Virus genome (UHGV): UHGV-0109393 | Length of the DNA stretch: 63,844 nt | Direction: 5' to 3' (one strand) | Source of the DNA: a virus | Part shown: in pieces, positions 1 through 63,844 of the stretch | Position numbering within the stretch: position 1 is the stretch's first letter | Layout: each line of letters starts with the position of its first letter | Notes under the pieces: generated by a model | Database searches by the model: none | Told to the model about the DNA's origin: nothing | Seen by the model: only the letters and a program-made list of their open reading frames with translations | Made by a program: the position numbers and the translations under genes

Positions 1-66
1 CCGCGACGAAATTGAAAACAGCCATAAACATTAATGGCGTCAGGTTCGATGGTTCGGCTGACATTA
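1..66. repeat. Left copy of the invertible-segment inverted repeat (partial; continues left of the window)
   Basis: Positions 1..52 are the exact reverse complement of 4591..4642; the match degrades over the next ~15 bp. Confidence 0.85.
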
Positions 67-2111
67 CGTTGACTCCTAAAGATCTGGACGTTTACAGCAA
101 AAGCGAAATAGACAATAAAAAAGGGATGAGAAAATACACTTTTTCAGCGCCTGCAAATGCAGTAAGCGGTAAGTGGTATCCTATAGTATTTCGCCGATCT
201 AGAGGCGGTACCGATGAATTAGCCTCACGAGTTGTGATAACTACTTATTCCTCAGCTGGCGGATACGCCATGAATAATTGTGAATTTAATGGTTTTGTTA
301 TGCCTGGCGGTTGGTCTGATCGCGGTTCATATGCGGCTGGTTTTTTCTCAATATATTCTACTGCTGAGCGAGCTATACACTCGATTATTTCAAGTGTGAA
401 AGATGACGATTTGTGTAGTGTGTTTTACGTTGAAGCCAGAGCATTTCCTATCAAGATATTTGCTGAGGAGGGCTTGAACGTAATTGTTCCAACTACTGAC
501 TATACCGTTGGTCAAGCCACCTATAAGTGGGGGGCCACAGATCCAGTAGCAGAAAGTACAAATACTCAAACCATTCTGGATTTTAAAAATGGACGTGGTT
601 ATTACTGCTCACATCAGTTTGTTTCAAGCCTTTCAGGAAATGCAGCAACAGCAACGAAATTAGCAAGTTCAATAAACATAGGTGGTGTATCCTTTGATGG
701 TTCAGCCGATATAGATTTGCCTGGTGTTAATGCGACTGGTAATCAGAACACCACGGGGAATGCGGCGTCTGCCACGAAATTACAAACGGCAAGAACCATT
801 GGTGGCGTTTCATTTGATGGCTCCGCCAATATCAACCTGCCGGGCGTGAATATTGCTGGTAGCCAGAACACGACTGGTAATGCTGCAACCGCAACGAAAC
901 TTCAGACGGCCCGCACAATAGGCGGCGTGTCATTCGATGGTAGTGCCAATATCGACCTGCCAGGTGTGAATAAAACAGGTAATCAGAGCACAACCGGTAA
1001 TGCTGCAACTGCAACAAAACTGCAAACAGCACGCACAATAGGCGGCGTGTCATTCGATGGCTCCGCCAATATCAACCTGCCGGGTGTAAACATTGCTGGT
1101 AACCAGAACACAACCGGTAATGCAGCGACAGCGACCAAGTTACAAACCGCTAGAACTATAAATGGGGTGTCGTTTGACGGTTCTAAAAACATTGAGCTAA
1201 CTCCAAGGTCTATAGGCACGATCAACTCAGCAACAATGTCTTTTAGTGGTGGTGCCGGATGGTTCAAGCTGGCAACTGTAACCATGCCACAGGCCAGTTC
1301 CGTGGTTTACATAAGCCTGATTGGTGGTGCAGGGTATAACGTTGGCTCCCCGCAGCAAGCAGGCATCTCTGAGCTGGTTCTGCGTGCCGGAAATGGAAAT
1401 CCAAAGGGTATTACTGGTGCATTATGGCGACGGACCTCGGTTGGATTTACTAATTTTGCATGGGTGAATACATCCGGTGATACCTATGACATTTATGTAG
1501 AAATAGGTAATTACGCCACAGGTGTTAATATCCAGTGGGATTATACAAAGGATGCAACTGTACAAATTCATACATCACCAACTTATACAGCGAATAAACC
1601 AACAGGCCTGACAGATGGAACTGTATATGTAATTTACAGTTCGCACATAAAACCGACTGCTGCTGATGTTGGGGCGTTGTCATTATCTGGTGGTCAATTG
1701 AATGGTGCACTGGGTATCGGAACATCCAGTGCTCTTGGCGGTAACTCGATTGTTTTGGGTGATAATGACACGGGCTTTAAACAAAATGGCGACGGTAATC
1801 TGGACGTTTATGCTAATAACGTCCATGTTATGCGCTTTGTCTCCGGCAGCATTCAAAGTAATAAAACCATAAATATTACAGGGCGTGTTAACCCCTCGGA
1901 TTACGGTAACTTTGATTCCCGTTATGTGAAAGATGTTCGCCTGGGTACGCGTGTTGTTCAATTGATGGCGCGTGGTGGTCGTTATGAAAAAGCCGGACAC
2001 GCAATTACCGGATTAAGAATCATTGGTGAAGTAGATGGCGATGATGAAGCCATCTTCAGACCAATACAAAAATACATCAATGGCACATGGTATAACGTCG
2101 CACAGGTGTAA
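1..2111 (+). CDS. S: Tail fibre protein S, 5'-truncated by window edge (reading frame continues upstream of position 3); C-terminal variable part in expressed orientation
   Basis: Long Gly/Asn/Thr-rich ORF with about five 40-aa tandem repeats (GNAATATKLQTARTIGGVSFDGSANI-LPGVN); followed by a tail-fibre assembly gene; sits in a Cin-invertible segment. ORF track start at 12 is TTG and not the true start. Confidence 0.8.
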   Translation, partial: ATKLKTAININGVRFDGSADITLTPKDLDVYSKSEIDNKKGMRKYTFSAPANAVSGKWYPIVFRRSRGGTDELASRVVITTYSSAGGYAMNNCEFNGFVMPGGWSDRGSYAAGFFSIYSTAERAIHSIISSVKDDDLCSVFYVEARAFPIKIFAEEGLNVIVPTTDYTVGQATYKWGATDPVAESTNTQTILDFKNGRGYYCSHQFVSSLSGNAATATKLASSINIGGVSFDGSADIDLPGVNATGNQNTTGNAASATKLQTARTIGGVSFDGSANINLPGVNIAGSQNTTGNAATATKLQTARTIGGVSFDGSANIDLPGVNKTGNQSTTGNAATATKLQTARTIGGVSFDGSANINLPGVNIAGNQNTTGNAATATKLQTARTINGVSFDGSKNIELTPRSIGTINSATMSFSGGAGWFKLATVTMPQASSVVYISLIGGAGYNVGSPQQAGISELVLRAGNGNPKGITGALWRRTSVGFTNFAWVNTSGDTYDIYVEIGNYATGVNIQWDYTKDATVQIHTSPTYTANKPTGLTDGTVYVIYSSHIKPTAADVGALSLSGGQLNGALGIGTSSALGGNSIVLGDNDTGFKQNGDGNLDVYANNVHVMRFVSGSIQSNKTINITGRVNPSDYGNFDSRYVKDVRLGTRVVQLMARGGRYEKAGHAITGLRIIGEVDGDDEAIFRPIQKYINGTWYNVAQV
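640..1200 (+). repeat. About 4.5 tandem copies of a ~120-bp (40-codon) unit inside the S gene
   Basis: Direct reading: near-identical units ...accggtaatgctgcaac-gcaacgaaactgcaaacggcacgcacaataggcggcgtgtcattcgatgg... repeated in frame. Confidence 0.8.
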
Positions 2112-2114
2112 ATT

Positions 2115-2642
2115 ATGCAGCATTTAAAAAATATTAAGTCAGGAAATCCTAAAACGAAAGAACAATATCAGCTAACAAAGAATTTTGATGTTATCTGGTT
2201 ATGGTCCGAAAACGGTAAAAACTGGTATGAGGAAGTAAATAACTTTCAGGACGACACCATAAAGATTGTATACGACGAAAATAATATTATTGTTGCCATC
2301 ACCAAAGATGCCTCAACGCTTAACCCTGAAGGTTTTAGCGTCGTTGAGGTTCCCGATATTACAGCCAACCGCCGCGCTGATGATTCAGGAAAGTGGATGT
2401 TTAAGGATGGAGCTGTAGTTAAACGGATTTATACGGCAGACGAGCAGCAACAACAGGCCGAATCACAAAAGGCCGCGTTACTTTCCGAAGCGGAAAGCGT
2501 TATTCAGCCACTGGAGCGCGCTGTCAGGCTGAATATGGCGACGGATGAAGAGCGTAGCCGACTGGAAGCATGGGAACGCTACAGTGTACTGGTCAGCCGT
2601 GTGGATACGGCAAATCCTGAATGGCCACAAAAGCCTGAATAA
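2115..2642 (+). CDS. U: Tail fibre assembly protein (U/Tfa)
   Basis: 175 aa directly after S; N-terminus [14 protein letters not shown]... is paralogous to the convergent ORF at 2671..3204, the arrangement expected for U/U' in Mu and P1 invertible segments. Confidence 0.8.
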
Positions 2643-2647
2643 AAATT

Positions 2648-2667
2648 AAGGCCCGCTATCGGGCCTT
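2648..2667. terminator. Bidirectional hairpin terminator between convergent U and U'
   Basis: aaGGCCCgctatcGGGCCtt, flanked by A and T runs. Confidence 0.6.
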
Positions 2668-2670
2668 GTC

Positions 2671-3204
2671 TCATTCAGGTTGTTCGGGAAATGTTACTGG
2701 CAGGCTGGAGGTGTCTGTAGATTCGACTTTCTGCGCATAGAGCATCCACTCAGTTAATTTTTGTTTATTCTCGTCTGAAATGATACCCAGCCGTAGCTGT
2801 GAGTCCCATAGCTGGGTTTTATCCCTGACAAGTTGCAACAGGCTTTGTTTTTCATTCTCTGCCTGCTGCCTCTGTTCTTCCTCGGTATAAGTTCGCTTTA
2901 TCACTACGCCATCTTTGAACATCCATTTACCCGAAATGTCAGCACGGCGATTTGCAGTAATGTCAGCAACCTCAACAACGCTTAAACCTTCTGGATTTAT
3001 TGTAGATACGTCTTTATCTATAGCCACAATAATTCCATCTGATGTGTAAGCAATTTTTATAGTGTCATCCTGAAAGTTCTTTTGTTCCTCATACCAGTTT
3101 TTATCGTCCTCAGAATACAACCAGACAACACCGAATTGTCGCGTCAATTCATATTGTTCAACAGTTTTTGGATTTCCGGATCTGATGTTTTTCAAATGCT
3201 GCAT
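2671..3204 (-). CDS. Alternative tail fibre assembly protein U'
   Basis: 177 aa; N-terminus [21 protein letters not shown]... is a paralogue of U; opposite strand inside the invertible segment. Confidence 0.75.
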
Positions 3205-3206
3205 AA

Positions 3207-4721
3207 TTAAATACTTCCCGCGTTATACCAAGTGCCATTGATACAATACTGCACAGGTCTTGCCTGAGTTGTATCAATAAGTTCGTCCTTATTTGAGTTG
3301 ATTGAGGCAGTAACAACATAACCAGATTTATCGTTCCAACCAGGACCATTCCATGTTTGCACTGACGATTTTGTACCTAATCGAATACCTGTAATAAATC
3401 GTGAATTACATTCTGCTTTGGTATATGCACCAACATCTCCCGCTGATGGCTTACGTGTTGTAGTGTAAAATTCCGACCAGTCGGCTTCAAAGCCATAACC
3501 GTCACGCGCAGAACGATAATAAATACCGCCGTTCTTATAATTCACGCGGAACTGAACAGCCGGACAACTACCAGCTCCCATATAAAAATGAAGAATTAAC
3601 GTAGATGCTCCACCAATATTTGCGTTATAAACCCCGCTAATTGAGTTCCATCCAACAGCTTTGTCATTTCCAACTGTGCTTCCTGTCTGCCCTAAAGCAA
3701 ATGCAGGTTGCTGGTTTTTTGTGCTGTAGTCGCGCCGCCAGCCTGGGGCGTAATCTGCGCCATGGTTTATATAAGTAAATTGCGCATTAGTGGTGCCACC
3801 ACCGGTGGAAGTGCTCGGGGTGGTTACACGGATGGTCATGGCACCTTTATTACCCATAACCTCAATAACGCAACCTGCAAGATGAATAGTTCCACAGCCA
3901 GTATCGGTAATAATTTTATTATTGCCGTATGACCATGAACATTTGCACATCCAGTATGGGTGATTGAATGCCCCTTGAGAATCCAGCCATTCAATCAATT
4001 GTGCCGTTGTCCAGTTCCCTGCCCCTGTACTAATAGCACTGTGAAAAGCGCGACATGCACCAATATTTTTTGTGAAGGTATCTTTTCCTGGAATATCTGC
4101 GCCGTTCTGGTTTTTCTGCAATGATCCAGCGGCTAGTTCTACGGTTTGCTCAAGATTTAAATTTTCAGCCGTTAGCTCAATATTTTTAGAACCATCAAAC
4201 GAAACACCGTTAATAGTGCGCGCCGTCTGCAATCTGGTCGCCGTAGCAGCATTGCCGGAGGTATCCTGATCCCCTTTGGCATTGACGCCGGGAATTGAAT
4301 CTTTTGACGTATAGACCTGCGCCCATTCAGACCAGTTGGCAGAATCAGTATCCCGCCGCGAACGGATATGTACGGGCGCATGGGCACCGCTCGTGCCACT
4401 CCAGCCAATGAATAACTCACCTTCGCCAGCAGCGGTGGCACCTTTGAGGTGAAGCACATTGCCATAGGGGGAAGGGTAGCCATTGTTGTATGCCTCATAC
4501 AGCTGAATCCCGGACGTTCCCTGTGCATTCGCCCCCAGGGCCGTTACGCGACCGCGCGATACCAGAGTATTGATATTAATGTCACCAGAACCATCGAACC
4601 TGACGCCATTAATGTTTATGGCTGTTTTCAATTTCGTCGCGGTGTCGGCGTTCCCCGCCAGCGCCCCGGTGATCCCGCCATTGAAAGTCTGGCGCGCACT
4701 CCATGTGTTAGCCGTACTCAA
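3207..4721 (-). CDS. Alternative tail fibre variable cassette (S'v), not joined to the constant part in this orientation
   Basis: 504-aa ORF whose N-terminal region ([18 protein letters not shown]) is encoded by the right inverted repeat and matches the S region at the window start; carries the same [29 protein letters not shown] motif as S. Confidence 0.7.
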
Positions 4722-4751
4722 CAGGGGGATCTTTTCACCGCTGGTACCGAG
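4577..4751. repeat. Right copy of the invertible-segment inverted repeat
   Basis: 4591..4642 is the exact reverse complement of 1..52; the repeat probably extends to the cix-like site at ~4752. Confidence 0.8.
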
Positions 4752-4779
4752 TTCTCTTAAACCAAGGTTTAGGATTGAA
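4752..4779. promoter_or_regulatory. cix/gix/hix-like recombination site for the Cin-type invertase
   Basis: TTCTCTTAAACCAAGGTTTAGGATTGAA, with the AAACCAAGGTTT core typical of Hin/Gin/Cin crossover sites as recalled; lies between S'v and cin. Confidence 0.55.
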
Positions 4780-5329
4780 ATGATGACGCCGGAAACTTCT
4801 TATAAAGCGTGGAAACAGCCACATCATAGATGATTGCAACCTGCTTACGGGGGATGCCCTTCTCGAGCAATCGCCGCATTTGCTGCCATGTTTCTTCTTG
4901 GTATTTAGGCCGACGCCCACCTATACGACCTTCTGCGCGAGCTGCATCAAGTCCAGCGCGTGTACGTTCAACGATAAGCTCACGTTCCATTTCTGCCAGC
5001 GCCCCCATTACGTGAAAGAAAAAGCGCCCCATTGGTGTACTGGTGTCGATGGAGTCAGTGAGACTCCGGAAGTTAATGCCTCTGTCACGCAGCTCTTCCA
5101 CCAGCACAACTAAGTGACGCATGCTGCGCCCAAGACGATCTAACTTCCATACGACTAGGGTGTCACCTCTGGAAAGCATACGGAGAACCTTTTTTAACCC
5201 TGGGCGTTCAGCCTTTTTGCCGCTCGCCTTATCCTCAAAAATTAGCTCACATCCTGCGCTTTCAAGGGCGTTTCGTTGTAAAGCGGTGTTTTGGTCATTA
5301 GTTGATACGCGAATGTATCCAATAAGCAT
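4769..5329 (-). CDS. cin: Serine DNA invertase (Cin/Gin/Pin/Hin family)
   Basis: 186 aa; MLIGYIRVSTNDQ... catalytic serine motif, GRxGGRRP hinge, C-terminal HTH; next to the invertible tail-fibre segment. Confidence 0.92.
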   Translation of the reverse strand: MLIGYIRVSTNDQNTALQRNALESAGCELIFEDKASGKKAERPGLKKVLRMLSRGDTLVVWKLDRLGRSMRHLVVLVEELRDRGINFRSLTDSIDTSTPMGRFFFHVMGALAEMERELIVERTRAGLDAARAEGRIGGRRPKYQEETWQQMRRLLEKGIPRKQVAIIYDVAVSTLYKKFPASSFQS

Positions 5330-5434
5330 ATGTCCCCCCTTGTATGTTAAGGGGGGAGATTTTAGAAGATGTCCTGTAAGGAAATAACAAACTGACTAAG
5401 TTAGTGGCGCATTAGATGTTATTTCTGGAGGGGT

Positions 5435-5761
5435 ATGTTTGCAGATTATGAAAATCTGGCTGTAGTAGTCATAACATCCCTACTAAGTGGAACCGGCGTA
5501 TTCCTTCTCGGAGTTAGAGACGGGCGCATTTCTGCGTCCCTGCTCAATCTTGCGAGTGAATTGTTTACTGCGGTAACAGCCGGGCTTGCGGGGTATGGGG
5601 TGGCGGTTAGCCAAGAATGGCCTGAAGGTATCATTTTCTGCGTTGTTCTGATTGCCAGTAACAACGGTAGTGAAATTTTACAGGGCTTGAAGTCCAGAGC
5701 TAGTAACGTCTTGAATCTCTTAAGCGTAATAGCGAATGGGGGAAAAGGTGGAGAGAAATAA
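5435..5761 (+). CDS. Putative holin (LydA-like) small membrane protein
   Basis: 108 aa with 2-3 hydrophobic segments; ATG preceded by GGAGGGG; first gene of the operon next to cin, as lydA is in P1 (synteny recalled). Confidence 0.4.
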   Translation: MFADYENLAVVVITSLLSGTGVFLLGVRDGRISASLLNLASELFTAVTAGLAGYGVAVSQEWPEGIIFCVVLIASNNGSEILQGLKSRASNVLNLLSVIANGGKGGEK

Positions 5762-6207
5762 TGGGTAACTTTGGAAATTATTTCATTTTTATCATGGCAT
5801 TTGTTGCCATCATTGACCGTTTCATTTTTCGTCGCAAGAGTGTTGAGATTTTGAGTATTGGTGACGCTGTAGTGAAAGAATCCGCTATAGCATTTCCTGT
5901 TTCGCTACGTGTTAAACGAAGCTGGGTCAGCAATGCTCAAATCGAATATTGGTTGCAAGACCTGAAAAATCCATCTGTGGTTATTTCAGGGAAAACGCGA
6001 CCAGTTGACGCCTCAAAACGCGGTGAGAGAGAAGAGTATTTGCTCATCGATACGAAATATCTTGAGCCAACGAAGTGGGATCTGAAAGTCACATTGACTA
6101 ACGGTAACTGTCGACTGAATCCGCTTTATCGCATTTTCCCTATCAATGACTGCATAGAGCGCCAGTTTACGATCGAAAAGCGTGAAGGAGACTGGGATGT
6201 CAAATAA
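5761..6207 (+). CDS. Hypothetical protein, possible antiholin (LydB-like)
   Basis: 148 aa, N-terminal hydrophobic segment; position and size only. Confidence 0.3.
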   Translation: MGNFGNYFIFIMAFVAIIDRFIFRRKSVEILSIGDAVVKESAIAFPVSLRVKRSWVSNAQIEYWLQDLKNPSVVISGKTRPVDASKRGEREEYLLIDTKYLEPTKWDLKVTLTNGNCRLNPLYRIFPINDCIERQFTIEKREGDWDVK

Positions 6208-6817
6208 GAATAATTATGTTCTTCTTAATTATGATGAGTTAAACGAAAAGGGGCTGGCAAAACTCGTCAAAGAAATCAGCAAAGGTGGTTACAAGATAGC
6301 GAGGGTGATCCCTGCAAGTAATGGCAGGAAGAAAGATGGGATCATGACGCGCACGTTTACCCTTATTGGTATTGATGAACAGACAATGGAAGTTCAGGTT
6401 AATGATACCGGTGATATATCTGGGATCAAACTGAATGGTAAAACAGTACCGTTCAAGCCAGTAAAAACAATGTCGGCTTTGGGGCAATCTCTTGCGGCTT
6501 TATTTAATCGCGGAGCAACTTCTTTCCAGAAGTCATTAGCTCGAAAACTTGCTCGTGCAGCAAAAAATATTGATGACGGAAATAAGAAGCGGCAGGGAGT
6601 TAAATCTAACGCTCAGAAATTAGCTGAAGCGAAAGAATCACGTGATGCACTCCGTGAAGATATCGCTAATGCTAACGACAAACTGTCTAAACTCCAGAGC
6701 AAGTCAGACAAAGTAATGCAAGATACGGGTAACGTTAAAGCTGCCTTGTCTCAGGAAGTAGCTAAGACACGTGCTCTTAAAGAAGAAATCGCGCGCCTGG
6801 AGGATGAGCATGATTAA
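6182..6817 (+). CDS. Coiled-coil protein (position matches hdf of the P1 darA operon)
   Basis: 211 aa, Lys/Ala-rich coiled-coil C-terminus; true start may be the ATG at 6197; synteny only. Confidence 0.35.
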   Translation: MKETGMSNKNNYVLLNYDELNEKGLAKLVKEISKGGYKIARVIPASNGRKKDGIMTRTFTLIGIDEQTMEVQVNDTGDISGIKLNGKTVPFKPVKTMSALGQSLAALFNRGATSFQKSLARKLARAAKNIDDGNKKRQGVKSNAQKLAEAKESRDALREDIANANDKLSKLQSKSDKVMQDTGNVKAALSQEVAKTRALKEEIARLEDEHD

Positions 6818-8747
6818 CAATCCTTTACGAATTAATATTCAGTCTACTTTTGCTGATACGATCCCCGGCTATGTGCCAAGTCGCTGGTCTTCAGAAGAAT
6901 TAAGCGAAGATGACCTGATTTTTGAGGCGGCGACCTTAGAAGATATTGAGCTTGCCTATATGGGCAATGAAATTCTGGTTGTGTCTGACGAAGCTATGTT
7001 TGAGTCCATAACTACAACCAGAATTCGGTTAGCTCAAACAATGCGAGCTTTCGTCCGTGCGCTGAATCGTGGCCTGAATGGTACGAATATTATGGCAGGG
7101 ACTGATGAAGCTGGGACCGATGAAAATGGACGTAATTGTATTGGTGGTGCGATTATCGGTCGTGTACGTCGGGTAGCTAATATCCCTGTTTTGACCGCGC
7201 AGATACCGCTTACTGACGGGCAGAGTACAAGCATAATTTTCCACTCTCCAACAGCTGACGGGGCAAAAATAAAGAGTAACGACGAGCTTGTTGCATTTCA
7301 GTTTTTACTTAATAAGCGTAACGTAACTCACGTTGTCGCCCCGATTGGTGGGAGAGATGTTTCTTTAAGCCAGGTATGCCAGGCGCTATCTAATTTGATT
7401 GAGCGTAACAGCGAAAAATTTAAGAAAGCAAAAGAGCGCCAGGACAAAATGAAGGCAGATATTGAGAGTTATCTCAATGAAGCAGATAAACTGGCAGAAG
7501 AACGGTCAATAATGATTGATCAGGTGGAAGTTGCGCAACGTGGGCTGACTGAAAAGCGTGCTGCTCTTACGGAGATGCAAAAAAAACTTGATGCCCAGAA
7601 AGCCATCAACGAGGAATTACAAGCAAAACGCGATAAATTGTTGTCTGCTAAAGGTGAAAAAACGAAAGAACGAGCGTTTAGCGACCAGCTGCGACATGTA
7701 AAACATAATCTTGCCATTGACGGAAAAACAGTGCTGGATAATGGCGCTGAAGTTAATTATGTCACGTCCGGCAGTGACAATTTCGTTACGATAGTAGCAC
7801 CTGAAGGTAAATTCAGTATTGATGCCAGTGCTGTCAAAGGAGGCAGTTTGGCAGATGCTGCAACCAAATTACTTAAAGCCTACCGAGAGCATAACGCAGA
7901 TAAATATAAAGTTGATGTGTTACCAGGCCAGCAGGAAGACCCCGAACCACCACAGACAGACCCCGAGACGAACCCAGTATCACAACCAGAGAGCCAGGAT
8001 GTAGGTAAATACCACTATGCACTTCAATCTCGCCCGGCTGGTGTTGGTGCTGTGCCGGATGGAAATAAAGCCGTGCTTGATCGTCCTGACCAGGCTGATC
8101 AGTATTACGAATATGCTCGTCACGGTATCATTACGTATGACCGTAAACTGACAGATGAAGAAGTCAGCCAGTACGAGTTGCTCTATCTTCCTGATGAAGA
8201 TGAGCTGAAAGATTTTGCAGGCCAATTGGTTGTGTCCAGCATGTCGAAACATATTGATGGCTATGTAGACCTGTTTGGCAGTGACCTGAAAACATTCAAG
8301 GCGCAAGTGAAAATTCTTTTCCGCAAAGCGTTTCCAAACGTGGCGTATCCACTTGGTGATGGGGAGAACCTTTTCATTATGGACGTATATAACGCCCTTC
8401 AAAATCATTCAAACGAAGTAACGCCAGAGCCTGAATTAGCACCTGTAGTTGAGCCAGAATCACACCCACAAACAGCACCAGAGCAACAGCCAACGCCGGA
8501 AGACGCTGAAGAAGCGGCAACTGAAGCTGATCAGGAAGCAGATAAAGCGTTGGAGTACCTTAAATCCGTCCCGGTGCAGTTTACATCTCGCGATCTGACG
8601 GTAATCAGTGCCGAACTTGACCATGTGCAGGAAGCTGCAAACGCTCTTATCAGTGCTGGTCGATACGACGAGAACGAATCAACGGTTGGCGCAGCAGTTG
8701 ACTACCTGATCAACATTCTGGCTGAAATTCAGCAGGGAGGTGCTTAA
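6804..8747 (+). CDS. Large acidic virion-associated protein, DarA-like by position
   Basis: About 647 aa from the ATG at 6804, which lies just before the upstream stop (translational coupling); DarA call rests on synteny and size. Confidence 0.35.
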   Translation: MSMINNPLRINIQSTFADTIPGYVPSRWSSEELSEDDLIFEAATLEDIELAYMGNEILVVSDEAMFESITTTRIRLAQTMRAFVRALNRGLNGTNIMAGTDEAGTDENGRNCIGGAIIGRVRRVANIPVLTAQIPLTDGQSTSIIFHSPTADGAKIKSNDELVAFQFLLNKRNVTHVVAPIGGRDVSLSQVCQALSNLIERNSEKFKKAKERQDKMKADIESYLNEADKLAEERSIMIDQVEVAQRGLTEKRAALTEMQKKLDAQKAINEELQAKRDKLLSAKGEKTKERAFSDQLRHVKHNLAIDGKTVLDNGAEVNYVTSGSDNFVTIVAPEGKFSIDASAVKGGSLADAATKLLKAYREHNADKYKVDVLPGQQEDPEPPQTDPETNPVSQPESQDVGKYHYALQSRPAGVGAVPDGNKAVLDRPDQADQYYEYARHGIITYDRKLTDEEVSQYELLYLPDEDELKDFAGQLVVSSMSKHIDGYVDLFGSDLKTFKAQVKILFRKAFPNVAYPLGDGENLFIMDVYNALQNHSNEVTPEPELAPVVEPESHPQTAPEQQPTPEDAEEAATEADQEADKALEYLKSVPVQFTSRDLTVISAELDHVQEAANALISAGRYDENESTVGAAVDYLINILAEIQQGGA

Positions 8748-9121
8748 TGACTATCTCTGTTTTAGACCGTCTGAAATTGGGTAAAGAGCTATCAGATTTA
8801 ATGCAGGCGCAGAAAACCGCGCCAGTATTACAACGCGTCGCCATTGGTAAGCAGATTGTTGATCTGATGCTTAAACTGGGGTTGGGTACTGCCGCTCAAC
8901 CGATGTCGGAACCGCAACCACAACCACAGTCTGATCCTGTTGCAGATGAAGTTCCTAAGATAGTGACTGACTTCCTGGGCGGCGTGTTCACAAAGTCCAC
9001 ACAAATGGAATTTATTGATGCGCTGCGTGGGATCTCAAACTATGTTGGCGAGTTCCTTACGTTGGAGCAGGCTAAAGAACAGACCATAAGCTGGGTGAAA
9101 GCCAACGGTTATGCCGGGTAA
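8747..9121 (+). CDS. Hypothetical protein (DdrA-like by position)
   Basis: 124 aa, start overlaps the upstream stop. Confidence 0.3.
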   Translation: MTISVLDRLKLGKELSDLMQAQKTAPVLQRVAIGKQIVDLMLKLGLGTAAQPMSEPQPQPQSDPVADEVPKIVTDFLGGVFTKSTQMEFIDALRGISNYVGEFLTLEQAKEQTISWVKANGYAG

Positions 9122-9203
9122 TCAAAAGGGGGCGAAATGCCCCTTTCACTTCTCTGTTCTCACATAAATCACACTCTTTTTACACTCACAGCTTTCTCTA
9201 TAG

Positions 9204-10601
9204 TTGGAGTGTATTTTGAACAAATCAGTTACTTCTGCGCTTTCCGAGGCCGCAGATATTAACAGCGTCATTGCTCTGGTTTCTTCATTAGAGAGGAAAG
9301 AAACACGCCTGGGGCGAAGTAGCTACGTTGTCACCAGCAAAGGTGCAGAGGTAAAGACGGCTTTTAAGGTCGTTGATGCCAGCAGTCTGATCATTTCGAA
9401 CAACCTTGACGGTATGATTAACCCGGCCTTCCCGGAAGAACTCCAACCACGAGATCGTACCCGGCTATCCAGCAAACTCCAGGTTAACCGTATTGCCTCC
9501 AATTTACGCCCGGCACAATTAACGGATTCCGGTATGAGCAGCCACGGAGCGCCGATAGTTGGTCCGGACAACGTTGTTGAATCCGGCAACGGAAGGAGTA
9601 TGGGTATCTGGCGTGCCTATGAGCAAGGACAGGCGGATGAGTATCGCCAGTACCTGATCGACCATGCGAAAGAGTTTGGTCTGAATCCTGACGAAATTTC
9701 GCAAATGTCTATGCCCGTACTAGTGCGAGAAAGACTCACAGATGTAGACCGCGCTCAATTTGCCCGCGATTCAAACATTAGCGATCTGCAAGAGATGGCA
9801 GCAAGTGAAAAAGCGTATGCGGATGCGCAATTTCTCACTGAGAGCGTCATGGCGCTATTTAATCCTTCAGATGATGGAAATCTGCTGGCGCGGTCCAATG
9901 ATGCGTTTATTCGTGCGTTTTTGCGCGAAATTGGCGATACAGCGACGGCAGGCTTGCTTACTGCCGATGGGCGTCCCACGAAACAGCTTATCGATCGCAT
10001 CCAGAATGCAATTTTTGCCAAAGCGTACAAGGATGAAAGGCTTGTTCGGCTAGTGTCGGAAGAGCCAGATCCGGAAATGCGTAATATCCTGACCGCATTA
10101 AATACGGCAGCCAGCGATTTTGCGCAAATGCAGTCGCTGTCTGGCGACGCTCACCATGACGCAGTAACAGGCTTAGTGGACGGTATAGAGCAGGTTAATG
10201 GCCTGGATAAACAGGCTATTGCAGCGCTACAGGAAGCAATTAACCTTGTTCGTGAAGCAAAAGATAACGGTCAGGCAGTAGAAGAGGTGATCGCACAGCG
10301 TGGATTGTTTGGAGATAGCACTCCGGAAGCAGAAGCGCTTGCTCTGTTTATTGTTGCCAACAACCGAAGCGCTAAGCGAATGGGGGCCGCTTTCAAGAAA
10401 CTGGCGCAAAAAATTAACGATGAACTTATTCACCAACAACAAGCGTTAGGCGATATGTTCGGCGGCGGAGATGTCGATCTGCGTAGCATTTTATCTGCCG
10501 TTTCTGATGAAATTGAGGGTGAATTTGGCGAAGGGAAAGGTCTGAACTTTGCTATGTTTGAAAATTCTACAGTTCTAAATAATTGCAGTATGGAAAACTA
10601 A
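9204..10601 (+). CDS. Hypothetical protein (DdrB-like by position)
   Basis: 465 aa acidic protein in the same operon. Confidence 0.3.
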   Translation: MECILNKSVTSALSEAADINSVIALVSSLERKETRLGRSSYVVTSKGAEVKTAFKVVDASSLIISNNLDGMINPAFPEELQPRDRTRLSSKLQVNRIASNLRPAQLTDSGMSSHGAPIVGPDNVVESGNGRSMGIWRAYEQGQADEYRQYLIDHAKEFGLNPDEISQMSMPVLVRERLTDVDRAQFARDSNISDLQEMAASEKAYADAQFLTESVMALFNPSDDGNLLARSNDAFIRAFLREIGDTATAGLLTADGRPTKQLIDRIQNAIFAKAYKDERLVRLVSEEPDPEMRNILTALNTAASDFAQMQSLSGDAHHDAVTGLVDGIEQVNGLDKQAIAALQEAINLVREAKDNGQAVEEVIAQRGLFGDSTPEAEALALFIVANNRSAKRMGAAFKKLAQKINDELIHQQQALGDMFGGGDVDLRSILSAVSDEIEGEFGEGKGLNFAMFENSTVLNNCSMEN

Positions 10602-10665
10602 GCCAACCGCTGAAATCACATACTGATTATGCTGCCGCAAAACTGGAAACAATTTGCGGTGATTC

Positions 10666-12348
10666 ATGGCAACGAAAGACAAAAACAAAGGCTTTCTGTC
10701 AGCATTGAAGAAAGCCTTCAACGGTGGTGATGTTACGCCCGCCGATCCGGTCGTTTTTACGAGCGGGCATAGTGTCGTTGCTCGTTCCGGCCTGTCTGCT
10801 TTACGTCCAGGTATACTGGGGAGCAACAGCGATGGCATGACGAGTGCAGCAGATTCAATTTCTTTATCCGCTGAACTGCCCGGCGAGCGCCTGCAAAAGT
10901 ACAACATCCTGGAAACGATGGCTAAAAGCCCGACTATCTCGACGGCTTTAAACATTCACATTGCACATGCGCTTGCGCCTTCAAAAAAAACCGGACAAGC
11001 ATTCATCCTTTCGCCAAAGGATGGTTCCGATGCTGAGGCAGTAAGTAGATGTGAAGAGTTAACCGCTGATTTGGGGGCGATGATTAATGACGGACTTCCT
11101 TCATGGGCCATGATTATGGCTATCTTTGGGGTGTCTTATGTCCGACCTTATGCTGAACAGGGCAGGGGGATAACAGGCATTGAGTCCAGTTATTACACTC
11201 TGCCACACTTCGTCCAGGAGTTTTATCGTGGTAGCCAGCTGGTAGGTTTCAGTGGTGATTACATTCTGGATACGCATAGTTTGCGCAGAGTAATAACCGA
11301 ACCGTGGAATCTGGTTTCCATGAAAAATCCCTATTGGACGCCACAGCATAAAGTTATTCCGGTTAGCTACGGCACAAAAGGGTACTCACTGTTAAGTGAT
11401 CAGGCTGATAAGCCGTTAATGGAGACGCAGAATTACGGAACTTCATTCCTGGAATACAGCTATGAACCTTACCTTAATTTATGTGCTTCGCTCGCCGCGC
11501 TGAAATCAACGCGAAATAATGCAGCCAAAATTGACCGCCTGATTGCTCTTACGACGAACACACTGGACCCGGTTAATGCGGCGAACTATACGCGTGGCGT
11601 CAGCCAGGCATTGAAGCGTCATAGTGACCTGGTGGCGCAAAGGTCGATTAATGCCAACGCTATTCCGACTGTGCTTAACCATCTGATACCTGTTATGGGA
11701 GACGGGAAGAACGGCATCACCATTGATACGCAATCCATACCCGCAGATATCAGTGGTATCGAAGACGTTATGTTTCACCTCCGGCAGCTTGCTGCAAGCC
11801 TCGGCATTGACGCAACAATGCTTGGCTGGGCTGATCAGATGAGCGGAGGGCTTGGAGAAGGCGGCTGGCAGCAAACTGCTATCCAGGCTGCATTGCGTGC
11901 GAACTGGATCAGACAGGCCGCCCAGCGAACTATTTATCGGCTTCTGGACATTCACCTCGCTTATAAATACGGCAAGGTTTACACCGAAACAAACCGCCCT
12001 TATGACGTGCAATTCAACTCAATGAACACTGCTATCCAGGAAGAGGAAAACCGAGAACTGGATGCACGCGCCAACTTTGTTGCTGTCATCTCCCAAATTA
12101 TGGACCAGATCCAGAACAACCCGAAACTGGCTGGTAGCGACGCGTTTATGCGTTATCTGTTCACTGAGCAGTTGCACATCGACGATGACACTCTCAACAC
12201 CATGATCAAAGAGTTTAAGGCGAATGAATCAGAGCAAAACAACGAGCATGGTATGTACGAATCCGCGCCGTTGTCGTCCGGTGACGATCCGGAAAACTGG
12301 ACGCCAGAACAGTTAATAAACTTTGCAAAATTTGTGATGAGCAATTAA
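10666..12348 (+). CDS. Putative portal protein (Prt-like)
   Basis: 560 aa, followed by a 332-aa ORF; size and order match prt-pro of P1 as recalled; no motif verified. Confidence 0.4.
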   Translation: MATKDKNKGFLSALKKAFNGGDVTPADPVVFTSGHSVVARSGLSALRPGILGSNSDGMTSAADSISLSAELPGERLQKYNILETMAKSPTISTALNIHIAHALAPSKKTGQAFILSPKDGSDAEAVSRCEELTADLGAMINDGLPSWAMIMAIFGVSYVRPYAEQGRGITGIESSYYTLPHFVQEFYRGSQLVGFSGDYILDTHSLRRVITEPWNLVSMKNPYWTPQHKVIPVSYGTKGYSLLSDQADKPLMETQNYGTSFLEYSYEPYLNLCASLAALKSTRNNAAKIDRLIALTTNTLDPVNAANYTRGVSQALKRHSDLVAQRSINANAIPTVLNHLIPVMGDGKNGITIDTQSIPADISGIEDVMFHLRQLAASLGIDATMLGWADQMSGGLGEGGWQQTAIQAALRANWIRQAAQRTIYRLLDIHLAYKYGKVYTETNRPYDVQFNSMNTAIQEEENRELDARANFVAVISQIMDQIQNNPKLAGSDAFMRYLFTEQLHIDDDTLNTMIKEFKANESEQNNEHGMYESAPLSSGDDPENWTPEQLINFAKFVMSN

Positions 12349-12361
12349 CCGGAGGGAAATA

Positions 12362-13360
12362 ATGCAATCACTGAATACTGTTACGGATCGCTTCTCCCTG
12401 GTAGAGAAAATCCGCAAACACACACCGCAGAACAACCGAAATTACGTCATTCAGTCGGTACGAGACACATTCAACTCGCCAGAAACAAAAGAGCGTATCG
12501 CGCTGGGTGAGATGTATGGTTATTACGGTCATGGTCGCCGGGCGATGCACTATAACAAAACGAAAAGCCTGAACTTGCCGGAAGTCTCTGTTGTGATGGT
12601 AGATGGGAAGCCTGTTGTATTGGAGAACGTGCCATCCAACAGGACTATCGACATTTCGATTGACGACAACGGCATTGTTACCCATACGCAGGAAATACTG
12701 GATACAGACACCGGGCGTATTGTTCAGGGCATGATTAATTCTGGTGCTGGTGGTTGGTCGTGGGCTACATCTGGTCCAGATTCATCGGTATCCCTGGTAA
12801 AGTCTTTCCACGGCTTTGATTACGTAACTGTGCCTAACTATATCAGCCTCGACAAGAAAAGCCTGATGCTTGAATCAGCAGAAGAGCGCGATGCGGCTAT
12901 TCATGCAGCACTTATCGAACAAGGTTTTACCGATAACGCTGCTACGGATCTGGTTCACCACTTTTCAGCAATGAAAAATCAGCAAGCCATGCTCGAATCT
13001 GCACATCGTGAAGCCCTGGAATCAGAATTGATGCTCCTTGAAGTGGAAAACATACAGCTTCGAGATAAGCTGCGCGCTCAAACAGCGATGATGGAAAGCC
13101 AGGGGGAAAATGCAAAGCAATGCCGCCGGATTTTGCGTGACGCTATCCAGGAAATGCCTGTTTTTATCAGCGCAGAACAGCGTCGGGCGCTCTGCCGTAT
13201 GCAGTCTGAAGATGATGCTCGCATAGTGGCTGCGATGCTTGAATCTCTGGGGGCAAATGCGACTTATGGCTTGCCGATATCAGGCAAGAAAGAGCCGGAG
13301 TTATCGCCGAAGGAGAGCAAAAATACTACCCCATTACTCTTCGTTTCGCGACGGGCATAA
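12362..13360 (+). CDS. Putative head maturation protease/scaffold (Pro-like)
   Basis: 332 aa directly downstream of the portal candidate; coiled-coil C-terminus. Confidence 0.35.
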   Translation: MQSLNTVTDRFSLVEKIRKHTPQNNRNYVIQSVRDTFNSPETKERIALGEMYGYYGHGRRAMHYNKTKSLNLPEVSVVMVDGKPVVLENVPSNRTIDISIDDNGIVTHTQEILDTDTGRIVQGMINSGAGGWSWATSGPDSSVSLVKSFHGFDYVTVPNYISLDKKSLMLESAEERDAAIHAALIEQGFTDNAATDLVHHFSAMKNQQAMLESAHREALESELMLLEVENIQLRDKLRAQTAMMESQGENAKQCRRILRDAIQEMPVFISAEQRRALCRMQSEDDARIVAAMLESLGANATYGLPISGKKEPELSPKESKNTTPLLFVSRRA

Positions 13361-13375
13361 CCGCTGAATGAAGTT

Positions 13376-13389
13376 AAATTTCTAACATA
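13376..13389. promoter_or_regulatory. Operator-like site (TGTTAGAAA family, reverse orientation)
   Basis: AAATTTCTAACATA followed by the dyad AGTGTATttatATACACT. Confidence 0.45.
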
Positions 13390-13474
13390 GTGTATTTATA
13401 TACACTGTTGATCCTGTCCGATGTGATCGAGTAGGATCGCGGTCACTGCTCCGGTAGCGATTGCCAAAAAAAGC

Positions 13475-13498
13475 AAAAGCCGCTGAGAAGCGGCTTTT
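13475..13498. terminator. Bidirectional hairpin terminator
   Basis: aaaaGCCGCtgagaaGCGGCtttt. Confidence 0.55.
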
Positions 13499-13560
13499 GG
13501 GTGTATAAATCCACTGGCATAGATTTATACGGTAGATAGATTTTTTCACGGAACTATCTG

Positions 13561-14523
13561 GTGAATATTTTAAATTCAATTTCAGTAACTTTCAACACTT
13601 CTGAGTATAAAAACAACACTGAATACCACAAAAAAATCAAAGGTCATCAGTTGAGTTTTTTTGCTCGTCATAGCGGTTTTCTTTCCCCTTCACATAGCGC
13701 CATTATTGCCGAGTTCGCCAACCTGGCAGGAGCTACCGATGAATACATGATCCGTCGCTCATATGCTGATATGTCCGAGATTACAGGACGCAGTATTTCT
13801 ACTGTGCGCCGGGCATTTGCTGAAGCGACGAAGTGCGGAATGCTTGTTAAGCAACATCAGGTAGCGAATAACAATGCTCAGGTGTGTAACGTATACCGGT
13901 TTACAACACAATTTCTCCACTTCATTCATGTAGCAATGGAGATAGGGGGTAAGCAGGGCATCAAATTTGCGAACGCCACAAAACTGGTTAAGCAGTTGAT
14001 TTCAAAGGTTCGGTATTTTTTTGAAACTGGGAACCCCCTGTTCAAATTGAACAAGTCCCCCCATGTTCAAAATGAACAGCCAATAGAAAATAAGAGTCAC
14101 TCTATAGCCAAAAGAAGAGAAAGATCATGCGCGGTTCAGCCAAAGGCTTCACCAGCGGATAGTTCTCAAGCGGATAATGGGATGCTGGATAAAAAACCAG
14201 TAATCAGGGAAGAACATACCAACCACTGCCTGGCGGCGGCAAAAGCGAGAGCTGCAAAGCGTCGTTCAGACGAGGGGCACGCAAAACGGCAGGCTCTGTA
14301 TCGTACCGCTGAAAAGCTGGCAAAAAAATTTGCATGGATACGTAGTGCCGCTACCGCAGTGAATAAGCCTAAACAATCCAGTGCCCTGGATTTCTCAATG
14401 GATTATTCTGGCTCCCAGGGGTGTGCAACCATTGGTGAAGCCTTTGACCTGATGAAACAGCGTGGCTATCGGTCTGAATTTGACCGGGAGGATTGGTCAA
14501 TCCCTGCGGGATTTAGGGGATGA
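13561..14523 (+). CDS. Hypothetical protein with a probable helix-turn-helix region
   Basis: 320 aa; segment MSEITGRSISTVRRAFAEATKCGML looks HTH-like; function unknown. Confidence 0.4.
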   Translation: MNILNSISVTFNTSEYKNNTEYHKKIKGHQLSFFARHSGFLSPSHSAIIAEFANLAGATDEYMIRRSYADMSEITGRSISTVRRAFAEATKCGMLVKQHQVANNNAQVCNVYRFTTQFLHFIHVAMEIGGKQGIKFANATKLVKQLISKVRYFFETGNPLFKLNKSPHVQNEQPIENKSHSIAKRRERSCAVQPKASPADSSQADNGMLDKKPVIREEHTNHCLAAAKARAAKRRSDEGHAKRQALYRTAEKLAKKFAWIRSAATAVNKPKQSSALDFSMDYSGSQGCATIGEAFDLMKQRGYRSEFDREDWSIPAGFRG

Positions 14524-14839
14524 CCTGTGTGTCTACAAAACATCCCAATGATCGGAAAATGTTCTCTCGATGATTTGTATTAGAAAATTAATTTGCTGTT
14601 TCTAAATCGGAATGTATGATCTGCATCATCGACTGAAGTCATCCATTGCTGAAATTTTTAGTTGATCTTCCATGTTTTCAGGCTTATATTCATGCCGTCG
14701 TAGCAAATTCTGCGACCAGGTTTGACAGCCTGAATGTTAGTGCGGACAACCGCAGATTTCCGATATTGCGGTATTTTTGTGTCCGTAAACCGCGTTACGC
14801 CCGAATTATGGTGGGGCGTGATGGGGAGGCTTAGGCCTG

Positions 14840-14910
14840 CTGGTTTCACTAACGCCAGTCTGTCAACCCTGTCACGTCCTGCCACCTGTTTGACAGCGGG
14901 TAGCAGGTTG
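14840..14910 (+). ncRNA. Candidate c4-type antisense RNA with target sites (module 1); boundaries approximate
   Basis: GTTTGACAGC occurs at 14720 and 14889; its near-complement TCTGTCAACC sits between them at 14858; a second pair is CCTGCCACC / GGTAGCAGG; all lie just upstream of the icd-like RBS. Confidence 0.3.
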
Positions 14911-14936
14911 TTAAACCTGTTAGTGAGGCCGTAACT

Positions 14937-15161
14937 ATGGTTAATGCCAATCCTTGCTCACGTCCAGAATTCATCTGGCGTTTTCACTCCCTGCAAAAAC
15001 ACTGCGATCACTTCGCAATTGCCGCAACTGAAAAAGAAGCCCGTTCTCTGATCCCTGATCAGTATGGCGTTCTCACTGGTCGTTTCTCTACTTCCCCACA
15101 ACCAAACACCAATCCCTGGTATCGCAATATTACCAATCCCGGCATTGCGGAGGCTCACTGA
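14937..15161 (+). CDS. Icd-like small protein
   Basis: 74 aa; stop overlaps the ant start (ATGA); paralogue of 51063..51278 (shared EFIWRF...QKH...AATE-EAR motif). Confidence 0.45.
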   Translation: MVNANPCSRPEFIWRFHSLQKHCDHFAIAATEKEARSLIPDQYGVLTGRFSTSPQPNTNPWYRNITNPGIAEAH

Positions 15162-15868
15162 TGGATATCTGCATTCTCGAAAAGCCATCAATGACCAGCA
15201 TTGAGATCGCGGAGCTGGTGGGAAAACGTCATGACAATGTGAAACGCACTATTGAGACATTAGCCAAAGGTGGCGTTATTGCTCGTCCTCAAATTGAGGT
15301 TTTCGAAAAAATCAATAACTTAGGACTACGGCGTAGTGTTGAGGCTTACGTCTTCGAAGGCGAGCAAGGCAAGCGCGATAGCATTATCGTCGTCGCGCAG
15401 CTCTCTCCCGAATTCACCGCCCGGCTGGTGGACCGCTGGCGCGAACTGGAAGAACAAGTACGCCAGCCGTTGACCGAAATAGAGATGATCGCCGCAATGG
15501 CTGCAAATGCAGTTCAGCAGCAAAAGCGGCTTCATGCTGTTGAGTCAAAGGTTAGCCAGGTCGCTGAAACCGTCGAGCAAATCAAGAAAGGCAATATTCC
15601 GGAAGGCTACATTGGCTACCGACAGCTGGCGGCGAAATGTGGCCTGACTGAAGCCAAATGTCGCAACCTGGTTAACGCTTACCGGATTCCCACCGATACA
15701 CATGAGTTTTTAACTCCAGAGGGGGTATTGTCGCGTCGTTCCATCGTGGCCTTATCTCCCTTCATGAATGCTTTTAACCGGATGATGTCGGAGGCTGAAC
15801 ACCGAGGAAAACGCTGGTATCACCCCAAAATGGGGCAATTCCAGGTGATCGGTTGGGGAGGTGAATGA
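15161..15868 (+). CDS. Antirepressor, Rha/Ant family (paralogue 1)
   Basis: N-terminal MTSIEIAELVGKRHDNVKRTIETL is the Rha-family signature; paralogue of 51278..52204. Confidence 0.7.
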   Translation: MDICILEKPSMTSIEIAELVGKRHDNVKRTIETLAKGGVIARPQIEVFEKINNLGLRRSVEAYVFEGEQGKRDSIIVVAQLSPEFTARLVDRWRELEEQVRQPLTEIEMIAAMAANAVQQQKRLHAVESKVSQVAETVEQIKKGNIPEGYIGYRQLAAKCGLTEAKCRNLVNAYRIPTDTHEFLTPEGVLSRRSIVALSPFMNAFNRMMSEAEHRGKRWYHPKMGQFQVIGWGGE

Positions 15869-16065
15869 TGGACATCATGCAGGCGGTAAAAAAAATCAGG
15901 GAAGAACAGGCTGAAGTGTGCCGCCGTAAAGCATGGAGTGTTGGTGTATGGGCCTGGCCTGATAATTACTCTACTACCGGATGGTTTTGTATTAATGGAC
16001 TCCAGATCCGGGAAGTTTATTTATCGACGGCTGATATAGTCGGTAATGATTGGATCGTGACTTGA
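15865..16065 (+). CDS. Hypothetical small protein
   Basis: 66 aa, start overlaps the ant stop. Confidence 0.3.
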   Translation: MMDIMQAVKKIREEQAEVCRRKAWSVGVWAWPDNYSTTGWFCINGLQIREVYLSTADIVGNDWIVT

Positions 16066-16073
16066 TGCGTGAT

Positions 16074-16098
16074 GCCCCGGCCTGGCCGGGGCTTTTTT
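16074..16098. terminator. Bidirectional rho-independent terminator
   Basis: GCCCCGGCCtgGCCGGGGC followed by TTTTTT. Confidence 0.7.
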
Positions 16099-16583
16099 CA
16101 TGCCTCATTAGTTGAGGTTGCTGCGTTTCCGACTGGTAACAGAGCGGTATTGCGTGGTTCGCCAGCAGGCCAGCGATAGCCAGACACTCTTGATGTTGGG
16201 AATGCGCGAATATTAACCGCATCCCCCTGGTTCCCACCCAGGACAAGCAGATCGCCATTGGCGCGGCGTCCGACAACGAAGCCTACGTGCCCACCGCCTA
16301 CGCGGGTAAATACAACGATACATCCGTATGCCGGTGTATCTAATTTCTCGCCCCAATCCAGATAGGATTTTGCCGACTCAAATCTTGTTGAGCGGATGCC
16401 TACACGTTCCAGCATTGCACCGACAAATGCTGCGCACCACGGCGTTTCATCGTCTTTAATTCCGCCGCGCTTGATGTCGCGCCAGAACTGAACGATTTCA
16501 GGGTTGTGTTTAGCGCCTTTTATTTCAGTCAGGCCAATGTGCTTACGGGCTTCAATTAGCCAGCGAGGTTCAATGTTTGCCAT
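16098..16583 (-). CDS. Putative peptidoglycan hydrolase (CHAP/NlpC-P60-like) endolysin candidate
   Basis: 161 aa with conserved Cys (PWCAAFV) and His (GGGHVGFVVG) typical of this phage hydrolase class. Confidence 0.5.
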   Translation of the reverse strand: MANIEPRWLIEARKHIGLTEIKGAKHNPEIVQFWRDIKRGGIKDDETPWCAAFVGAMLERVGIRSTRFESAKSYLDWGEKLDTPAYGCIVVFTRVGGGHVGFVVGRRANGDLLVLGGNQGDAVNIRAFPTSRVSGYRWPAGEPRNTALLPVGNAATSTNEA

Positions 16584-16733
16584 ATTTTTCTCCCGGTCAT
16601 GGGTTAATAAGTAGGCAAACTATGGGGAGTATGTGATTTTGACGGTAGTATCGTCCCCCTGAAAATAACATTCTCCATACCCTCTCAACCGTACCGCATA
16701 GCGGATTTTTTACGGTTTAGAGGGGGTAATCCT

Positions 16734-19700
16734 TTGGATAAACTACTTCATTCAATCAGTGAAGCCTCCAGCTTAGGCGAACTGATTGAAATTGTTAGTC
16801 GGTTGCATAAATTACGTGCTGTTGCGACCTTTGGCGTTAAGAAAGTCGATGGTGTCAGCATTCAAAAAACACGGCGGGCAGCAAACAACGCCGCAGTAGA
16901 GCTTCTTAATTCCCTTCCGCCCGGCTTCGATGGGGCGAAATTAACTGACGAACAACGTCAGATTCTTGCCGGGTATACCGGTGAAGGCGGCCTGACAGAT
17001 GGTGAGGGCAGCCAATACGAATACTACACACCACAGTTTATGGCTGAAGGTATATGGGATCTGTTTGCTGACTACGGTATTGATGGCGGGCACGTACTGG
17101 AACCATCAGCGGGCACAGGTATTTTCCAGGAGACAAAACGGCAGGGCATGATAATGACCAGCGCCGAACTATCTCCGATTTCCGGTCGAATAAACCAGCT
17201 TTTGCACCCGGAAGACGATGTGAATATCGGGGCGTTTGAGGCGCTGGCGGCGAAAGACGCAATGTATGACCACGCTGTTGGTAACGTACCGTTTGGTGAA
17301 GGGCGTTCCGGCGTTGCCGGGCTTGATCCGGCATATGCAAACGAGAAGAACGTTGGCAATTACTTTGTGCTGCGCACGATCGACAAGGTTAAGCCTGGTG
17401 GACTAATTGTATTGGTGGTGCCGAATGGCATGACCGATGGTACGAAATACAAAAAATTGCGCGATAAAGTCAGCCGTAAAGCGGAATTTTTGGGCGCACA
17501 TCGTATGCCTTCTGGTACGTTCAGCGAATCCGGTACAGATACAGTGGTGGACGTATGGGTATTGCGTAAACACCCGGAAACCTTCCTGGAGATGATCCCC
17601 GACACGGATGATGCAACGCTCAAGTCGGCAAACGTCCTTTGGGATACCTTCCTCAAAGGGAAATGGTTTACAACCGAAGGGAAGCGATTTGTTTACGGCG
17701 ATATGGAGCGTACCAGCTTCCGCAATACCCTGGTGGTGAAAAAGGACGGTCGTGTATCCAATGAGTCGATGAAAACCGCTCTATCGCGCCGCTTTGAAAG
17801 CCGCATTAATTGGGATTTGCTTGGCGTAACTACTCAGGCATGGCAGGGCGCGAAAGTGGGCGATAAACGCCTTGTAGGCGGCATCTGGCATGAGTTTGAT
17901 GGCCTGAAATGGGTCAAGGACGCGACAACCAAATCCTCCGCTCTTGATGTAAATCGATATGGTGTTACGACGTTTGGTGATCTGCAGATCGCGTTTCAGT
18001 CAACAAATGGCATTCTGGCGTTGTCATGGGACCAGATATCGGCGATCGCGTCCGACTATCCGTCGGTTATCAGTGATGAAGTAGCGGCAATGATTCGCTT
18101 TGCTGGCAAGCAGAGAGAAAAAGACAGAGAACGCGTTATGCGCGGCGCACTGATAGGGCAGTTGATCAACAAGGCGCTTGATAAGCGTAATCTGGGGGAA
18201 AATGTTGATGATGAACTTGCTGATGCCGCGCGCCTGGCGGAAGCCGAAATTGCGAAGTATGGTCCGCCGCACGCGATTAAGCTGAATGGGATTGCTGAAG
18301 CTGGCGCTAAAAACTGGATGACTTTCACTGGCAACGTGAAACAGGACGGCTCTGCTTCTGACCTCCTTGCTGGACGACTTGATGTAACGGATGGTGCTGC
18401 CGGTATTGACTTTACACGCCCGGAACAAGTTGTAACCCACCTTTTCAGTGACGTGGCACTTAATCCAATCACACTGGACGATTTTCGTGAGGCGTTTGCT
18501 GGCGAACTGCCAGGAGACGACGATGCTGCTCTGGAATACCTGGCGAAATTTGATGATATCGCTATTGATGGGTATGGCTGCCTGCTGCCGATGGACCGCG
18601 CCACCAGCGGCGATATTGCAACCAAAACAGCATTGCTGGTGGGCTGGCGTGATGCGTCAACAGGTGAGCAGAAAGCGAACTTTGAGCGTCAGTTGGCGAA
18701 AATCGAAGAGAAACGCATTTTCACGCCACTAAATAAAGTCACCGTTAATCTGAACGCCCGCTGGCTGGATCGCCGCTTGATAAAAGAGTTCCTGGCAGAG
18801 CAGGGCTATGACGAGTTTAAGTATACAGAACCCGACCTTAAGGTTGAGGACGGCATTCTGGTATCTCCGGACGATTACGAAGGTAAGGACGGGGTATTTA
18901 CTGGCTATCAACTACGAACCGTAAACGGCAAAAACGGGAATGAGTTCAAGAAGGCCAACAATAAAGACGGCTTCCTGAACCAGTTAGAAAACTACCTGAA
19001 CGGCATTAAACCGCGTGGGCAGAACGCTAACGAGTACCTGGATAAGATTGCTCAACTGGAAATTAGCTTCAACGACTGGTTACGCACTCACCCGCAGGCT
19101 GATCAGATAGCCCGCGACTATAACGACGCATTTAATGGCTTCATCCCGTTTACGCATTCTGACGCACCGCTTGGCCTGGAGGGGATTAGTGGGAAGCGCA
19201 TTCCTCTGACTTATCAGAATGAAGAAGTTCGGCGCTTGTCAGAAGATGGGCGCGGCATCATGGGATTTGGTACCGGGCTGGGTAAAACCACGACCGCGCT
19301 TGCGCTTGAGGCGTATAACTTCGAAACAGGTCGCACTAAACGCACGTGTATTGTTGTTCCGAAGGCGGTTTATCAGAACTGGTATCACGAGGCACAGAGC
19401 TTCTACAGTGCTGATGCCTTCGCCAATATGATGTTTATCGGTCTGGATGAAGTTCGTGATGACAGCGGAAATATTCTGACCGCGCCGGTGCTTGATGAAA
19501 ATGGCGAACCACGCCTCGACAGTAACGGGCAGCCTCTTACCCGAAATGTTGTGAAAGAGTCCGCCAGCGCCGTTATCGTTCAGCGCATGAACATGATCCC
19601 GTCGTCAAATTGGCGAACGGTCATCATGACAAAAGAGCAATTCGCGTCTATCCCGCTACGAGAAGAAACCATTGAGGAAAACTCACAGCAAGCGGTCTTT

Positions 19701-22700
19701 AATGCTGTGGAAATGGGGCGTCTTGACCTGGCATCTGGCAAACACCGTGACGCGCAGAAGAAGAACAAGATTAAGGACCAGGCCGCAAATACCGGTACAA
19801 CGAAGAAGCAGAATATCCCGTACTTTGAGGATATGAACTTCGATAGCGTAATTGCCGACGAAGGACATAACTACCGCAACTCCTTTAGCGCCGGGCGCGA
19901 AGCGGGGCAACTGGCATATTTGCCTAACCCGGCAGTATCCAAAATGGCCCGCGACATGGCTGTAAAAGCTGCGTACATGATGAAACGCAACAACGGGCGT
20001 GGTGTGGTTATGCTGACGGCAACACCGCTGGTGAACAGCCCGATTGATGCTTTCAACATGCTGTCTACTGTCATTCCGCAGGAAGAGTGGATGCGCATGG
20101 GTATTGTTACGCCGGATGATTTCGTTCGCGTGTTCGGTAAAACAGCCACAGTTCAGGTTCAGAAAATTTCCGGTGAGGTGGAAGAGAAGCAGGGACTGGT
20201 GGGCTTCCAGAACCTGGATGGTCTGCGTGGTATTTTCCATCGCTGGACTACTCTGAAGACTGCTGCGGACGTCGGGGCGACGGTAAAAATCCCTGATATT
20301 GTCGAGAATACCTTGCAGATCCCGATGACAGGAGAGCAAGAGGCCATTTACGAAGAACTTCGTAAGCGTGCACAGGAGTTAAGTAGTAAAGATGCGCTGA
20401 CGGTCGATGAAAACGGGCATATCACAAACGAAAAACCGGATGATTTCATCTTCTCCATCATCCGCGACATGGATAAGGTTGCTATAGATCCTGATCTGTA
20501 TGCCAGTGCGATTACATTCCAGTTCCCCGTTGAGCTTGCAGACAAGGTAAAAGCTATTGCTGATGCCCTGCCAAAAGTAGCTGGCGGTAAAGTGGCAGAT
20601 GATGCAGACGAGGCCGAAGAAGATGGCGCTGGTGGGCTGGTCAGTACGCGTACCAGCAAGGTAGTGAAGACCACCTTTAGCGAACATCCGTCGCATGTTG
20701 AAATACGTGCTGGCATTGAACTGGAAGCTGAAATACTGAAGGCCATTGCGGCTGCCGGTATTGATATGCAGCAGGTATCACACCCCATCCCGCCGAAGTA
20801 TGCCGCGCTGGTCGAAAACCTTCGTGAAGGTCTGAAGAACGGTAAACAAATCGTCTTCATTGATGAAAAAGCCCAGCACCAGAAGCTGCGCCGTATTATT
20901 GCCAGTGCACTGCAAATGCCGGAGCAGGAGATAGGCATTATCAATGCGACGACAGTTAGCCAGGCTGGCGGCGTCAAGCTGAAGAAGGTGAATAAGCCGA
21001 CTGAACCTACGCCAAATAAAAACGGTGAATACAAAGAAGGTGCATGGCAAACCTACTACAGCAAACTTGCCCAATATGAGGATTATCTCTCAGCTAAAAA
21101 TGATGCTGGCCTTGAGGGCATGGAAGGTATTGCCGCCGACTATAACGAAGGTCGCACGCGCATCATAATCTGTAACAAGAAGGCTGAAGTAGGTATTAAC
21201 TTGCACATCGGTACAACCGATATCCACCATCTGACACTACCCTGGACTCCTGCCAGTATCGACCAACGTAATGGGCGCGGCGCTCGGGTAGGCTCACCAC
21301 AAGAAAAGGTCAATGTTCACTACTATTGTGGCAAAGGCACATTTGATGACTTCCGTCTGGATACGCTGAAACGTAAGAAGGACTGGATCAATATGGTGAT
21401 GACCTCAGACATGTCAGAGATCGCCAATGGTGATGCGGATGACGCAGATGAACGCGCCATTATGCTGGCGGCAAATCCGGAAGAACGCCGTGCAATCATG
21501 AGTCGTCAGGCGCAAGAGCGTGAAGAACGTCTGAAACTGAAAGCCCTACGCGAAGCCAATAATGCTCTCGATAACTACCTGAAAGCGGCGAATGCTGCCG
21601 GGAAAGATATCGGCATGATGGAGACAGAACTGAAAAGCGCGATGGAGCAGGTAGAGCATTACCAGCGCAATCTTGACGACCTGATTAAAGCGGGGACGAA
21701 CAGGAACGGGCAGAAATATGTTCTGGAACAGTTGCGAGACTACAGAAAACGTGTGCGGGAGCTACGCTTTGCGATCACCAGAGCTAAAGACGCTGACACC
21801 GTTATGAAACGTTCTCGTGGTGATCTGGAACGTGCGATTAAAGCCGGGGTTCTGGAGCTTGATGCCGATGTATTGCAGAACCCACAGGAGTATGTACGCA
21901 CTGAGAAAAATATCTTGTTGCACAAGGGCAGCCATTATCGCGCGATCATCGATGAGAATCACAATACGACAGCAATTGTTCGTGTTACCGCCATTGATGC
22001 GGAAAGGGGCGGGTGTACGTGCCGCATATCCTGGCTGGATGTGGCTAGTCGTTACTCTCGTTCTCCGGGGACGGCATTATTTTTGCCCTTTAACCTGATA
22101 ATTGAATCGGTAACCTTTGAAGAGGGAGTTGCAGAATCGCGTGAAACAGCTGCACGTGGTGTTCAATGCCACCAGCTATCAACAACACTTACGCGCGATC
22201 AGTTCTATGATGCTATTCGCAATGGGGTAATGAATGTCACTGCCGGGAAGCCTGGTAGAGTATGGGGCGGTGGTTCAGCTATTAAATACTGGGCTTATCG
22301 CACAGATGATGGTCAGATCGCGCTGTCATCGACCTATGATGGCGTGATAGGCCAAAAAATCGGGCGAGCATCGGATATAGCACCTGAGCGATGGATATAT
22401 CCTGATGGCAACGACGAGGCGCTGAAGCGTGAAGTGGCAAAAATACAAGCCAGTGATAACCCGCTGAATGTCGTGGACGGTGAGGGATTCCTCCAGGCAT
22501 TGTATGGATATGATTACATCCAGGGAATGCAGGCATGGGGGTCACAGGCCACGATGGATGATGTTTCCCAGGAGTTTGAAAACTGGATGGCAGGGCGTGG
22601 TTTGTCCGGTCGCTCACTTAATAAAGTTACTTCTGAAGATATTCTTAGCCTGTTCCGTAAACCGTCCGGAGAAGGGCTGGAATCTTTCTGGAAGACCGTG

Positions 22701-23573
22701 GTGGCATACCGTTTATTCCAGGGCAGGATGAAAGCCTTTAGCAACACTGATGACATTGAACGGATGTTTAATCAGGTGAAGGCCGCGAAAATTACGGCGA
22801 AAATTGAGAAAACACGAGCTGCGCTGGTGGCCTGGCGCGATGCATTGTTTGAGCAATATAAATCACTCAGCGATGCCGATGGCTGGTCGGCATTGGAGCA
22901 GCTGGCTAATAATGGTGTCGATGGAGCGAAATTAGCCATTGTTCAGGCCGATAATCCTCTGGATTCGCCAGCAGCGCAGTGGATTAAGGTGGGGGCTGTC
23001 ATCAATGCATTTGATGAAAAACACATTAGTAAGGACGATTTTGCTGATGCTGTTTCTGTTAATCGCCTGGTAGAAATGGCCACCCGTCGCGCCCGTGAGT
23101 TGAAAGACGGCGACTATGTGAATGAGTTGCCGGATGCGCTCAAATCGGCAACGTGGCAGGACTATGTATCGCTGAAAAACGGCGGGGCCACTGAATCAGA
23201 GATCGCGGAAAGGCTTGAGCAGGCTGAAAGCAAAAGAGAAGAGCAGGCGGCAGAGGCTGAAGCCAGAGCTGATGAAGCGGCGAATGATGACTATATCATT
23301 GTGGTTAATGATAAGCCGATTCGCGCTAAGGCGCGTGTTCGCGGGCGCTGGTGGAGCGTCAGCGAAGACGTTGGCGCGGTTTATCTCATTGCCGACCAGC
23401 CAGGTTCCTCGACAATACGGAACGCCAAAGACGCGATTAAGAAGATTGGCGGGCGTTTCTGGAATTTTGAAGCAAACCCGGTTGCTGATGTGAACTTTGA
23501 CCGTCCGGCGTGGATGGTATCTACGCGTTACTCGGTAGATGAACTGCGTAAAATAATCGCCGATGCGGCCTAA
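16734..23573 (+). CDS. darB: DarB-like giant protein: N-terminal N6-adenine methyltransferase fused to a DExH helicase
   Basis: 2279 aa; methyltransferase motifs LEPSAGTGIF and GNVPFG; helicase Walker A GFGTGLGKTT, DEGH box VIADEGHNY, motif VI QRNGRGARVG. Confidence 0.8.
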   Translation: MDKLLHSISEASSLGELIEIVSRLHKLRAVATFGVKKVDGVSIQKTRRAANNAAVELLNSLPPGFDGAKLTDEQRQILAGYTGEGGLTDGEGSQYEYYTPQFMAEGIWDLFADYGIDGGHVLEPSAGTGIFQETKRQGMIMTSAELSPISGRINQLLHPEDDVNIGAFEALAAKDAMYDHAVGNVPFGEGRSGVAGLDPAYANEKNVGNYFVLRTIDKVKPGGLIVLVVPNGMTDGTKYKKLRDKVSRKAEFLGAHRMPSGTFSESGTDTVVDVWVLRKHPETFLEMIPDTDDATLKSANVLWDTFLKGKWFTTEGKRFVYGDMERTSFRNTLVVKKDGRVSNESMKTALSRRFESRINWDLLGVTTQAWQGAKVGDKRLVGGIWHEFDGLKWVKDATTKSSALDVNRYGVTTFGDLQIAFQSTNGILALSWDQISAIASDYPSVISDEVAAMIRFAGKQREKDRERVMRGALIGQLINKALDKRNLGENVDDELADAARLAEAEIAKYGPPHAIKLNGIAEAGAKNWMTFTGNVKQDGSASDLLAGRLDVTDGAAGIDFTRPEQVVTHLFSDVALNPITLDDFREAFAGELPGDDDAALEYLAKFDDIAIDGYGCLLPMDRATSGDIATKTALLVGWRDASTGEQKANFERQLAKIEEKRIFTPLNKVTVNLNARWLDRRLIKEFLAEQGYDEFKYTEPDLKVEDGILVSPDDYEGKDGVFTGYQLRTVNGKNGNEFKKANNKDGFLNQLENYLNGIKPRGQNANEYLDKIAQLEISFNDWLRTHPQADQIARDYNDAFNGFIPFTHSDAPLGLEGISGKRIPLTYQNEEVRRLSEDGRGIMGFGTGLGKTTTALALEAYNFETGRTKRTCIVVPKAVYQNWYHEAQSFYSADAFANMMFIGLDEVRDDSGNILTAPVLDENGEPRLDSNGQPLTRNVVKESASAVIVQRMNMIPSSNWRTVIMTKEQFASIPLREETIEENSQQAVFNAVEMGRLDLASGKHRDAQKKNKIKDQAANTGTTKKQNIPYFEDMNFDSVIADEGHNYRNSFSAGREAGQLAYLPNPAVSKMARDMAVKAAYMMKRNNGRGVVMLTATPLVNSPIDAFNMLSTVIPQEEWMRMGIVTPDDFVRVFGKTATVQVQKISGEVEEKQGLVGFQNLDGLRGIFHRWTTLKTAADVGATVKIPDIVENTLQIPMTGEQEAIYEELRKRAQELSSKDALTVDENGHITNEKPDDFIFSIIRDMDKVAIDPDLYASAITFQFPVELADKVKAIADALPKVAGGKVADDADEAEEDGAGGLVSTRTSKVVKTTFSEHPSHVEIRAGIELEAEILKAIAAAGIDMQQVSHPIPPKYAALVENLREGLKNGKQIVFIDEKAQHQKLRRIIASALQMPEQEIGIINATTVSQAGGVKLKKVNKPTEPTPNKNGEYKEGAWQTYYSKLAQYEDYLSAKNDAGLEGMEGIAADYNEGRTRIIICNKKAEVGINLHIGTTDIHHLTLPWTPASIDQRNGRGARVGSPQEKVNVHYYCGKGTFDDFRLDTLKRKKDWINMVMTSDMSEIANGDADDADERAIMLAANPEERRAIMSRQAQEREERLKLKALREANNALDNYLKAANAAGKDIGMMETELKSAMEQVEHYQRNLDDLIKAGTNRNGQKYVLEQLRDYRKRVRELRFAITRAKDADTVMKRSRGDLERAIKAGVLELDADVLQNPQEYVRTEKNILLHKGSHYRAIIDENHNTTAIVRVTAIDAERGGCTCRISWLDVASRYSRSPGTALFLPFNLIIESVTFEEGVAESRETAARGVQCHQLSTTLTRDQFYDAIRNGVMNVTAGKPGRVWGGGSAIKYWAYRTDDGQIALSSTYDGVIGQKIGRASDIAPERWIYPDGNDEALKREVAKIQASDNPLNVVDGEGFLQALYGYDYIQGMQAWGSQATMDDVSQEFENWMAGRGLSGRSLNKVTSEDILSLFRKPSGEGLESFWKTVVAYRLFQGRMKAFSNTDDIERMFNQVKAAKITAKIEKTRAALVAWRDALFEQYKSLSDADGWSALEQLANNGVDGAKLAIVQADNPLDSPAAQWIKVGAVINAFDEKHISKDDFADAVSVNRLVEMATRRARELKDGDYVNELPDALKSATWQDYVSLKNGGATESEIAERLEQAESKREEQAAEAEARADEAANDDYIIVVNDKPIRAKARVRGRWWSVSEDVGAVYLIADQPGSSTIRNAKDAIKKIGGRFWNFEANPVADVNFDRPAWMVSTRYSVDELRKIIADAA

Positions 23574-23609
23574 CAGATAAGGAGCGGCCCCAACCGGGGC
23601 CGAATTTGA

Positions 23610-24044
23610 ATGACGACACTAATTGACACTGTAAAACCGACGGAATCCTACCTTGAGGAAATCTTGCCGCAGGCACTCAATGGCAGGAGTGAAGAAGAAT
23701 ACCTGACAGTTTATCTTGATGGCATGGTAGAAAGACTGAAGAAAAATCCACAGCTTTATCACCTTTATGGTCCGTGGTGGCCCGCGCTCAAAACGATATT
23801 GCTGGAGCGCGGCGACATATCATTTGGACAAGTTGTAGATAGTGATGTGGCAGAGATCTACAAAATGAGTCGCCCGGCGCTTACGGTTTTGGCTGGGCAT
23901 CTGTATTCGAGCGATCGCCTGGAAAATGACGCGGTATACAATCCCGTTCATGCTCTGGAAGTCGCACCTTATGCTGATGATACAGAGCCATACGTGTACA
24001 CAAGTTACGACGAGTCAATAGAGAAATATCGAATCATGGGGTAG
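23610..24044 (+). CDS. Hypothetical protein
   Basis: 144-aa ORF directly after darB. Confidence 0.4.
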   Translation: MTTLIDTVKPTESYLEEILPQALNGRSEEEYLTVYLDGMVERLKKNPQLYHLYGPWWPALKTILLERGDISFGQVVDSDVAEIYKMSRPALTVLAGHLYSSDRLENDAVYNPVHALEVAPYADDTEPYVYTSYDESIEKYRIMG

Positions 24045-24046
24045 CC

Positions 24047-24307
24047 ATGCGAAAGAATCGTAGGTTTACGGTCGAAGACCTAAAGGAATATTCCATATCG
24101 AAGGGGTATGTCCTTGAGTTTCACCGTTACAAGAAGGTTTTTACGCTGCGAAAAGCAGAAAACCCAGCGAGCTGGAGCTGGGTATACTTCCCTCATACAG
24201 AAGACAAACTGGTAGAGCTTGTTGATGATTTAACCTATGAAGGGTGGTTGATCGCAATCGACAAGACAATCACAGAAATATCCGAACCGGATAAAATAAA
24301 CCTTTAA
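24047..24307 (+). CDS. Hypothetical protein
   Basis: 86-aa ORF, closely spaced after the previous one. Confidence 0.35.
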   Translation: MRKNRRFTVEDLKEYSISKGYVLEFHRYKKVFTLRKAENPASWSWVYFPHTEDKLVELVDDLTYEGWLIAIDKTITEISEPDKINL

Positions 24308-24446
24308 AAATAACAAGTTGGGTAAATGCCATGCGATTTACCCTCCTTGTTGATTAAGGTCACTTTTTACTCTAAAAGCAAATCCGACCTGTTGCATATA
24401 GCCCAGCCTTGAGTAGTATCTCTCTTGTTTTACAAATCTAACGCAG

Positions 24447-24938
24447 TTGTTATTATTTCGCTTATTTACTATCAATGGGTGTGTTAGAAAAATAGCGAGA
24501 AAAAGAAGGCGTCGCAGTGAATATTCTGAAACGTCCCCACATGCCGCAGCTCTCAGAGAACTGGAGAAAAACCCAGATCTAATCAAAAGGAACCATGAGC
24601 ATTACGAGCAGGTACGCGTCCTGGATTGGTTGTATCGCAATATGCGCTATGTGTATGAGCATACACACGCCACTCCAAACGGCGGTCTGCGAGGCATAAG
24701 GACGGCAATAAAAATGGTGGCAGAGGGCCAAAAGAAGGGATATCCCGATCTTTCTATAGACCTTGCTTGTGGGGGATACCACGGAATGCGCATTGAGATG
24801 AAACATGGGAGAAATCGCCTGACTCCCGAACAACTCGTCTGGATGACTCGCCTCACCGAAGCAGGTTACTACTGCTTTGAGGCGCGCAGTGCCGCTGAAG
24901 CCATAAAAGCTATCACGGAATATGTTTGTCTTGATTAA
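24447..24938 (+). CDS. VRR-NUC domain (PD-(D/E)xK) nuclease
   Basis: GYPDLSIDLA...MRIEMKHG matches the VRR-NUC Asp/Glu/Lys catalytic motif. Confidence 0.55.
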   Translation: MLLFRLFTINGCVRKIARKRRRRSEYSETSPHAAALRELEKNPDLIKRNHEHYEQVRVLDWLYRNMRYVYEHTHATPNGGLRGIRTAIKMVAEGQKKGYPDLSIDLACGGYHGMRIEMKHGRNRLTPEQLVWMTRLTEAGYYCFEARSAAEAIKAITEYVCLD

Positions 24939-24952
24939 ACGGAGAAATCGTT

Positions 24953-25153
24953 TTGCGTTTACTTAACGTGGCTGAACTTATCCCTGCTGGTGCTAACGTT
25001 GTTGCTCGCCGTCGTTCCTGGCAGCAACCATTGTGTGTTGAGTTGTTGAAACACAGCAATGGAACAATAGAGGCTCGGAATATTGTCACTGGTGATAAGG
25101 TTCACATTACCCCGGAAAGTACAGGCGCTGATGATTGGGAGTTTGTACATTGA
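24953..25153 (+). CDS. Hypothetical small protein
   Basis: 66-aa ORF. Confidence 0.3.
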   Translation: MRLLNVAELIPAGANVVARRRSWQQPLCVELLKHSNGTIEARNIVTGDKVHITPESTGADDWEFVH

Positions 25154-25449
25154 GCAAAAAATATCATGTGAACCTGGCGTTTGCCGATGACGCCGGGAGG
25201 ACGCGGAGCATTACGCTCAACACTGCCCGCAAGGTGGTAACAGCGCCTTTAATCCGGGAAGCACTCAGGGAGCTGGAAATGGGGGAGAACTCGACCCTTT
25301 TGTCGGTTAGTTGGTTAGGGAAAATGTCAGAGAAGGAATACGTAGACGGAGTTACTCCCATGACAGCCATGAGGCTGCTTTCATTGCTGCAATGGGCTAT
25401 CGTACCGGTATGCATCGTGTATTTTATCTACCAGGCAATGACACAATAA
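25135..25449 (+). CDS. Hypothetical protein with C-terminal hydrophobic segment
   Basis: ORF track start is TTG and the true start is uncertain; followed by a terminator. Confidence 0.3.
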   Translation: MGVCTLSKKYHVNLAFADDAGRTRSITLNTARKVVTAPLIREALRELEMGENSTLLSVSWLGKMSEKEYVDGVTPMTAMRLLSLLQWAIVPVCIVYFIYQAMTQ

Positions 25450-25457
25450 CCGCTCAA

Positions 25458-25482
25458 AAACCCGCCGATTAGCGGGTTTTTT
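25458..25482 (+). terminator. Rho-independent terminator
   Basis: aaaCCCGCcgattaGCGGGttttttg. Confidence 0.7.
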
Positions 25483-25521
25483 GTTTATCACATCTTTCGC
25501 TCTTGTTCTCATACTAATAAA

Positions 25522-25542
25522 ATATGTTAGAAAACTAATTTT
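25522..25542. promoter_or_regulatory. Operator-like site
   Basis: ATATGTTAGAAAACTAATTTT, 10 bp upstream of the ATG at 25553. Confidence 0.5.
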
Positions 25543-25552
25543 GCAAAAAACA

Positions 25553-26773
25553 ATGGGAACTGCAATGAGTCAACAAACTGATACTTCTAATCTGGAAATC
25601 ATCTCAGCCGCGATTGAAACGCTGCGGACACAGATCGCCCTTATTCAAAAGCGGAATCCGGGGGATGACCTGTCCAGACGGTTACATGAGAGCGTCATTG
25701 CCACGACTGATAACCTGGTCGCGGAGATCAACCAGCTACTTGAGGAAGGGACGGTTGATTACAACAAGCTGGTGGATCAGTTTGAGGAATATCAACAAGC
25801 CGTTAATGATGGCTTGATCCGTTTTTCACAAGTCACAGGCGTATCAGCGACAGTTGAAAGTCTTGGCGATGCTGTTAAGCAATTTGCCGCGAGTATGCGT
25901 AGTGAGATCGGCAATCTGGAAGCGCGTCTTGAACAGGCAAACACACTGCGCAAATCCGCAGAAGCCGATTTGAGTCGTTACAAAAAAGACTATCCAGCCA
26001 GCCTGTCAAAACGACTGGATGTTGCGGAGAAGGATAACCGTGCGCTGAAAAGAGAGCGTCGGGAACTAAAAGAGCGTTTAACAGAGCTGAATAAGCAGTG
26101 CATTAAGTATCAAGGCGAAGGTGTCACACTGCGTAAAAAGTTAGCAGCAGCGCAGAACATTATTGAAACGCTGAAACGAGAGTGTTCACAGCTTGGTCAT
26201 GATCTGAACCGCGCTTGTGGTATGGGACAAAGGCCAGAGACATTCCCGCTCATGTATGACGGGGTGGATGCTATTGCCTATATCCATGAGTACCCGCATG
26301 GTCTGGTTGCGGAGACTGGTCAGCGTGGTGAAGCTCTGTTGACGGCTAATTACCATCAACAAATTAGAACCAACCGCCTGCTGACTATGGATGTGATCCC
26401 ATCAGTATGGGGAACGCCGCTTTACTATCGCCTGCCCGGCTTCGAAACGGACTGGAATACCGATATAGACGAATGCCTGGCAGATAAAATTATGGCGTAC
26501 CTGGAGACTGATTTCCCGCGCCTGCATCGCCGGATTATGGACTCTAAGGATGCGCCGATCGATGAATTGAAAATGCGCCCAGAGACGTTGGAAGCTATCA
26601 AACAGACTGCGTTTGATACCGTATTCAGCGTGGCCTGTATCCCAAGTAGTTTTCATGAAAGCATCCCCTTTATGCAGGGCGACCGTCGTCAAGAAATTAT
26701 TGATGCCTGCCGGGTGTGGGCTAACGAATGGGACAAGAAGAATGGGGGCGTAGAAGATCTTTATGGGAAATAA
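25553..26773 (+). CDS. Hypothetical coiled-coil protein
   Basis: 406 aa from the first ATG; single gene bracketed by operator-like sites at 25522 and 26773. Confidence 0.5.
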   Translation: MGTAMSQQTDTSNLEIISAAIETLRTQIALIQKRNPGDDLSRRLHESVIATTDNLVAEINQLLEEGTVDYNKLVDQFEEYQQAVNDGLIRFSQVTGVSATVESLGDAVKQFAASMRSEIGNLEARLEQANTLRKSAEADLSRYKKDYPASLSKRLDVAEKDNRALKRERRELKERLTELNKQCIKYQGEGVTLRKKLAAAQNIIETLKRECSQLGHDLNRACGMGQRPETFPLMYDGVDAIAYIHEYPHGLVAETGQRGEALLTANYHQQIRTNRLLTMDVIPSVWGTPLYYRLPGFETDWNTDIDECLADKIMAYLETDFPRLHRRIMDSKDAPIDELKMRPETLEAIKQTAFDTVFSVACIPSSFHESIPFMQGDRRQEIIDACRVWANEWDKKNGGVEDLYGK

Positions 26774-26792
26774 TATGTTAGAAATCTAATTT
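26773..26792. promoter_or_regulatory. Operator-like site
   Basis: ATATGTTAGAAATCTAATTT. Confidence 0.5.
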
Positions 26793-26928
26793 CATCAAAC
26801 GAACATATTGATTGTGAGAGTAACTTAACTTAGAATTTTCCTTGCTGGTGGAGCGTTGCCACATTTCGCTTGCTGGGCTTGATAGTCACTTATTGGTTGT
26901 TGTTCGCCCACCAGCAAATAACAAATTA

Positions 26929-26945
26929 AAGTGTTAGAAAATTAC
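26929..26945. promoter_or_regulatory. Operator-like site
   Basis: AAGTGTTAGAAAATTAC. Confidence 0.45.
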
Positions 26946-27528
26946 ATGCATACAGGGACTCGCTTTGGCACCGAGCAAGCCAAAGTTCAGCAGGTTTAGT
27001 GCGTAAAGTGGTTTCAGAGAGAGCACTTTACGGAGTAAACAACAAGACATGTTGAGCCACGGAAGGTCTTTTTAAGATGTTCATTGATGATGGTCCGGCA
27101 GAGAGTAACGGGACTCGCCGCATCGAATCATCATCAATGCACATCCTCAACATTAAGGAGGCATAGGGATTTTTTTGTGGCGATTACCTTTTGCCCTAAG
27201 TCTCCTTAATGTTGCGGTAATGCACCTATGCGGATGCGGCCTTGCATTGTGTCTTGAAAGAATGGGGTAAGGCCGGGGATATCCCCAGGGGGAGGCACCC
27301 CCGCTGCAACGAACAGCCACAGACGGCAGTCGAGTGATGGAAACGTGCAAAGACTTTAAACCTCGTTACGGCTGGCGTGGCAAACGCGACAACCGAGACA
27401 GAGCGGTGACGGGCGGAGAGAGTGCCGCATCAAGAAAGAAGCCGACTTGTGATCCCTTTCTGCGGGCATTTGAAAGTGAATCCAGCTCAGGCAGTCGGCT
27501 TCTTTCTTGTGTGAGATGTAGCGTATTT

Positions 27529-27552
27529 GCCCATCTTCGGGTGGGCTTTTTT
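27529..27552 (+). terminator. Rho-independent terminator, possible 3' end of a small RNA
   Basis: GCCCAtcttcgGGTGGGC followed by TTTTTT; preceded by a 16-bp stem (CAAGAAAGAAGCCGAC / GTCGGCTTCTTTCTTG). Confidence 0.6.
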
Positions 27553-28012
27553 AGGGTTTTCGTCATGGTTAGCGACTTTGCGGCGGTTTAGAACCCGACC
27601 ATTAAAGTAAATGCAAACGATGATCTGATGATGGTAGCGGCCTAAGAAGCCTGACGCCACGGGGTATGAGTCGTCCCCCGTCAAAAAATCGACCGCAGAG
27701 TGTCCCCGTCTGTGTATTAGGGAACGGGGAGGCATAACAGGCAAGGGCGCTGGTGTGATTAACCAGATGAATGAGAAGGGTCAGGTCTTTCTGGTCAGCG
27801 CCCTTACCTGTTACGTCCCTCCCGCGTAACAGCCATTGATTAATGGCTTTCTGGGATAACATCCTACTACGGGTATATCCCGTCATGCTGAAGGCGCTAA
27901 TCACGCTGGAAGCCAGGGTTGTGCATCCCCTGTTACCGAATTGCAGCCAGGGCGCGGTGCGCCGAAAAGCATACGGAGGTGGAAGCCCTCGCCGGAGACG
28001 TACCCGGCAAGT

Positions 28013-28089
28013 GATGGTGTAGCTCAGTAGGATAGAGCAGCAGCCTTCTAAGCTGTCGGTCGGTGGTTCGAATCCACCCACCATCGCCA
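28013..28089 (+). tRNA. tRNA-Arg (anticodon TCT)
   Basis: Hand-folded cloverleaf: acceptor GATGGTG/CACCATC, D-arm GCTC..GAGC, anticodon loop CTTCTAA, T-loop TTCGAAT, encoded CCA; resembles E. coli argU. Confidence 0.85.
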
Positions 28090-28091
28090 AT

Positions 28092-28167
28092 GCCGGTTTA
28101 GCTCAGTTGGTAGAGCGCCTGCCTTGTAAGCAGGATGTCAGCGGTTCGAGTCCGTTAACCGGCACCA
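28092..28167 (+). tRNA. tRNA-Thr (anticodon TGT)
   Basis: Acceptor GCCGGTT/AACCGGC, anticodon loop CTTGTAA, T-loop TTCGAGT, encoded CCA. Confidence 0.85.
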
Positions 28168-28168
28168 A

Positions 28169-28255
28169 CACAACAGGTAAGGGTATTTTGCGACGTCGGA
28201 GATCGCCGTGCTTGGCAGAGGGTTCGAATCCCTACGAAGTACCCTTACCGTTGTG
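28169..28255 (+). other. tRNA-like hairpin element B (pseudo-tRNA or structured RNA)
   Basis: 16-bp stem (CACAACAGGTAAGGGTA / TACCCTTACCGTTGTG, one mismatch) enclosing a T-arm-like AGGGTTCGAATCCCT; cannot be folded into a canonical cloverleaf. Confidence 0.4.
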
Positions 28256-28632
28256 ATGAAGTGCAGCTCTTTGAAGCAACCAGAAGATAAGCATCTGGCT
28301 TCACAACATAAACCGCAGGAACGACCAATAAACGGTAGTCCGTATGGAGAATACCCCGTTGAGGAAGAGGCCTGGCCGGAACCGTAACCGGCACTACAAC
28401 GTTGAGAACACTGACGTAACGGGGTCATATCCCAATCTACGAATAAATGTTGCGTTGCAGCGTGACAACCAGTGTTCTCAACGTTGTGGTGGATTCGCAG
28501 ACTGATGCGATAGCTTTCTTGGATGTTAGGGAAATGCGGCCGCAAACCTTCCCTTTCGCGAGCGGTGATCGTCCGTAGTCCTAATTGGCTGCACCGTATG
28601 CCGGAGATTCAGTACCGGCCACCACAACGGCC

Positions 28633-28719
28633 GGAGAGTAGGGAGCATGGTGCTCAAGCGGTCTTGAAAACCGTCCCATTGCGCAAGCGATGATGGTTCG
28701 ATTCCATTACTCTCCGCCA
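28633..28719 (+). tRNA. tRNA-Ser (anticodon TGA), long variable arm
   Basis: 87 nt; acceptor GGAGAGT/ACTCTCC; anticodon arm GCGGTCTTGAAAACCGT nearly identical to E. coli tRNA-Ser(UGA) as recalled; T-loop TTCGATT, CCA. D-arm fold uncertain by hand. Confidence 0.6.
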
Positions 28720-28993
28720 GCGCAACGTTAAGAGTATTTGGCTAATTAAGCGAATGCCGGAAGCAGAACCGGATCACCAAATGCGTACAGGCGTCATCGC
28801 CGCCCAGCCAGCCAAGTGCTCTTACCATTGCGGTGAATGCGGCTAAGCGCACGCGGAACAGTTAAAACAATTTTCCTCAATAGTGAAGTCAAACATCCCG
28901 GCGTTAATTGTTAACTGGTTAACGTCACCGGGAGGCACCCGGCACCGCAATCTAACAGCAATGGCGTTTTGTCTTAAAAGGTAGCTGCAAGTG

Positions 28994-29122
28994 ATGGATT
29001 TTTGGGCCTTTGCCGATAAGAACCCTGGTTGGACATTTTTATTTCTGCTGGTGGTTGCATATGGGATCGAGCAAGCGGCAAAAGCCTTACGCGGTTCTGG
29101 CAAAAAGCGTAAGCGGAATTAA
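28994..29122 (+). CDS. Candidate small membrane peptide (42 aa), hydrophobic core with basic tail
   Basis: MDFWAFADKNPGWTFLFLLVVAYGIEQAAKALRGSGKKRKRN; not in the ORF track (under 60 aa); lies between the second AGGCA hairpin and tRNA-Ile2. Confidence 0.25.
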   Translation: MDFWAFADKNPGWTFLFLLVVAYGIEQAAKALRGSGKKRKRN

Positions 29123-29131
29123 CAGTAATCT

Positions 29132-29206
29132 GGCCCTTTAGCTCAGTGGTTAGAGCTGGCGACTCATAATCGCACGGTCACCGGTTCAAGTCCGGTAGGG
29201 GCCACC
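29132..29206 (+). tRNA. tRNA-Ile2 (anticodon CAT, ileX-like lysidine type)
   Basis: Near-identical architecture to E. coli ileX as recalled (GGCCC-TTAGCTCAGTGGTTAGAGC...CTCATAA...GGTTCAAGTCC...GGGGCCACCA). Confidence 0.8.
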
Positions 29207-29660
29207 ATATTTGGTTGTAACACGGCGTATGGCACATGCGTCGTTAGCGGTCTGGTGACGTTAAAGGGGTTACCTTTTCCCCTAGCTCAGGCAACAAACC
29301 AGGTAGCCGGAATGTGCAAGCCCCGTTCATATCGTCGGACCGAGGACTCACCATCCTGGCGATTCGGTGTGACAGCCGGAAGAGTACGGCGCACAACAGG
29401 AAAAGGCGTTTAATTAGCGTGAGCGCCGTTTCCGTTGTGGTAATTGCGGCTATGCGCTCGTGACGAAGCCATTTTCATTCACTACGTTCTGATAAGTGAC
29501 GTCGCCAGGAGTGGCTAACCTGGCAGGTGGAGGCACCACCGCCACAACTCCTTTCAATTCATCATATAGCCGCTCAGGCTGTAACCCTTAATTAATACGA
29601 AGTTTCGACATCTCTATCGGTTTAACCGAGGGATGGTCGCGCGTGTAAAAAGGAGACGTT

Positions 29661-30236
29661 ATGTTAACGGCGAACGATAACGCGTATGCAGAAGCAGACC
29701 TCATATTGAGTGACTTCATCGGTCAGCGGGAACGCTGGACACAAAAGCGAGAGGAACTTTATGCCTCGTTAGTTCGCAAAGGTGTCAACATTGAAACCGC
29801 TCAAAGCGGCGATATGACGGTAGTCAGTGTTGGATTACATGGTGTGAGCGTGTCCGCAGCCAATCATGAGCCATACGTAGCGTTATCCGAGTCGATGGCA
29901 AGGCTAATTAAGTTTCTGAAGCAAACAGAAGCCAATAATGTTTTCATCGCCAAAAAGAACATCAATTTTTCTGCCGCCATGTTCTGGATGATGAAGGGGC
30001 TGGATGCCCGCCGGGCATCATGGCCTAAAGGGAGCTATTTATCGATGTTCCGTGGCAGCATTGGCAGCAAAGAAAAGCTCTTCGAATTCTTGCCGGAAGA
30101 GGCATTCGATATTGTGGAAGGGTGCGATGTGATGGTTATGCCTCGCCTGGTAATGATGAATGGGGATTTACAGGCGCAGACAGACTGGTTCGCAACTGGC
30201 GTGGATATTATCGCAACTGACTGGGAGGCATTCTGA
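29661..30236 (+). CDS. Hypothetical protein with a C-terminal W-x-K-x-G-x(3)-RR-x(2)-W motif (DUF2829-like)
   Basis: 191 aa; FSAAMFWMMKGLDARRASW...TDWEAF; paralogous motif in 37872..38534. Confidence 0.5.
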   Translation: MLTANDNAYAEADLILSDFIGQRERWTQKREELYASLVRKGVNIETAQSGDMTVVSVGLHGVSVSAANHEPYVALSESMARLIKFLKQTEANNVFIAKKNINFSAAMFWMMKGLDARRASWPKGSYLSMFRGSIGSKEKLFEFLPEEAFDIVEGCDVMVMPRLVMMNGDLQAQTDWFATGVDIIATDWEAF

Positions 30237-30628
30237 TGTACGAGACAACAAAATTAAGCATTCACGAAGTCTCCAACGTCGAGTGGAATATCGTCACCTG
30301 TAAGATTGTATCGTGTAATGCTGCGCGTACTGATGCAGGCCATAAGAGCACGATAACAGGCTACATGGTAATGGCTTATAGGGGATTGAGAGTTCGCTTT
30401 ATCTGGAAAGCTCGGCAATTGACACCATTCAGAGAGCCGTCAATGCCATTAGAGGTAGAACAGGATTATTTAAGCCTGCCGGAAATAGACGGTGCAACGC
30501 TGGTGGATTCTGATGGTCGTAAGGCTGATTTTGAAGTCAGCTTAAAGGTGGCGCAGGCCGTAATTAATAACTCACGTGGTAAGTGGATCGCTAAGGTAAA
30601 ACACGTCGTTCGCTTATCTCGCTGGTAG
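30236..30628 (+). CDS. Hypothetical protein
   Basis: 130 aa, coupled to the upstream gene by a TGATG overlap. Confidence 0.4.
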   Translation: MYETTKLSIHEVSNVEWNIVTCKIVSCNAARTDAGHKSTITGYMVMAYRGLRVRFIWKARQLTPFREPSMPLEVEQDYLSLPEIDGATLVDSDGRKADFEVSLKVAQAVINNSRGKWIAKVKHVVRLSRW

Positions 30629-30642
30629 CGTTAGATGAATGG

Positions 30643-30660
30643 AATTAATTTTCTAATATA
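30643..30660. promoter_or_regulatory. Operator-like site (variant)
   Basis: AATTAATTTTCTAATATA. Confidence 0.35.
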
Positions 30661-30736
30661 ACCAACTTTTTGCCAGTCTATACAGAAATAACATTCTCAT
30701 TATCATCCCCTCGGTCATTTCCTGCCTGGGGGATTA

Positions 30737-31129
30737 ATGGAGCATATCAGCAGCGCAGAAATTGCGGATATCATGATTAGGGCTGACTGCTATCTGACAG
30801 TCACCGAAATCACCACTCTAGCTAAAGAAAAATATCCTCACCTTCATGTTTCACGAGTAAGTGTAACCAACATCATTCGGCATTTTGTGCGGTCAAGCCG
30901 AGCTATTTGTGAGCTTGATGATCGTGTTTACCCACGGAAATACTGGTTGCATGGCCTGAACGGATATCAGTTCAAGGTGCGCGGGCGCACCCCTGAATAC
31001 GGTAGCTTACTGGTTAAAAACTGTAGCAGGAAATCAGTCGAACAGGCGCGAAAAGAGCAACGAGAGCTGGTGGACATGGCGAATAAGCTGTGGAATGCCG
31101 CCGTTAAAAAGCGTGGTGTTGCTTTATGA
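30737..31129 (+). CDS. Hypothetical protein directly upstream of terminase genes (late activator Lpa-like by position)
   Basis: 130 aa; stop overlaps the pacA start; position only. Confidence 0.3.
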   Translation: MEHISSAEIADIMIRADCYLTVTEITTLAKEKYPHLHVSRVSVTNIIRHFVRSSRAICELDDRVYPRKYWLHGLNGYQFKVRGRTPEYGSLLVKNCSRKSVEQARKEQRELVDMANKLWNAAVKKRGVAL

Positions 31130-32490
31130 GTCTGGTTAATTGGGAAGAGCACCGCGCCAAATTTATAGCGTTGCGTGAAGAAAAAGGGATCACCGTAAAG
31201 GAATACTGCGAGCAACACGACCTTAGCTTCAATACCGCCAGAAAGCATCTCAATATGAAAAAAAATGAGGTGCGGTCGCAGGTGAAGACTACAAAAAAAA
31301 GCACCAAATCACCTCAAAAAAAACGGGCAGGAAGAGCAAAAAAAAGACCAGAAGAGGGTACAGAAACAACAAAATTTACAGAAATTGACAATTCGCAGGG
31401 CACAGGTTCTTTCCGAAGTATGCCGAGAAAGAAAACTTCGGATCATGAAAATAATGCAAATAATAACAATGAGATAAAAGAATCTGTCAGGAGATCATTG
31501 CGCGAAAAAATGGCGAAAATGATCCCCACCGAAGATAAATGCGCCTCAAAAATCGAGGGATCTTCAGCAATGATCCCTGGCGGTGCTGTGCAGCGTGCCA
31601 CGTTGCCCACTACGAGTGTGGCTCGCGACATGATGAAGAACGGCGCAGAAGAGCACCTGCGGTTAGCAATTCAAATGGCGCAAGAACGCGCACTTCAGTA
31701 CCAAAGCATTGTTGATCAGGAGGCCGAACGCCTACAGGCGGAGATAGACGCCCTGGGTGATGAACAGCCAGAAGGAATGCACCCTGGGCAGCGACTTCTC
31801 GGTCTAATCAGTGACGCGGCCTACTACATGAACGATTTTATCAGTAGGTTGGCAGCGATATATCAGTCCGAACAAAAGCTGCGACAGGGTGATGAAAAAC
31901 TTCGTCAGGGTGCTCGCCAGCAAGCATTCAGAGAGGCCGAGGCCAGAGAAAAACTCGAATTAGCACGCCTACAGGCCGAACAGCGTGGCAAAGAGATTGA
32001 ATATCGCATTGGCGCTGACGCACGCGCAGCCAGAGTTATCGCCGCCGCTATACGTATGCGTGAGCGCGAGGAGCTGGACGATATCGGTGTTGCTGAATAC
32101 ATCGAGCGTCAGGGTGTCAGTGTCCCGGCTATCCTCGCGGCGCGCGCGGCGAAAGCTATCACTCTTCTCGAACCTCCAGTTTCTGACATCAATGATGTTG
32201 ATGATGAACAGCTGGACAAAGAAGCGAAGGAGTTTGCATCGCTTCAGGCTAACCATCCGCAATGGCTGGCAGAGCGCCGGGCGGATGTGGCAACCATTGT
32301 TGAAGATCTGGGGTGCGGAGATTACGACCACAATGGCGAGCGTAAGGCTGGGGAATTCGAGGCCAACGATGAAGAGTTGGACATTGACCCTTCGGCAACG
32401 GCTGAAATTTACGGTGATTATGATGCATCAGATGCAGGGTATGACGCCGGAGATGATGATATTGCGATAGAACCGCCGGAGGATGACTAA
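31126..32490 (+). CDS. pacA: Terminase small subunit (PacA-like)
   Basis: 454 aa; N-terminal putative HTH, basic region, acidic C-terminus; immediately upstream of and coupled to the large terminase. Confidence 0.6.
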   Translation: MSLVNWEEHRAKFIALREEKGITVKEYCEQHDLSFNTARKHLNMKKNEVRSQVKTTKKSTKSPQKKRAGRAKKRPEEGTETTKFTEIDNSQGTGSFRSMPRKKTSDHENNANNNNEIKESVRRSLREKMAKMIPTEDKCASKIEGSSAMIPGGAVQRATLPTTSVARDMMKNGAEEHLRLAIQMAQERALQYQSIVDQEAERLQAEIDALGDEQPEGMHPGQRLLGLISDAAYYMNDFISRLAAIYQSEQKLRQGDEKLRQGARQQAFREAEAREKLELARLQAEQRGKEIEYRIGADARAARVIAAAIRMREREELDDIGVAEYIERQGVSVPAILAARAAKAITLLEPPVSDINDVDDEQLDKEAKEFASLQANHPQWLAERRADVATIVEDLGCGDYDHNGERKAGEFEANDEELDIDPSATAEIYGDYDASDAGYDAGDDDIAIEPPEDD

Positions 32491-33998
32491 TGGCTGGTGG
32501 GCGCAAGATTAAATGCGTCACCAGCGATCCACGCTGGCGCGATATGGTAATCAAATACCGCTACAACTTTACCCAGGCTGTTGTTGATATATTCGGGATG
32601 TTTCCCTCCCACCAGCAGCAGGAGATTATCCAGTCCGTACAGCAAAAAGGGAGCAGAACCACTGTTACCTCTGGTCACGGTACAGGGAAATCGTCGCTAA
32701 CGGCTATGTTGTTGCTGATTTATTTGATTCTGTTCCCCGATGCCCGTGTCATCATTGTTGCTAACAAAATAGGTCAGGTTAAGACAGGTGTATTCAAATA
32801 CGTTAAACAGTATTGGGCGAATGCCGTTAAGCGTCATGGGTGGTTACAGACCTATTTTGTCCTGTCTGACACCATGTTTTATGAACGCTCTCGAAAGGGG
32901 ATCTGGGAAGTTCTCTGCAAAGGCTATCGACTCGGTAACGAAGAGGCTCTGGCGGGGGAGCACGCGGCACATTTGCTTCTAATTCTGGATGAAGCATCAG
33001 GTATATCTGATAAAGCGATCGGCGTAATGACTGGCGCTCTGACTGAAGAAGATAACCGAATGTTGATGCTATCCCAGCCAACAAGGCCAAGTGGTTATTT
33101 CTACGATTCGCACCATTCTCAAGCTAAAACCCCAGACAACCCGAAAGGGATCTGGACAGCAATTGTTCTTAACTCAGAAGAATCACCGTTCGTCACACCA
33201 CAATTCATCAGGCAGAAACTCCTGGAATATGGCGGGCGCGATTCTATTGAGTACATGGTCAAGGTTCTTGGTCAGTTTCCTCGGGAGATTAACGGCTATT
33301 TGCTTGGTCGTGATGAATGCGATCGCGCTGCGCGGCGCAAGGTGTTGTTGGAGAAAAACTGGGGATGGGTGGCTACTGCTGACGTTGGTAACGGGCGAGA
33401 CAAGTCAGTTCTTAATATCTGTAAAGTGTCTGGTCACCGGGAAAAGCGGCGTGTTGTTAACTTTAAGGTAATGGAAATGCCAGGGACTATGGACCCGCTG
33501 GCTTTTGCTGACTTTATATACAACGAATGCACGCCGGATAAATACCCGAATATTACAATCGCGGTTGACGCAGACGGTTTTGGTTCAGATACCTGTGCGC
33601 AGCTGGTGCGCCGTGGGGCTAATCCGGTACGGATTCGGTGGGGGAAACCCATGTTTTCGAACAAAGACAAGGAGCGTTTTGTTAACCAGCGTGCCTACGC
33701 AAATATTATGGCTCGTGATGCCATAAAGTCAGGTCGTATGCGAATAGACAGCGACCCTAAAACGGCAGAGCAAGCGTCAAAAATCCCCTTTTTACTTAAT
33801 GAAGAAGGGAAGATGGCGATGATGCGCAAGGAGCACATGCGGCAAAAGCTGAACATCAAATCACCTGACCGATGGGATACCTACTGCTTTACAATGCTGG
33901 TGGACTATGTTCCTGCTAATGAAGATATCGGCGCTGAAATGGCTACCTTCCGCGATCAGGTTCTTGCAGATGTGGAAATGCCAGATCTGGATATATAA
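32490..33998 (+). CDS. pacB: Terminase large subunit (PacB-like)
   Basis: 502 aa; Walker A VTSGHGTGKSS, acidic Walker B-like LLILDEASG, nuclease-like C-terminus. Confidence 0.75.
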   Translation: MAGGRKIKCVTSDPRWRDMVIKYRYNFTQAVVDIFGMFPSHQQQEIIQSVQQKGSRTTVTSGHGTGKSSLTAMLLLIYLILFPDARVIIVANKIGQVKTGVFKYVKQYWANAVKRHGWLQTYFVLSDTMFYERSRKGIWEVLCKGYRLGNEEALAGEHAAHLLLILDEASGISDKAIGVMTGALTEEDNRMLMLSQPTRPSGYFYDSHHSQAKTPDNPKGIWTAIVLNSEESPFVTPQFIRQKLLEYGGRDSIEYMVKVLGQFPREINGYLLGRDECDRAARRKVLLEKNWGWVATADVGNGRDKSVLNICKVSGHREKRRVVNFKVMEMPGTMDPLAFADFIYNECTPDKYPNITIAVDADGFGSDTCAQLVRRGANPVRIRWGKPMFSNKDKERFVNQRAYANIMARDAIKSGRMRIDSDPKTAEQASKIPFLLNEEGKMAMMRKEHMRQKLNIKSPDRWDTYCFTMLVDYVPANEDIGAEMATFRDQVLADVEMPDLDI

Positions 33999-34019
33999 AG
34001 CCCCGGCAATGCGGGGCTT
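33998..34019. terminator. Bidirectional terminator between pacB and the convergent gene
   Basis: aaGCCCCGgcaatGCGGGGCtt. Confidence 0.6.
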
Positions 34020-34023
34020 GTGA

Positions 34024-35061
34024 TTACCAGAGTTTAGCGGCGTGCTGTGTTTGGGAGAAAGTGAACCCGTAACGTTCTTCTATGGTTTTACCGTATCTTT
34101 TCCGCGCGTCTGTCAGTTTTATGCCTGTCAGGTCATCTCCGGATGTCATCATTACGTCTAACAACTCCAGATCCATTTTATTCAGTCGCGCCATCGCTTC
34201 GCGTGCTGTCTGTATTTTACGCTCAATGATATGGCGAATAGCCGGATCGGCTTCCTCAAGCATTTTGGCTGATTTGTTCTTTAAGCTCTCATTGCGGATG
34301 TCGATGTTTCGCAAGATGTATGACTTCGCAACATAGCTTGGTTGGTGTTTCTCCAGATCGCGAACGCGATAGAGACTAAAGTCACCAAGCAGGCCGCAAG
34401 GTATCGACTCAACCCCAGAATAAATAGTAATGCTGCGACGTTCGCCGACATTATTAACAACGGGCACTGTGGTGTTCGGAAGTTTTGCGAACACTAAGGC
34501 TCCGTGTGCGCCTACCCTGAATCGTGACAGAGCATTGCTGCCTTCAATGTTTGTTGTAAGCACTACATCTGTGTATCCATCTTTGCGCGCCCGGTAAACT
34601 TCCCCTTCAGGTTCTGATGCGAAAAAACGGCGCTCTTCTTCAAGTGCACCAACAATCTGCGAAAATATCTTGTTTTTCAGGCTTTTCTTTATAATTGCAT
34701 CATATTTTTTGAGCAGATTTTCGCGCGTAAATGAGCGGGTGGTGGTCGCGCTTTGCACAACAATATGCGTGCTTTGATTTGTGTCCTCGATAATGAATGG
34801 GATCGGAGAATATACAGACTCAACAATGTTAGACGCTTTGCCGTCAGCGTTACGGCACAAGTCAACAAAGGCTTTCCATTCTGTGAGGCACTTTTCAGCT
34901 TCTTCTAGCACATTCTGATCATGTGTTAGTGCAACATGGCGGAATTCCTCGCCGGAATAACTGGTATCATGGAAAACAGAGTTTGCGACCACCAGCTCTT
35001 TCCACCGTTCAGCGGTTTGCAGGAACCGTTTGTACTCTTTCTCGATCGACTTCTTACTCAT
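34024..35061 (-). CDS. Hypothetical protein in the c1-equivalent position (between terminase and lox-cre)
   Basis: 345 aa; an operator-like site lies 14 bp upstream of its start codon; no recognisable motif. Confidence 0.45.
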   Translation of the reverse strand: MSKKSIEKEYKRFLQTAERWKELVVANSVFHDTSYSGEEFRHVALTHDQNVLEEAEKCLTEWKAFVDLCRNADGKASNIVESVYSPIPFIIEDTNQSTHIVVQSATTTRSFTRENLLKKYDAIIKKSLKNKIFSQIVGALEEERRFFASEPEGEVYRARKDGYTDVVLTTNIEGSNALSRFRVGAHGALVFAKLPNTTVPVVNNVGERRSITIYSGVESIPCGLLGDFSLYRVRDLEKHQPSYVAKSYILRNIDIRNESLKNKSAKMLEEADPAIRHIIERKIQTAREAMARLNKMDLELLDVMMTSGDDLTGIKLTDARKRYGKTIEERYGFTFSQTQHAAKLW

Positions 35062-35074
35062 TATTCCTACTCGA

Positions 35075-35095
35075 TTTAGTTTTCTAACATAAAAT
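35075..35095. promoter_or_regulatory. Operator-like site
   Basis: TTTAGTTTTCTAACATAAAAT. Confidence 0.5.
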
Positions 35096-35255
35096 TACTA
35101 TGACAAATCTATGCCGAATAACAGGGTGAGTAAAGGATCAAGATGCATTTTTTTATCATCCAATTTAGAAAATTCTGCTTAAAAACTGCCAGGCATAACT
35201 TAAAGCCCACACCAGCAATGCATTGCCCATCTGCGCGGAAAGGAAAAAAATTCCT

Positions 35256-35268
35256 AAATTTCTAACTT
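35256..35268. promoter_or_regulatory. Operator-like site overlapping the left arm of the lox-like site
   Basis: AAATTTCTAACTT. Confidence 0.4.
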
Positions 35269-35295
35269 TAGATAATTGGCATTATTTAAAGTTAG
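35262..35295. other. lox-like recombination site (13-bp inverted arms, 8-bp spacer)
   Basis: CTAACTTTAGATA-ATTGGCAT-TATTTAAAGTTAG; arms match 12/13 to each other; same 13-8-13 geometry as loxP; 152 bp upstream of the Cre-like gene. Confidence 0.55.
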
Positions 35296-35446
35296 GCTAT
35301 AATCATGTGTAGATGAACAGTGTTGACATCACTGAAAATACGTGCCTCGAATCAAAGGCTTGTATTTTGAAAATTAACTTATAGCTACCCTGTCATTTTT
35401 ATATTTTTCGCGTAGCGTCATCTGTATATAGAGGTCAAATAGTTTC

Positions 35447-36475
35447 ATGGGTGAATTAATTATCTCTGGCAGTTCCGGTGGTTTTCTGCGCAACATTGGC
35501 AAAGAGTACCAGGAAGCCGCAGAAAACTTTATGCGGTTCATGAATGACCAGGGGGCTTATGCGCCGAATACTCTGCGCGACCTCCGGTTAGTGTTTCATT
35601 CCTGGGCGCGCTGGTGTCACGCTCGCCAGCTTGCCTGGTTTCCGATCTCACCAGAAATGGCCCGCGAGTATTTTCTTCAGCTGCATGATGCCGATCTGGC
35701 TTCGACCACCATTGATAAGCACTACGCCATGCTGAACATGCTGCTTTCGCATTGTGGCCTTCCGCCACTTTCGGATGATAAAAGTGTTTCTCTGGCTATG
35801 CGGCGCATCCGGCGCGAAGCGGCAACTGAAAAAGGCGAACGAACAGGCCAGGCTATTCCTTTGCGGTGGGATGATCTGAAACTGATCGACGTCCTGTTGT
35901 CCAGGTCAGAACGGCTGGTGGACCTGCGCAACCGGGCTTTTCTCTTTGTTGCATACAATACGCTGATGCGTATGTCGGAAATCTCGCGTATTCGCATAAG
36001 AGATCTGGACCAAACAGGTGACACTGTCACGTTGCATATTTCACACACGAAGACAATAACGACCGCAGCCGGGCTTGATAAAGTGCTTTCCCGTCGCACT
36101 ACTGCTGTGCTGAATGACTGGCTGGAGGCTTCCGGGCTTCGTGAACATCCTGACGCGGTGCTGTTCCCGCCGGTACACCGTAGCAATAAGGCCAGGATTA
36201 CGGCAACGCCCCTTACTGCACCTGCAATGGAGAAAATATTCAGCGACGCCTGGGTGTTGCTGAATAAAGGAGATGCTACGCCAAACAAAGGAAGATACCG
36301 GACGTGGACCGGGCATAGTGCACGCGTCGGGGCCGCTATCGATATGGCTGAAAAGCAGGTGTCTATGGTGGAGATTATGCAGGAAGGAACCTGGAAGAAA
36401 CCGGAAACACTTATGCGGTATCTGCGCCGTGGCGGCGTGTCTGTGGGGGCTAATAGCCGCCTGATGGATTTATAA
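35447..36475 (+). CDS. cre: Cre-like tyrosine recombinase (divergent from P1 Cre)
   Basis: 342 aa; C-terminal WTGHSARVGAAIDMAE...LMRYL aligns with Cre's WSGHSARVGAARDMA...VMNYI; similar length and domain order. Confidence 0.8.
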   Translation: MGELIISGSSGGFLRNIGKEYQEAAENFMRFMNDQGAYAPNTLRDLRLVFHSWARWCHARQLAWFPISPEMAREYFLQLHDADLASTTIDKHYAMLNMLLSHCGLPPLSDDKSVSLAMRRIRREAATEKGERTGQAIPLRWDDLKLIDVLLSRSERLVDLRNRAFLFVAYNTLMRMSEISRIRIRDLDQTGDTVTLHISHTKTITTAAGLDKVLSRRTTAVLNDWLEASGLREHPDAVLFPPVHRSNKARITATPLTAPAMEKIFSDAWVLLNKGDATPNKGRYRTWTGHSARVGAAIDMAEKQVSMVEIMQEGTWKKPETLMRYLRRGGVSVGANSRLMDL

Positions 36476-36494
36476 ATTAAATTTCTAACACATC
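36475..36494. promoter_or_regulatory. Operator-like site
   Basis: AATTAAATTTCTAACACATC, immediately after the cre stop. Confidence 0.45.
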
Positions 36495-36548
36495 TTTTTA
36501 GATTAACATCTTTGCTGTAAAGTACCCTCGCCTATTTAGGAGGGTGCT

Positions 36549-36893
36549 TTGCAGAGTCAAATCACGGAATCAAGACGCTTCAAGGTGGATGGTTACACCG
36601 TAACCTTCGCCGCTGGTGTTAAGAACAGTCATGCTGTCGTTGTGTTCGGCATCATGACCGGGCTTGAGGCCGTCCCTGTGTTTACCCTCGAAAAAAACTG
36701 GCGAAATCTGGAGGAAGCAGAAAGCTACGTCCGGAAAGTAACCATCATTGCCGCCGAAAAACTCCTGGCCCACTATCAGGAAAATTATCGCACTATGGTC
36801 GAGAAGATTAATCTCGCTTTCACTCGCCCCACTACCGGCTTTATTGCACCGGATACTAATGCAGGTCGCTATCCTGCAAGGGGGCGTCGGTGA
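36549..36893 (+). CDS. Hypothetical protein
   Basis: 114-aa ORF. Confidence 0.4.
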   Translation: MQSQITESRRFKVDGYTVTFAAGVKNSHAVVVFGIMTGLEAVPVFTLEKNWRNLEEAESYVRKVTIIAAEKLLAHYQENYRTMVEKINLAFTRPTTGFIAPDTNAGRYPARGRR

Positions 36894-37366
36894 AAACTTA
36901 TTACACATCTCTGAATTGTTACCCGTCTTCCTATCCAGAATTGTCCGGGAAGCTGTTAGCTCTATTAGCTAAAGCACCTACGGAATGGTTTAAGCCAGTC
37001 ATTATCAATCCACACTTCCTGGATTACGGATCTGTTCGCACTCGTAACGAACTCAAAAACCTACTGGCGCATGGATTCATTCGACACCGTGCCGGGAAAG
37101 GCTATCAGTTAGCGATTGCGCCAGAAGAGGCCGTGCGGCTATTCGCATATCGTGACAGCCAGACAAAAGCTCGGGTAATAGCTCAAATACTTCATAACGG
37201 CAGCACCTATGCCCGCCAGTTTGGCGGCGACACGTCGCAGTTCTTGCGGGCGGTGCGATCGCTGGAGGAACAAGGAGTTATTGAAAGTTCCTGTCTTCCT
37301 GTTCCTACCGTTCCACATATCAAACGTCGGGTTTACACCTTCACGCAGAGAGCTAAAAAACAATGA
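36890..37366 (+). CDS. Hypothetical protein
   Basis: 158-aa ORF overlapping the upstream stop. Confidence 0.4.
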   Translation: MKTYYTSLNCYPSSYPELSGKLLALLAKAPTEWFKPVIINPHFLDYGSVRTRNELKNLLAHGFIRHRAGKGYQLAIAPEEAVRLFAYRDSQTKARVIAQILHNGSTYARQFGGDTSQFLRAVRSLEEQGVIESSCLPVPTVPHIKRRVYTFTQRAKKQ

Positions 37367-37857
37367 TTTACGTAAAAGTGAAACGCCTACATCCGGCAGC
37401 AAAACTTCCAGCTTATGCCACCTCCGGATCGGCGGCGATGGATTTTGAGGCTGTTGAAATAAAACCATGTGTCGATAGCAATGGTGCAATTTCCTCAAGC
37501 TGGTGGGTGTACACCGGACTGGCTATGGAGATCCCGCCCGGCTGGTGTCTGAAACTCTATCCGCGTTCCGGATTGGGCTGCAAAAAACATACTCGCCTGG
37601 CTAACTGCGTAGGAATTATCGACTCCGATTATCGCGGTGAAATCATGGCAAAACTGATTACAGATCCCGGTGGTGAAGGCGTTTGCCTCAAGCCAGGAAT
37701 GGCGGTCATGCAAGGCATTTTTGAGCGTGTTGAACCGGTATCGCTGGTAGAAGTTGATGAACTCGATGAAACAGAGCGAGGCGCTGGTGGCTTTGGTAGC
37801 ACATCGGAAGACCGCGTTGAAATCAAGCGTACACCGCTTCAGTACGCAAAGTTTTAA
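37363..37857 (+). CDS. dut: dUTPase (trimeric dUTP diphosphatase)
   Basis: YPRSGLG, GIIDSDYRGE, RGAGGFGSTS correspond to dUTPase motifs 2, 3 and 5. Confidence 0.85.
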   Translation: MIYVKVKRLHPAAKLPAYATSGSAAMDFEAVEIKPCVDSNGAISSSWWVYTGLAMEIPPGWCLKLYPRSGLGCKKHTRLANCVGIIDSDYRGEIMAKLITDPGGEGVCLKPGMAVMQGIFERVEPVSLVEVDELDETERGAGGFGSTSEDRVEIKRTPLQYAKF

Positions 37858-37871
37858 GTAGAGGAAGGATT

Positions 37872-38534
37872 ATGGTCAGCACTTTTCAGGTGTTCCCCAA
37901 ATACAAATGCCACAGCATCATTCGGGCATCGAAAATCAAAGATATTGTTATTGTCGGCAAAGCTTATGCGCCCATTTTTGGCAGTATCGAAGTCGTTGAG
38001 CCAAAAGGAATGACGCTTCGTGTTGATGGTGTGTTCTTGGAAAAATTCCGACCGCAAATAGGAGGATATCTCGTCACTGCTGAAAATGGCTATCTGGTCT
38101 ATGTGCCAGAGAAAGCATTTGAAAAATGCTATAGCCGGGTTAACGACGCCTCCGAAAATGGGGTATCGCTCAGCATTGAAGGTCACAATGGGGTGACATT
38201 CATTACAGCCAGGGACGTAACTATTTCTGCTGGCGGTATCGCTACTCTACAAGAAGAAATCGACCTTGAAGCAGCCGACTTTTCTGACGCGCTGATGTGG
38301 CTGAAGGATGGCAAGAAAGTTGCCCGGCGCGGGTGGAACGGCGAAAACCAATTCTGCTGGCTGGTTCCTGAAGGACAGTACCCGGCACGAATGGAAGCCA
38401 TTAAGGGATATTTCCCCGGCGATCTCGTTCCGTATGGTGCTTATTTCGCCTTAAAAAATGCACAAGGTGTAGTTGTTCCGTGGTTGCCTTCTGTAGGCGA
38501 CTTGCTGGCATGTGACTGGTTTGTAGTGGAGTGA
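37872..38534 (+). CDS. Hypothetical protein with C-terminal DUF2829-like motif
   Basis: 220 aa; FSDALMWLKDGKKVARRGW...CDWFVVE. Confidence 0.5.
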   Translation: MVSTFQVFPKYKCHSIIRASKIKDIVIVGKAYAPIFGSIEVVEPKGMTLRVDGVFLEKFRPQIGGYLVTAENGYLVYVPEKAFEKCYSRVNDASENGVSLSIEGHNGVTFITARDVTISAGGIATLQEEIDLEAADFSDALMWLKDGKKVARRGWNGENQFCWLVPEGQYPARMEAIKGYFPGDLVPYGAYFALKNAQGVVVPWLPSVGDLLACDWFVVE

Positions 38535-38540
38535 TTTAAC

Positions 38541-39341
38541 GTGGAAAATACTAAAGCAATTCAATACCGCTTGCGTAATGGCCTGCTGGTGGCTGTTAAC
38601 GCCGACATGTCACTGCCGTTTGACACGATTGAACGTACTATCATGACGTATCTCGGCTTTAATGAAGAGCTGAATGAAGAGCATGGCGTAGCTATATGGA
38701 GTGATGCAGAAAGCGGCGTTCATCGTTACATCACCGCCAGGGGCAAAGACTACTCTCTGGAAGAACTGTTTACCCTTGCACAGTCTTTCGAATGTGTAGC
38801 ATTAGACATGTTTAATGATCCTGCTATAGCGCAACGACTTATACGCGAGCTTGGGCTATCCGTTACACCAATTATCTTTAAGAATGGCAGCCTGACTGGC
38901 ACATGGCGCGTAGAACGCATCTCAAACTACCTTCCATATAACCGACAGTTAAATGGAGTAATCTCCGGCGTTAATCAGCCCGTAGCGTGTGAAAATGTAA
39001 ACCTGGTTGCCGCTGTTTTGGCAACCGCATGTCGTGTTATCGGTTTGGCTAAACAGGCTTTTATTCATTTCCCAAATGGTGCAGAAGGTAGCGCAGAGAT
39101 TATCGCGTGTGATTTCGAATTTACCTGGATGCTACGCGAATATCTTGACCAAACAGTGTTCCGCGCCGAAGAACTGGATATGTATATCACGTCAATGATT
39201 CCTGATGATGTGCGTGCTGAAGCAATCGCCACAGCAAGGGCCAAATGCCGTGCGGCGATTGCAGAGCAGGCCAAAGAAGAACCGTCCGATGAAGCCGTGG
39301 CTGATGTTGAAGCAGAGGTAGCGGAGGATGCTGACGCCTAA
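38541..39341 (+). CDS. Hypothetical acidic protein
   Basis: 266-aa ORF. Confidence 0.4.
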   Translation: MENTKAIQYRLRNGLLVAVNADMSLPFDTIERTIMTYLGFNEELNEEHGVAIWSDAESGVHRYITARGKDYSLEELFTLAQSFECVALDMFNDPAIAQRLIRELGLSVTPIIFKNGSLTGTWRVERISNYLPYNRQLNGVISGVNQPVACENVNLVAAVLATACRVIGLAKQAFIHFPNGAEGSAEIIACDFEFTWMLREYLDQTVFRAEELDMYITSMIPDDVRAEAIATARAKCRAAIAEQAKEEPSDEAVADVEAEVAEDADA

Positions 39342-39395
39342 AAACATCACCGAATTAGCTGGCTGACAGCAGAAAAAATCATTGAGTGATAGTAG

Positions 39396-39425
39396 GAAGC
39401 CCGCCTGGTTGAGCGGGCTTCTTTT
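39396..39425. terminator. Bidirectional terminator
   Basis: GAAGCCCGCctggttgaGCGGGCTTC followed by TTTT. Confidence 0.65.
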
Positions 39426-39805
39426 CAAATATTGGAACCAAATAATTCACGTAGTTTTTCCGCTACTGAAGATACGGGGATTTCACCAGTTGCGGCCCCC
39501 ACCGCAAGTTCCACCAGCACGGGAGAATCATATACCTGTATACCGTTACGGCGTAGAAATAGCAGCGCACTGTTTAGCGCGGTACGCTTATTGGCATCAT
39601 TGAATATATGCCCTCTCGCCGTAGCCACCAGGTAGGTGGCGGAGACTTCGAAAAGGTCGGTGATCTCTTCGTAGGCAACTCTGGCCTGAACTCTCCCGAT
39701 AATGGCCTCTGCCCTACCCGGATCTGACATTCCCGGCAGGCCGCCGTAGCGGCTTATATTCGCATCATGAAGCGCGATAAGTTCTTCCGGTGATATATGC
39801 CTCAT
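39425..39805 (-). CDS. doc: Doc toxin (Fic-fold kinase, death on curing)
   Basis: 126 aa; Fic-type motif HIFNDANKR; sequence essentially as recalled for P1 Doc. Confidence 0.92.
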
Positions 39806-40026
39806 TATCGGTTAACCAGTTCCTTGTTGGTGGAGTCCAGGGTGTCAAACAGGGATGCAAATTCAGCATCCAGCGCCGCTTTTTTGTAGGCTTCAAAAGT
39901 AGCCTTGCTGACAATTACTGCTGGCTCTCGGCCTCTGCGGGTGATTTCAACCTCTTCCCCGGCTTCAACATTGTTGAGCACTTCAGAAAGGTTGCCGCGC
40001 GCGGTACGGAAGTTAATGGATTGCAT
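39805..40026 (-). CDS. phd: Phd antitoxin
   Basis: [41 protein letters not shown]... matches P1 Phd as recalled; the ORF track adds two upstream codons. Confidence 0.9.
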
Positions 40027-40098
40027 AAACACCTCATGTACTCGTTATGTGTACACAACTATAAACTTCACAGGTATAAAGCACCAGCACTTTGCAGC

Positions 40099-40488
40099 TT
40101 AAATCACCGGACAATCGTCAAACTCCCCACTTCGGACATCATTGATGACATGAGTGATCACACCAAAAACAGCATTACTCCCCGTGCATCCATCGTCATC
40201 CACTGGTAACGCCTCTTTCCTCCCGGTGCTTAAATCCTCCAGGTGCTGGCGCGGATACTTCCTGTATCTCTTTATGCGATATTCACCCTCCATAGCGCAC
40301 ACAAGCAGAGAACCATCAACCGGAGTAAGCGAGGAATCAACCACCAGCAAAGCACCCTGCAATATTCCCTCACGGTGATGGCTATCAGCTGCCCGCATGA
40401 AGTAGGTTGCTGATGGATGCCTGATTAGTTGCTGATCAAGAGAAATACGGCTCTCAGCATAATCCGCCGCAGGAGAAGGGAAGCCCAT
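40099..40488 (-). CDS. humD: UmuD'-like SOS mutagenesis protein (HumD)
   Basis: 129 aa; S24 peptidase C-terminal fold, FGVITHVIN cf. UmuD FGVVIHVVK; adjacent to phd-doc as in P1. Confidence 0.75.
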   Translation of the reverse strand: MGFPSPAADYAESRISLDQQLIRHPSATYFMRAADSHHREGILQGALLVVDSSLTPVDGSLLVCAMEGEYRIKRYRKYPRQHLEDLSTGRKEALPVDDDGCTGSNAVFGVITHVINDVRSGEFDDCPVI

Positions 40489-40586
40489 AGCGTTTTCACC
40501 TCAGAATACTGTTTATTCATACAGTATACATTAAAGATGCTTGAAGTGTGCAATAGCGCGATGCTTTGCGCTCGCCTGGTGGTGCG

Positions 40587-40838
40587 TTATTTTTTGGCTA
40601 TATCTTCTTTCTGATACACCGGATCGCTCCCTTTTGGCAACTGGAGGCTTAACTGCCGGTAGTGCCGTAGCCGTTCCATGAAATAGGCGCGCAGGTTTTC
40701 CGGTTGCTCACGGGCCACCTGCTCTGCAATCACAGGTATATTCAGCCGTTCTTTGTAAGCAACGCCGCTGGCGGCAAGGTCTACGTTCACCTTGTCTCGC
40801 TCTTCCTGGCTTTTAGCTGCTATATTTCGATCTGACAC
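40587..40838 (-). CDS. Hypothetical protein
   Basis: 83-aa ORF. Confidence 0.35.
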
Positions 40839-40870
40839 AAGAAACCTCCAGGAGTTAGTGGATCAGGCAC

Positions 40871-41221
40871 ATGCACAATAACGTTCTCAATGTTAGCCGT
40901 TCAATTCAGACAATCAGAGACTGCACCAGTGTGGTGGCATCAATCCCATTGCGAAACAGCATAGACGAACTGCAAATTCGTGTATTGAATCCGAATCAGG
41001 CTAATAAGCAATTGCGCTTTATTTTGACGCTGAAAAGTGAAACAGAGGGGATAAAGCACAGCGTAAAAGTGTTTTCTGAGGCCATTCTGCTTAATGGGAA
41101 GCTCCGGCATCTGGTAAGGCCAGAACGTCAATATCCTGACGTCCTGGCGCGTGAAAAAGACCTTCTTTCTGAAGTTCAGGATAGGGTGATCGATTTCGTC
41201 AAATGCTATCCCCTGCATTGA
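40871..41221 (+). CDS. Hypothetical protein
   Basis: 116-aa ORF. Confidence 0.35.
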   Translation: MHNNVLNVSRSIQTIRDCTSVVASIPLRNSIDELQIRVLNPNQANKQLRFILTLKSETEGIKHSVKVFSEAILLNGKLRHLVRPERQYPDVLAREKDLLSEVQDRVIDFVKCYPLH

Positions 41222-41490
41222 GGGCAGGTGTTCCCTTCCGCAAAGTAGGGAAAACTGCTATCAAGTTCATCACACCATCTGCGATGGTCGTAGCACCAAA
41301 ACGCCTCCCACGGTGCAAGGAAATACTTCATCCACCAGGACACTCGATCAGGTATATCTGCTGGTGGCAGTTCTTCTGGCAATAATTTGCCTGATAATTC
41401 CCTTTCCGCCCGCGACAGCATTTTTTTGAGGCTCGCGTTCTCTTTTTCAAGCTCATCTACGCGCACCTGTAATTCAGCTTTCGTTGGCAT
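41206..41490 (-). CDS. Hypothetical protein (coiled coil, C-terminal CPQC)
   Basis: ORF trimmed to an internal Met so it does not overlap the upstream gene. Confidence 0.3.
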   Translation of the reverse strand: MPTKAELQVRVDELEKENASLKKMLSRAERELSGKLLPEELPPADIPDRVSWWMKYFLAPWEAFWCYDHRRWCDELDSSFPYFAEGNTCPQCRG

Positions 41491-42175
41491 GGTCCGCCTC
41501 ATGCTTTTCAGCCACCAGCGGCAATAAAGCCCTGGCCATCTTATGAACCAATAGTGCATCAATAATGCCAAGCGTATGCCCCGGCTTAATGTTTAATGCC
41601 GTCTCAAGGTGACACCTTTCCAGGCCACTTTTCTCGGCTTGTTTATGATGATCTGGTGTAATAACGTCGCTTTCCCGAAAGTTTCCGGACTGAAGCATGA
41701 CTGCGCGGCAGGCATCCTCGACGCCCTTAACTGCATCTGCGCAGTAGTTATAGCGATTGCATTCCACTAATTTCTGCTTGAGATTTTCAATTGCTTGCGC
41801 GACATCAGCCTGTATTACCGGCGCTGGCGGTGCGATATAAAACTTCGTCCCCAACGGCAACAACTTCATCGCTTTTTCTCCCTTAATGATGCGATAAGTT
41901 GATTTCCCGCCAAGGTCTACCGTTCCATCCATAACAAGGCCGTGTCGCTTCTCTGAAACTTCACCAATAGGCTCTGCTTCCAGCGATGCCAGTGCAATCC
42001 GTGCCAGCTCACGCACAACTTCCGGCGGCGCGTAACGGTCATTCAGGTCATCCCACAGGCGTAGCATGTTATCGCTACCAGGGTGAACATCCTCGTTAGT
42101 TCCGGCAAGCGCACTAATAACCTCATCGGCTGCCTCAATAATTTTCAGAGCTTGTTCTCTGGTAATAGTGGTCAT
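41474..42175 (-). CDS. Hypothetical protein
   Basis: 233-aa ORF. Confidence 0.4.
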   Translation of the reverse strand: MTTITREQALKIIEAADEVISALAGTNEDVHPGSDNMLRLWDDLNDRYAPPEVVRELARIALASLEAEPIGEVSEKRHGLVMDGTVDLGGKSTYRIIKGEKAMKLLPLGTKFYIAPPAPVIQADVAQAIENLKQKLVECNRYNYCADAVKGVEDACRAVMLQSGNFRESDVITPDHHKQAEKSGLERCHLETALNIKPGHTLGIIDALLVHKMARALLPLVAEKHEADHANES

Positions 42176-42453
42176 TTGTTAATCCTCAAAACTTTATGCC
42201 CAGGCGCAAAAGCACGTGTTTTGTCTTTGCTTATTCGCCAGCCATCCTTACGCGCCTCTTTTGCACAACCAGCCCATGACGTACCGATATACTCTCCGAA
42301 GTCTGGCACTGGATATACACCTTCCGTACACTGGCGGCAGTCACAATAGAGATGCATGGTGTAACTTGCGGCAATAGCCATATCACTCTCCTTTAGTACG
42401 CAAGTGGTTTTTCCAGCGGTTTTGCGCCGCGCTGGGCTTTTTGCAAAAACCAC
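42172..42453 (-). CDS. Hypothetical small Cys-rich protein
   Basis: Contains CDCRQC...C. Confidence 0.3.
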   Translation of the reverse strand: MVFAKSPARRKTAGKTTCVLKESDMAIAASYTMHLYCDCRQCTEGVYPVPDFGEYIGTSWAGCAKEARKDGWRISKDKTRAFAPGHKVLRINK

Positions 42454-42743
42454 AATCCATCATCCCGTAATGTTTCATTAACCCCACCCGTCGGTTGCTG
42501 AGTCTCACCCACTGCCAGACGCCAGGAGCGTTTCTACGAACTAACAGAATCTTTGCTTTACGGTTTTTCATCGTTTTGCTCTCCTGCGTTTCTTTGCTGC
42601 TCGTCGTGCCGATGCAATACCGGTATGGCGGCGCTTTGGTGCCGGGATGATGTTGTCAGCCATCAGGACATGCGGCTTTGCAATTAGCGCAGAAGCCCAA
42701 AAACGAGTCGGGTACGGTAACAAGCCGATACATGCCACACGCA

Positions 42744-43190
42744 TTACTCACCTCCTTTGATGCGAATGCCTGTTGCAATGCTGTTTATGATGCTGTCAGT
42801 GCATGGGGTAGAAAGCTGGGCATCTCCAGCAATTCTCATAACCTCAACATCTGCATATCGAATACCGAGGTGTATCAGACCGGCTATACCTGACTTAAGC
42901 CGGGCATTTTCCATAAATAGATCCTTTGCCCGCTGTTTTTCTGCCTCAAGCTCAACGCGCAGCTTCCCAACCGTTAGCGCAATATCCTCGTTCTCCTGAT
43001 CGCGGCGTTTTATGTATTGCTGGTTTCTTTCCCATTCATCCAACAATGCCAGCGCGATATCTGGCGAAAAGTGCTTCATAAAATCGTTAAGCGCATTAAT
43101 TCGCTGATCGAAAGGCATTACAGGTGCTTCACCAGCAATTTTTGTTTTTTCAGCGATTTCACGAAGCTTTTGATAATCAATCTTGCTCAT
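42744..43190 (-). CDS. Hypothetical protein, member of a four-paralogue family (Ea22-like?)
   Basis: N-terminus MSKIDYQKLREIAEK..., paralogous to 43187..43885. Confidence 0.4.
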   Translation of the reverse strand: MSKIDYQKLREIAEKTKIAGEAPVMPFDQRINALNDFMKHFSPDIALALLDEWERNQQYIKRRDQENEDIALTVGKLRVELEAEKQRAKDLFMENARLKSGIAGLIHLGIRYADVEVMRIAGDAQLSTPCTDSIINSIATGIRIKGGE

Positions 43191-43885
43191 TGGATGACTC
43201 CTTTACGAAGCTGTTCGGCGATATCTTCGAGAACGCCATCAGAGAATGAGCGATCAAAATCGCCTTCCGGCGCATTAGCCATAAACTCAGTAGAGGTAAG
43301 GATCATCCGGGCAATATCCGCGGCGTTCTTCGCAGTATCATCAATAAAACCAGCTTTCCAGGCTGCCAACATTCTGTTCGCCACAAAATAAGCGCCTTCC
43401 TTGCGTGCTTCAGTCTTCCCTTCAGCCAGAAAAGCATCGGTGGCTGGGGTTTCGCTGTGGTGCAGAGCATCGTTGATTATCATTGCAGCAACTCCGGCCT
43501 GCCCTGCATCCGTGACCGACACATGATTAAGAGTTACAGCCATTGCGAGTTTCAGCCCGGCGTTCTCTGCCACCAGAGCCGCGAGCTTAGTCTCAAGCGG
43601 TGCTATTCGGCACATAGCATCAATATTTGTGTCCTCCAGGCGCTTAATTTCGCCCAGGAGTGCCAGCGCAACTTTTGGTGGGATAGCCGCGATATAACGG
43701 GCATTAGCACCAGCATTCCTTTGTCCATCAATGCCAGGCCAGTCAATAAAGTATCCGCAATGCCTACCCTCAGACGTGCGCGCAGGATAAATGCCGTTAT
43801 GACCCGGCAAAATATATGCTACCCATTCATCTTGCGTTGCCTGTTCCGCCGCCTCGCGCAGTTCTTGATAGTTAATTTTGATCAC
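43187..43885 (-). CDS. Hypothetical protein, paralogue family
   Basis: N-terminus MIKINYQELREAAEQ; C-terminal TDAFLAE motif shared with 46769..47524 and 47784..48485. Confidence 0.4.
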   Translation of the reverse strand: MIKINYQELREAAEQATQDEWVAYILPGHNGIYPARTSEGRHCGYFIDWPGIDGQRNAGANARYIAAIPPKVALALLGEIKRLEDTNIDAMCRIAPLETKLAALVAENAGLKLAMAVTLNHVSVTDAGQAGVAAMIINDALHHSETPATDAFLAEGKTEARKEGAYFVANRMLAAWKAGFIDDTAKNAADIARMILTSTEFMANAPEGDFDRSFSDGVLEDIAEQLRKGVIQ

Positions 43886-44171
43886 TGGTTGCCTCCGCTT
43901 CCCACGTTTTCAGACTTTCACCACAGAACGGGCAAAATGAAATTCGAATCGGCGATTTAGAAAGCTCGCCTGACCGCAGCATGATCAGGTCTTGTGAATG
44001 AATTAATTCATGGTTATAGATTTTGTATTTCAGCAGACCTTTCCGCGTCGTGTATTCAGCATCCTGCTCCAGGGATTGTGCCAACGCCGCGCACGGTTCT
44101 ATTTTTTTGTCATTAATCAAACAAGTGGAGATTCTGCACTTTGCAGCTCCGTCACCATTACCTTGACTCAT
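43872..44171 (-). CDS. Hypothetical small protein with C-terminal CPFCG
   Basis: 99-aa ORF. Confidence 0.3.
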   Translation of the reverse strand: MSQGNGDGAAKCRISTCLINDKKIEPCAALAQSLEQDAEYTTRKGLLKYKIYNHELIHSQDLIMLRSGELSKSPIRISFCPFCGESLKTWEAEATSDQN

Positions 44172-44184
44172 TGCATTGTTCCCA

Positions 44185-45180
44185 TCAGTTATTGAACGTG
44201 ATCACTCCGCGCTCGATGGCGAAGTCGAAAAGCTGGTTGGCGGCTACGTAAAGGCGTATGCCATGTGCTTTTTCCCATGCCCGGACATCGTTTTCTGCGC
44301 TTCTGGCGCATTCATCGCAAAGAGGAACGGCCCAGCGATCGTGTTCGTTTAACGAGCGGGCGCGGTACATGAACGGGTGGTTAACTTTGCCACCGCATCC
44401 GATGCACGGACGAGAAACCACAAACCGGAGATAAGCCGGGCTTTTACCGAGGACCGCTTTTGGTCGGCGCATATACAGCAGGCCGGAATCCTCATCTACA
44501 GACAGGTTGACGATCTGCTCTGCGGTTATGTCCACCAGCTCACGGGTGCTGTGCTCCCAGGTGATATCCGATTCTTTCAGTGTGCCGGTAGGGATTTCCT
44601 GTTTTGGCTGACAAAATGCAATGCGACCGGCTTCATCTGGCAGCTCGTCTTTCAGATTCCGGCGAATGGCCCAAAAAGTGAGTTCAACCATGCTCAGATC
44701 GCGTTCTGGCGGTAGTTTTAACTCGCTCGCAGCCCAGTTCATAACCCAGTTGGCACGATTCAGGGATAACTGGTCATCCAGCTTGCCGTACCCCTTCATC
44801 ATGTATTCCGCATCATGCTTCCAGCACAGGCGAACGGCAGAGCCGTTATAGAAATGAGTGGTTAGCTGGTGGCTGCAATCGCGCTTATCGTGCGCCTGGC
44901 AATCGTGGATATTGGAACTTACCCAATGAACAAGCGAATCTTCACCGCCTAATGCGTTAAATACGCGCTCGCTTTGAAAAAATGCTTTCAGAGACTGGTT
45001 GGCAACCAGCGAATAGTTCAGATCCACTACGCCATCTGGCGTGTTTTCAGCCTGTTCGCGCGGAAGTGGAGAGATAATGAAACGGCGACCTGCGCCAATG
45101 TAGTTGCTGGTGGGCTTGTCTACCGGAAAGACAGCCACACCAGCTCCGTTTACGAAATGAGGTGTGATTATTGCACTCAT
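44185..45180 (-). CDS. Hypothetical protein with Cys/His cluster (possible zinc-binding nuclease-like)
   Basis: 331 aa; CIGCGG...H...CDEC near the C-terminus. Confidence 0.4.
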   Translation of the reverse strand: MSAIITPHFVNGAGVAVFPVDKPTSNYIGAGRRFIISPLPREQAENTPDGVVDLNYSLVANQSLKAFFQSERVFNALGGEDSLVHWVSSNIHDCQAHDKRDCSHQLTTHFYNGSAVRLCWKHDAEYMMKGYGKLDDQLSLNRANWVMNWAASELKLPPERDLSMVELTFWAIRRNLKDELPDEAGRIAFCQPKQEIPTGTLKESDITWEHSTRELVDITAEQIVNLSVDEDSGLLYMRRPKAVLGKSPAYLRFVVSRPCIGCGGKVNHPFMYRARSLNEHDRWAVPLCDECARSAENDVRAWEKAHGIRLYVAANQLFDFAIERGVITFNN

Positions 45181-45214
45181 AATGTATACCGACTCTGTTT
45201 TGTTCCGAGCGGTA

Positions 45215-45252
45215 AAATAATATGTTAGAAAACTAAAATCAACGTTCTAACG
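45215..45252. promoter_or_regulatory. Operator-like site, tandem pair
   Basis: AATAATATGTTAGAAAACTAAAATC then AACGTTCTAACG, upstream of the leftward gene at 45180. Confidence 0.45.
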
Positions 45253-45278
45253 CTTTTTTGAGTGCGTAAATGATTTGA

Positions 45279-45971
45279 TCAGACTTTAAGCTGCCCTCCC
45301 TTCACCTGCATTAGCGTCAGATTTCCGCAAAAAACCGCGCCCGTGTCTATGTAGTGCTGATTCCAGTATGCTTTTGGTCTTCGTACCGGTGTGTGCCCAA
45401 AGATAAAGCGATCTGCGCCTGTGATTTCTCCACCAATGCCATCTATCGAATCACCGACGCGACTGCGCGACCAGACAACATCAAAAAGCGACACATCCTT
45501 ACCGAACTGGTACTCTCCACCTGGATAGTCGGCATGGGCTATAACGATAGTTTCATGCCCGGTGTTCAGCTCAATGATATAGGGCAGACGCTTTACCAGC
45601 TCCACCAGCGCCCTGGCTAATATTTCCTGATCAGTGTCCAGCATGAAGAACCATTGACCGCCATTCATTAGCCAGTTATTCACATTGCCTGCGGGACTTA
45701 ACGCATCGATCATTAATCGCTCGTGGTTTCCCATAACCGACCGAAACCAGGGCATCTGCAATAGCTCCAGGCATTCAACATTTTCGGTGCCGCGATCGAT
45801 AAGGTCGCCAACCGATATCAGTAAATCCTGTGTCGGGTCAAAATCCACACGATGGAGTTCATTCATAAGTAGGGTGCAGCAACCGTGCAAATCACCAACA
45901 ACCCATATGTTTCTGTAGCCTGAACCATCAATACGGCTATATAAATTCACTTCATGCAGCGCCTGATTCAT
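45279..45971 (-). CDS. Ser/Thr protein phosphatase (lambda-PPase/metallophosphoesterase family)
   Basis: GDLHG, GDLIDRG, GNHE motifs; start taken at internal MNQALHEV. Confidence 0.75.
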
Positions 45972-46279
45972 GCGGCAACCTTCTCCCGCAGCCAGATACA
46001 AACCGGGCCATCTTCAGTGTCATGAATAGAGCCAACAAACCATCCTTCGCCCTCTGGTCGCTCTGGTTCCCAGGCGGCAATATCGGGACCATCTGCGTCC
46101 AGATTAAAATGATCTTCATCCATACTGCGAATAGTCCACTGAAGATTATTTTCCTTCATCCAGGCGTCAAATTCCTCAGTGGATATATATTCACGACCTG
46201 CGCAAAACTTTTCATACTCCGGATGTGTCCAGCAGCCATATTCATCACGTTCTACCGGCATTTCTTTAATTGTGTTCAC
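45968..46279 (-). CDS. Hypothetical protein
   Basis: 103-aa ORF coupled to the downstream gene. Confidence 0.35.
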
Positions 46280-46500
46280 TCTTCATCCTCCAAATCAGCA
46301 ACCGCGTCCATCACATCAGAACCGCGAATAACTTCAAAAGCGCGGCAGGCCATTTGAAATACCCGTTGCTCTTGCGGGTGCGGAGACTCCCAATATTTGA
46401 AGCCTGGGCGATGCGTGTACCCCATCATGGAATAAAAATCGCCAGCAAGTTCAATCGCGGCATCAACAAGTTCGCGATTTGTCATCGTCTGTTCTGTCAT
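46276..46500 (-). CDS. Hypothetical protein
   Basis: 74-aa ORF. Confidence 0.3.
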   Translation of the reverse strand: MTEQTMTNRELVDAAIELAGDFYSMMGYTHRPGFKYWESPHPQEQRVFQMACRAFEVIRGSDVMDAVADLEDEE

Positions 46501-46772
46501 TTGGTTTTCTCCTGTCTGAACATCACTATCATCAGGTCGCCTTTTGTCGCTATCCTCGCTGTTGTGCCTGGTTCAATGCTGCCAAGTTCAAATGCGTCAT
46601 AGAACGCCTCCAACGCTTTCTGGCGTTTTTCCTGTTTGCGGCGCTTTCCCCACTGCTTTAGAAAAACAGAGGCCGCCCACTTCCCCGCACTGAACATGAT
46701 GAAAAACCAACCGAGAAGCGCCAGACCGGTATTCAGGAGCGTATCGATCGTTATTGTCGTGTCGATATTCAC
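46497..46772 (-). CDS. Hypothetical small membrane protein
   Basis: 91 aa with a hydrophobic segment. Confidence 0.3.
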   Translation of the reverse strand: MNIDTTITIDTLLNTGLALLGWFFIMFSAGKWAASVFLKQWGKRRKQEKRQKALEAFYDAFELGSIEPGTTARIATKGDLMIVMFRQEKTK

Positions 46773-47524
46773 TGGCTGCTTCCTCTTCGAAGCTCATCGG
46801 CAAAGTCAGTTGCATGTTCACCGAGTAGTTTCCAGTTATCGCGTATATCAGATGCAAGCGACTGTTCGGATTTTGAGTTACATTTCTGTGCAAACATCTC
46901 CAATCCCTGCGCCCGGACTTCAGCCAGGAAAGCATCAGTGGTTGGCGTTTCAGGTATCTGTCTCCTCATCCGTTCTATTGCATGATTGAACCCGAAGTCT
47001 TCCGCGAGAGATACGTCATCCATATTGTCATTGTCATCCTCAATATCCCGTGATTCTGGAATTGCAGACTTTATTCCCGCATTCTCCGCCGCCAGCGCCG
47101 CGCAATTACCCTCCAGCTCTGCAATGCGCTGTTTTGCGGCATCAAGTTCAATCGATAATTTTTCCAACTGCTCTTTATGCTTCTTGTATTCCTGATATGC
47201 GTGCCAGGACTGACCTTTGCGCACACTATCAGTAATATCAGTAATCTGTTCTGGTGTTAGCGTGGTCAGTGGCTGTGCTGGGAAAATCAGCACCTTCCCG
47301 GAATCCCAATCAAAACCAGCGTGAATTGACTGAACCTCAACTGAAGGTGTTGAACCAATGCTGCCAGGCGAATGAACAACGATCGTTACATCCATATCGC
47401 GACGATGGCTGTGGTTGTTGGACAAAATACGATTCACCAACTCAGAAAATTTGGAAAATTTCATGCTGATTCCCTTTGATCTTCCTGGATAATGTTGTTG
47501 CAATCTTTCACGCACTCGTTGCAT
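46769..47524 (-). CDS. Hypothetical protein, paralogue family
   Basis: 251 aa; coiled coil plus C-terminal [14 protein letters not shown] motif. Confidence 0.4.
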
Positions 47525-47787
47525 ATGAAAGCGTTGTCCCCGGCAATTAACTTTTTAACGGTGTGCTGGGATTTGTTGCAGAAGCTGCAATAAAGCGTTG
47601 GACTGGCTGATACGGATGGTGCGCCAGATGTCAGCCGCGCGATGTCGTTCTTGCGACGCAATATCACACGGCTGCACTCAACCAGCATCTCCGGGGATAT
47701 CTCCTCCTCCGTAGAGAGCGTCTCTAATCGTTCGAGTATGTGGAAGGCTTTTTCCTGGGTAATTGCAGAATGAGATGTGGTCATCAT
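47461..47787 (-). CDS. Small protein with a ClpX-type N-terminal zinc-binding-domain-like C4 motif
   Basis: [36 protein letters not shown] vs E. coli ClpX [36 protein letters not shown] (recalled). Confidence 0.5.
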
Positions 47788-48485
47788 CTTTCCCCTTCAA
47801 AGTTCGGGCGCAGGCAGGATTGTCCTTTACGAAGCAGGGCTGCGAACCTGTCGGCCGCATCCGCGCAAGCAGAAGCAACGGAATCAAAAAATGGATCATC
47901 TCCGGTATCGCGCATCGTCAAAGCGAATGCCTCCAATCCCTGAGCCTGTATTTCTACAAGATAAGCCTCAGATATAGTGCTTTTCGCTTCACCTAACTCG
48001 TTATGAGCTATGTTCGCTACGCATGCGATGTCTATATCTGGATGATTAATTGGGAGATGGCTAAGAATTGCCTCAAGTGCTGCTTTTTTATTTTGGCATT
48101 CCGCCACCAGCGCCCCGCTATTGCTTTCCAGCTCTGCAATACACTTTTTAGCGGCCTCCAGCTCAACACGCAGCTTCTCAAGCGTTAGGGCCATCTCCAC
48201 GTTCTCGTCCAGCAGTTCAATCACATCAGGATCGCTACCATCAACTACTGATATGCGCGAATTTTTGTAATGCTCGTCAGCATAAGTTCGTCCAGTTTTG
48301 AAGCATCCGTCATCCTCCATGCCGGAACAGGCATAAACAACATGTGATCCAGATATGCGCTGCATTGACATTTCCTCGCCACAAACAGGGCATTTAGGCG
48401 CTGGTTTCGGTGAATAACGTTCACGTAACGGATAGTAAAGCTCGATCTCCGCCAGTTGCTCTGGCGTTAAACCTTCAGACTTCAT
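47784..48485 (-). CDS. Hypothetical protein, paralogue family
   Basis: 233 aa; N-terminal CxxC...C motif, coiled coil, C-terminal [13 protein letters not shown] motif. Confidence 0.4.
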
Positions 48486-48792
48486 GTACTCTCCTTTCGA
48501 AATAAACGTACTGATTAATCATGCCCAGGGGCATTTCGAGTTTTTCCGCGATCTCACGGCGGGGAACACCACACTGATGAAGCTGCCGTGCCAGTTCTAT
48601 ATCGCTCTGCCGGTATTTGGCTGACGGATGAAAGTCTCCTTTCAGAATCATGCTGATCCCCAACTCCCGCGCTTTAGTCCTGACGGCATCACCGGTACGA
48701 CCGATCAGCTTCCCAATACTCTCGACCGTCATAGTTCCGGCGCACTGGCGGAGTATCATGATTTCTGCCCTTCCCCATCCCCGCCAGCTCAC
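48475..48792 (-). CDS. Hypothetical HTH DNA-binding protein
   Basis: 105 aa; HTH-like segment(s), e.g. IGKLIGRTGDAVRTKARELG. Confidence 0.35.
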   Translation of the reverse strand: MSWRGWGRAEIMILRQCAGTMTVESIGKLIGRTGDAVRTKARELGISMILKGDFHPSAKYRQSDIELARQLHQCGVPRREIAEKLEMPLGMINQYVYFERRVHEV

Positions 48793-49427
48793 GCAGAACT
48801 CCTTCTAACCAAAAGAACGCCATCTTCAGAAACAACGTTGCAGGACTTCAGGTAATTCATTGCCTCTTTCGGTAATGGATTCTTTGGATCGGCGTTTGCC
48901 AGGGATTTCGATAACTTCATGATAAATTTGATCATTACCTTCTGGCGGAGCTTGTGCTCATGAGATAAAGAAAGGTAATAGGAAATGGTATGGGCTAAAC
49001 GCTCACGAAGCTGTTCTGTGCCGTGATATACAGCAGCGATATCACGCAGTGCATTGACCAGTTCCCGGTAAATATGCGGAGCAACCTGGCATTCAATGTT
49101 GGTTGGTGACTCATAAATTACAGTCAGCCCCAGCTTTTCAGCCAGCGCGTGCTCTGCACGAGCACCAACCGAATCTTCCCATCGATTGAGCAAATAGATC
49201 GCATCAGCAGAACGCACCATTGCCAGGCAAATATCCATGTATTCACTCTGACAAAGGCCACCAGGTAACACAGCTGGATTCAGAACGATATGCCCTTCAG
49301 CCATCAAATCGCTCGCTTTCGCATTAAACGCCGCACGGTTGTAATCTGGATAACCAGTCATCGGCCCCGCGATGTAAATTTTCAAAACACGTTTCACCAT
49401 CAAAATTTCCCCAGAATCGTGACGCAA
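48789..49427 (-). CDS. Hypothetical protein (possible nucleoside 2-deoxyribosyltransferase-like fold)
   Basis: KIYIAGPMTGYPDYN... resembles Rossmann-like YxAGP families; weak. Confidence 0.3.
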   Translation of the reverse strand: MRHDSGEILMVKRVLKIYIAGPMTGYPDYNRAAFNAKASDLMAEGHIVLNPAVLPGGLCQSEYMDICLAMVRSADAIYLLNRWEDSVGARAEHALAEKLGLTVIYESPTNIECQVAPHIYRELVNALRDIAAVYHGTEQLRERLAHTISYYLSLSHEHKLRQKVMIKFIMKLSKSLANADPKNPLPKEAMNYLKSCNVVSEDGVLLVRRSSA

Positions 49428-49592
49428 AACATAAGCACTGCGAAAAGCTCAATACCAAGCTCAAGTAGCGCCAACGCCCCGAAAACCAACACATAGAACA
49501 GGCCAATCTCATTCACAGATGGCTGGTGGATCGCACTTAAAGCTATAAGCATCATGTCCTCCAAACAGTTATCAGGAATGATATTAATGTTT

Positions 49593-49625
49593 TGTGTTAG
49601 AAAATCAATTTTGAATATCTAACCA
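49593..49625. promoter_or_regulatory. Operator-like site(s) in a divergent promoter region
   Basis: TGTGTTAGAAAATCAATTTT plus ATATCTAACCA; between the leftward operon and ref. Confidence 0.45.
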
Positions 49626-49672
49626 TTTTGATCAATCATAGAAAAATCGTTGAAAAGTAAGAGACTGCCATC

Positions 49673-50251
49673 ATGCAGAAACAGAGTTATTGGGAGAAAC
49701 AGAGACAAAAAGCCATGCAAAAATTGGCTGACCCGGCCTGGCGAGAGGAACAAAGGGCAAAGCGCCTTCAACAAGCTCAACGCCAGCAGCAGCGAGCGAG
49801 AGAAAAAGCCGCATCGCCTGAATATCGGCAAAAGAAAATTGAAAAAGCAAAGCAATATGAACAGCGGAGAAAAGATAAAGCTGTATCCGCTCCGCCCAAA
49901 AAAACACGCACGTCACGCGGCCTGAAGGGCAGATCACTCACAGCCGATGAACGCCGGATACAGACCGCTATCGGTACTCTCCCCTGCATTGCCTGCCATA
50001 TTCACGGGCAACATAGCCCAGTAGTATCCCTGCACCATATCTTCGGGAGAACGGCAGAGAACGCGCATAAATATGTCCTCCCTTTGTGTAAATGGCACCA
50101 CCAGTACGCAGCGCCAGCCGAGGTCCGAGAACAATATCCCTGGCTGGTCCCTGTTCATGCTGATGGAAAAATAGGCGGAAAAGCAGATTTCATACGGCAC
50201 AATGCCGATGAAATGGCGTTGTATCAGATGGCGATTGAATTGATAAATTAG
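49673..50251 (+). CDS. ref: Ref-like HNH endonuclease
   Basis: 192 aa; basic low-complexity N-terminus plus HNH core (CIACHIHGQH...LHHIFGR...CKWHH). Confidence 0.7.
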   Translation: MQKQSYWEKQRQKAMQKLADPAWREEQRAKRLQQAQRQQQRAREKAASPEYRQKKIEKAKQYEQRRKDKAVSAPPKKTRTSRGLKGRSLTADERRIQTAIGTLPCIACHIHGQHSPVVSLHHIFGRTAENAHKYVLPLCKWHHQYAAPAEVREQYPWLVPVHADGKIGGKADFIRHNADEMALYQMAIELIN

Positions 50252-50267
50252 TTTTCTAACATTTTAA
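50246..50267. promoter_or_regulatory. Operator-like site
   Basis: AAATTAGTTTTCTAACATTTTA, overlapping the ref stop. Confidence 0.45.
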
Positions 50268-50582
50268 GTTGAATTGTAAATTTCCCCGATGTACATTCAC
50301 TACCGATTGGCACACCGGTCAACTTTTTGAGACAAACTGTTTAGTTTTTCGTATTATTGCCGCCGCTATACCTATGGCGGTGCAATATAGGTGGCTGAAA
50401 AGCCCCCGTTGACTCACGGTGTTCCAGCCTTTATTGCGCCGCCACCAGACCGTGGAACAGTCAATGGCGGCTCCGAAAGCAAGGAGTCACTACACTATGA
50501 ACAACTACAGTCTTTTACCATCACTCTTCGTCCACCACTCACGCGATAATCTGCATTCTTTACTCGCGCTGGGGGTGTCAAA

Positions 50583-50750
50583 ATGACGGTTCGCTACCTC
50601 AACTTTCAAATCAAGAACATTACTGGCGGTTGCTATGACTGGTTTGTCACTCTCGGAAAAGAAGTGATCACCGGGAAGCTGGATGAAGTGAAAGCTAAAG
50701 CAATGGCCTACGCCTGCAAGCAAGCCCGGAAGAAATCCGCCAAAGCATAA
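50583..50750 (+). CDS. Candidate small protein (55 aa) upstream of immI-like module 2
   Basis: ATG preceded by GGGGGTG; MTVRYLNFQIKNITGGCYDWFV...; not in the ORF track (under 60 aa). Confidence 0.3.
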   Translation: MTVRYLNFQIKNITGGCYDWFVTLGKEVITGKLDEVKAKAMAYACKQARKKSAKA

Positions 50751-50855
50751 AATACTGACTGTTGCGCCCTGGCATTATCGTGGGGTATATTTCTACGGCA
50801 CCTTAGAAAAACGGGTGCCGGGATTGGAACCCCGGATAATGCAAAAGGCGACACA

Positions 50856-50877
50856 GACGCCGAAAGCGTCTTTTTTT
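50856..50877 (+). terminator. Rho-independent terminator
   Basis: GACGCcgaaaGCGTC followed by TTTTTTT. Confidence 0.7.
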
Positions 50878-50899
50878 GTGTCATGCCATCGCACAGCCA

Positions 50900-51035
50900 T
50901 ACGTAGCGTTTAGCTCAGAGATCAATGGTAGTGCTGGCTGGGCTGCCGAAAGGCAGGCCGGTTCCCTTTTGCGCCGGTAGTTCCAACCCAGTCAGTGCTA
51001 CCGCCATTGAGATTGGAACCTCACGCGGTAGCTCC
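50900..51035 (+). ncRNA. Candidate c4-type antisense RNA with target sites (module 2); boundaries approximate
   Basis: GATTGGAACC at 50821 and 51011 with its complement GTTCCAACC at 50980; second pair GCTACCG (50997) / CGGTAGC (51026); tRNA-like TAGCTCAGAG stretch; immediately upstream of the icd-like RBS. Confidence 0.3.
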
Positions 51036-51062
51036 TTAAATTAGCAAAAGGAGGCTGCCATT

Positions 51063-51278
51063 ATGGCTACTACCCCTACCCCAACTCATTCTGAATTTAT
51101 CTGGCGTTTCTATTCCTGCCAAAAACACCTCTATATCTGCGTCATGGCTGCTACCGAAGCAGAAGCGCGCTCATACCTTCCCGAAGAACCCTGCATTTTT
51201 GCTGCTCGCTTCACTCTTGATGCGATGGAGATCCTCAATTACTGGAATCTGCCGATGAACTGCGTGGAGGTGCACTGA
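51063..51278 (+). CDS. Icd-like small protein (paralogue 2)
   Basis: 71 aa; paralogue of 14937..15161; stop overlaps the ant start. Confidence 0.45.
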   Translation: MATTPTPTHSEFIWRFYSCQKHLYICVMAATEAEARSYLPEEPCIFAARFTLDAMEILNYWNLPMNCVEVH

Positions 51279-52204
51279 TGAATCTGTCCATCTCTCAAAA
51301 AGCGACAATGACCAGCATTGAGATCGCGGAACTGGTAGGTAAGCGCCCTGATAACGTTAAACGCACCATTGAACACCTGGCGGAACGGGGCGTAATATCT
51401 TTTCCTCAAATTGAGGAAAAGCCCACCGCAGGCCGCCCGGCGAGCTATTACGTCTTCGAAGGCGAGCAAGGCAAGCGCGATAGTATTGTCGTCGTCGCGC
51501 AGCTCTCTCCCGAATTCACCGCCCGGCTGGTGGACCGCTGGCGCGAACTGGAGAATGCCCGGGTACAGTTAAAATCAAAAGCCGAAATTCTGGCTGAAAT
51601 GGCGCAAATGCATCTTGAGCATGAACGCCGGATCAACGCCGTAAATGCCCAGGTAGCCGAGGTATCAGCACAAGTATCGATGGTCGCTGAAACACTCGAG
51701 CAAATAAAGAAAGGCAATATTCCGGAAGGCTACATTGGCTACCGCCAGCTGGCGGCGAAATGTGGCCTGACTGAAGCCAAATGCCGAAACCTGGTCAACG
51801 CTTACCGGATTCCCACCGATACGCATGAGTTTTTAACTCCCGATGGTTTGCTTGCGCGACGCTCCATTGTGGCCATGGCCCCCTTCCGGAAAGCCTTTAA
51901 GCAGGTGATGTCGGAGGCAGAACCACGCAATAAACGCTGGTATCATCCAAAGATGGGGATGTTTCAGGCAATCCACCATCCTGTGCCTGAAAGTCCAAAG
52001 GCAAACCTGTCGTTGCATACCGCCAGAGAGAGGATTAAAACAGGCTATGCAATCGTATGCCGTCGAGCATCCTGGCCTGAAGGTGTATGGGTGTGGCCCG
52101 AAGGTGGATCACGAAAGCACTGGCGCACTATCCGGGATGGGAAAATCCATGCGATTGATTTAGCTCCAGAGGATGTTGTTGCTACGGACTGGATTGTTAG
52201 TTAA
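51278..52204 (+). CDS. Antirepressor, Rha/Ant family (paralogue 2)
   Basis: MTSIEIAELVGKRPDNVKRTIEHL; the first ~100 and last ~80 residues are near-identical to 15161..15868, with a different middle. Confidence 0.7.
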   Translation: MNLSISQKATMTSIEIAELVGKRPDNVKRTIEHLAERGVISFPQIEEKPTAGRPASYYVFEGEQGKRDSIVVVAQLSPEFTARLVDRWRELENARVQLKSKAEILAEMAQMHLEHERRINAVNAQVAEVSAQVSMVAETLEQIKKGNIPEGYIGYRQLAAKCGLTEAKCRNLVNAYRIPTDTHEFLTPDGLLARRSIVAMAPFRKAFKQVMSEAEPRNKRWYHPKMGMFQAIHHPVPESPKANLSLHTARERIKTGYAIVCRRASWPEGVWVWPEGGSRKHWRTIRDGKIHAIDLAPEDVVATDWIVS

Positions 52205-52212
52205 TTACTGTT

Positions 52213-52234
52213 GCCCCGGCCTGTCCGGGGCTTT
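52213..52234 (+). terminator. Rho-independent terminator
   Basis: GCCCCGGCCtgtCCGGGGC followed by TTT; same hairpin type as after ant paralogue 1. Confidence 0.6.
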
Positions 52235-52263
52235 AACTACTAAATAACCGGATTCTCCGCACG

Positions 52264-52548
52264 ATGAAGAAAATAGATTTCACTTACTCTGCTGCCACAA
52301 TCCAGCGACGTTTCAGTCTCATAAGGGAAGTGGAACTATCAAAAAACTGCTATCAAATTCTACTGGATGAAGAGTTTTCACTGATGGTTATAGCAGAAAA
52401 ATTGGCTATGCCGAATGACCGGCACAAGGTCATAGCCAGCCTGGATCTGGTGACAAACAGATACTGGGAATACGAGGAACTACTTGAAGTTGGCTTGATA
52501 CGCGAGATGATAGAACAGGCTGTTCCCCTCCACTTACAGCAACCATAA
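52264..52548 (+). CDS. Hypothetical protein
   Basis: 94-aa ORF. Confidence 0.35.
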   Translation: MKKIDFTYSAATIQRRFSLIREVELSKNCYQILLDEEFSLMVIAEKLAMPNDRHKVIASLDLVTNRYWEYEELLEVGLIREMIEQAVPLHLQQP

Positions 52549-52684
52549 TTGAAAGGTCTTAACGATAGTCTGCCACGAATAGTTACTTCCACTGCCTAAA
52601 GTTATTTAATTGCATTACAAAGTGTAAATTAGTAACATTAGAATCTCACACAGCACTATAACTATATGTTTTTTATGTAAAAGG

Positions 52685-53044
52685 ATGATAATCGTGGCTA
52701 CTAAAATTAAACTTGAAAACCCTCAAACTGGCGAATCAATCACCGGTTTTTATGGTTTTTCCTGGACTACATTCTTGTTTGGTGCTTTTCCAGCTTTGTT
52801 CAGGAAAGACTTTATAACTTTTATTGGGGTATTTGTAGTGATGCTGATACTGGCATTCCTCACAGCCGGAATTGGCCCGTGGATTGCCTCATTTATCTGG
52901 GCGTTCATGTATAATAAATATTTCACCGTAAATAAGATAAAACAAGGCTTCATTTTTGCTGGTTCTCACACAGAAAATGAGTTGGCTGCTAGCAAGCTAG
53001 GATTGTCATTAAATCAAAACAACTGCAAAACTATTACCGAGTAA
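52685..53044 (+). CDS. Small integral membrane protein (AT-rich moron)
   Basis: About 116 aa with two hydrophobic helices; likely GTG start at ~52695; locally AT-rich. Confidence 0.4.
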   Translation: MIIVATKIKLENPQTGESITGFYGFSWTTFLFGAFPALFRKDFITFIGVFVVMLILAFLTAGIGPWIASFIWAFMYNKYFTVNKIKQGFIFAGSHTENELAASKLGLSLNQNNCKTITE

Positions 53045-53083
53045 AGCCAAAAAGCAGGCTTAATAGTAAGCCTGCTATGTCAA

Positions 53084-53917
53084 TCACGAATCTCTCTGAC
53101 AATTCAGAAACATAAACGCCCGCTTGTCTGTTAAATCCGTAACATAATACTCTCTCATGCCTGTAGGTTTTATTCTACGAGCATATACAAACTTATGAAC
53201 TGGTTGTTTTTCCCCATAACTTACATCAGTCCTAAATTCATCAACCACGCTACCATCTTTTTCAGTTTCCTTTCTCACTAGCTGATTTTCTAATACAGGC
53301 TTTGATTCGTCCATGCCACTAAAAGCATCCTGACCTGTGCTGTTGCCTCGGTTTCCGCGTGGCAAATCCCATGAAAAATAAGTGCCATAGTCAGTAATCA
53401 CACGATCCCATGTTCCGGAATCCCCCATATAGTTAGAACGCTCCCCCTTGTAAGTTACAGCCACCTTACAGGCATACGTTTCACCATTATTTTTTTTATC
53501 ATGTCCAGCCATGCTTGCAGGAGTTGCAGGGGAATTATGAATAGATGCGCTTACATCATCCTGCGTTAATTCCTCAACTGGAGCAAATTCATATATGGGT
53601 GTGCCGAGGCTATTTAAATATAACTTATATCTAACCCTAAGCGCACTTCCATCAGAGAATTCATACGTTCCCAGACATTGGAGCTTATTTTTTTCTCTTA
53701 TCTCATTGATCTGATTATAAGCATCAATTACAGAGATTGCTTCCTGATCGTCCTTCAGCAGTTCATTATAATCATCGATTAACATCTGTCTGGTTTTAGG
53801 GGCATTACAGTCAATTTTGCTAAAATCATAAGCAAAGGCAAATGTGGGAACAGAGAGAGCAACAACAGTAGCAAGTATTGTTGAGGAACATCTTTTTCCA
53901 TTTTTTATAAAAAACAT
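53084..53917 (-). CDS. Secreted/periplasmic protein with signal peptide (AT-rich moron)
   Basis: Start at MFFIKNGKRCSSTILATVVALSVPTFAFA (GGAG RBS), predicted cleavage after AFA; about 278 aa; AT-rich codon usage unlike neighbours. Confidence 0.5.
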   Translation of the reverse strand: MFFIKNGKRCSSTILATVVALSVPTFAFAYDFSKIDCNAPKTRQMLIDDYNELLKDDQEAISVIDAYNQINEIREKNKLQCLGTYEFSDGSALRVRYKLYLNSLGTPIYEFAPVEELTQDDVSASIHNSPATPASMAGHDKKNNGETYACKVAVTYKGERSNYMGDSGTWDRVITDYGTYFSWDLPRGNRGNSTGQDAFSGMDESKPVLENQLVRKETEKDGSVVDEFRTDVSYGEKQPVHKFVYARRIKPTGMREYYVTDLTDKRAFMFLNCQRDS

Positions 53918-54263
53918 TTCATTAACTCCATACTTTACCATCTTAGCCGCGAGCGCGGTCCCTAAAACCCTTAACTTCACTACCCCGTCCTTCATGTAAA
54001 CAAAATGAGGTTTTATGTTATAAAAACAATCAACTACATCAACATGATTTAGGCCAAGTTTCGGTCAAATAATAAAATCCTCAAAAAGTGGTTGACACTA
54101 TTCTGGAAATCACAAACTGCACATAATCCATCGCGCTAACGGCTCCCGTTGAAGGTTCTTTTGACGATTAACTTTCAGCCGAAGCGCGGTAGGGAGTCAT
54201 AACGCCAAAGCAGGCCGCCATGTGCGGCCTTTTTTTGTATCCGTCATCCGTGGAGGAAGGACA

Positions 54264-54917
54264 ATGGAAAAGATCGCAATATTCAGCCTGACCACCAGCA
54301 AGCCTCAAATGCTCACTGCAATACTGAAAGACGGTGCTCTCATTATTAACGAAGTAAAACCCCTTCCCGCGTCAGCATTGGAGCAAAAGCAAAAAATTCC
54401 TCCAGCTATAGCAGCCCTGCGGAAAAGCAAATTTAAGGTACTGGTAGACGAAATTACGCCAACGATCTCCGCTGGCACCGGAGCAAGCCAGGTGACTCTC
54501 AAGACCCGTCATGCCGATGGCAGAGCAGCAATCATCGTCGGGATGGAAAGATACAGAGAGTTAAAACTCCAGAAGCTATTATCCCTGCCGCAAAATAACA
54601 AAGGTGCTTTCGAAATCCCCGACTCTATCGTTGATACCGAATACAACGGTAACGGAGAAGAAGTCTACAGGGTGAACTGGCAGGATATCAGGCCGGAGCA
54701 TATTCTGATGATCCTGTGTTGCTACGCGACCGTATACCACAACGTTGCCAGTGCGGATTACGTAGAGCAGATGATCGGTACAGTCGAGAAAGAGCAAAAA
54801 ACAGGCATACTCGCTTCGTTCCTGTCCATTATTGGGCATGAAAAAGTTAAAGCAGGCACCTCCCAGCCAAAGTCACTGACTGGGAAAGAAGTTGATGAAG
54901 ATACCGTGATACTTTGA
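54264..54917 (+). CDS. Hypothetical protein
   Basis: 217 aa from the ATG with GGAGGAAGG RBS. Confidence 0.45.
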   Translation: MEKIAIFSLTTSKPQMLTAILKDGALIINEVKPLPASALEQKQKIPPAIAALRKSKFKVLVDEITPTISAGTGASQVTLKTRHADGRAAIIVGMERYRELKLQKLLSLPQNNKGAFEIPDSIVDTEYNGNGEEVYRVNWQDIRPEHILMILCCYATVYHNVASADYVEQMIGTVEKEQKTGILASFLSIIGHEKVKAGTSQPKSLTGKEVDEDTVIL

Positions 54918-55245
54918 TCACATTAGTAGCTTTGTTAACTCCCTCAATACCAGGTAGAAGAGTAACAAAAATATTGACGCCAGTATTTGAGTGGTCAATG
55001 AGGCGTTCATAAACAGATCAATAAGCTTTAACAATTCTAGAATAACATCCATGTCATTCACTCCGTTTAATTTTTAATCTAATGCCAGCAAATGAAGCTG
55101 GCCCCCGCATAAAGATTAATGAAAGTCACTTGTCACCAGTGAGGGGATTTATGAACCACATCCCCCTGAACTGGTGGCCTGTCTGTTTCTCGCATTTCAC
55201 ACCCTGCATACAGTTTCCACCAGGTTATGACTGAGAGGCTTTGTT

Positions 55246-55575
55246 ATGGGCTATAGCAGACTCGACGATAGGTACATTGAAGACGATATTTTTCGTGCGC
55301 TGTTTCACCAGGAAATGATTAAGCGGGTATCGGAGTATCACTCTGATAATTTCCAGTACACGATAAAGATTGATGAAGTATATCGTTCAGACCTTGCAGC
55401 CTACAGGGCGTATGGCAATGCAGATTTGCGCTGGGTATTCCGGGTGCTGGTGGGCCATGAGTCAGAAATGGAAGAAATGCCCGCCGGGACCACGTTAACT
55501 CTTCCTGATGTCGCATGGCTGAGGAACAAGATCCGTGATTACGCGAGCGCGGAACCGGAGATAGAAAATGCCTGA
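55246..55575 (+). CDS. Hypothetical protein
   Basis: 109-aa ORF coupled to the next gene. Confidence 0.4.
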   Translation: MGYSRLDDRYIEDDIFRALFHQEMIKRVSEYHSDNFQYTIKIDEVYRSDLAAYRAYGNADLRWVFRVLVGHESEMEEMPAGTTLTLPDVAWLRNKIRDYASAEPEIENA

Positions 55576-56764
55576 TTTCCTGAAAAACCAGGACGGGCGA
55601 TATATCACTGATGGCCTGTCCTCTAAGGACTTCACGCGTTTATTCGACCTTATCAGTAAAGAACAAACCCGTAAGCGCCGACAAGCTCACCGGACGCTGA
55701 CGCCCGGCAGACTGAGGAACAAATCCGCCGAAGATATTCTCAAGTTGGGGAAGAAGAAAGGCGGCACGTTCTTTACGCGAGACGATCTGAAAGGCTTCGA
55801 AAAGCTACGGAGTAAAACGCGCGAAAAATATGACAGTAAGACGGCAGGCATCACATACGCCCAGCTGGTGGCATCCAGCCAGGCTATCGATATTAAGCGT
55901 GCAAATAACGCCGTGGATGACGGATCTGGTATCAAAAGAGCTACACCCGTATCTCTTCGCCACAATGTGATTAATATCCGCGTAGAAGCATCGGATATAT
56001 CCGTCCACCAGCACCATATCGTCCGTATACGCTTTGAAGAATGGGATCAGATGGTCGATGACATCGCAGAAGACGATAAATCAGCTCTGAAAATCACTAA
56101 ATCACTGTGCGCCGGGCGGGTGTCTTTCGATTGTGACTGTGGTCGTCATCAATACTGGTATCGTTACATTGCTACTGCGGGTAACTTTGCCCTGGCCCCG
56201 CCAAAAGAATACGCCTATCCAAAAGTTCGTAACCCTAAGCTACAAGGCGTCGCCTGTAAACACGTGATCCACTCAATGACGCGGTTACAGTCCGCCAGTT
56301 GGCAAATGAGTATTGCTCGTGCGTTACAAAAGGCCGCAACGCAAATTGCATTTGGTGACGATCGCCGCCGTACAACTAAACACTTCTCAAAAGAAGACGA
56401 GAAGGAGTTTAATCGCAATCGTAGCAGTAAAACGAACGTTGAAGCCGCCAAACGCGAATGGAGGCTCTATCAGAAACGCCAGGCCGCTTTAAGCACAAAA
56501 CTGGCAAAGGACAACGGGAAGATTGACAAGCTACGTGACCAGCTGACCAGGGCCAGAAAGTTGTCCGATGCACAGAAAAAACGGGCAGCAGCAAAAGAAG
56601 CAGCCTTGCAACGTGAGAAACAGAAAAACAAGGAGCTTCAGCAACGCCTTGCCGATCAATTCGCACTGAAGAAGCAAGCGTTCATTGATGCACTGGTCAT
56701 GGCAGGAACGTCACCTGAGCAAGCTGAAAAAATGTTTATGGAGTACGTGAAGAAAGGTTCTTGA
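55568..56764 (+). CDS. SWIM zinc-finger-like protein with basic coiled-coil C-terminus
   Basis: 398 aa; FDCDCGRHQYW...GVACKHVIH fits the CxCxnCxH SWIM pattern. Confidence 0.45.
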   Translation: MPDFLKNQDGRYITDGLSSKDFTRLFDLISKEQTRKRRQAHRTLTPGRLRNKSAEDILKLGKKKGGTFFTRDDLKGFEKLRSKTREKYDSKTAGITYAQLVASSQAIDIKRANNAVDDGSGIKRATPVSLRHNVINIRVEASDISVHQHHIVRIRFEEWDQMVDDIAEDDKSALKITKSLCAGRVSFDCDCGRHQYWYRYIATAGNFALAPPKEYAYPKVRNPKLQGVACKHVIHSMTRLQSASWQMSIARALQKAATQIAFGDDRRRTTKHFSKEDEKEFNRNRSSKTNVEAAKREWRLYQKRQAALSTKLAKDNGKIDKLRDQLTRARKLSDAQKKRAAAKEAALQREKQKNKELQQRLADQFALKKQAFIDALVMAGTSPEQAEKMFMEYVKKGS

Positions 56765-56798
56765 TTGACAACAAAGGCGGTCATACAGACCGCCAAAC

Positions 56799-57158
56799 TC
56801 ATACACCAACCAGGCTTTCAAGAGGAATGCCAAACTGGGAATGTAAACGACGAATCATAGGTAACGTTAAATTTCGTGTCCCATTTAGCACTTCGTAAAC
56901 ACGATTTGACTTACCAATCGCCGGTTCCAGATCCTTCACGGTCAGCCCTTGCTGTTCCATACGGAATTTAATGGCTTCAATAGGTGATGGTGGCTCAATT
57001 GGGTAATGCTTTTTCTCGTACTCTTCAATGAGCAGGCACATTACTTCAAAGAAATCGCCTTCCGGTGTGTTCATTTCCGGTTCGTTATCGAACATCGGTT
57101 CGACCGCACGCAGTGCGGCCTCATAATCTTGTTCTGTACGGATAGGTTTAATGTTCAT
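56799..57158 (-). CDS. higA: HigA-like antitoxin (HTH-XRE)
   Basis: 119 aa; C-terminal HTH LTVKDLEPAIGKSNRVYEVLNGTRNLTLPMIRRLHSQFGIPLESL; directly downstream of the toxin. Confidence 0.7.
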   Translation of the reverse strand: MNIKPIRTEQDYEAALRAVEPMFDNEPEMNTPEGDFFEVMCLLIEEYEKKHYPIEPPSPIEAIKFRMEQQGLTVKDLEPAIGKSNRVYEVLNGTRNLTLPMIRRLHSQFGIPLESLVGV

Positions 57159-57161
57159 GAT

Positions 57162-57464
57162 TTACTCCAGTTCTATTGTATCCGCTTCAATGGCATCGTA
57201 TTCCTTATGTGTTCCAATAAACTTAACGAACATCCATCCTCGCTGATAAGCAATTGCGACAATTAACCTGTAATCATTTCCCTTAATATTGAACACCACG
57301 CGCCTGTTTTTAAGGATGCTGGCTGTCCGGTACTGTTCTTTGATCTCAGCCGGATTTTTCCAGTCAGCCTTTGTTGCTTCATCAACCCATGCCTTTAATG
57401 GCTGTTCTGCATCGGGATTCTTCGCCCAGAAATCCCTTAGTGTTTTTACCGAAATTATTTTCAT
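57162..57464 (-). CDS. higB: HigB-like toxin (RelE/ParE superfamily)
   Basis: Start at MKIISVKTL; FNIKGNDYRLIVAI...FIGTHKEYD is typical of HigB; toxin-first gene order. Confidence 0.7.
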   Translation of the reverse strand: MKIISVKTLRDFWAKNPDAEQPLKAWVDEATKADWKNPAEIKEQYRTASILKNRRVVFNIKGNDYRLIVAIAYQRGWMFVKFIGTHKEYDAIEADTIELE

Positions 57465-57494
57465 CACAGATTCCTTCTCGCTGAAAGTATAGTA

Positions 57495-57540
57495 GTCCCA
57501 ATATGGGACAATGTAAAGCACTTTAGTCCCATGCTGGGAT
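57495..57540. promoter_or_regulatory. Palindromic operator pair in the higBA promoter
   Basis: GTCCCAatatGGGAC and GTCCCAtgcTGGGAT just upstream of higB. Confidence 0.5.
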
Positions 57541-57567
57541 ATGAATTGAAATCACAATCTCCAGACA

Positions 57568-58401
57568 ATGCACCCTCGATACCTGATAAATCGACCTTTG
57601 AGGATGCTTATGGGCCGTTTTGACGAATGGTTTGCTGACGATGCAAGCCTGGCAAGTAAGGAGTCAGAACATGACAGCACGCAGAGAGAAACGCCAGCGC
57701 CGATTGAAGCGAATGCAGGAGGTGCGCCGGAACATGGCAATACCGGTTCGGATTCATTCAGCATTCTGGAAGAGCAACCCGCCGCCAAAGCTGATAGCCA
57801 TGATAATTTTGCTGATAGCAACGCTGGCCTTACTCCGGATACTGGCGAATCAGATATAGCCATACTCCCATCTTCCCTGGCTGGCAGAGAACCAACTCCA
57901 CAGCTAAAAGTACGCTATAACGGGCATAAAGCCTTTAACGACCAAATCCGCGCAGACTGGATGCTGATTATTGAATCCAGCCCAGACGCGTTTCAGGCTC
58001 TCTTATATCGACCAGATGTTGGCACATATGGGGTAGTCAGCGACGAAACAGGAGAAGAGTCATTCACTGAACTGGATAACAACCAGCGCGAACTGACTTA
58101 CCAGGAACCTGAAATCGTTTATGTGCTGGATAACCCGGACGGGCGTGACTCTTTCCATGCGATTGACGCAGACGGTGAGCAGGATGGCTTAACCGATGAT
58201 GTTCTGATTCTGCGTATTGCAGCAAATTACGTCCCCGTCGGATCAATTCTTGAATGGAATGAAGAGATGGTAAACGGCGTAGCCCGCCGCTGGTGGTACG
58301 TGCACCGTATTTTTAGCTACGGCACACAGCATGTTGGTTCGCTTTACTACTGCATACCTGCCAGGAATTTTGATACGACTCAAAACGGAGTGATCGAATG
58401 A
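57568..58401 (+). CDS. Hypothetical acidic protein
   Basis: 277-aa ORF. Confidence 0.4.
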   Translation: MHPRYLINRPLRMLMGRFDEWFADDASLASKESEHDSTQRETPAPIEANAGGAPEHGNTGSDSFSILEEQPAAKADSHDNFADSNAGLTPDTGESDIAILPSSLAGREPTPQLKVRYNGHKAFNDQIRADWMLIIESSPDAFQALLYRPDVGTYGVVSDETGEESFTELDNNQRELTYQEPEIVYVLDNPDGRDSFHAIDADGEQDGLTDDVLILRIAANYVPVGSILEWNEEMVNGVARRWWYVHRIFSYGTQHVGSLYYCIPARNFDTTQNGVIE

Positions 58402-59165
58402 CTTCAAATAAAACCCTCCTGGCGCGAACAGGTGAATGGCAAACCTCACGCACAGGGAAATTCCAGACCACGGGCTTTGAAAACGTGGATAACGCGTTTG
58501 CTACGCTAATCAGCAATATCTTTTCTGATATCTTACTGGTGGCCCCCGCGCCGGAAGAAAAACGCTTTGCGTCATTCCTGAATCGTCCACCAGCAGAGCG
58601 TGTCTATGTGGCCCGTTTCGACAATGCGATCGAGTTTCTTAAAGCAGTTCGTCGCGCAAATGCCGGGCAAGGAAGAAAACCGGAAAACCAGAACATTAAT
58701 CGCGATGCCTTGCCGTTGATCAACATCTCCCGGTCTATGGATATCAGCTATATCAATGATGATCAGCAGATAGACCGCAGGCAAACTGCCAGTTTTTGCA
58801 ACCCGGATACTGGAATGCCTTTAGCGACTCTGGAATACACCCAGGCTATCCTGACTTATGACGTTACGTTAATGGCTACTGATAAAGCAACCATGAGTCT
58901 GATGTGTAATTCGCTGGGCGCGCGGCTCCGCCTGATGACCGGAACACAATTTGAGGCAAACACTAACCTGGTGCGTGTTCCTGTTCCTCTGATTTGCTCC
59001 ATTCAGGATGCTAAAGACGTTGGATTTACGGATGTTTCGGCACCAGTGGGAGAAGAGAGGATTTATGCTACTCAGGCACCTGTAAGCGTCATTGCGGATG
59101 TAATCACAGCCTGGGAATTGGACGCGAAACGCGTTGTTACTGAAACCTCGCTGGCTATGGGGTAA
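58398..59165 (+). CDS. Hypothetical protein
   Basis: 255 aa, coupled to the upstream gene. Confidence 0.4.
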   Translation: MTSNKTLLARTGEWQTSRTGKFQTTGFENVDNAFATLISNIFSDILLVAPAPEEKRFASFLNRPPAERVYVARFDNAIEFLKAVRRANAGQGRKPENQNINRDALPLINISRSMDISYINDDQQIDRRQTASFCNPDTGMPLATLEYTQAILTYDVTLMATDKATMSLMCNSLGARLRLMTGTQFEANTNLVRVPVPLICSIQDAKDVGFTDVSAPVGEERIYATQAPVSVIADVITAWELDAKRVVTETSLAMG

Positions 59166-59168
59166 TCA

Positions 59169-60149
59169 ATGTCCCAGGAGTTACAACAATACTTCCTCCA
59201 GTCAGTCACAATTAACGATAACAAAGTGCCACGAGACTGGATTTTTACCGCAGTGTACGTGGAAAAGAGCAGCCTTAAAGCGCCGTTATTGAAGCTGGAA
59301 ATTCATGACATGACAGGCACCATAATTGATGACTGGAAAGCTAAATACGGTGCATCGCTGGTGGCTGAAATGGGCGATCCAAACGGTAATGCAGGCACTT
59401 TTAAAACAACTTTTTTTGTTACGTCAGCAATGCTGGCTGGGGATGTAGTTACCGTTATTGCGGTCAGTGAAGACGTGCATCGGTTTAAGATCCCCTCCCC
59501 TCGCACCAATCTACACACGAACAAAACGCCGGACACCATATTCAAGGCGTATAGCGGCAATCTTAAAATTTCCAGCAGTGTCTTAAAGCGTGCGGTTACA
59601 TATCACCTGAACGCAGGCGAAAAACCGTCAAAAATGCTCTCGCAGATAGCGCGAGACAAAGGTGCATTATGTTGGGTATGCCGGGGGGAATTTAACTTTT
59701 ACACCCTGGCTGATCTGATGAAGCAAACGCCATCATTTACCTACGAGGGGAATAACCCTAAAGCAGAATACACTTTGTCCAAAATGCGCCTACTCCAACA
59801 GGAACATGCGACAACAGCAAAGAATCATTATCGTTTTGTTGGGTATTCCATGACCGATGGCTACGTCGAATATGGCGATAGCTCACTCCCAGTGCGTTAT
59901 ATATCCGACTCTGATATGGAAACTCTTCGCAATATGCAGCTGTCTCTCGTCCCCAAAATGGATATAGAAGTCGCAGGCAATCCGGATATAAAACCGGGGA
60001 TGGTAATAGAGATTATCGTATACCGCTATGACCAGGAAAACCGCATTGATGAATCAATGCCCCGTAAGCTGATAGTAAAAAATGTTGCGCACTTTGAAGA
60101 CCGCGTAGGCTACACAACACGAATGATATTAGGAGTGCCGAACAAATGA
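59169..60149 (+). CDS. Hypothetical protein
   Basis: 326-aa ORF. Confidence 0.4.
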   Translation: MSQELQQYFLQSVTINDNKVPRDWIFTAVYVEKSSLKAPLLKLEIHDMTGTIIDDWKAKYGASLVAEMGDPNGNAGTFKTTFFVTSAMLAGDVVTVIAVSEDVHRFKIPSPRTNLHTNKTPDTIFKAYSGNLKISSSVLKRAVTYHLNAGEKPSKMLSQIARDKGALCWVCRGEFNFYTLADLMKQTPSFTYEGNNPKAEYTLSKMRLLQQEHATTAKNHYRFVGYSMTDGYVEYGDSSLPVRYISDSDMETLRNMQLSLVPKMDIEVAGNPDIKPGMVIEIIVYRYDQENRIDESMPRKLIVKNVAHFEDRVGYTTRMILGVPNK

Positions 60150-60799
60150 AGCGTAGAGCGCAAATTGTTGGAACTGTGCACCCGGCAGGGCTTATGCGTG
60201 CTCAAGTCCGTGTTTTACCTGACTGGAATGGCGTTCCTGATGACGATCTACCCTGGGCGGAATACCTGTTACCCATCGGAAACGCTTTTGTACCCACAGT
60301 CAAAGGTGACCTGGTCTGGGTAGAGTTTCCTTATTTAGATGTTAACGGTCGAATAGACACCAGACGCCCAATGATAGTTGGTGCCGCTCAGGATGCACCG
60401 GGAGGAATTCCAAACGTTGCACCAGAAGCATCTGGCAAAGGCAACGGCTGGACGCCGCCGGAAGTAGATGGAGCACCTCCCCGCCCCCAAATCTCAGCAA
60501 CGAAAGACTTCGTTATTCACCGCAACAATATTCTTGAAGTACGAACTGCTGGTGGCGGCTATGAAATTGCCAATACGGCAGCAGGCTCAAGGATTGGCAT
60601 GAATGAGTCAGGGCAGATATATATCATTGGTCCGGCTGATGTAATCGTGAATGCAGGAGGGAGTGTTAACGTCAAATCAGCCAACAACATCAATGTTAAT
60701 GGGGAAAATATAGCTGTCACCGCTAACGGAGACATAGCTTTCAAGGCAGGAGGAACCTTTCAGGCCACTGCTGGCAACTTCGATTTCAAGAAAGGATAG
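60146..60799 (+). CDS. Hypothetical Gly-rich protein
   Basis: 217-aa ORF. Confidence 0.4.
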   Translation: MKRRAQIVGTVHPAGLMRAQVRVLPDWNGVPDDDLPWAEYLLPIGNAFVPTVKGDLVWVEFPYLDVNGRIDTRRPMIVGAAQDAPGGIPNVAPEASGKGNGWTPPEVDGAPPRPQISATKDFVIHRNNILEVRTAGGGYEIANTAAGSRIGMNESGQIYIIGPADVIVNAGGSVNVKSANNINVNGENIAVTANGDIAFKAGGTFQATAGNFDFKKG

Positions 60800-60810
60800 A
60801 AAATGCACCC

Positions 60811-60850
60811 ATTTGTGTTAGATAATTAACATGTATTTTCTAACACAAAT
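60811..60850. promoter_or_regulatory. Operator-like dyad (two inverted TGTTAGA half-sites)
   Basis: ATTTGTGTTAGA...TCTAACACAAAT, a perfect 12-bp inverted repeat with 16-bp spacer, just upstream of rdgC. Confidence 0.5.
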
Positions 60851-60858
60851 GGTGAGAC

Positions 60859-61764
60859 ATGAGATCAGTCGCTTTCAAAAATATCTTCATCTATCGTCTT
60901 TCACGCGAAGTTAGCTGGGATACTGCAGCGGTAAACGCTGCTCTTGGCAAATTTGTGTTTACCCCATGCGGTTCTCAGGACATGGTTAAAGCTGGTTGGA
61001 CGCCTGTTCTTGGCAACAACCTCACACATGAATACCAGGGTTTTCTTCTGATACAGCATAAACGAGAGGAAAAAATCCTACCTTCTCAAGTGCTCAAAGA
61101 AGAGTTACAGAAAAAAATCCTGACACTTGAAGAAGAGCAAGACAGAAAGCTGAAGAAGACCGAAAAAGATTCGCTGAAGGATGAAGTGCTTCACTCTCTT
61201 CTTCCTCGTGCTTTCACGAGAAAATCACTCGCCAAAATCCTGATCGACCGCAGCAACCATCTGGTATTCGTTGAGGCAAGCAGCGCCAAAAAGGCAGAGG
61301 ACCAGCTGGCTTTATTGCGAAAATCGCTCGGCAGCCTGCCTGTCATTCCATTCACACCACGCGAACCGCTGGAAATTACAATGACCGAGTGGTTTAAAAA
61401 CGGCTTCCCTGCCGGATTTACAGCAGGTGAAGACGCCACATTAAAGGGTCTGCTCGATAATGGTGGTGCCGTTCGCTGCAACAAAGTTGATCTACAGTCC
61501 GACGAGATTATGTCTCACATTGAGGCGGGGAAAGTAGCTACGACCGTTGCAATTAACTGGATGGACCGCGCGTCGTTCAGAGTCAACGATGATATGAGTA
61601 TCAAAGCCCTGACATTCTGTGATGATCTCTATGACCAGAACGACGATATCGACCGGGAGGATGTAGCACAACGATTTGATGCTGATTTCGTGCTCTTTAC
61701 GGGCGAATTATCTGCACTGTTTAACGCGCTGGTGGAGGCCATTGGCGGTGAAGCAGAACGATAA
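60859..61764 (+). CDS. rdgC: Recombination-associated protein RdgC
   Basis: 301 aa; long blocks match E. coli RdgC as recalled (KKTEKDSLKDEVLHSLLPRAF, ASSAKKAEDQLALLRKSLGSLPV, DIDREDVAQRFDADFVLFTGEL). Confidence 0.85.
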   Translation: MRSVAFKNIFIYRLSREVSWDTAAVNAALGKFVFTPCGSQDMVKAGWTPVLGNNLTHEYQGFLLIQHKREEKILPSQVLKEELQKKILTLEEEQDRKLKKTEKDSLKDEVLHSLLPRAFTRKSLAKILIDRSNHLVFVEASSAKKAEDQLALLRKSLGSLPVIPFTPREPLEITMTEWFKNGFPAGFTAGEDATLKGLLDNGGAVRCNKVDLQSDEIMSHIEAGKVATTVAINWMDRASFRVNDDMSIKALTFCDDLYDQNDDIDREDVAQRFDADFVLFTGELSALFNALVEAIGGEAER

Positions 61765-61780
61765 TAACCGACAGCTTGTT

Positions 61781-62428
61781 GTGAGTCTTTGTGATTTTAC
61801 GGGGGCAATGGTTGCCCCCTGGCTGGAATACGGTGTCGATGCCGCTATCGTCGATCCACAGCACTTATCGACCAGTGACGAGCGGATGCAATCAGGTGCC
61901 GTTCTGACGCGTATTAGTGCGATCATCGATAGCGATGAAGTATACGCTTTTCTCCGTAAGAATTTGCAGCGCATCGTGTTTCTGGCCGGGTTCCCACCGT
62001 GTACTGACCTGGCTGTTTCCGGCGCGCGCTGGTTTTCGGACAAGGCTAATAAAGATCCGGTTTTCCAGTTCAAAGCAATGCAGGTTGTCTGGCAGTGTTA
62101 TGACATTGCAAAGATGATCGGTTGTCCGTACATGATTGAAAATCCGGTCAGCAAAATATCGACATTCTGGCGTAAGCCAGATCACATCTTTCACCCTTAC
62201 TTCTTCACTGCATATTGCCAGGAAGATAACTACACCAAAAAAACATGCCTCTGGAGCGGCCAGGGCTTTGTCATGCCTGATGCCCTAATGGACGAATCAT
62301 TAGGCAAGCCAGATAACAGAATCCATGCCGCGCCACCAGGGCCTGACAGGGCTAATTTTCGAAGTGCTACTCCACATGGATTCGCAAAGGCAGTTTTCGA
62401 AGCGAATAAGGGGGTGCTCTATGAGTAA
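61781..62428 (+). CDS. Putative C5-cytosine methyltransferase-like protein (degenerate motifs)
   Basis: Start taken at the GTG after the rdgC stop; DFTGAMV (motif I-like), FPPCTDLAVSG (PC catalytic motif), ENPV (ENV-like). Confidence 0.45.
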   Translation: MSLCDFTGAMVAPWLEYGVDAAIVDPQHLSTSDERMQSGAVLTRISAIIDSDEVYAFLRKNLQRIVFLAGFPPCTDLAVSGARWFSDKANKDPVFQFKAMQVVWQCYDIAKMIGCPYMIENPVSKISTFWRKPDHIFHPYFFTAYCQEDNYTKKTCLWSGQGFVMPDALMDESLGKPDNRIHAAPPGPDRANFRSATPHGFAKAVFEANKGVLYE

Positions 62429-63326
62429 ATCTATAGCAAGCATAGCCATAGAAAAACAGGATACGATGGCTGAAATTAGCTATATGCGCACCATTCGGAC
62501 TCCGGATGAATATGAGCGTCCGATATTCAAATGGGTAGGTGGTAAATTCTCAGAATTGCCTACAGTGCTTGAGCATCTACCACACGGTAAGCGGTTAATA
62601 GAACCATTCGTTGGTGGCGGTTCCGTATTTACGAATGCAGGATTTCGCCACAACCTGCTTAATGATATTAACGGTGACCTGATTAACTTCTATCAGACAT
62701 TGCAGCGAGAAGGACATTCGCTTGTCACGCTGTCATATAGTTTTTTCCAAAATTACAACAACGCTGACGCTTACCTCGAAGTGCGTGAGGCATTTAACAG
62801 AGGAAAGTATGACCAGCTACATCATGCTGCCGCCTTTTTGTACCTTAATCGGCACTGTTTTAATGGCGTAACGCGGTACAACCAAAATGGCGAGTTCAAC
62901 GTGGGGTATGGCAAATACAAAGCGCCCTACTTCCCACATGCAGAGATGGAGGCATTTTTGGCTGATGACGTACTCAAAAACACGTCCTTTGTATCAGGTG
63001 ACTTTGCTGGCGTCATCGAGGCGGCTGGTGAAGGCGATGTGATTTTTTGCGATCCGCCGTATGAACCGCTGCCGGATACAGAAGGGTTTACCAGTTATTC
63101 AGGAAATAGCTTCCGTTTCGACGAACAGAAACGGCTGGTATCTCTATTGGTGGAAGCCCACCAGCGCGGCGCTAAGGTAGTGATAACAAATAGTGGTGCG
63201 CCAAACATCCGTGAACTATATGAAGGAAACGGGTTTAAAGTACATCATATGGCAGCCAGACGGTCGGTGTCCTGCAAGGCGTCAACACGTGTAGTTGCTA
63301 ACGATATAATTGCAATAATGAAGTAA
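62421..63326 (+). CDS. dam: Dam-family N6-adenine DNA methyltransferase
   Basis: KWVGGKF, EPFVGGGSV (SAM-binding), DPPY catalytic motif; ATG at 62421 overlaps the upstream stop. Confidence 0.8.
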   Translation: MSKSIASIAIEKQDTMAEISYMRTIRTPDEYERPIFKWVGGKFSELPTVLEHLPHGKRLIEPFVGGGSVFTNAGFRHNLLNDINGDLINFYQTLQREGHSLVTLSYSFFQNYNNADAYLEVREAFNRGKYDQLHHAAAFLYLNRHCFNGVTRYNQNGEFNVGYGKYKAPYFPHAEMEAFLADDVLKNTSFVSGDFAGVIEAAGEGDVIFCDPPYEPLPDTEGFTSYSGNSFRFDEQKRLVSLLVEAHQRGAKVVITNSGAPNIRELYEGNGFKVHHMAARRSVSCKASTRVVANDIIAIMK

Positions 63327-63357
63327 AAAACGCCGCAGTAGCGGCGTTTACTTTTTT
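63325..63357. terminator. Bidirectional terminator at the phage-host junction
   Basis: aaaaaACGCCGCagtaGCGGCGTttacttttttatg. Confidence 0.65.
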
Positions 63358-63374
63358 ATGTGGCGAAATACCTA

Positions 63375-63844
63375 TTAACCTAACTTCGCCCAGGTATCAC
63401 GCAGCCCAACGGTGCGGTTAAATACCGGTTTTTCCGCCGTAGAATGGCGGCTGTCGAGGCAGAAATAACCTTCACGCTCAAACTGGAATGCTTTACCCGC
63501 TACCGCTTCTTTCAGCGACGGTTCAGCAAAACCCTGTTTGATCACCAGCGATTCCGGGTTAATCACCGACAGGAAATCATCCGCAGCACCTGGGTTAGGC
63601 ACGCTGAACAGACGGTCATACAAACGGATTTCAACCGGCAGCGCATGTGCCGCGCTCACCCAGTGAATAACGCCTTTCACTTTACGACCATCTGCCGGAT
63701 CTTTGCTTAAGGTGTCGGCGTCATAAGTACAGAAGATGGTGGTGATATTGCCTTCGGCATCTTTCTCCACGCGTTCAGCCTTAATGACGTAAGCATTACG
63801 CAGACGCACTTCTTTACCCAGCACCAGACGTTTGTACTGCTTGT
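63375..63844 (-). CDS. glnS: Glutaminyl-tRNA synthetase, 3' end (host gene, truncated by window edge)
   Basis: Translation ...[73 protein letters not shown]... matches the C-terminal anticodon-binding domain of E. coli GlnRS as recalled; ORF runs off the window. Confidence 0.85.

Follow-up and report, generated by a model that had tools for sequence, protein, structure and literature searches.

A Cin-type invertible tail-fibre segment in a D6-like, P1-family plasmid prophage from a metagenome

Introduction

The alternative tail-fibre proteins S and S' of phage P1 confer different host ranges (PMC10999674, PMC13172314). At one end of a viral metagenome contig, two opposed tail-fibre reading frames lie next to a gene for a serine recombinase, and this arrangement raises the question of whether the locus is a switch of the P1/Mu type, by what process it would invert, and whether it still does so. 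The window analysed here is the whole contig, 63,844 nucleotides in length. An earlier note, made from the letters of the window, had read the locus as a P1/Mu-type host-range switch. That reading is upheld by the recombinase Cin, the cix crossover sites, the two cassettes and the existence of both orientations, with the effect on host range itself expected by analogy. We regard it as very likely that the region is the C segment plus cin of a D6-like, P1-family plasmid prophage and acts as a Cin-mediated tail-fibre switch.

The contig end and the inverted repeat

The window corresponds to one complete SPAdes metagenome contig (ENA ERZ1309121 NODE_341), derived from a P1-family plasmid prophage of the D6-like kind. 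Its first position falls within the left inverted-repeat arm of the C segment, and this accounts for the contig end: the assembler broke the sequence at the repeat, and the first 55 nt of the window are the last 55-mer common to both arms, that is, a k-mer overlap at the assembler break. Which orientation the window records is a product of how the assembler resolved a repeat, and gives no indication of the proportions in which the two states were present in the sample.

Positions 1-52 had been described as the reverse complement of 4591-4642, with both copies encoding a shared 18-aa tail-fibre junction. Both observations hold, and the match is contained within a longer one: positions 1-66 agree with the reverse complement of 4577-4642 at 64 of 66 positions, perfectly over 1-55 and with mismatches at 56 and 58. 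In 64 kb, chance alone would yield about 1e-22 exact inverted matches of 52 nt. The 52-55 nt visible in the window are a shortened view of the true arm, which comparisons with plasmid pEHP91H1-2 and assembly L012 put at about 190 bp. The two arms of pEHP91H1-2 are identical for 192 nt, starting within cix and continuing for the whole remaining length of the repeat; in other sequences they are 97% identical, with six differing positions between the arms in L012, L018 and L010. The invertible segment measures about 4.89 kb and is bounded by two inverted 26-bp cix sites, each at the outer end of an arm (Table 1).

Table 1. Features of the C segment and cin in the window (strand given as + or -; a point marks features without strand)
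Feature	Position	Strand	Remarks
Left inverted-repeat arm, inner end	1..66	+	Remainder of arm, with left cix, is 1-135 nt upstream of contig start
Sv, variable C-terminal exon of tail-fibre S, 702 codons in the window	3..2111	+	Open reading frame
Sv internal module, about 190 aa	57..635	+	Not present in S of P1 or D6
Five tandem 120-nt (40-aa) repeats, fibre motif GNAATATKLQTARTIGGVSFDGSANINLPGVN	636..1201	+	TRF; families D1 and D2
Third inverted homology, left copy	1104..1201	+	Last Sv repeat unit
U, tail-fibre assembly chaperone for Sv	2115..2642	+	Caudo_TAP, E 2.7e-37; 97% identical to P1 U
GC-rich hairpin between convergent U and U'	2648..2667	.	8-pair stem, 6 GC pairs
U', tail-fibre assembly chaperone for Sv'	2671..3204	-	Caudo_TAP, E 6.7e-36
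Sv', alternative variable exon, 518 codons	3207..4764	-	Frame open through cix
Third inverted homology, right copy	4171..4268	-	Within Sv'
Right inverted-repeat arm, complete	4577..4764	-	From crossover point to end of left-arm homology
cixL crossover site	4752-4777	.	TTCTCTTAAACCAAGGTTTAGGATTG; half-sites TTCTCTTAAACC-AA-GGTTTAGGATTG; 26/26 identical to P1 cixL
cin, serine DNA invertase, 186 aa	4769..5329	-	Pfam Resolvase, E 3e-51; HTH_7, E 2.7e-18
Homologue of the P1 recombinational enhancer (sis, Fis-binding region)	5240..5311	.	Inside the 5' part of cin

The crossover sites, cin and a putative enhancer

The hix/gix-like site that the earlier note had seen beside the invertase proves to be a cixL site matching that of P1 at every position. 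It occurs once in the 63.8-kb window, where the chance expectation is 0, and its exchange point falls between 4764 and 4765. Sites were sought across the whole window with a palindromic Din-family consensus and with cixL allowing up to 3 mismatches. As a control, the consensus scan recovered both known sites in P1 (scores 18 and 17), Mu (17 and 17) and the Yersinia phage vB_YpM_39 (16 and 15); over positions 1-5400 of the window it gave its top score, 17, to cixL, and the next best score, 12, is background. A second cix had been predicted just upstream of the window, and near-identical sequences indeed carry one: in pEHP91H1-2 and L012 a site of the cixR type (TTATCCAATACCTTGGTTTAAGAGAA), identical to P1 cixR, lies 110-135 nt upstream of position 1. 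The two sites are inverted and have 12-bp half-sites around a 2-bp core. The left cix, the constant fibre part Sc, gene R and the late promoter all fall outside the window, and they are placed here by reference to sequences sharing 99.6-100% identity with it where the two overlap.

The assignment of the recombinase to the Cin type is confirmed by 99% identity to P1 Cin: 184 of 186 residues are the same, and the only substitutions are V6I and E12D. Inactivating mutations in cin had been named as a sign that would speak against a switch; the gene is intact, the RVST active-site motif included. Its product combines an N-terminal resolvase domain with a C-terminal HTH and is encoded directly beside the segment, the cin stop codon lying within the outer half of cixL in the same overlap as in P1. 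The region upstream of cin is identical to that of D6. The putative enhancer agrees with that of P1 at 68 of 72 positions (annotated at 7610-7681 of L001) and is fully identical to the D6 sequence.

The two tail-fibre cassettes

Two alternative tail-fibre C-termini, each with its own assembly gene, had been proposed from the reading frames, and Pfam, structure and sequence matches agree with this. The two C-terminal fibre exons are opposed, each is accompanied by a chaperone gene, and each is found fused in frame to Sc: the Sc-Sv fusion is a 1296-aa S reading frame in the near-identical plasmid pEHP91H1-2, and the Sc-Sv' fusion is a called 997-aa gene in L010. Sv is the exon joined to Sc when Sv' adjoins cin, as in the window orientation.

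Over 518 aa, Sv' shares 93% identity with its P1 counterpart; its identity to D6 Sv' is 85%. Among solved structures it matches that of Mu S' (8ju3) at E 1e-181, and it is an S' of the P1/Mu type. U' is 84-85% identical to its P1 and Mu counterparts. In the window orientation Sv' lacks its own promoter and constant part and is presumably silent.

Sv is a longer mosaic and is the sole distinctive feature of this switch. Its last 305 aa are 96.7% identical to S of vB_YpM_39, a Mu-like phage isolated on Yersinia pestis, and its last 75 aa are 87-93% identical to P1/D6 S (87% for P1). Structure matches are to Mu S (5yvq) and S16 gp37 (6f45), and the only Pfam match is a sub-threshold one to gp37_trimer. 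No P1/D6 DNA match was found for positions 67-1097. The internal module matches phrog_6578, phrog_454 and phrog_745 in PHROGs, at mid-fibre profile positions, and has 34 homologues, every one of them an E. coli or E. albertii tail-fibre fragment; on these matches it is a known mid-fibre module of other E. coli prophage tail fibres. An AlphaFold model of the module predicts mostly beta strands at low confidence (pLDDT 57, pTM 0.62), and a Foldseek search of this low-confidence model against the PDB gave nothing below E 0.01 (TM about 0.2). The repeats that follow are called by TRF with period 120, 4.3 copies and 75% matches; the 40-aa motif is present in five copies in Sv of the window, in two in L005-L007 and in one in P1/D6.

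On the same Sc, the Sc-Sv fibre would be 1296 aa long and the Sc-Sv' fibre about 1071 aa, a difference of about 225 aa. Tentatively, and with the odds clearly against it, the switch may alter the build of the fibre in addition to the specificity of its tip. If so, the 190-aa module could provide a second site for glycan binding, or the longer fibre could extend through O-antigen or capsule, and the number of 40-aa units (2 versus 5 in relatives) would set how far it reaches.

The hairpin between the convergent cassettes is probably a terminator for both; a T-run follows it on the minus strand only. Sites resembling sigma-70 promoters are fewer in positions 1-5800 than in shuffled sequence, which is uninformative in itself; their sparseness fits expression from a late promoter outside the window.

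Both orientations in public assemblies

If the segment is a working switch, the inverted orientation should exist, as the earlier note had predicted, and it was found in public assemblies at >=99.9% identity. Eight other assemblies are at least 99.9% identical to the window across the segment. The window orientation is present in pEHP91H1-2 and L012 and the opposite one in L010, L011, L013, L014 and L017. On one strand, four of the latter (L010, L011, L013 and L014) match window positions 1-4775, and L017, whose contig ends at the corresponding point, matches 1-4642, in all cases at 99.96-100% identity; on the other strand all five match 4577-9528. The eighth assembly, L018, is a single human-gut metagenome contig that is 100% identical to window 1-4807 and carries the cin flank and cixL at both of its ends. 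The two ends share the same 127-mer of cin flank, and therefore the Sv-cin and Sv'-cin junctions are both k-mer-supported in one sample. Beyond this set, 19 of the 40 related plasmid matches listed end at query position 4775 and 21 continue into cin; a stop at 4775 is the pattern of a segment inverted relative to cin, and the two of these 19 matches that were checked are both inverted.

These data bear on the possibility that the switch is a frozen relic, the database orientations being rare old events or assembler choices with no ongoing switching. All of the orientation evidence comes from assemblies, the window itself breaks at the repeat, and short-read assemblers cannot orient a segment whose inverted repeat exceeds k unless they have read-pair information. 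However, opposite orientations at 99.96-100% identity over 4.8 kb argue that the flips were recent, both junctions are supported in the sample that gave L018, and cin is free of inactivating changes. A frozen relic is therefore considered very improbable.

The breakpoints can be located from the arms themselves. Six SNPs that distinguish the arms remain on the Sv arm whichever way the segment lies (inverted in L010, L013 and L014), while the flanks swap. The exchange must therefore fall in the stretch that runs from the outer half-site to the first of these SNPs, 84 nt further in, an interval of about 90 nt that includes cix. By such comparative evidence, the segment appears to invert with breakpoints at its crossover sites.

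General recombination confined to the outermost 84 nt of the arms would produce a breakpoint pattern indistinguishable from that of Cin action, and flipping could in principle depend on RecA, through homologous recombination between the two arms (about 190 bp each), instead of on Cin at cix. The arms are long and similar enough for RecA, both where they are identical (pEHP91H1-2) and where they are 97% alike. They have also been homogenised in pEHP91H1-2, L011 and L017, showing that homologous exchange or gene conversion between arms does occur. Yet every mapped exchange (L010, L013 and L014) lies in the outermost 90 nt or so together with cix, and is not spread over the whole arm; moreover, the locus has an intact cin, whose product shares 99% identity with the active P1 enzyme, together with a cixL that matches that of P1 and a conserved stretch corresponding to the enhancer. 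RecA-dependent flipping is accordingly judged very improbable, and inversion by Cin at cix is preferred.

A third inverted homology

The earlier note had also pointed to a third inverted homology inside the segment as a possible support for alternative rearrangements. The homology exists, the coordinates first given being approximate: the left copy matches the reverse complement of the right at 76 of 98 positions (78%), with a longest exact run of 11 nt. As a programmed event, the alternative rearrangements gain no support: the Din-family consensus scan found no cix-, gix- or hix-like site inside the segment (1-4751). The left copy shares about 80-85% identity with the two P1 repeat arms at their inner ends, and the right copy adjoins a degenerate relic of the Mu gix position. 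The third homology is a conserved fibre motif, the inner-end relic of the 0.62-kb inverted repeat of P1. Five more copies of its structural motif occur in Sv. As a substrate for RecA the pair was rejected on its low identity and short exact runs.

Multi-site shuffling, like that by Min of p15B, would make the third homology or the tandem repeats into extra crossover sites. The homology is indeed inverted and in frame, and the mosaic junctions with P1 and the Yersinia phage adjoin copies of the motif, so the motif has marked points of recombination over evolutionary time. Against shuffling, the validated consensus scan found cixL and nothing else above background, the two copies are too diverged to offer long exact runs, and the nine near-identical sequences compared are all colinear inside the segment, with no internal rearrangement seen among them (the names given are the window, pEHP91H1-2, L010-L014 and L017-L019). 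We consider multi-site shuffling extremely improbable; the window has one cix-like site, with none inside 1-4751, and does not belong with Min-like or shufflon-like systems. A two-site inversion by Cin remains the preferred reading.

Relation to known systems

Gene order and orientation logic are shared with the Cin/C-segment system of P1 (NC_005856; cixL, cixR, cin, S-U-U'-Sv'), and over window positions 1900-5331 the two are colinear, with 89.7% identity. The arms measure about 0.19 kb here against about 0.62 kb in P1, and the segment is about 4.89 kb rather than 4,256 bp. The middle of the P1 repeat in the Sv arm is replaced here by the 190-aa module and four extra 40-aa repeats, and the Sv tip is unlike that of P1 except in its last 75 aa. 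The region upstream of cin is D6-like and, unlike that of P1, has no lydC.

With D6 (MF356679) and D6-like prophages (pYU39_89) the window shares the backbone beside the switch, where a lydA-type holin, lydB, hdf and darA come directly after cin; like all D6-like genomes, it also carries glnS (PMC6799933). Neither the 190-aa module nor the repeat array is present in D6 S. Published work describes the inversion region as the part of D6-like genomes that varies most, with divergent tail-fibre content (PMC6799933). In the present case, pEHP91H1-2 is 99.6% identical to the window over 39 kb and mosaic thereafter.

Two-cassette logic and invertase family are shared with Mu and with vB_YpM_39, in which the segment is linked to hin. 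The inner 2.9 kb or so of the segment (about 1224-4150, comprising distal Sv, U, U' and distal Sv') is 87% identical to vB_YpM_39, and positions 2076-4150 are 83% identical to Mu, whereas cin has only about 69% DNA identity to Mu gin. In the Mu G-segment type, crossover sites flank a cassette of about 3 kb directly, within 34-bp repeats and with Gin alongside. In Mu and vB_YpM_39 the sites lie at the inner cassette ends; here the active sites are about 0.6-1.3 kb further out. The segment was not assigned to the G-segment type: the gix-equivalent positions (near 1201-1224 and 4150-4170) are degenerate, and the invertase is Cin, not Gin.

The p15B Min system belongs to the P1-related plasmid family and resembles the present one in its homologous invertase and in having tail-fibre exons on invertible DNA, a comparison that draws in part on annotations in the P1 record. 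Min, reportedly the subject of work by Sandmeier, Iida and Arber in 1992, has six crossover sites and many isomers. Here there are only two sites, and the compared sequences share one internal order.

Proposed mechanism

By analogy with P1 and Mu, Cin, encoded by the gene abutting the right-hand site, would exchange strands at the central AA of both sites and so flip the segment, aided by Fis bound to the enhancer inside cin. Sc, the 5' part of S, and the late promoter upstream of gene R would stay fixed outside the segment. Each orientation would then place Sc in frame with either Sv and U or Sv' and U', and the cassette facing away would not be expressed. A population of lysogens would in this manner yield phage with two fibre tips and, if P1 and Mu are a guide, two receptor specificities.

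Significance

The switch is the known, textbook Cin/C-segment inversion that widens host range, and the window adds another copy of it, on a metagenomic D6-like phage-plasmid. The analysis shows that an active inversion can be demonstrated, and its breakpoints mapped, from public assemblies alone; a contig with one and the same flank at either end is a signature of it. The locus also provides a P1-family Sv with a tip common to Mu-like phages grown on Yersinia pestis, which may interest those who engineer P1 tail fibres for delivery.

Architecture of the invertible segment

Positions 1-66 of the window match the reverse complement of 4577-4642 at 64 of 66 positions; the repeat is perfect over 1-55, with mismatches at 56 and 58. 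Exact 52-nt inverted matches are expected by chance about 1e-22 times in 64 kb, and both arms encode an identical 18-residue stretch. The inverted repeat described in an earlier note from the sequence alone is thus confirmed, and the gene layout proposed there (two alternative variable tail-fibre exons, two cognate chaperones and a serine invertase) agrees with the open reading frames and with their Caudo_TAP, Resolvase and HTH_7 domains.

Features of the invertible segment and its crossover site
Feature	Position	Strand	Description
Sv	3-2111	+	variable tail-fibre exon
U	2115-2642	+	Caudo_TAP chaperone
U'	2671-3204	-	Caudo_TAP chaperone
Sv'	3207-4764	-	frame open through crossover site
Crossover site (cixL)	4752-4777		TTCTCTTAAACC-AA-GGTTTAGGATTG; single occurrence in window
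Serine invertase (cin)	4769-5329	-	Resolvase + HTH_7 domains

The region is colinear with the C segment of phage P1, which matches 1900-5331 at 89.7%. The crossover site is identical to the annotated P1 cixL (26/26), with the crossover point between 4764 and 4765, and Cin shares 184 of 186 residues with P1 Cin, the sole differences being V6I and E12D. Positions 5240-5311, which align to the annotated P1 enhancer, are 68/72 identical to P1 and fully identical to D6. The Sv', U and U' products are 93%, 97% and 84% identical to the P1 proteins, and Sv' also matches the solved structure of Mu S' (8ju3, E 1e-181). The backbone is D6-like: cin is followed directly by holin, lydB, hdf and darA, and glnS is carried. 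D6-like plasmid prophages have been described, and the tail-fibre inversion region is their most variable part (PMC6799933).

The left end and the size of the segment

The window is a complete SPAdes metagenome contig (ENA ERZ1309121 NODE_341), and it begins with precisely the final 55 nt common to both arms, which diverge at position 56. The short perfect repeat thus shows the arm in truncated form, and the contig break is ascribed to the inverted repeat itself. Such a start would be expected of a de Bruijn graph contig that stopped at a branching vertex with k = 55, a value that we infer. The orientation seen in the window, with Sv' beside cin, reflects how the assembler resolved a repeat.

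The missing end is found in two close relatives, plasmid pEHP91H1-2 from pig E. coli 91H1 (NZ_CP149812.1; 99.6% identical over 39 kb, rising to 100% across window 67-5400) and contig L012 (99.9% identical across 9.6 kb). In both, the arm extends further upstream and reaches an exact copy of P1 cixR, TTATCCAATACCTTGGTTTAAGAGAA, located 110-135 nt upstream of window position 1, where a left cix site had been predicted. This gives a segment length of about 4,886 bp and arms of about 190 bp; in P1 the segment measures 4,256 bp and the arms about 0.62 kb. The constant part (Sc) and Sv form a single open reading frame in pEHP91H1-2. Upstream of the window, Sc contains tandem 74-aa (222-bp) repeats (pEHP91H1-2 stretch L003, 200-1846; assembly L010, 8093-11086) that resemble the P1 b1/b2 elements. 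Judged from these sequences, Sc appears to differ by one repeat unit between near-identical plasmids (S of 1296 aa in pEHP91H1-2, S' of 997 aa in L010).

Evidence for inversion

The opposite orientation is present in five assemblies, three ENA metagenome and two NCBI genome assemblies (L010, L011, L013, L014 and L017). In these, one strand matches window 1-4775 at 99.96-100% (for L017, 1-4642, as the contig ends there), while 4577-9528, comprising the arm, cin and the cin flank, aligns on the opposite strand, so that cin abuts Sv. The full Sc-Sv' fusion gene lies within the L010 locus. Six arm-specific SNPs, 84-179 nt inside cix, travel with the Sv arm in either orientation while the flanks are swapped (L012 versus L010, L013 and L014), which confines the exchange to the stretch running from the outer half-site to the first of these SNPs at 84 nt; this interval includes the cix core. 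All six inter-arm SNPs have been erased in pEHP91H1-2 (L003 1-200) and four of them in L011 and L017, arguing that gene conversion between the arms also occurs.

Both orientations can also be traced to a single sample. L018, a 4,972-nt MEGAHIT contig from a human gut metagenome (ERR1190888), holds the whole segment, 100% identical to window 1-4807, with cixL and the cin flank repeated at either end (1-231 and 4742-4972). The two ends coincide exactly with the 127-mer leading up to the first arm-specific SNP, and so both the Sv-cin and the Sv'-cin junctions were in the reads of that sample; the same cin-side flank at both contig ends is a signature of co-occurring orientations. Among more distant P1-like plasmids, the alignment stops at position 4775 in 19 of the 40 matches listed, the pattern of the inverted orientation, and the two of these that were examined are both inverted. 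Together with the P1 colinearity and the cixL and Cin identities, the finding of both orientations supports the assignment as a Cin-type host-range switch of the P1 kind.

The third inverted homology

A further inverted match inside the segment, between Sv and Sv', had been suggested to support alternative rearrangements. The homology exists (1104-1201 versus 4171-4268, 76/98 identical), and it is the inner end of the 0.62-kb repeat of P1: the P1 left arm matches window 4140-4775 at 94.8%, and both P1 arms match 1098-1201 at roughly 80-85%. Mu and Yersinia phage vB_YpM_39 have gix-type sites at the adjoining position, but the position is degenerate in the window. A consensus scan that picks up the two established sites of each of P1, Mu and vB_YpM_39 (scores 15-18) found only cixL in window 1-5400, with a next best score of 12. 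RecA usually needs 20-30 bp, and the longest exact run within the homology, 11 nt, falls below this. In addition, the near-identical sequences all stay colinear throughout the segment, with no internal rearrangement seen. A role as a third switch site is therefore rejected in favor of a structural motif and evolutionary module joint.

The Sv cassette

Sv is unlike its counterparts in P1 and D6, and no P1 or D6 DNA match was found for window 67-1097 or 1202-1899. Four parts make it up: the junction motif, a roughly 190-aa module already known mid-fibre in other E. coli prophages, five tandem copies of the 40-aa motif of the third homology, and a distal 305 aa. The 40-aa repeat occurs only twice in relatives L005-L007 and once in P1. 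The distal part shares 96.7% identity with the S protein of vB_YpM_39, which is a Mu-like phage that was isolated on Y. pestis. For the 190-aa module, structure prediction gave a low-confidence model with no fold match. With this make-up, one of the alternative fibres is about 225 aa longer than the other.

Other features of the prophage

The contig breaks off within glnS, a plasmid-borne gene for glutaminyl-tRNA synthetase (about 63375-63844, - strand, as placed by the pEHP91H1-2 alignment) and a hallmark of D6-like prophages (PMC6799933). Four tRNA genes (Arg-TCT, Thr-TGT, Ser-TGA and Met-CAT) cluster at 28013-29207 on the + strand. C4 antisense RNAs of the immunity-region type are encoded at two distinct loci, 14684-14889 with an a1b1 target element and 50798-51008 with an isrK-like RNA; descriptions of P1 usually list one immI c4. 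The 2,279-aa open reading frame at 16734-23573 (+ strand), annotated as an SNF2-related protein in a near-identical plasmid, probably encodes the DarB-type anti-restriction protein known from P1-family phages. Positions 39281-53944, where small ead/Ea22-like and hypothetical genes lie, are mosaic relative to pEHP91H1-2, with gaps and rearranged blocks at 92-97% identity, compared to 97.8-99.6% elsewhere.

Significance

The original observation is confirmed and its interpretation supported, save for the speculation on the third homology. The system is already known and identical sequence is already public; what is new is one mosaic cassette allele only.

Follow-up and report, generated by a model that had tools for sequence, protein, structure and literature searches.

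The closest described relatives of the circuit considered here are found in phages P1 and D6. C1 of P1 is a proven operator-binding repressor with the operator consensus ATTGCTCTAATAAATTT (PMC8546580), and the immC system of P1 comprises C1 and about 20 dispersed, asymmetric 17-bp operators, monovalent ones along with the bivalent Oban and Oc1ab. Phage D6 (NC_050154/MF356679; immC region AY753669) and D6-like plasmid prophages, e.g., pYU39_89, are the close known systems; in the GenBank records of D6 (genome published by Gilcrease & Casjens 2018) no operators are annotated.

Our analysis covered a stretch of 63,844 nucleotides of virus genome UHGV-0109393, hereafter the window. It represents a plasmid prophage of the P1 family that aligns collinearly with phage D6 (~95% identity) and has c1, lpa, pacAB, rox and dre in the same arrangement as D6; its Lpa belongs to PF25716. 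The genes and elements referred to below are:

13561..14523: repL, 98% identical to D6 RepL
14684-14736: c4-a1b1 (Rfam match)
14804-14889: C4 of the first immI-like operon (Rfam match)
28013-29207: tRNAs of the tRNA operon
32490-33998: pacB
34024-35061, minus strand: c1, 345 aa
~35264-35295: rox-like site
35447-36475: dre
50921-51008: C4 of the second immI-like operon
56799-57158, minus strand: orf72-like regulator

A repeated motif in intergenic DNA

A sequence-only reading of this DNA had described a repeated, mostly intergenic motif occurring in both orientations, and the statistics bear this out. The exact core TGTTAGAAA occurs 11 times in the window, counting both strands, against 0.55 expected, a number reached in 0 of 100 dinucleotide shuffles, and it was the top over-represented 9-mer once Chi-derived words were set aside (Poisson P ~3e-11, uncorrected for ~1.3e5 words). 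The motif is asymmetric, extends over ~17-20 bp and consists of a head TGTTAGAAAA followed by an AT-rich tail nTAATTT. With a 20-bp PWM (consensus ATATGTTAGAAAATTAATTT; strong site, score >=16) 15 strong sites were detected in the window against 0.2 expected, the thresholds coming from the same sites being scored; the exact-core statistics are independent of them. The strong sites span 13.4-60.8 kb, eight on the plus and seven on the minus strand. Two lie within coding sequence and 13 are intergenic, where intergenic DNA makes up 11% of the window (binomial P=3e-11). When trained solely on intergenic sequence, a Markov model predicted 0.08 intergenic exact cores, and 10 were observed; thus, AT content does not explain the intergenic bias. 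As a positive control, over-represented 9-mers were sought in P1 in the same unbiased way, and its known C1 operator ranked first among the non-Chi words (14 observed, 0.85 expected).

Location of the sites

The sites, with their PWM scores and the P1 operators whose position they share, are as follows:

13371..13390, minus strand: 171 bp upstream of repL, 25.4; position of P1 OrepL/Op53
14575..14594, plus strand: upstream of the immI-like operon a1b1-c4-icd-ant, 28.0; position of P1 Oc4/Op51
24425-24444, plus strand: weaker pmgM-region site, 13.5
24479-24498, plus strand: stronger pmgM-region site, 17.0
25522..25541, plus strand: between pmgR and pmgS, 29.8; region of P1 OpmgR
26773..26792, plus strand: right after pmgS, heading the 1.2-kb tRNA-operon leader, 28.1; position of P1 Oban
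26929..26948, plus strand: second site in that leader, 21.2
30642..30661, minus strand: 76 bp upstream of lpa, variant core TATTAGAAA, 25.9
35073..35092, minus strand: 12 bp upstream of the c1 start codon, 26.6; corresponds to P1 Oc1
35164..35174, plus strand: possible weak distal c1 operator, variant head TTTAGAAAATT, below PWM threshold
35251..35270, minus strand: doubtful site overlapping the rox-like left arm, 9.7 (~5 such scores expected by chance)
36474..36493, minus strand: dre 3' end, upstream of the orf117-orf116-dut operon, 28.7
45220..45255: inverted pair between ppp and pdcB (strong 45220, plus; weak 45236, minus)
49592..49627: inverted pair in the divergent orf88/ref region (strong 49592, plus; weak 49608, minus); position of P1 Oref
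50245..50264, minus strand: overlapping the ref stop codon, 27.5
53279..53298, minus strand: borderline match within simB-like coding DNA, 16.1
54013..54032, plus strand: weak site between simB and mat, 12.8
60809..60852: strong inverted pair 11-27 bp upstream of hrdC-mtase-dmt (60813, plus, 24.1; 60829, minus, 22.4); position of P1 Odmt, bivalent-type

All positions listed by the sequence-only reading were located and are right within a few bases, 35256 being only a weak match (9.7); its list missed the sites at 14575, 24479 and 53279 and the weak halves at 45236 and 49608. The site it placed at 30643 is real and carries the variant core, and the supposed perfect dyad at 60811..60850 turned out to be an inverted pair with 18-nt arms (60809-60826 and 60835-60852) that are 94% complementary and 8 nt apart. 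The three inverted pairs have the common geometry GTTAGAn-N14-nTCTAAC (45224-45251, 49596-49623 and 60815-60846), which reads GTTAGAA-N14-TTCTAAC in the pair at 45220.

The window sites match the positions of the annotated P1 operators Oref, Omat, Oc4, OrepL, Odmt, Oban, OpmgR, Olpa and Oc1. Downstream of the 14575 site lie both the Rfam c4-a1b1 and C4 matches, and 109 bp separate the operator from a1b1 in the window, compared with 115 bp in P1; similarly, Olpa of P1 lies 71 bp upstream of lpa, compared with 76 bp in the window. The 49592 pair is located 62 bp upstream of ref, and the 50245 site, upstream of the second immI-like operon (orf86-orf85-isrK-like-c4-icd-ant), has the geometry and strand of P1 Omat (2628-2645, minus strand, with the P1 ref end at 2637). 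Among the window sites a counterpart of P1 O26 was not found, and the genes homologous to those of Ossb, Orlf and OpmgT are absent from the window. Scans with the sigma-70 consensus did not place convincing promoters over all of the sites. The 24425 and 24479 sites, upstream of pmgM or in its 5' end, flank a strong sigma-70-like promoter TTTACA-16-TATTAT with a TG motif (24429-24456), and the lpa operator does not overlap the best candidate -35 element, which begins the promoter some 18 bp further downstream. The role of the simB-internal site at 53279 is doubtful.

The c1 gene and its product

Two repressor candidates had been put forward earlier. The first, ORF 34024..35061 on the minus strand, is by homology and position the D6-type counterpart of c1, the repressor gene of P1. 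Its D6 homologue is annotated as c1 in AY753669, the window and P1 C1 proteins both match phrog_1678 (E 7e-159 and 3e-140) and are 20% identical over 239 aa by BLASTP (E 6e-8), and the neighbourhood follows the P1 order pacB-c1-rox/lox-recombinase. An alignment of six C1 proteins contained 17 invariant columns. Against the NCBIfam P1 C1 equivalog NF041318 the window C1 scored only 23 bits (cut-off 500), and it has no DNA-binding domain that Pfam recognises; P1 C1 is likewise without any Pfam domain. To our knowledge, C1-family repressors (phrog_1678) have no solved structure. The window carries a distinct allele, 89.6% identical to D6 C1 and flanked by pacB and dre at ~97.5%, and the identical C1 allele is present in at least 25 plasmids of E. 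coli, Salmonella and Shigella. The second candidate, 13561..14523, encodes the initiator of lytic replication, RepL, an identity that rules it out as the repressor.

Conservation in related elements

Conservation of the sites in related prophages, proposed earlier as a check, was observed in D6 and in E. fergusonii, Enterobacter and Citrobacter elements, with sites at syntenic positions in four elements besides the window. D6 has a syntenic counterpart for each of the 15 strong sites; taken by itself, the conservation of sites relative to D6 (97.8% vs 95.6%) fell short of significance (P=0.13) because the window and D6 are too similar. The D6 sequences are identical at 25522, 35073, 36474 and 53279, both pmgM-region sites and the pairs at 45220 and 60809 are kept, the counterpart of 13371 lies at 22464, and the syntenic score for 54013 is 15.8. 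Counterparts of 26773 and 26929 occur in D6 and in the relatives L007 and L011, which also conserve the 35073 site; the 36474 site is matched in L011 at 6506, and in L007 the intergenic region corresponding to that of 54013 contains GTTAGAAAA at 2894.

The E. fergusonii element, with a C1 73% identical to that of the window, keeps sites at the corresponding gene junctions. In the Enterobacter element (C1 42.5% identical) GTTAGAAAA occurs 10 times against 0.26 expected, and the motif blocks stand out as conserved islands in diverged intergenic DNA (68% vs 52% identity, P=0.006). The 25522 site is one such island, the 45220 pair is kept, the 49592 pair and the 50245 site appear as footprints in the window/D6/Enterobacter alignment, the block ATTAATTTTCTAA of the 30642 site is kept 13/13, and the weak 35164 site aligns with a full-consensus GTTAGAAAAT site. 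Since the motif head is almost unchanged despite this distance between the repressors, divergence of C1 and of its operator is not tightly proportional. In the Citrobacter element (C1 28%) CCTTAGAAW was found 9 times against 0.57 expected, at matching junctions: CCTTAGAAT replaces the D6-type word between pro and the next gene and lies at 18374 at the junction of the 36474 site, and equivalents of the 49592 and 60809 pairs are found at 13614 and, between rdgC and gp5, at 5775. No operator-like motif could be extracted from a Pantoea relative.

The core words are TGCTCTAAT in P1, (T)GTTAGAAAA in D6 and Enterobacter elements and CCTTAGAAT in the Citrobacter element, and the motif counts are:

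P1: P1-type 14, D6-type 0, Citrobacter-type 1
Window: P1-type 0, D6-type 11, Citrobacter-type 1
Citrobacter element: P1-type 0, D6-type 1, Citrobacter-type 9

We tentatively suggest that the C1 family may comprise immunity types in which a short TTAGA/TCTAA-like core and the operator positions are kept while the flanking bases switch.

Identity of the binding protein

The sites most likely constitute the scattered binding-site set of C1, the master lysogeny repressor of a D6-like plasmid prophage, and the motif is very probably the operator recognised by the D6-type C1 encoded at 34024..35061 (minus strand). That C1 is the binding protein, that it represses by binding, and the stoichiometry are what we infer from sequence comparison. 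It appears unlikely that a different phage DNA-binding protein, e.g., the orf72-like regulator or an unannotated small protein, binds the motif while C1 acts elsewhere. Such an arrangement would accommodate both the nearly constant motif head in the element with only 42.5% C1 identity and the lack of a recognisable Pfam DNA-binding domain in C1; however, the sites occupy the places of experimentally defined P1 C1 operators, including the one directly before c1, no other repeated motif of the window is fit as a C1 operator set, P1-type operators are absent, and P1 C1 binds its operators though it has no Pfam domain (PMC8546580). Recognition by a global regulator or nucleoid protein of the host is very improbable, as is a generic promoter element rich in AT: the 0.08 cores predicted from intergenic AT content stand against the 10 observed, and matching junctions carry CCTTAGAAT in the Citrobacter element and TGCTCTAAT in P1, although the global regulators of these enterobacterial hosts are conserved. 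That the motif is AT-rich and located in promoter regions speaks for such readings, as does an apparent partial resemblance of TAGAAAATTAAT to the Lrp SELEX consensus YAGHAWATTWTDCTR, from which the invariant TGT/GTTAG head is missing. The recurrence of an AT-rich motif might also be ascribed to chance or base composition, a proposal rendered negligible by the shuffles, the uncorrected Poisson P and the syntenic sites kept in four other elements.

The motif could also be viewed as the recognition box of Lpa-dependent late promoters in the D6 lineage. The late promoters of P1 consist of a -22 box AAGTGACTT, N4 and TAnAAT, and like the TGTTAGAAA sites their boxes are short, dispersed and upstream of transcription units. 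Moreover, P1-type late boxes are essentially absent from the window, so a new box must exist somewhere, and Lpa of the D6 type shares only 31% identity with that of P1. This role, however, appears to be filled by a separate motif, GAAATMACAWWCT-N3-(-10 hexamer), a candidate late box of the D6 lineage, with 7 matches against 0.79 expected, all co-directional with genes and located 34-146 bp upstream of lydA, prt, darB, mat and gp7 (in D6 also of R and upfC). P1 late boxes are co-directional, have a -10 at fixed distance and precede structural and lysis operons, whereas the TGTTAGAAA sites are found in either orientation, at no constant distance from a -10, before early or regulatory genes including lpa and c1. 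Since the GAAATMACAWWCT motif marks the late operons, the late-promoter reading of TGTTAGAAA can be regarded as excluded, with scarcely any probability left to it.

Predicted circuit

With C1 as the binding protein, the D6-type repressor would bind TGTTAGAAAACTAAT-containing DNA, and in the plasmid-prophage state ~15 dispersed operators, overlapping or abutting the promoters of lytic-entry and accessory operons, would be occupied by C1, as in P1. Repression of lpa-pacAB would hold off the late activator and hence all late genes, repression of repL would hold off lytic replication, and both c4-icd-ant antirepressor operons would be under C1 control. Further targets may include ref, hrdC-dmt, the tRNA operon, pmgM/pmgS, the dre-distal genes and pdcB. 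The operator directly before c1 implies autoregulation, and each of the three inverted pairs could bind two C1 molecules or permit looping, like the bivalent operators of P1. Because the operator sequence is wholly unlike that of P1, heteroimmunity towards P1 and P7 is predicted for this element.

If the C1 family does comprise immunity types of the kind suggested above, the immunity group of any P1-like phage-plasmid, including those carrying AMR, would be readable from sequence, and the D6 lineage would run a circuit with two C1-controlled antirepressor modules, lacking both the co-repressor Lxc and the inactivator Coi.

Comparison with P1 and D6

The circuit differs from that of P1 in several respects. 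The two operator consensus sequences are unrelated: with a PWM derived from 18 annotated P1 operators, 2 weak matches (>=12) were obtained in the window against 2.4 expected, and the P1 core TGCTCTAAT has 0 occurrences. The P1 consensus had been given correctly by the sequence-only reading, and the distinct specificity it proposed agrees with the absence of ATTGCTCTAATAAATTT-type operators from the window. C1 has 345 aa as against 283 aa in P1, the operator nearest to c1 is 12 bp away from the start codon as against ~85 bp, there are two c4-icd-ant modules instead of one, and the inverted pairs, with heads 14 bp apart, are wider than Oban and Oc1ab. Lxc, Coi, ImcA and ImcB had no tblastn match in the window at E<=0.01. 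By operators, NF041318 and Lxc/Coi, the element falls outside the P1/P7 immunity specificity (same immC type).

The organisation is nevertheless that of P1. The sites are similar in number, scattered genome-wide, asymmetric, present in both orientations and partly arranged as inverted pairs, and the loci they control would be the same, i.e., lpa, repL, c4-icd-ant, ref, the ref 3' end, hrdC-dmt, the tRNA operon, pmgR/S and c1. The earlier comparison with a distributed operator set of the P1 C1 type is thus upheld by the D6-like prophage, the c1 homologue and the sites at P1 operator positions. As judged from these correspondences, the motif set most likely represents the operator regulon, heteroimmune to that of P1, of a repressor of the C1 family; as a differently specified P1 circuit, it is an expected feature of such an element rather than a new kind of system.

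Dispersed operator-like sites

A statistically robust, intergenic, positionally conserved and lineage-specific set of motifs is dispersed over the window; its distribution mirrors that of the P1 C1 regulon, and it adjoins a gene for a homologue of C1, the lysogeny repressor of P1. The exact core of this AT-rich repeat, TGTTAGAAA (D6-type motif), has 11 copies over both strands (0.55 expected), a number reached in 0/100 shuffles, and in an unbiased count of all 9-mers only Chi-derived words were more over-represented. The same count applied to P1 as a positive control recovered the experimentally known C1 operator (TTGCTCTAA/TGCTCTAAT) as the top non-Chi word (14 vs about 0.85 expected), and the method thus finds real operator sets in the P1 family. 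A 20-bp matrix with the consensus ATATGTTAGAAAATTAATTT, the information of which lies in a head TGTTAGAAAA and a weaker tail nTAAtTT, gave 15 sites with a score of ≥16, where a first-order Markov null predicts 0.2. This final matrix relied on a fixed training set and the Markov null in place of an iterated low-threshold matrix, which was rejected after it had drifted into generic AT-rich sequence.

Thirteen of the 15 strong sites fell into the intergenic 11% of the window (P=3e-11). A null trained on intergenic DNA only predicted 0.08 exact cores there, and 10 were seen, so AT-richness does not explain the motif. The dispersed motif that the sequence-only reading had placed at 12 or more intergenic sites is therefore real, both by enrichment and by intergenic bias, and is commoner than AT content predicts. 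All coordinates of that reading agreed with ours within a few bases, with qualifications at three places: the site at 35256 is a weak match (score 9.7) overlapping the left arm of a rox-like site, the site at 30643 is present with a variant core (TATTAGAAA), and the dyad at 60811-60850, described as perfect, has 18-nt arms that are 94% complementary and 8 nt apart. A strong site at 14575 and lower-scoring ones at 24479 (annotated 5' end of pmgM) and 53279 (inside simB) had not been listed. Three inverted pairs in the window share one geometry, GTTAGAn-N14-nTCTAAC, and recall the bivalent Oban and Oc1ab of P1, although the spacing differs. A sigma-70 scan returned fewer promoter-like sites in 13-31 kb than in shuffles; a relaxed custom scan placed hexamers near about 10/14 sites, which is weak evidence in AT-rich DNA.

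Gene map and correspondence with P1 operators

Among phage records, the best match of window 30-50 kb was Escherichia phage D6 (megablast, 95.9% identity), followed by P1-family phages. The entire window is collinear with D6 in reverse orientation, from D6 35019 across the origin as far as 61117, with ~95% identity (local BLAST), and annotation transferred from D6 gave the following gene order.

Gene map of the window
First part: tail-fibre/cin; lydAB-hdf-darA-ddrAB; prt-pro; repL (13561-14523); icd-ant; darB-ulx
Middle: pmgM-pmgR-pmgS; tRNA cluster; orf6-orf5; lpa (30737-31129), pacA, pacB
c1 region: c1 (34024-35061, minus strand); rox-like site; dre (35447-36475); long leftward accessory-gene block
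Last part: ref (49673-50251); second icd-ant; pmgF, simB, mat; gp26-gp25; gp7-gp24-gp6-gp5; hrdC-mtase-dmt

The tRNA cluster (28013-29207) encodes Arg(tct), Thr(tgt), Ser(tga) and a Met/Ile-type (cat) species; tciA/tciB, which D6 carries at this cluster, are missing from the window, with the junction at about 28955-29126. In the rox-like site (35264-35295, TAACTTTAGATAAT-TGGC-ATTATTTAAAGTTA), the arm that the weak operator-like match 35251-35270 overlaps departs from the presumed canonical D6 rox at a single base. Chi (GCTGGTGG) is extremely enriched, with 45 copies in the window (29 on the plus and 16 on the minus strand, ~1 per 1.4 kb; e.g., 12746, 15214 and 31066), 50 in P1 and 45-53 in the 41-kb loci of relatives from Enterobacter, Citrobacter and Pantoea; 9-mers that extend Chi head the list of over-represented words in the window.

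The P1 reference AF234173 carries 20 annotated C1 operators and 11 late promoters, from which we derived the operator consensus ATTGCTCTAATAAATTT, identical to that in PMC8546580 (where 22 dispersed sites are counted), and the late-promoter consensus AAGTGACTT-N4-TAnAAT. The window sites lie at loci matching annotated P1 operators.

P1 operators and matching sites of the window
Olpa: P1, 71 bp upstream of lpa; window, 30642-30661, 76 bp upstream of lpa
OrepL: P1, upstream of kilA-repL; window, 13371-13390, upstream of repL
Oc4: P1, 115 bp ahead of the a1/b1 targets, then c4, icd, ant; window, 14575-14594, 109 bp ahead of Rfam c4-a1b1 (14684), then C4 (14804), icd, ant
Oref: P1, upstream of ref; window, 49592-49611
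Omat: P1, minus strand over the ref stop codon; window, 50245-50264, minus strand, likewise over the ref stop codon
Odmt: P1, upstream of uhr-hrdC-dmt; window, pair at 60809-60852, upstream of hrdC-mtase-dmt
Obanab: P1, head of the dicF-like/tRNA/tci/ban operon; window, 26773 and 26929, head of the tRNA-cluster leader
OpmgR: P1, upstream of pmgR; window, 24425/24479 and 25522, around pmgM-pmgR-pmgS
Oc1: P1, upstream of c1; window, 35073-35092, in front of c1

No counterpart of P1 O26 was found in the window. The site at 50245 also precedes a second isrK-like/C4/icd/ant module. With C4 antisense RNA encoded at two places, and icd-ant after each of them, the window has two immI-like antirepressor modules.

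C4 antisense-RNA loci of the window
14684-14889: Rfam c4-a1b1 14684-14736; C4 14804-14889
50798-51008: isrK-like RNA 50798-50876; C4 50921-51008

Together with the neighbouring C1 homologue, these positions favour the proposal of the sequence-only reading that the sites are a P1 C1-type operator set.

The C1 homologue and its predicted specificity

Of the two repressor candidates proposed earlier, 13561..14523 proved to be RepL (98% identical to D6 RepL), and 34024..35061 (minus strand) encodes a C1-family homologue, the putative binder of the sites. The D6 gene is annotated as c1, 'similar to the C1 repressor of P1', in the immC record AY753669, and the window protein is 89.6% identical to D6 C1. 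Full-length matches to phrog_1678 were obtained for the window protein (E 7e-159) and for P1 C1 (E 3e-140), and the two share 20% identity (BLASTP, E 6e-8) and 17 invariant columns in a six-protein alignment, yet the window protein reaches only 23 bits against the NCBIfam P1 C1 equivalog (cut-off 500). By this homology, the c1 product is a divergent C1-family member, its gene lying, as in P1, between pacB and the recombination site. No Pfam domain was found in either C1, and no solved-structure relative of the window C1. The identity of c1 to D6 (89.6%, protein) is lower than that of the adjacent pacB (97.6%), dre (97.4%) and lpa (99.2%), which suggests that the window carries a distinct c1 allele. 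Identical or near-identical alleles (≥99%) occur in at least 25 plasmids of E. coli, Salmonella and Shigella. The operators are the same in the window and D6 despite the differing c1 allele.

The P1-operator matrix gave nothing above chance on the window, and the D6-type matrix no score above 16 on P1. Across P1, the window and a Citrobacter element the operator words are reciprocal and exclusive.

Counts of operator words
P1: TGCTCTAAT 14; TGTTAGAAA 0; CCTTAGAAW 1
Window: TGCTCTAAT 0; TGTTAGAAA 11; CCTTAGAAW 1
D6: TGCTCTAAT 1; TGTTAGAAA 12; CCTTAGAAW 1
Citrobacter element: TGCTCTAAT 0; TGTTAGAAA 1; CCTTAGAAW 9

Aligned to the P1 operator in either orientation, the D6-type motif shows only 7-10/17 matches, and a 'shared TCTAA core' of the two is speculative; site orientation relative to the downstream gene agrees with P1 at 4/6 comparable loci. 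The distinct immunity specificity that had been implied from the differing core is in line with these data, and heteroimmunity towards P1 is predicted.

Conservation in related elements

Among plasmids, tblastn revealed a graded series of C1 proteins with 100%, about 89.6% (the D6 allele), 81%, 73%, 71%, 42.5%, 28%, 27% and lower identity to the window; NZ_CP010154 (70%), an IS26-riddled mosaic plasmid, was left out of the comparison. All 15 strong sites are syntenic in D6, which has one extra between gp23 and orf52 and none in its 23-54 kb structural block. The E. fergusonii element (C1 73%) carries the motif ahead of c1, at the recombinase-gene end and around pmgS. In Enterobacter pJBIWA008_2 (C1 42.5%), GTTAGAAAA occurs 10 times against 0.26 expected, and its junctions match those of the window (both ends of ref, upstream of pdcB, c1 and lpa, and both sides of pmgS). 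As D6 is too close at ~95% identity, with site conservation of 97.8% vs 95.6% (P=0.13) being underpowered, the Enterobacter element was used for the conservation test: in pairwise comparison, site positions were 68% identical vs 52% for the rest (P=0.006), and three-way alignments of six intergenic regions including Enterobacter displayed the motif blocks as conserved islands in diverged DNA.

In the Citrobacter plasmid (C1 28%), the D6-type motif is missing and a counterpart, CCTTAGAAW, is present 9 times against 0.57 expected at matching junctions: rdgC/gp5, upstream of ref, the recombinase-gene end, the recombinase-c1 spacer, upstream of an lpa-like gene, after a pmgS-like gene, and between pro and the next gene. 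The Pantoea relative (C1 27%) yielded no operator-like motif. Conservation in related prophages, named earlier as a check, is thus observed at equivalent junctions in D6, E. fergusonii and Enterobacter, and in Citrobacter with a changed word.

Alternative explanations and a candidate late-promoter box

Fixed positions and a changed word alongside a strongly diverged C1 are what a co-evolving repressor/operator pair predicts, whereas the site of a conserved host factor would not keep constant positions with a word changing as C1 diverges. A late-promoter reading of the TGTTAGAAA sites can be excluded: they precede early and regulatory genes, in both orientations and without fixed -10 spacing, and the late operons have another motif in common ahead of them, GAAATMACAWWCT (7 matches with at most one mismatch vs 0.79 expected).

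Sites of GAAATMACAWWCT in the window
5381-5393 (+)
10612-10624 (+)
16628-16640 (-)
16662-16674 (+)
30685-30697 (+)
54106-54118 (+)
57548-57560 (+)

Every copy is co-directional with its gene, has a -10-like hexamer 3 nt further downstream and stands 34-146 bp ahead of lydA, prt, the orf16 lysozyme-like gene, darB, lpa, mat or gp7; R and upfC of D6 are preceded by the motif as well. The window Lpa is of D6 type, with a match to PF25716 and 31% identity to P1 Lpa, and GAAATMACAWWCT, distinct from the P1 box AAGTGACTT, is a candidate late box of D6-type Lpa-dependent promoters. Only one P1-type late box was found in the window (55113-55131, minus strand, AAGTGACTTTCATTAATCT, score 17.4); it lies between orf77 and orf76/gp26, directed toward orf77, in the region of the P1 LP26/LPpmgL pair.

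Predicted regulation and comparison with P1

If the D6-type motif is the C1 operator, C1 would bind each asymmetric site singly and the inverted pairs twice, and would repress repL, both antirepressor operons, several accessory operons and lpa, hence all late genes; acting from the site 12 bp ahead of the c1 start codon, it would also autoregulate c1. At E≤0.01, tblastn detected no homologue of Lxc, Coi, ImcA/B, KilA, Ban or Ssb of P1 in the window or in D6, in agreement with PMC6799933, where D6-like elements are noted to lack Lxc. Since no Lxc/Coi homologue is detectable, the accessory layer of the lysogeny switch probably differs from P1; at the level of detectable homology, the accessory immunity layer and several C1-controlled P1 genes are absent or replaced in the D6 lineage.

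The D6 GenBank records contain no operator annotation, and a full-text literature search for the motif returned no phage paper among the matches listed, although papers on the D6 genome or immC may already describe it. A specialist would expect an operator set of this kind, and no new regulatory principle is involved. What the analysis contributes is a concrete operator consensus, a predicted regulon that includes two antirepressor operons and the late activator, and comparative evidence pointing to several C1 specificity types. Together with the late-promoter candidate, the operator set gives a nearly complete transcriptional map of the D6-like lineage. E. coli, Salmonella and Shigella commonly harbour D6-like and P1-like phage-plasmids, which can carry resistance genes. 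The D6-type operator definition offers a testable immunity marker for mutually excluding elements, and it supplies matched repressor/operator pairs, orthogonal to P1 C1, with potential use as genetic parts.

Compared with the P1 immC regulon, the window displays its testable defining features, and it departs from the P1/P7 immunity type only in operator sequence, C1 equivalog and Lxc/Coi. With binding extrapolated from P1, the window would represent a heteroimmune member of the C1-operator family.

Follow-up and report, generated by a model that had tools for sequence, protein, structure and literature searches.

The window analysed here, a viral genome of 63,844 nt (UHGV-0109393), carries at 14540-15868 a small open reading frame (ORF) coupled to a putative antirepressor gene, with short direct repeats and their complements in the leader. 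From the letters alone, an initial annotation read this region as an immunity module controlled by a c4-type antisense RNA. The question is therefore whether the leader encodes such an RNA, and how far the likeness to phage P1 extends through the rest of the module. Citron and Schuster are reported to have described, in 1990, a P1 immI operon consisting of the c4 antisense RNA, icd, and ant1/ant2. The analyses below indicate, with a probability of roughly 0.9, that the 14540-15868 region (module 1) serves a D6-like plasmid prophage as its immI-type secondary immunity switch, with an RNA component orthologous to the one in P1. An Escherichia coli D6-like plasmid prophage thus carries a near-exact version of the phage P1 c4 antisense-RNA switch, predicted from sequence to silence an antirepressor. 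The initial annotation was partly confirmed: its interpretation is supported and all of its headline claims hold, while several details required correction. The mechanism is that of textbook P1 and is already known, and no mechanistic novelty is involved; two c4/icd regions are also in print for the D6-like plasmid pYU39_89 (PMC6799933).

The leader encodes a C4-family RNA

For module 1, the analysis establishes the RNA family and fold, six covarying recognition sites, overlapping genes, and the families of the encoded proteins. The Rfam C4 model (RF01695) aligned over its full length (1-87) to 14804-14889 with 68.2 bits (gathering threshold 45; E 3.9e-11), and the c4-a1b1 leader motif also exceeded its threshold (Table 1). 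Between 14677 and 15048, the window is 93% identical to the P1 c4-icd region, comprising the leader, c4, the a1/b1/a2/b2 sites, and the first half of icd, and the P1-annotated a1, b1, c4, a2, and b2 align with it base for base. The proposed c4-type RNA in the P1 layout (a1 b1 / a' b' / a2 b2) is thus borne out by two family matches and by direct comparison with P1. Relative to annotated P1 c4, the predicted RNA has a single loop-base difference, and a' and b' are identical.

The proposed check by RNA folding and a covariance model also favoured a c4 RNA. The minimum free energy (MFE) structure (-42.2 kcal/mol, z -4.5; 0 of 200 shuffles folded equally well) consists of a long closing helix around two hairpins and leaves both recognition segments unpaired: b' occupies the second hairpin loop, and a' a single-stranded joint. 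This fold is retained in the MFE fold of a 249-nt precursor. Across 45 distinct homologs, the 27 internal c4 pairs are 100% paired, although support for them comes mainly from the family model because most internal pairs never vary. According to work attributed to Hartmann and colleagues in 1995, c4 of P1 and P7 is reportedly a stable RNA of ~77 nt cut from the operon transcript, with the 5' end generated by RNase P. Sequence identity to P1 c4 suggests that a ~77-nt RNA is likewise excised in this element; the P1-equivalent mature product would differ in extent from the small transcript initially expected at 14840-14910.

Table 1. Predicted and observed features of module 1 (all positions refer to the window)
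Feature	Position	Strand	Basis or remark
Candidate operator TTGTATTAGAAAATTAA for the element's own C1-like repressor	14575-14591	+	Motif over-representation; putative function
Sigma-70 promoter-like TTGATC-17-TATATT	14662-14690	+	Consensus scan; predicted activity
c4-a1b1 leader motif (Rfam RF03163)	14684-14736	+	54.4 bits vs gathering 46.7, E 5.5e-11
a1, TTGACAG	14722-14728	+	Mapped from P1 annotation; inside c4-a1b1 match
b1, GTTAGTGC (GTTAGTG(C))	14736-14743	+	Mapped from P1 annotation
Predicted mature c4 antisense RNA, 77 nt	14810-14886	+	P1 c4 equivalence, Rfam C4
b', TCACTAAC ((T)CACTAAC; CACTAAC from 14847)	14846-14853	+	Hairpin 2 loop
a', CTGTCAA	14860-14866	+	Single-stranded joint
a2, TTGACAG, icd leader	14890-14896	+	P1-annotated a2 equivalent
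b2, GTTAGTGA	14919-14926	+	P1-annotated b2 equivalent; over icd ribosome-binding site
icd-like ORF, 74 aa	14937-15161	+	NCBIfam NF033153 (phage_ICD_like)
Rha/Roi-type putative antirepressor, 235 aa	15161-15868	+	Pfam Phage_pRha, PHROG 63
Tad2-like-fold ORF, 66 aa, last operon gene	15865-16065	+	AF2 model and Foldseek
Intrinsic terminator GCCCCGGCC-TGG-CCGGGGC + T run	16074-16099	+	Terminator scan

Genes of the operon

The icd-like character proposed for the small ORF was upheld by NF033153 (40 bits, cutoff 25) and by 61% identity over 61 aa to P1 Icd, from which the C-terminal half diverges; records of D6 and of plasmids likewise label the ORF Icd-like. FtsZ is reported to be the target of P1 Icd (PMC11897509). 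As had been described, the ORF forms a coupled pair with the next gene, its TGA stop sharing one base with the following ATG (TGATG). A third gene, not part of the initial description, follows in the same manner, with a start that overlaps the stop of the putative antirepressor gene (ATGA).

The Rha/Ant assignment of the 235-aa protein is likewise well founded. Residues 11-98 match Pfam Phage_pRha (PF09669; 36.9 bits, gathering 29.9), the N-terminus is a Rha-type winged-helix domain (Phage_pRha and HTH_24), and the best PHROG match is PHROG 63, 'anti-repressor Ant' (E 5e-49). NCBIfam TIGR02681 remained below its cutoff on this protein (18 against 45.95), and BLASTP against P1 Ant1 returned nothing significant (best E 0.11). 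The target and activity of the protein remain putative because it has no homology to P1 Ant1/2. The RNA switch could thus stand while the protein is a DNA-binding lytic regulator of the Roi/Rha kind, or a host-interference protein, rather than an antirepressor acting on a C1-like repressor, in which case the module would gate a different output. Such a role fits the lack of similarity to Ant1/2, the winged-helix N-terminus, and the D6 annotation of the counterpart as 'similar to HK97 Roi', and PHROG 'anti-repressor' labels are annotation rather than tests. However, the gene sits exactly where ant1/2 does, after icd and with overlapping codons, and its best PHROG families are antirepressor families. 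The same c4-icd leader occurs with either P1 Ant1 or a protein of this type downstream, which suggests interchangeable cargo with one role. A regulator of another kind is therefore rather unlikely, albeit worth keeping in view, and the protein is treated below as a putative antirepressor.

The 66-aa product of the last gene gave a confident AF2 model (pLDDT 92), for which the top 10 Foldseek matches in the PDB were all Tad2 (probability 1.00, TM 0.71-0.78), with a sharp drop beyond them. Tad2 (DUF2829) is Thoeris anti-defence 2, a gcADPR sponge (bioRxiv 10.1101/2023.05.01.538930). Although the predicted fold matches solved Tad2 structures, the protein is shorter, is only 13-17% identical to Tad2, and falls below the Pfam threshold: the Tad2-like profile (PF11195) did not match it, and scored 16.5 bits on a 95% identical relative (P0001) and 12.4 bits on the corresponding domain of a second module (gathering 25). 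A more distant relative (P0007) scored 37.4 bits with the same profile. A word-indexed protein search returned only 3 close relatives of the ORF, and an exhaustive profile search found further ones.

A second module with a different specificity

Module 2 (50798-52204) has the same architecture as module 1, including six matched sites. Its Icd-like ORF is 45% identical and its Rha/Roi-type Ant 68% identical to those of module 1, and the C-terminus of this Ant is homologous to the 66-aa ORF, so that the Tad2-like domain is fused to Ant in module 2 and encoded separately in module 1. In contrast, the two RNA sequences are unrelated outside the family consensus, and the module 2 leader, which lies with its C4 RNA at 50798-51008, is isrK-like and matches Rfam isrK instead of c4-a1b1. 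The claim that the specificities differ was confirmed by distinct recognition sequences (TTGGAAC/GTTCCAA and GCAAAAGG/CCTTTTGC in module 2) and by cross-module duplexes that are mostly weaker. For b' of both modules, and for the module 2 a', pairing within the module is stronger than pairing across modules. The distinction is less sharp for the module 1 a', whose duplexes have -8.7 kcal/mol with the module 2 upstream leader and -9.2 to -10.3 kcal/mol with sites of its own module.

Since one genome holds two c4-icd-ant modules, module 1 might be a redundant or decaying duplicate without function, leaving module 2 to run immunity. This is very improbable: module 1 has six perfectly matched sites, an intact c4 fold, three intact ORFs with coupled starts, and both a promoter and a terminator (as predicted), and it is retained at full length in 110 plasmid records. 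Additionally, specificities that do not cross-pair are expected of two independent switches, not of a relic.

Recognition sites and covariation

The four sequence strings quoted initially are all present on the + strand. For the GTTTGACAGC repeats, the first position (14720) was right and the second is 14888 instead of 14889; the complementary a' string, TCTGTCAACC, begins at 14859 instead of 14858. The assignment of a1, a', and a2 was correct, a' forming 7 contiguous pairs with both a1 and a2. Between b' and b2 there are 8 contiguous pairs, and b2 overlaps the icd Shine-Dalgarno sequence GTGAGG (14923-14928), located 8 nt before the ATG at 14937. The c4-a1b1 match holds only the first base of b1, most of which lies 3' of it. 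The P1 annotation itself calls the role of a1/b1 'putative'.

Comparison with shuffled controls gave a divided answer. The b'/b2 duplex (-11.7 kcal/mol) was equalled by 3 of 1000 shuffles and the a and b contacts together by 5 of 2000, whereas 107 and 91 of 1000 dinucleotide shuffles did as well as or better than the a duplexes alone. By duplex energy in this single sequence, therefore, the b pair is convincing and the a pair is not.

Homologous loci were retrieved from IMG/VR with an exact 27-mer of the b1-c4 spacer, which yielded 120 loci that form a closely related sample; site types were counted over 113 loci and pairing over 45 distinct homologs. Among the 113 loci there are two a-types and six b-types, and within each kind the three sites (a1/a'/a2 or b1/b'/b2) always change together, with 100% pairing. 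The 42 pairs of c4, a'/a2, and b'/b2 are all standard pairs in the 45 distinct homologs, and eight of them changed on both sides (134 cells, a count inflated by shared ancestry). Slid controls gave 0-1 such pairs and 31-53% pairing. Pairing in the 45 homologs is also 100% for the a1/a' and b1/b' contacts, of which 8 pairs have both partners changed. For a2, covariation with a' extends to all homologs (GACAG/CUGUC versus AGCAG/CUGCU); b2 covaries with b' at 6 of 8 pairs through the six b-types and is always paired. The two Rfam matches above gathering and this perfect three-way covariation are the decisive evidence against chance. In the precursor, the MFE fold also contains a long-range helix between the a1 region and 14900-14918; it was rejected, as the GA/AG swap in a1 is uncompensated there and covaries with a' and a2 only.

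The second pair proposed as b'/b2, CCTGCCACC (14878) with GGTAGCAGG (14899), might be the true contact or a functional hairpin showing a2 in its loop, since both strings are present and 8 of 9 positions can pair, but this is scarcely credible: the same position is mismatched in 45 of 45 homologs with zero covariation, CCTGCCACC already forms the 3' side of the helix that closes c4 (an element of the Rfam consensus structure with 100% pairing in every homolog), processing at 14886 would leave the two strings on separate molecules, the hairpin is absent from the MFE folds of precursor and processed leader, and the real b1, b', and b2, which had been missed, are fixed by six covarying types together with the P1 annotation.

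Transcription signals and proposed mechanism

The promoter-like sequence aligns with the annotated -35 and -10 elements of the P1 promoter P1c4 (formerly P51b), and the terminator, with 8 G-C pairs followed by TTTTTT, closes the operon. Upstream, the 17-bp TTGTATTAGAAAATTAA motif marks a candidate operator. The window contains eight sites of the form TTGTrTTAGAAAATyAA with at most 3 mismatches, where 0.27 would be expected, and none of 100 shuffles reached 8. One lies directly upstream of a distant C1-like ORF (~34351-35061, minus strand), and the module 1 site is conserved in place in D6. Some 70 nt separate the module 1 site from the only consensus promoter, which lies downstream of it, and the promoter that it would govern matches the consensus weakly. 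Searched across the entire window with up to 3 mismatches allowed, the P1-type C1 operator ATTGCTCTAATAAATTT gave no site, and control by a repressor of P1 specificity was rejected.

In the published P1 mechanism, c4 represses translation of icd and thereby synthesis of the antirepressor (PMC8198154, PMC8201110). Each functional step of the module 1 switch is carried over from P1 by analogy, and processing, the translational block, transcription polarity, and antirepressor activity would accordingly follow the P1 pattern. A single transcript would start near 14697 from the TTGATC/TATATT promoter, possibly with a contribution from a second promoter farther upstream, controlled by the C1-like repressor of the element, and would contain in order a1 and b1, the c4 RNA, a2 and b2, and the overlapping genes for Icd, the Rha/Roi-type antirepressor, and the Tad2-like protein. 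The c4 RNA would be excised from this precursor, by RNase P at the 5' end if as in P1, after which its a' and b' would contact a2 and b2, either on the transcript of origin or on a sister copy. With b2 lying over the icd ribosome-binding site, this pairing would leave icd untranslated. Synthesis of the antirepressor would require that icd be translated (P1 additionally requires that Rho-dependent termination be escaped) and would thus stay off, and lysogeny would be maintained. Were c4 titrated or outpaced, Icd would block cell division, the Tad2-like protein would be made, and the antirepressor would presumably inactivate the C1-like repressor.

Relationship to P1, D6, and P7

Outside the c4-icd region, module 1 differs from P1 immI (NC_005856) in several respects. 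Both have a promoter at the matching position and an icd gene coupled to the next gene, but P1 encodes Ant1/Ant2 where the window encodes the Rha/Roi-type protein, P1 has the C1 operator Op51 where the window has no operator of that type, and the Tad2-like ORF that closes the window operon is additional. Furthermore, sim lies upstream in P1, whereas repL lies upstream in the window, with no kilA-repL downstream. Over its full extent, module 1 shares 95% identity with phage D6, where the orf19/orf18/orf17 region preserves the backbone and gene order, and 100% identity with E. coli plasmid NZ_CP135715.1. The D6 region and D6-like plasmid prophages are said to have been described by Gilcrease and Casjens in 2018. 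The c4 RNA and its target sites are listed neither in the D6 RefSeq record nor in the PLSDB plasmid gene tables (which carry no RNA genes), and those mapped here can be used for the annotation of D6-like elements. PLSDB counts 579 records of P1/D6-like plasmids.

Departures of the P7 and D6 c4 regions from the window fall exactly at the a/b sites. D6 has ACTTACG/CGTAAGT at all three b sites, whereas the window has the b of P1; P7 has the same RNA, fold, and layout, but a = AGCAG and b = GATTGTG. The window combination (a = GACAG, b = GTTAGTG) is exactly that of P1, and its c4 should therefore cross-repress P1 immI. From these sequences, the element should repress P1 immI and not immI of D6 or P7, nor its own module 2, a testable prediction of immI homoimmunity with P1 and heteroimmunity with D6 and P7. 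That P1 and P7 are heteroimmune owing to small differences at immI is known (PMC6906374). The variable, specificity-determining bases number 2 in a and 6 in b, and 10 combinations of a-type and b-type were seen (2 a-types, at least 6 b-types). The 2 x 6 covarying types constitute a natural compensatory-mutation series for the bipartite antisense contact.

An otherwise ordinary main finding gains modestly from the Tad2-like cargo and from the combinatorial specificity code. As a speculative extension, which we regard as doubtful, the c4 switch may also gate a counter-defence sponge of the Tad2 type, while immI specificity acts as a modular two-part code that reassorts independently of the cargo. 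If so, escape from lysogeny or superinfection would be coupled to the neutralisation of TIR/Thoeris-type immunity, and recombination of the a/b code would divide P1-like and D6-like elements into numerous immunity groups orthogonal to one another. The occurrence of a Tad2-like ORF in a c4-controlled operon, with an Ant-fused form in the sister module, could be of interest to the phage counter-defence field.

Module 1 encodes a C4-family antisense RNA

On every feature that sequence can test, the RNA of module 1 (the c4/icd-like/Rha-Roi-type immunity unit) belongs to the C4 family. An Rfam scan of the window at gathering thresholds gave two matches within the module, C4 antisense RNA (RF01695) at 14804-14889 (68.2 bits against a gathering threshold of 45, E 3.9e-11, full-length model) and c4-a1b1 (RF03163) at 14684-14736 (54.4 bits against 46.7), and the c4-icd region of phage P1 is 93% identical to 14677-15048. 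The P1 c4-type layout proposed in the initial annotation is therefore upheld. The P1 record annotates a1, b1, a 77-nt c4 RNA, a2, b2, icd, ant1/ant2, two promoters and a C1 operator, and features were transferred from it base for base through an alignment of the window, P1 and phage D6.

The predicted c4 RNA differs from that of P1 by one base, in the first-hairpin loop. The 77-mer folds at -42.2 kcal/mol (z -4.5; 0 of 200 shuffles fold as well) into a closing helix of 17 pairs and two hairpins, the first of them short, with the antisense contact b' in the second-hairpin loop and a' in the single-stranded joint just 3' of that hairpin; this fold is retained within a 249-nt precursor. Downstream, b2 overlaps the Shine-Dalgarno sequence GTGAGG, eight bases ahead of the icd ATG at 14937. 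The precursor (14697-14945, + strand) is itself much more stably folded than shuffled controls (z -7.7), and in its minimum free energy structure the a1 region (about 14717-14737) pairs with about 14900-14918, with c4 intact in between; no covariation support was found for this long-range helix.

Of the pairing sites, the initial annotation had identified those of a and overlooked the true b sites. Its GTTTGACAGC repeats (14720, 14889) and intervening TCTGTCAACC (14858) are present, the second repeat starting at 14888 and TCTGTCAACC at 14859, and its coordinates for the RNA lay some 30 nt too far toward the 3' side. The strings CCTGCCACC and GGTAGCAGG, suggested as a second antisense pair, do occur, at 14878 and 14899; however, one fixed position fails to pair in 45 of 45 homologous leaders and there is no covariation. 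They were rejected as b'/b2: the c4 closing helix has CCTGCCACC as its 3' strand, and after processing the two would be on separate molecules. With the b sites and RNA coordinates corrected, the observation is real and the reading correct.

Features of modules 1 and 2 and their surroundings
Feature	Position	Strand	Remarks
repL-like lytic replication gene	13561-14523	+	directly upstream of c4
a1	14722-14728	+	TTGACAG; mapped from P1
b1	14736-14743	+	GTTAGTGC; mapped from P1
c4 RNA (predicted)	14810-14886	+	77 nt; mapped from P1
b'	14846-14853	+	TCACTAAC; mapped from P1
a'	14860-14866	+	CTGTCAA; mapped from P1
a2	14890-14896	+	TTGACAG; mapped from P1
b2	14919-14926	+	GTTAGTGA; mapped from P1
icd-like ORF, 74 aa	14937-15161	+	NCBIfam phage_ICD_like, 40 bits vs 25; D6 orf19, 'Icd-like protein, similar to P1 icd'
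Rha/Roi-type ORF (putative antirepressor), 235 aa	15161-15868	+	start overlaps icd stop, TGATG; D6 orf18, 'anti-repressor Ant, similar to HK97 Roi'
Third ORF, 66 aa	15865-16065	+	overlaps Rha/Roi-type stop, ATGA; last gene of c4-controlled operon; D6 orf17, hypothetical protein
Intrinsic terminator, G+C-rich	16074-16092 + T run	+	terminator scan; closes operon
Peptidoglycan hydrolase gene, TIGR02594 family	16098-16583	-	convergent; 3' end abuts operon terminator
DarB-like methyltransferase/helicase ORF, 2279 aa	16734-23573	+	D6 'similar to P1 darB'; adjoins peptidoglycan hydrolase gene
C1-like ORF	~34351-35061	-	tblastn to P1 C1: 20% identity over 235 aa, E 5e-6 (distant)
17-bp motif sites	14575-14591, 30645-30661, 35076-35092, 36477-36493, 49592-49608, 53282-53298, 60813-60829, 60832-60848		TTGTrTTAGAAAATyAA
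Module 2	50798-52204	+	isrK-like leader, C4, Icd-like ORF, 308-aa Ant
Module 2 a sites	TTGGAAC 50824, 51013; GTTCCAA 50980	+	matched
Module 2 b sites	GCAAAAGG 50841, 51044; CCTTTTGC 50965	+	matched
Module 2 Icd-like ORF	51063-51278	+	
Module 2 Ant, 308 aa	51278-52204	+	Tad2-like domain at C-terminus

Chance controls and covariation

The a complementarity consists of seven contiguous pairs between a' and each of a1 and a2, the only + strand copies of TTGACAG in the 63.8-kb window. By duplex energy the a pair alone is within chance, as dinucleotide shuffling of the target gives duplexes as good in 107 and 91 of 1000 cases, so that against shuffled controls the complementarity of the originally named sites is borderline; stronger evidence carries the case. 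The corrected b pair exceeds chance (3 of 1000 dinucleotide shuffles), and a and b combined are equalled by 5 of 2000.

An exact 27-mer from the b1-c4 spacer retrieved 120 IMG/VR loci, and 113 copies, including P1, D6 and the window, were readable at all six sites. Two a-types occur among them, GACAG and AGCAG, together with six b-types (GTTAGTG, as in P1; GATTGTG, P7; ACTTACG, D6; ACGAATG; GTACATG; and ACTTGTG) in 10 combinations; without exception, the a1, a' and a2 of a copy match one another, as do its b1, b' and b2. Among 45 distinct sequences, the c4 helices, a'/a2 and b'/b2 form standard pairs in 1890 of 1890 alignment cells, which are not independent events because the homologs are closely related and were chosen by an exact spacer word. 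Eight pairs are changed on both sides (134 cells); with partners slid by 1-3 columns, there were 0-1 both-side changes and 31-53% pairing. The a1/a' and b1/b' pairs gave the same outcome. Even in such a set, the six b states require at least five coordinated changes, each at three separate sites. Variable positions of the region cluster in the a and b sites and at the promoter-proximal end, and such clustering in a and b would be expected of specificity determinants.

Mechanism and cross-specificity

The P1 c4 RNA is reportedly excised from its target's own transcript, with RNase P making its 5' end; pairing of a'/b' with a2/b2 is said to block icd translation, and this block to cause premature Rho-dependent termination before ant. 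Conservation of the RNA, of its sites and of the coupled arrangement of genes is almost base for base here, which makes the P1 mechanism by far the likeliest; by this analogy module 1 very probably works in the same way (a probability of about 0.9). In P1, C1 represses the c4-icd-ant operon and full ant repression requires C4 antisense RNA, while Icd is a cell-division inhibitor and Ant a C1-binding protein (PMC8198154; PMC8201110). In this scheme the Rha/Roi-type protein, which is non-homologous to P1 Ant, is a putative antirepressor.

Because a' and b' are identical to those of P1, the module 1 c4 would be expected to act on P1 immI, the secondary immunity region, and P1 c4 on module 1. It would not act on D6 (b differs), P7 (a and b differ) or its own module 2. 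Cross-module duplexes of b', and of module 2 a', fall well short of the cognate ones in strength; module 1 a' pairs nearly as well with the module 2 upstream leader (-8.7 against -9.2 to -10.3 kcal/mol for cognate duplexes).

Module 2 matches Rfam at its leader (62.5 bits) and C4 (76.7 bits), and whereas this leader is isrK-like, that of module 1 matches c4-a1b1. As originally proposed, the specificities of the modules differ, module 2 carrying its own six-site set (TTGGAAC/GTTCCAA and GCAAAAGG/CCTTTTGC).

The operon and its cargo

Both gene assignments of the initial annotation, icd-like and Rha/Ant, are supported. The icd-like product is 61% identical to P1 Icd; its N-terminal half is almost unchanged and the C-terminal half has diverged, in agreement with the end of nucleotide homology to P1 at 15048. 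The overlapping Rha/Roi-type ORF hits PHROG 63 'anti-repressor Ant' (E 5e-49), and its N-terminal domain is Pfam Phage_pRha (36.9 bits, threshold 29.9); its similarity to P1 Ant1 is not significant. Without Ant1/2 and a P1-type operator, module 1 is not a strict P1 immI operon.

The 66-aa ORF shares homology with the last 65 residues of the module 2 antirepressor (37% identity, E 4e-15). Module 1 has this Tad2-like domain as a gene of its own; in module 2 it is fused to the antirepressor (residues about 244-308). The ORF itself falls below threshold against Pfam Tad2-like. An exhaustive profile search recovered few relatives; one, distant, passes (37.4 bits), another nearly does (23.9 bits), and a 95%-identical relative aligns over its full length at 16.5 bits. 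In the AF2 model (pLDDT 92), the ten best PDB matches are all Tad2 (probability 1.00, TM 0.71-0.78), followed by a sharp drop. The prediction of a fold like that of Tad2 (DUF2829, Thoeris anti-defence) is thus well supported.

According to PMC6906374, P1 and P7 are heteroimmune because of minor differences in immI. P7 and D6 differ from the window at the specificity types, and the window is of the P1 type. Specificity of immI (14722-14926) is a two-part code of a- and b-types. Downstream of both a-types, and of several b-types, either P1 Ant1 or a Rha/Roi-type protein is found, which implies that sites and cargo reassort by recombination. Switches of this kind and, essentially, this very instance have been described before; only the Tad2-like cargo and the combinatorial specificity code deserve a further look.

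Promoter and candidate operator

The only consensus promoter in the module 1 control region, TTGATC-17-TATATT at 14662-14690, aligns with the annotated P1 promoter P1c4 (P51b); upstream of 14677 the sequence is one that only D6-like elements share. With up to 3 mismatches allowed, no site for the P1 C1-operator consensus occurs anywhere in the window. A 17-bp motif, TTGTrTTAGAAAATyAA, has 8 sites where 0.27 are expected: one upstream of the module 1 leader and conserved in D6, one directly upstream of the C1-like ORF (whose ATG lies about 15 nt downstream), and two as an inverted pair (60813-60848). We infer that the motif may serve the C1-like repressor of the element itself as its operator; the module 1 promoter that it would control is weak by consensus.

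Source element and gene neighbourhood

Escherichia phage D6 is 94.9% identical to the full length of 14300-16100, and E. coli plasmid NZ_CP135715.1 (93.1 kb) is 100% identical to 14540-16100, which matches 579 plasmid records (110 at ≥80% query coverage). These matches identify the window, by sequence, as a piece of a plasmid prophage of the D6 type. Upstream of c4 there is a repL-like gene where P1 has its sim genes; kilA-repL of P1 follows ant. In D6, too, a repL-like gene precedes the unit, and a peptidoglycan hydrolase gene converges on it from the downstream side. Elsewhere in the window, a cluster of three tRNA genes is found at 28013-28086, 28092-28164 and 29132-29204 (+ strand; Rfam tRNA, 65-75 bits).
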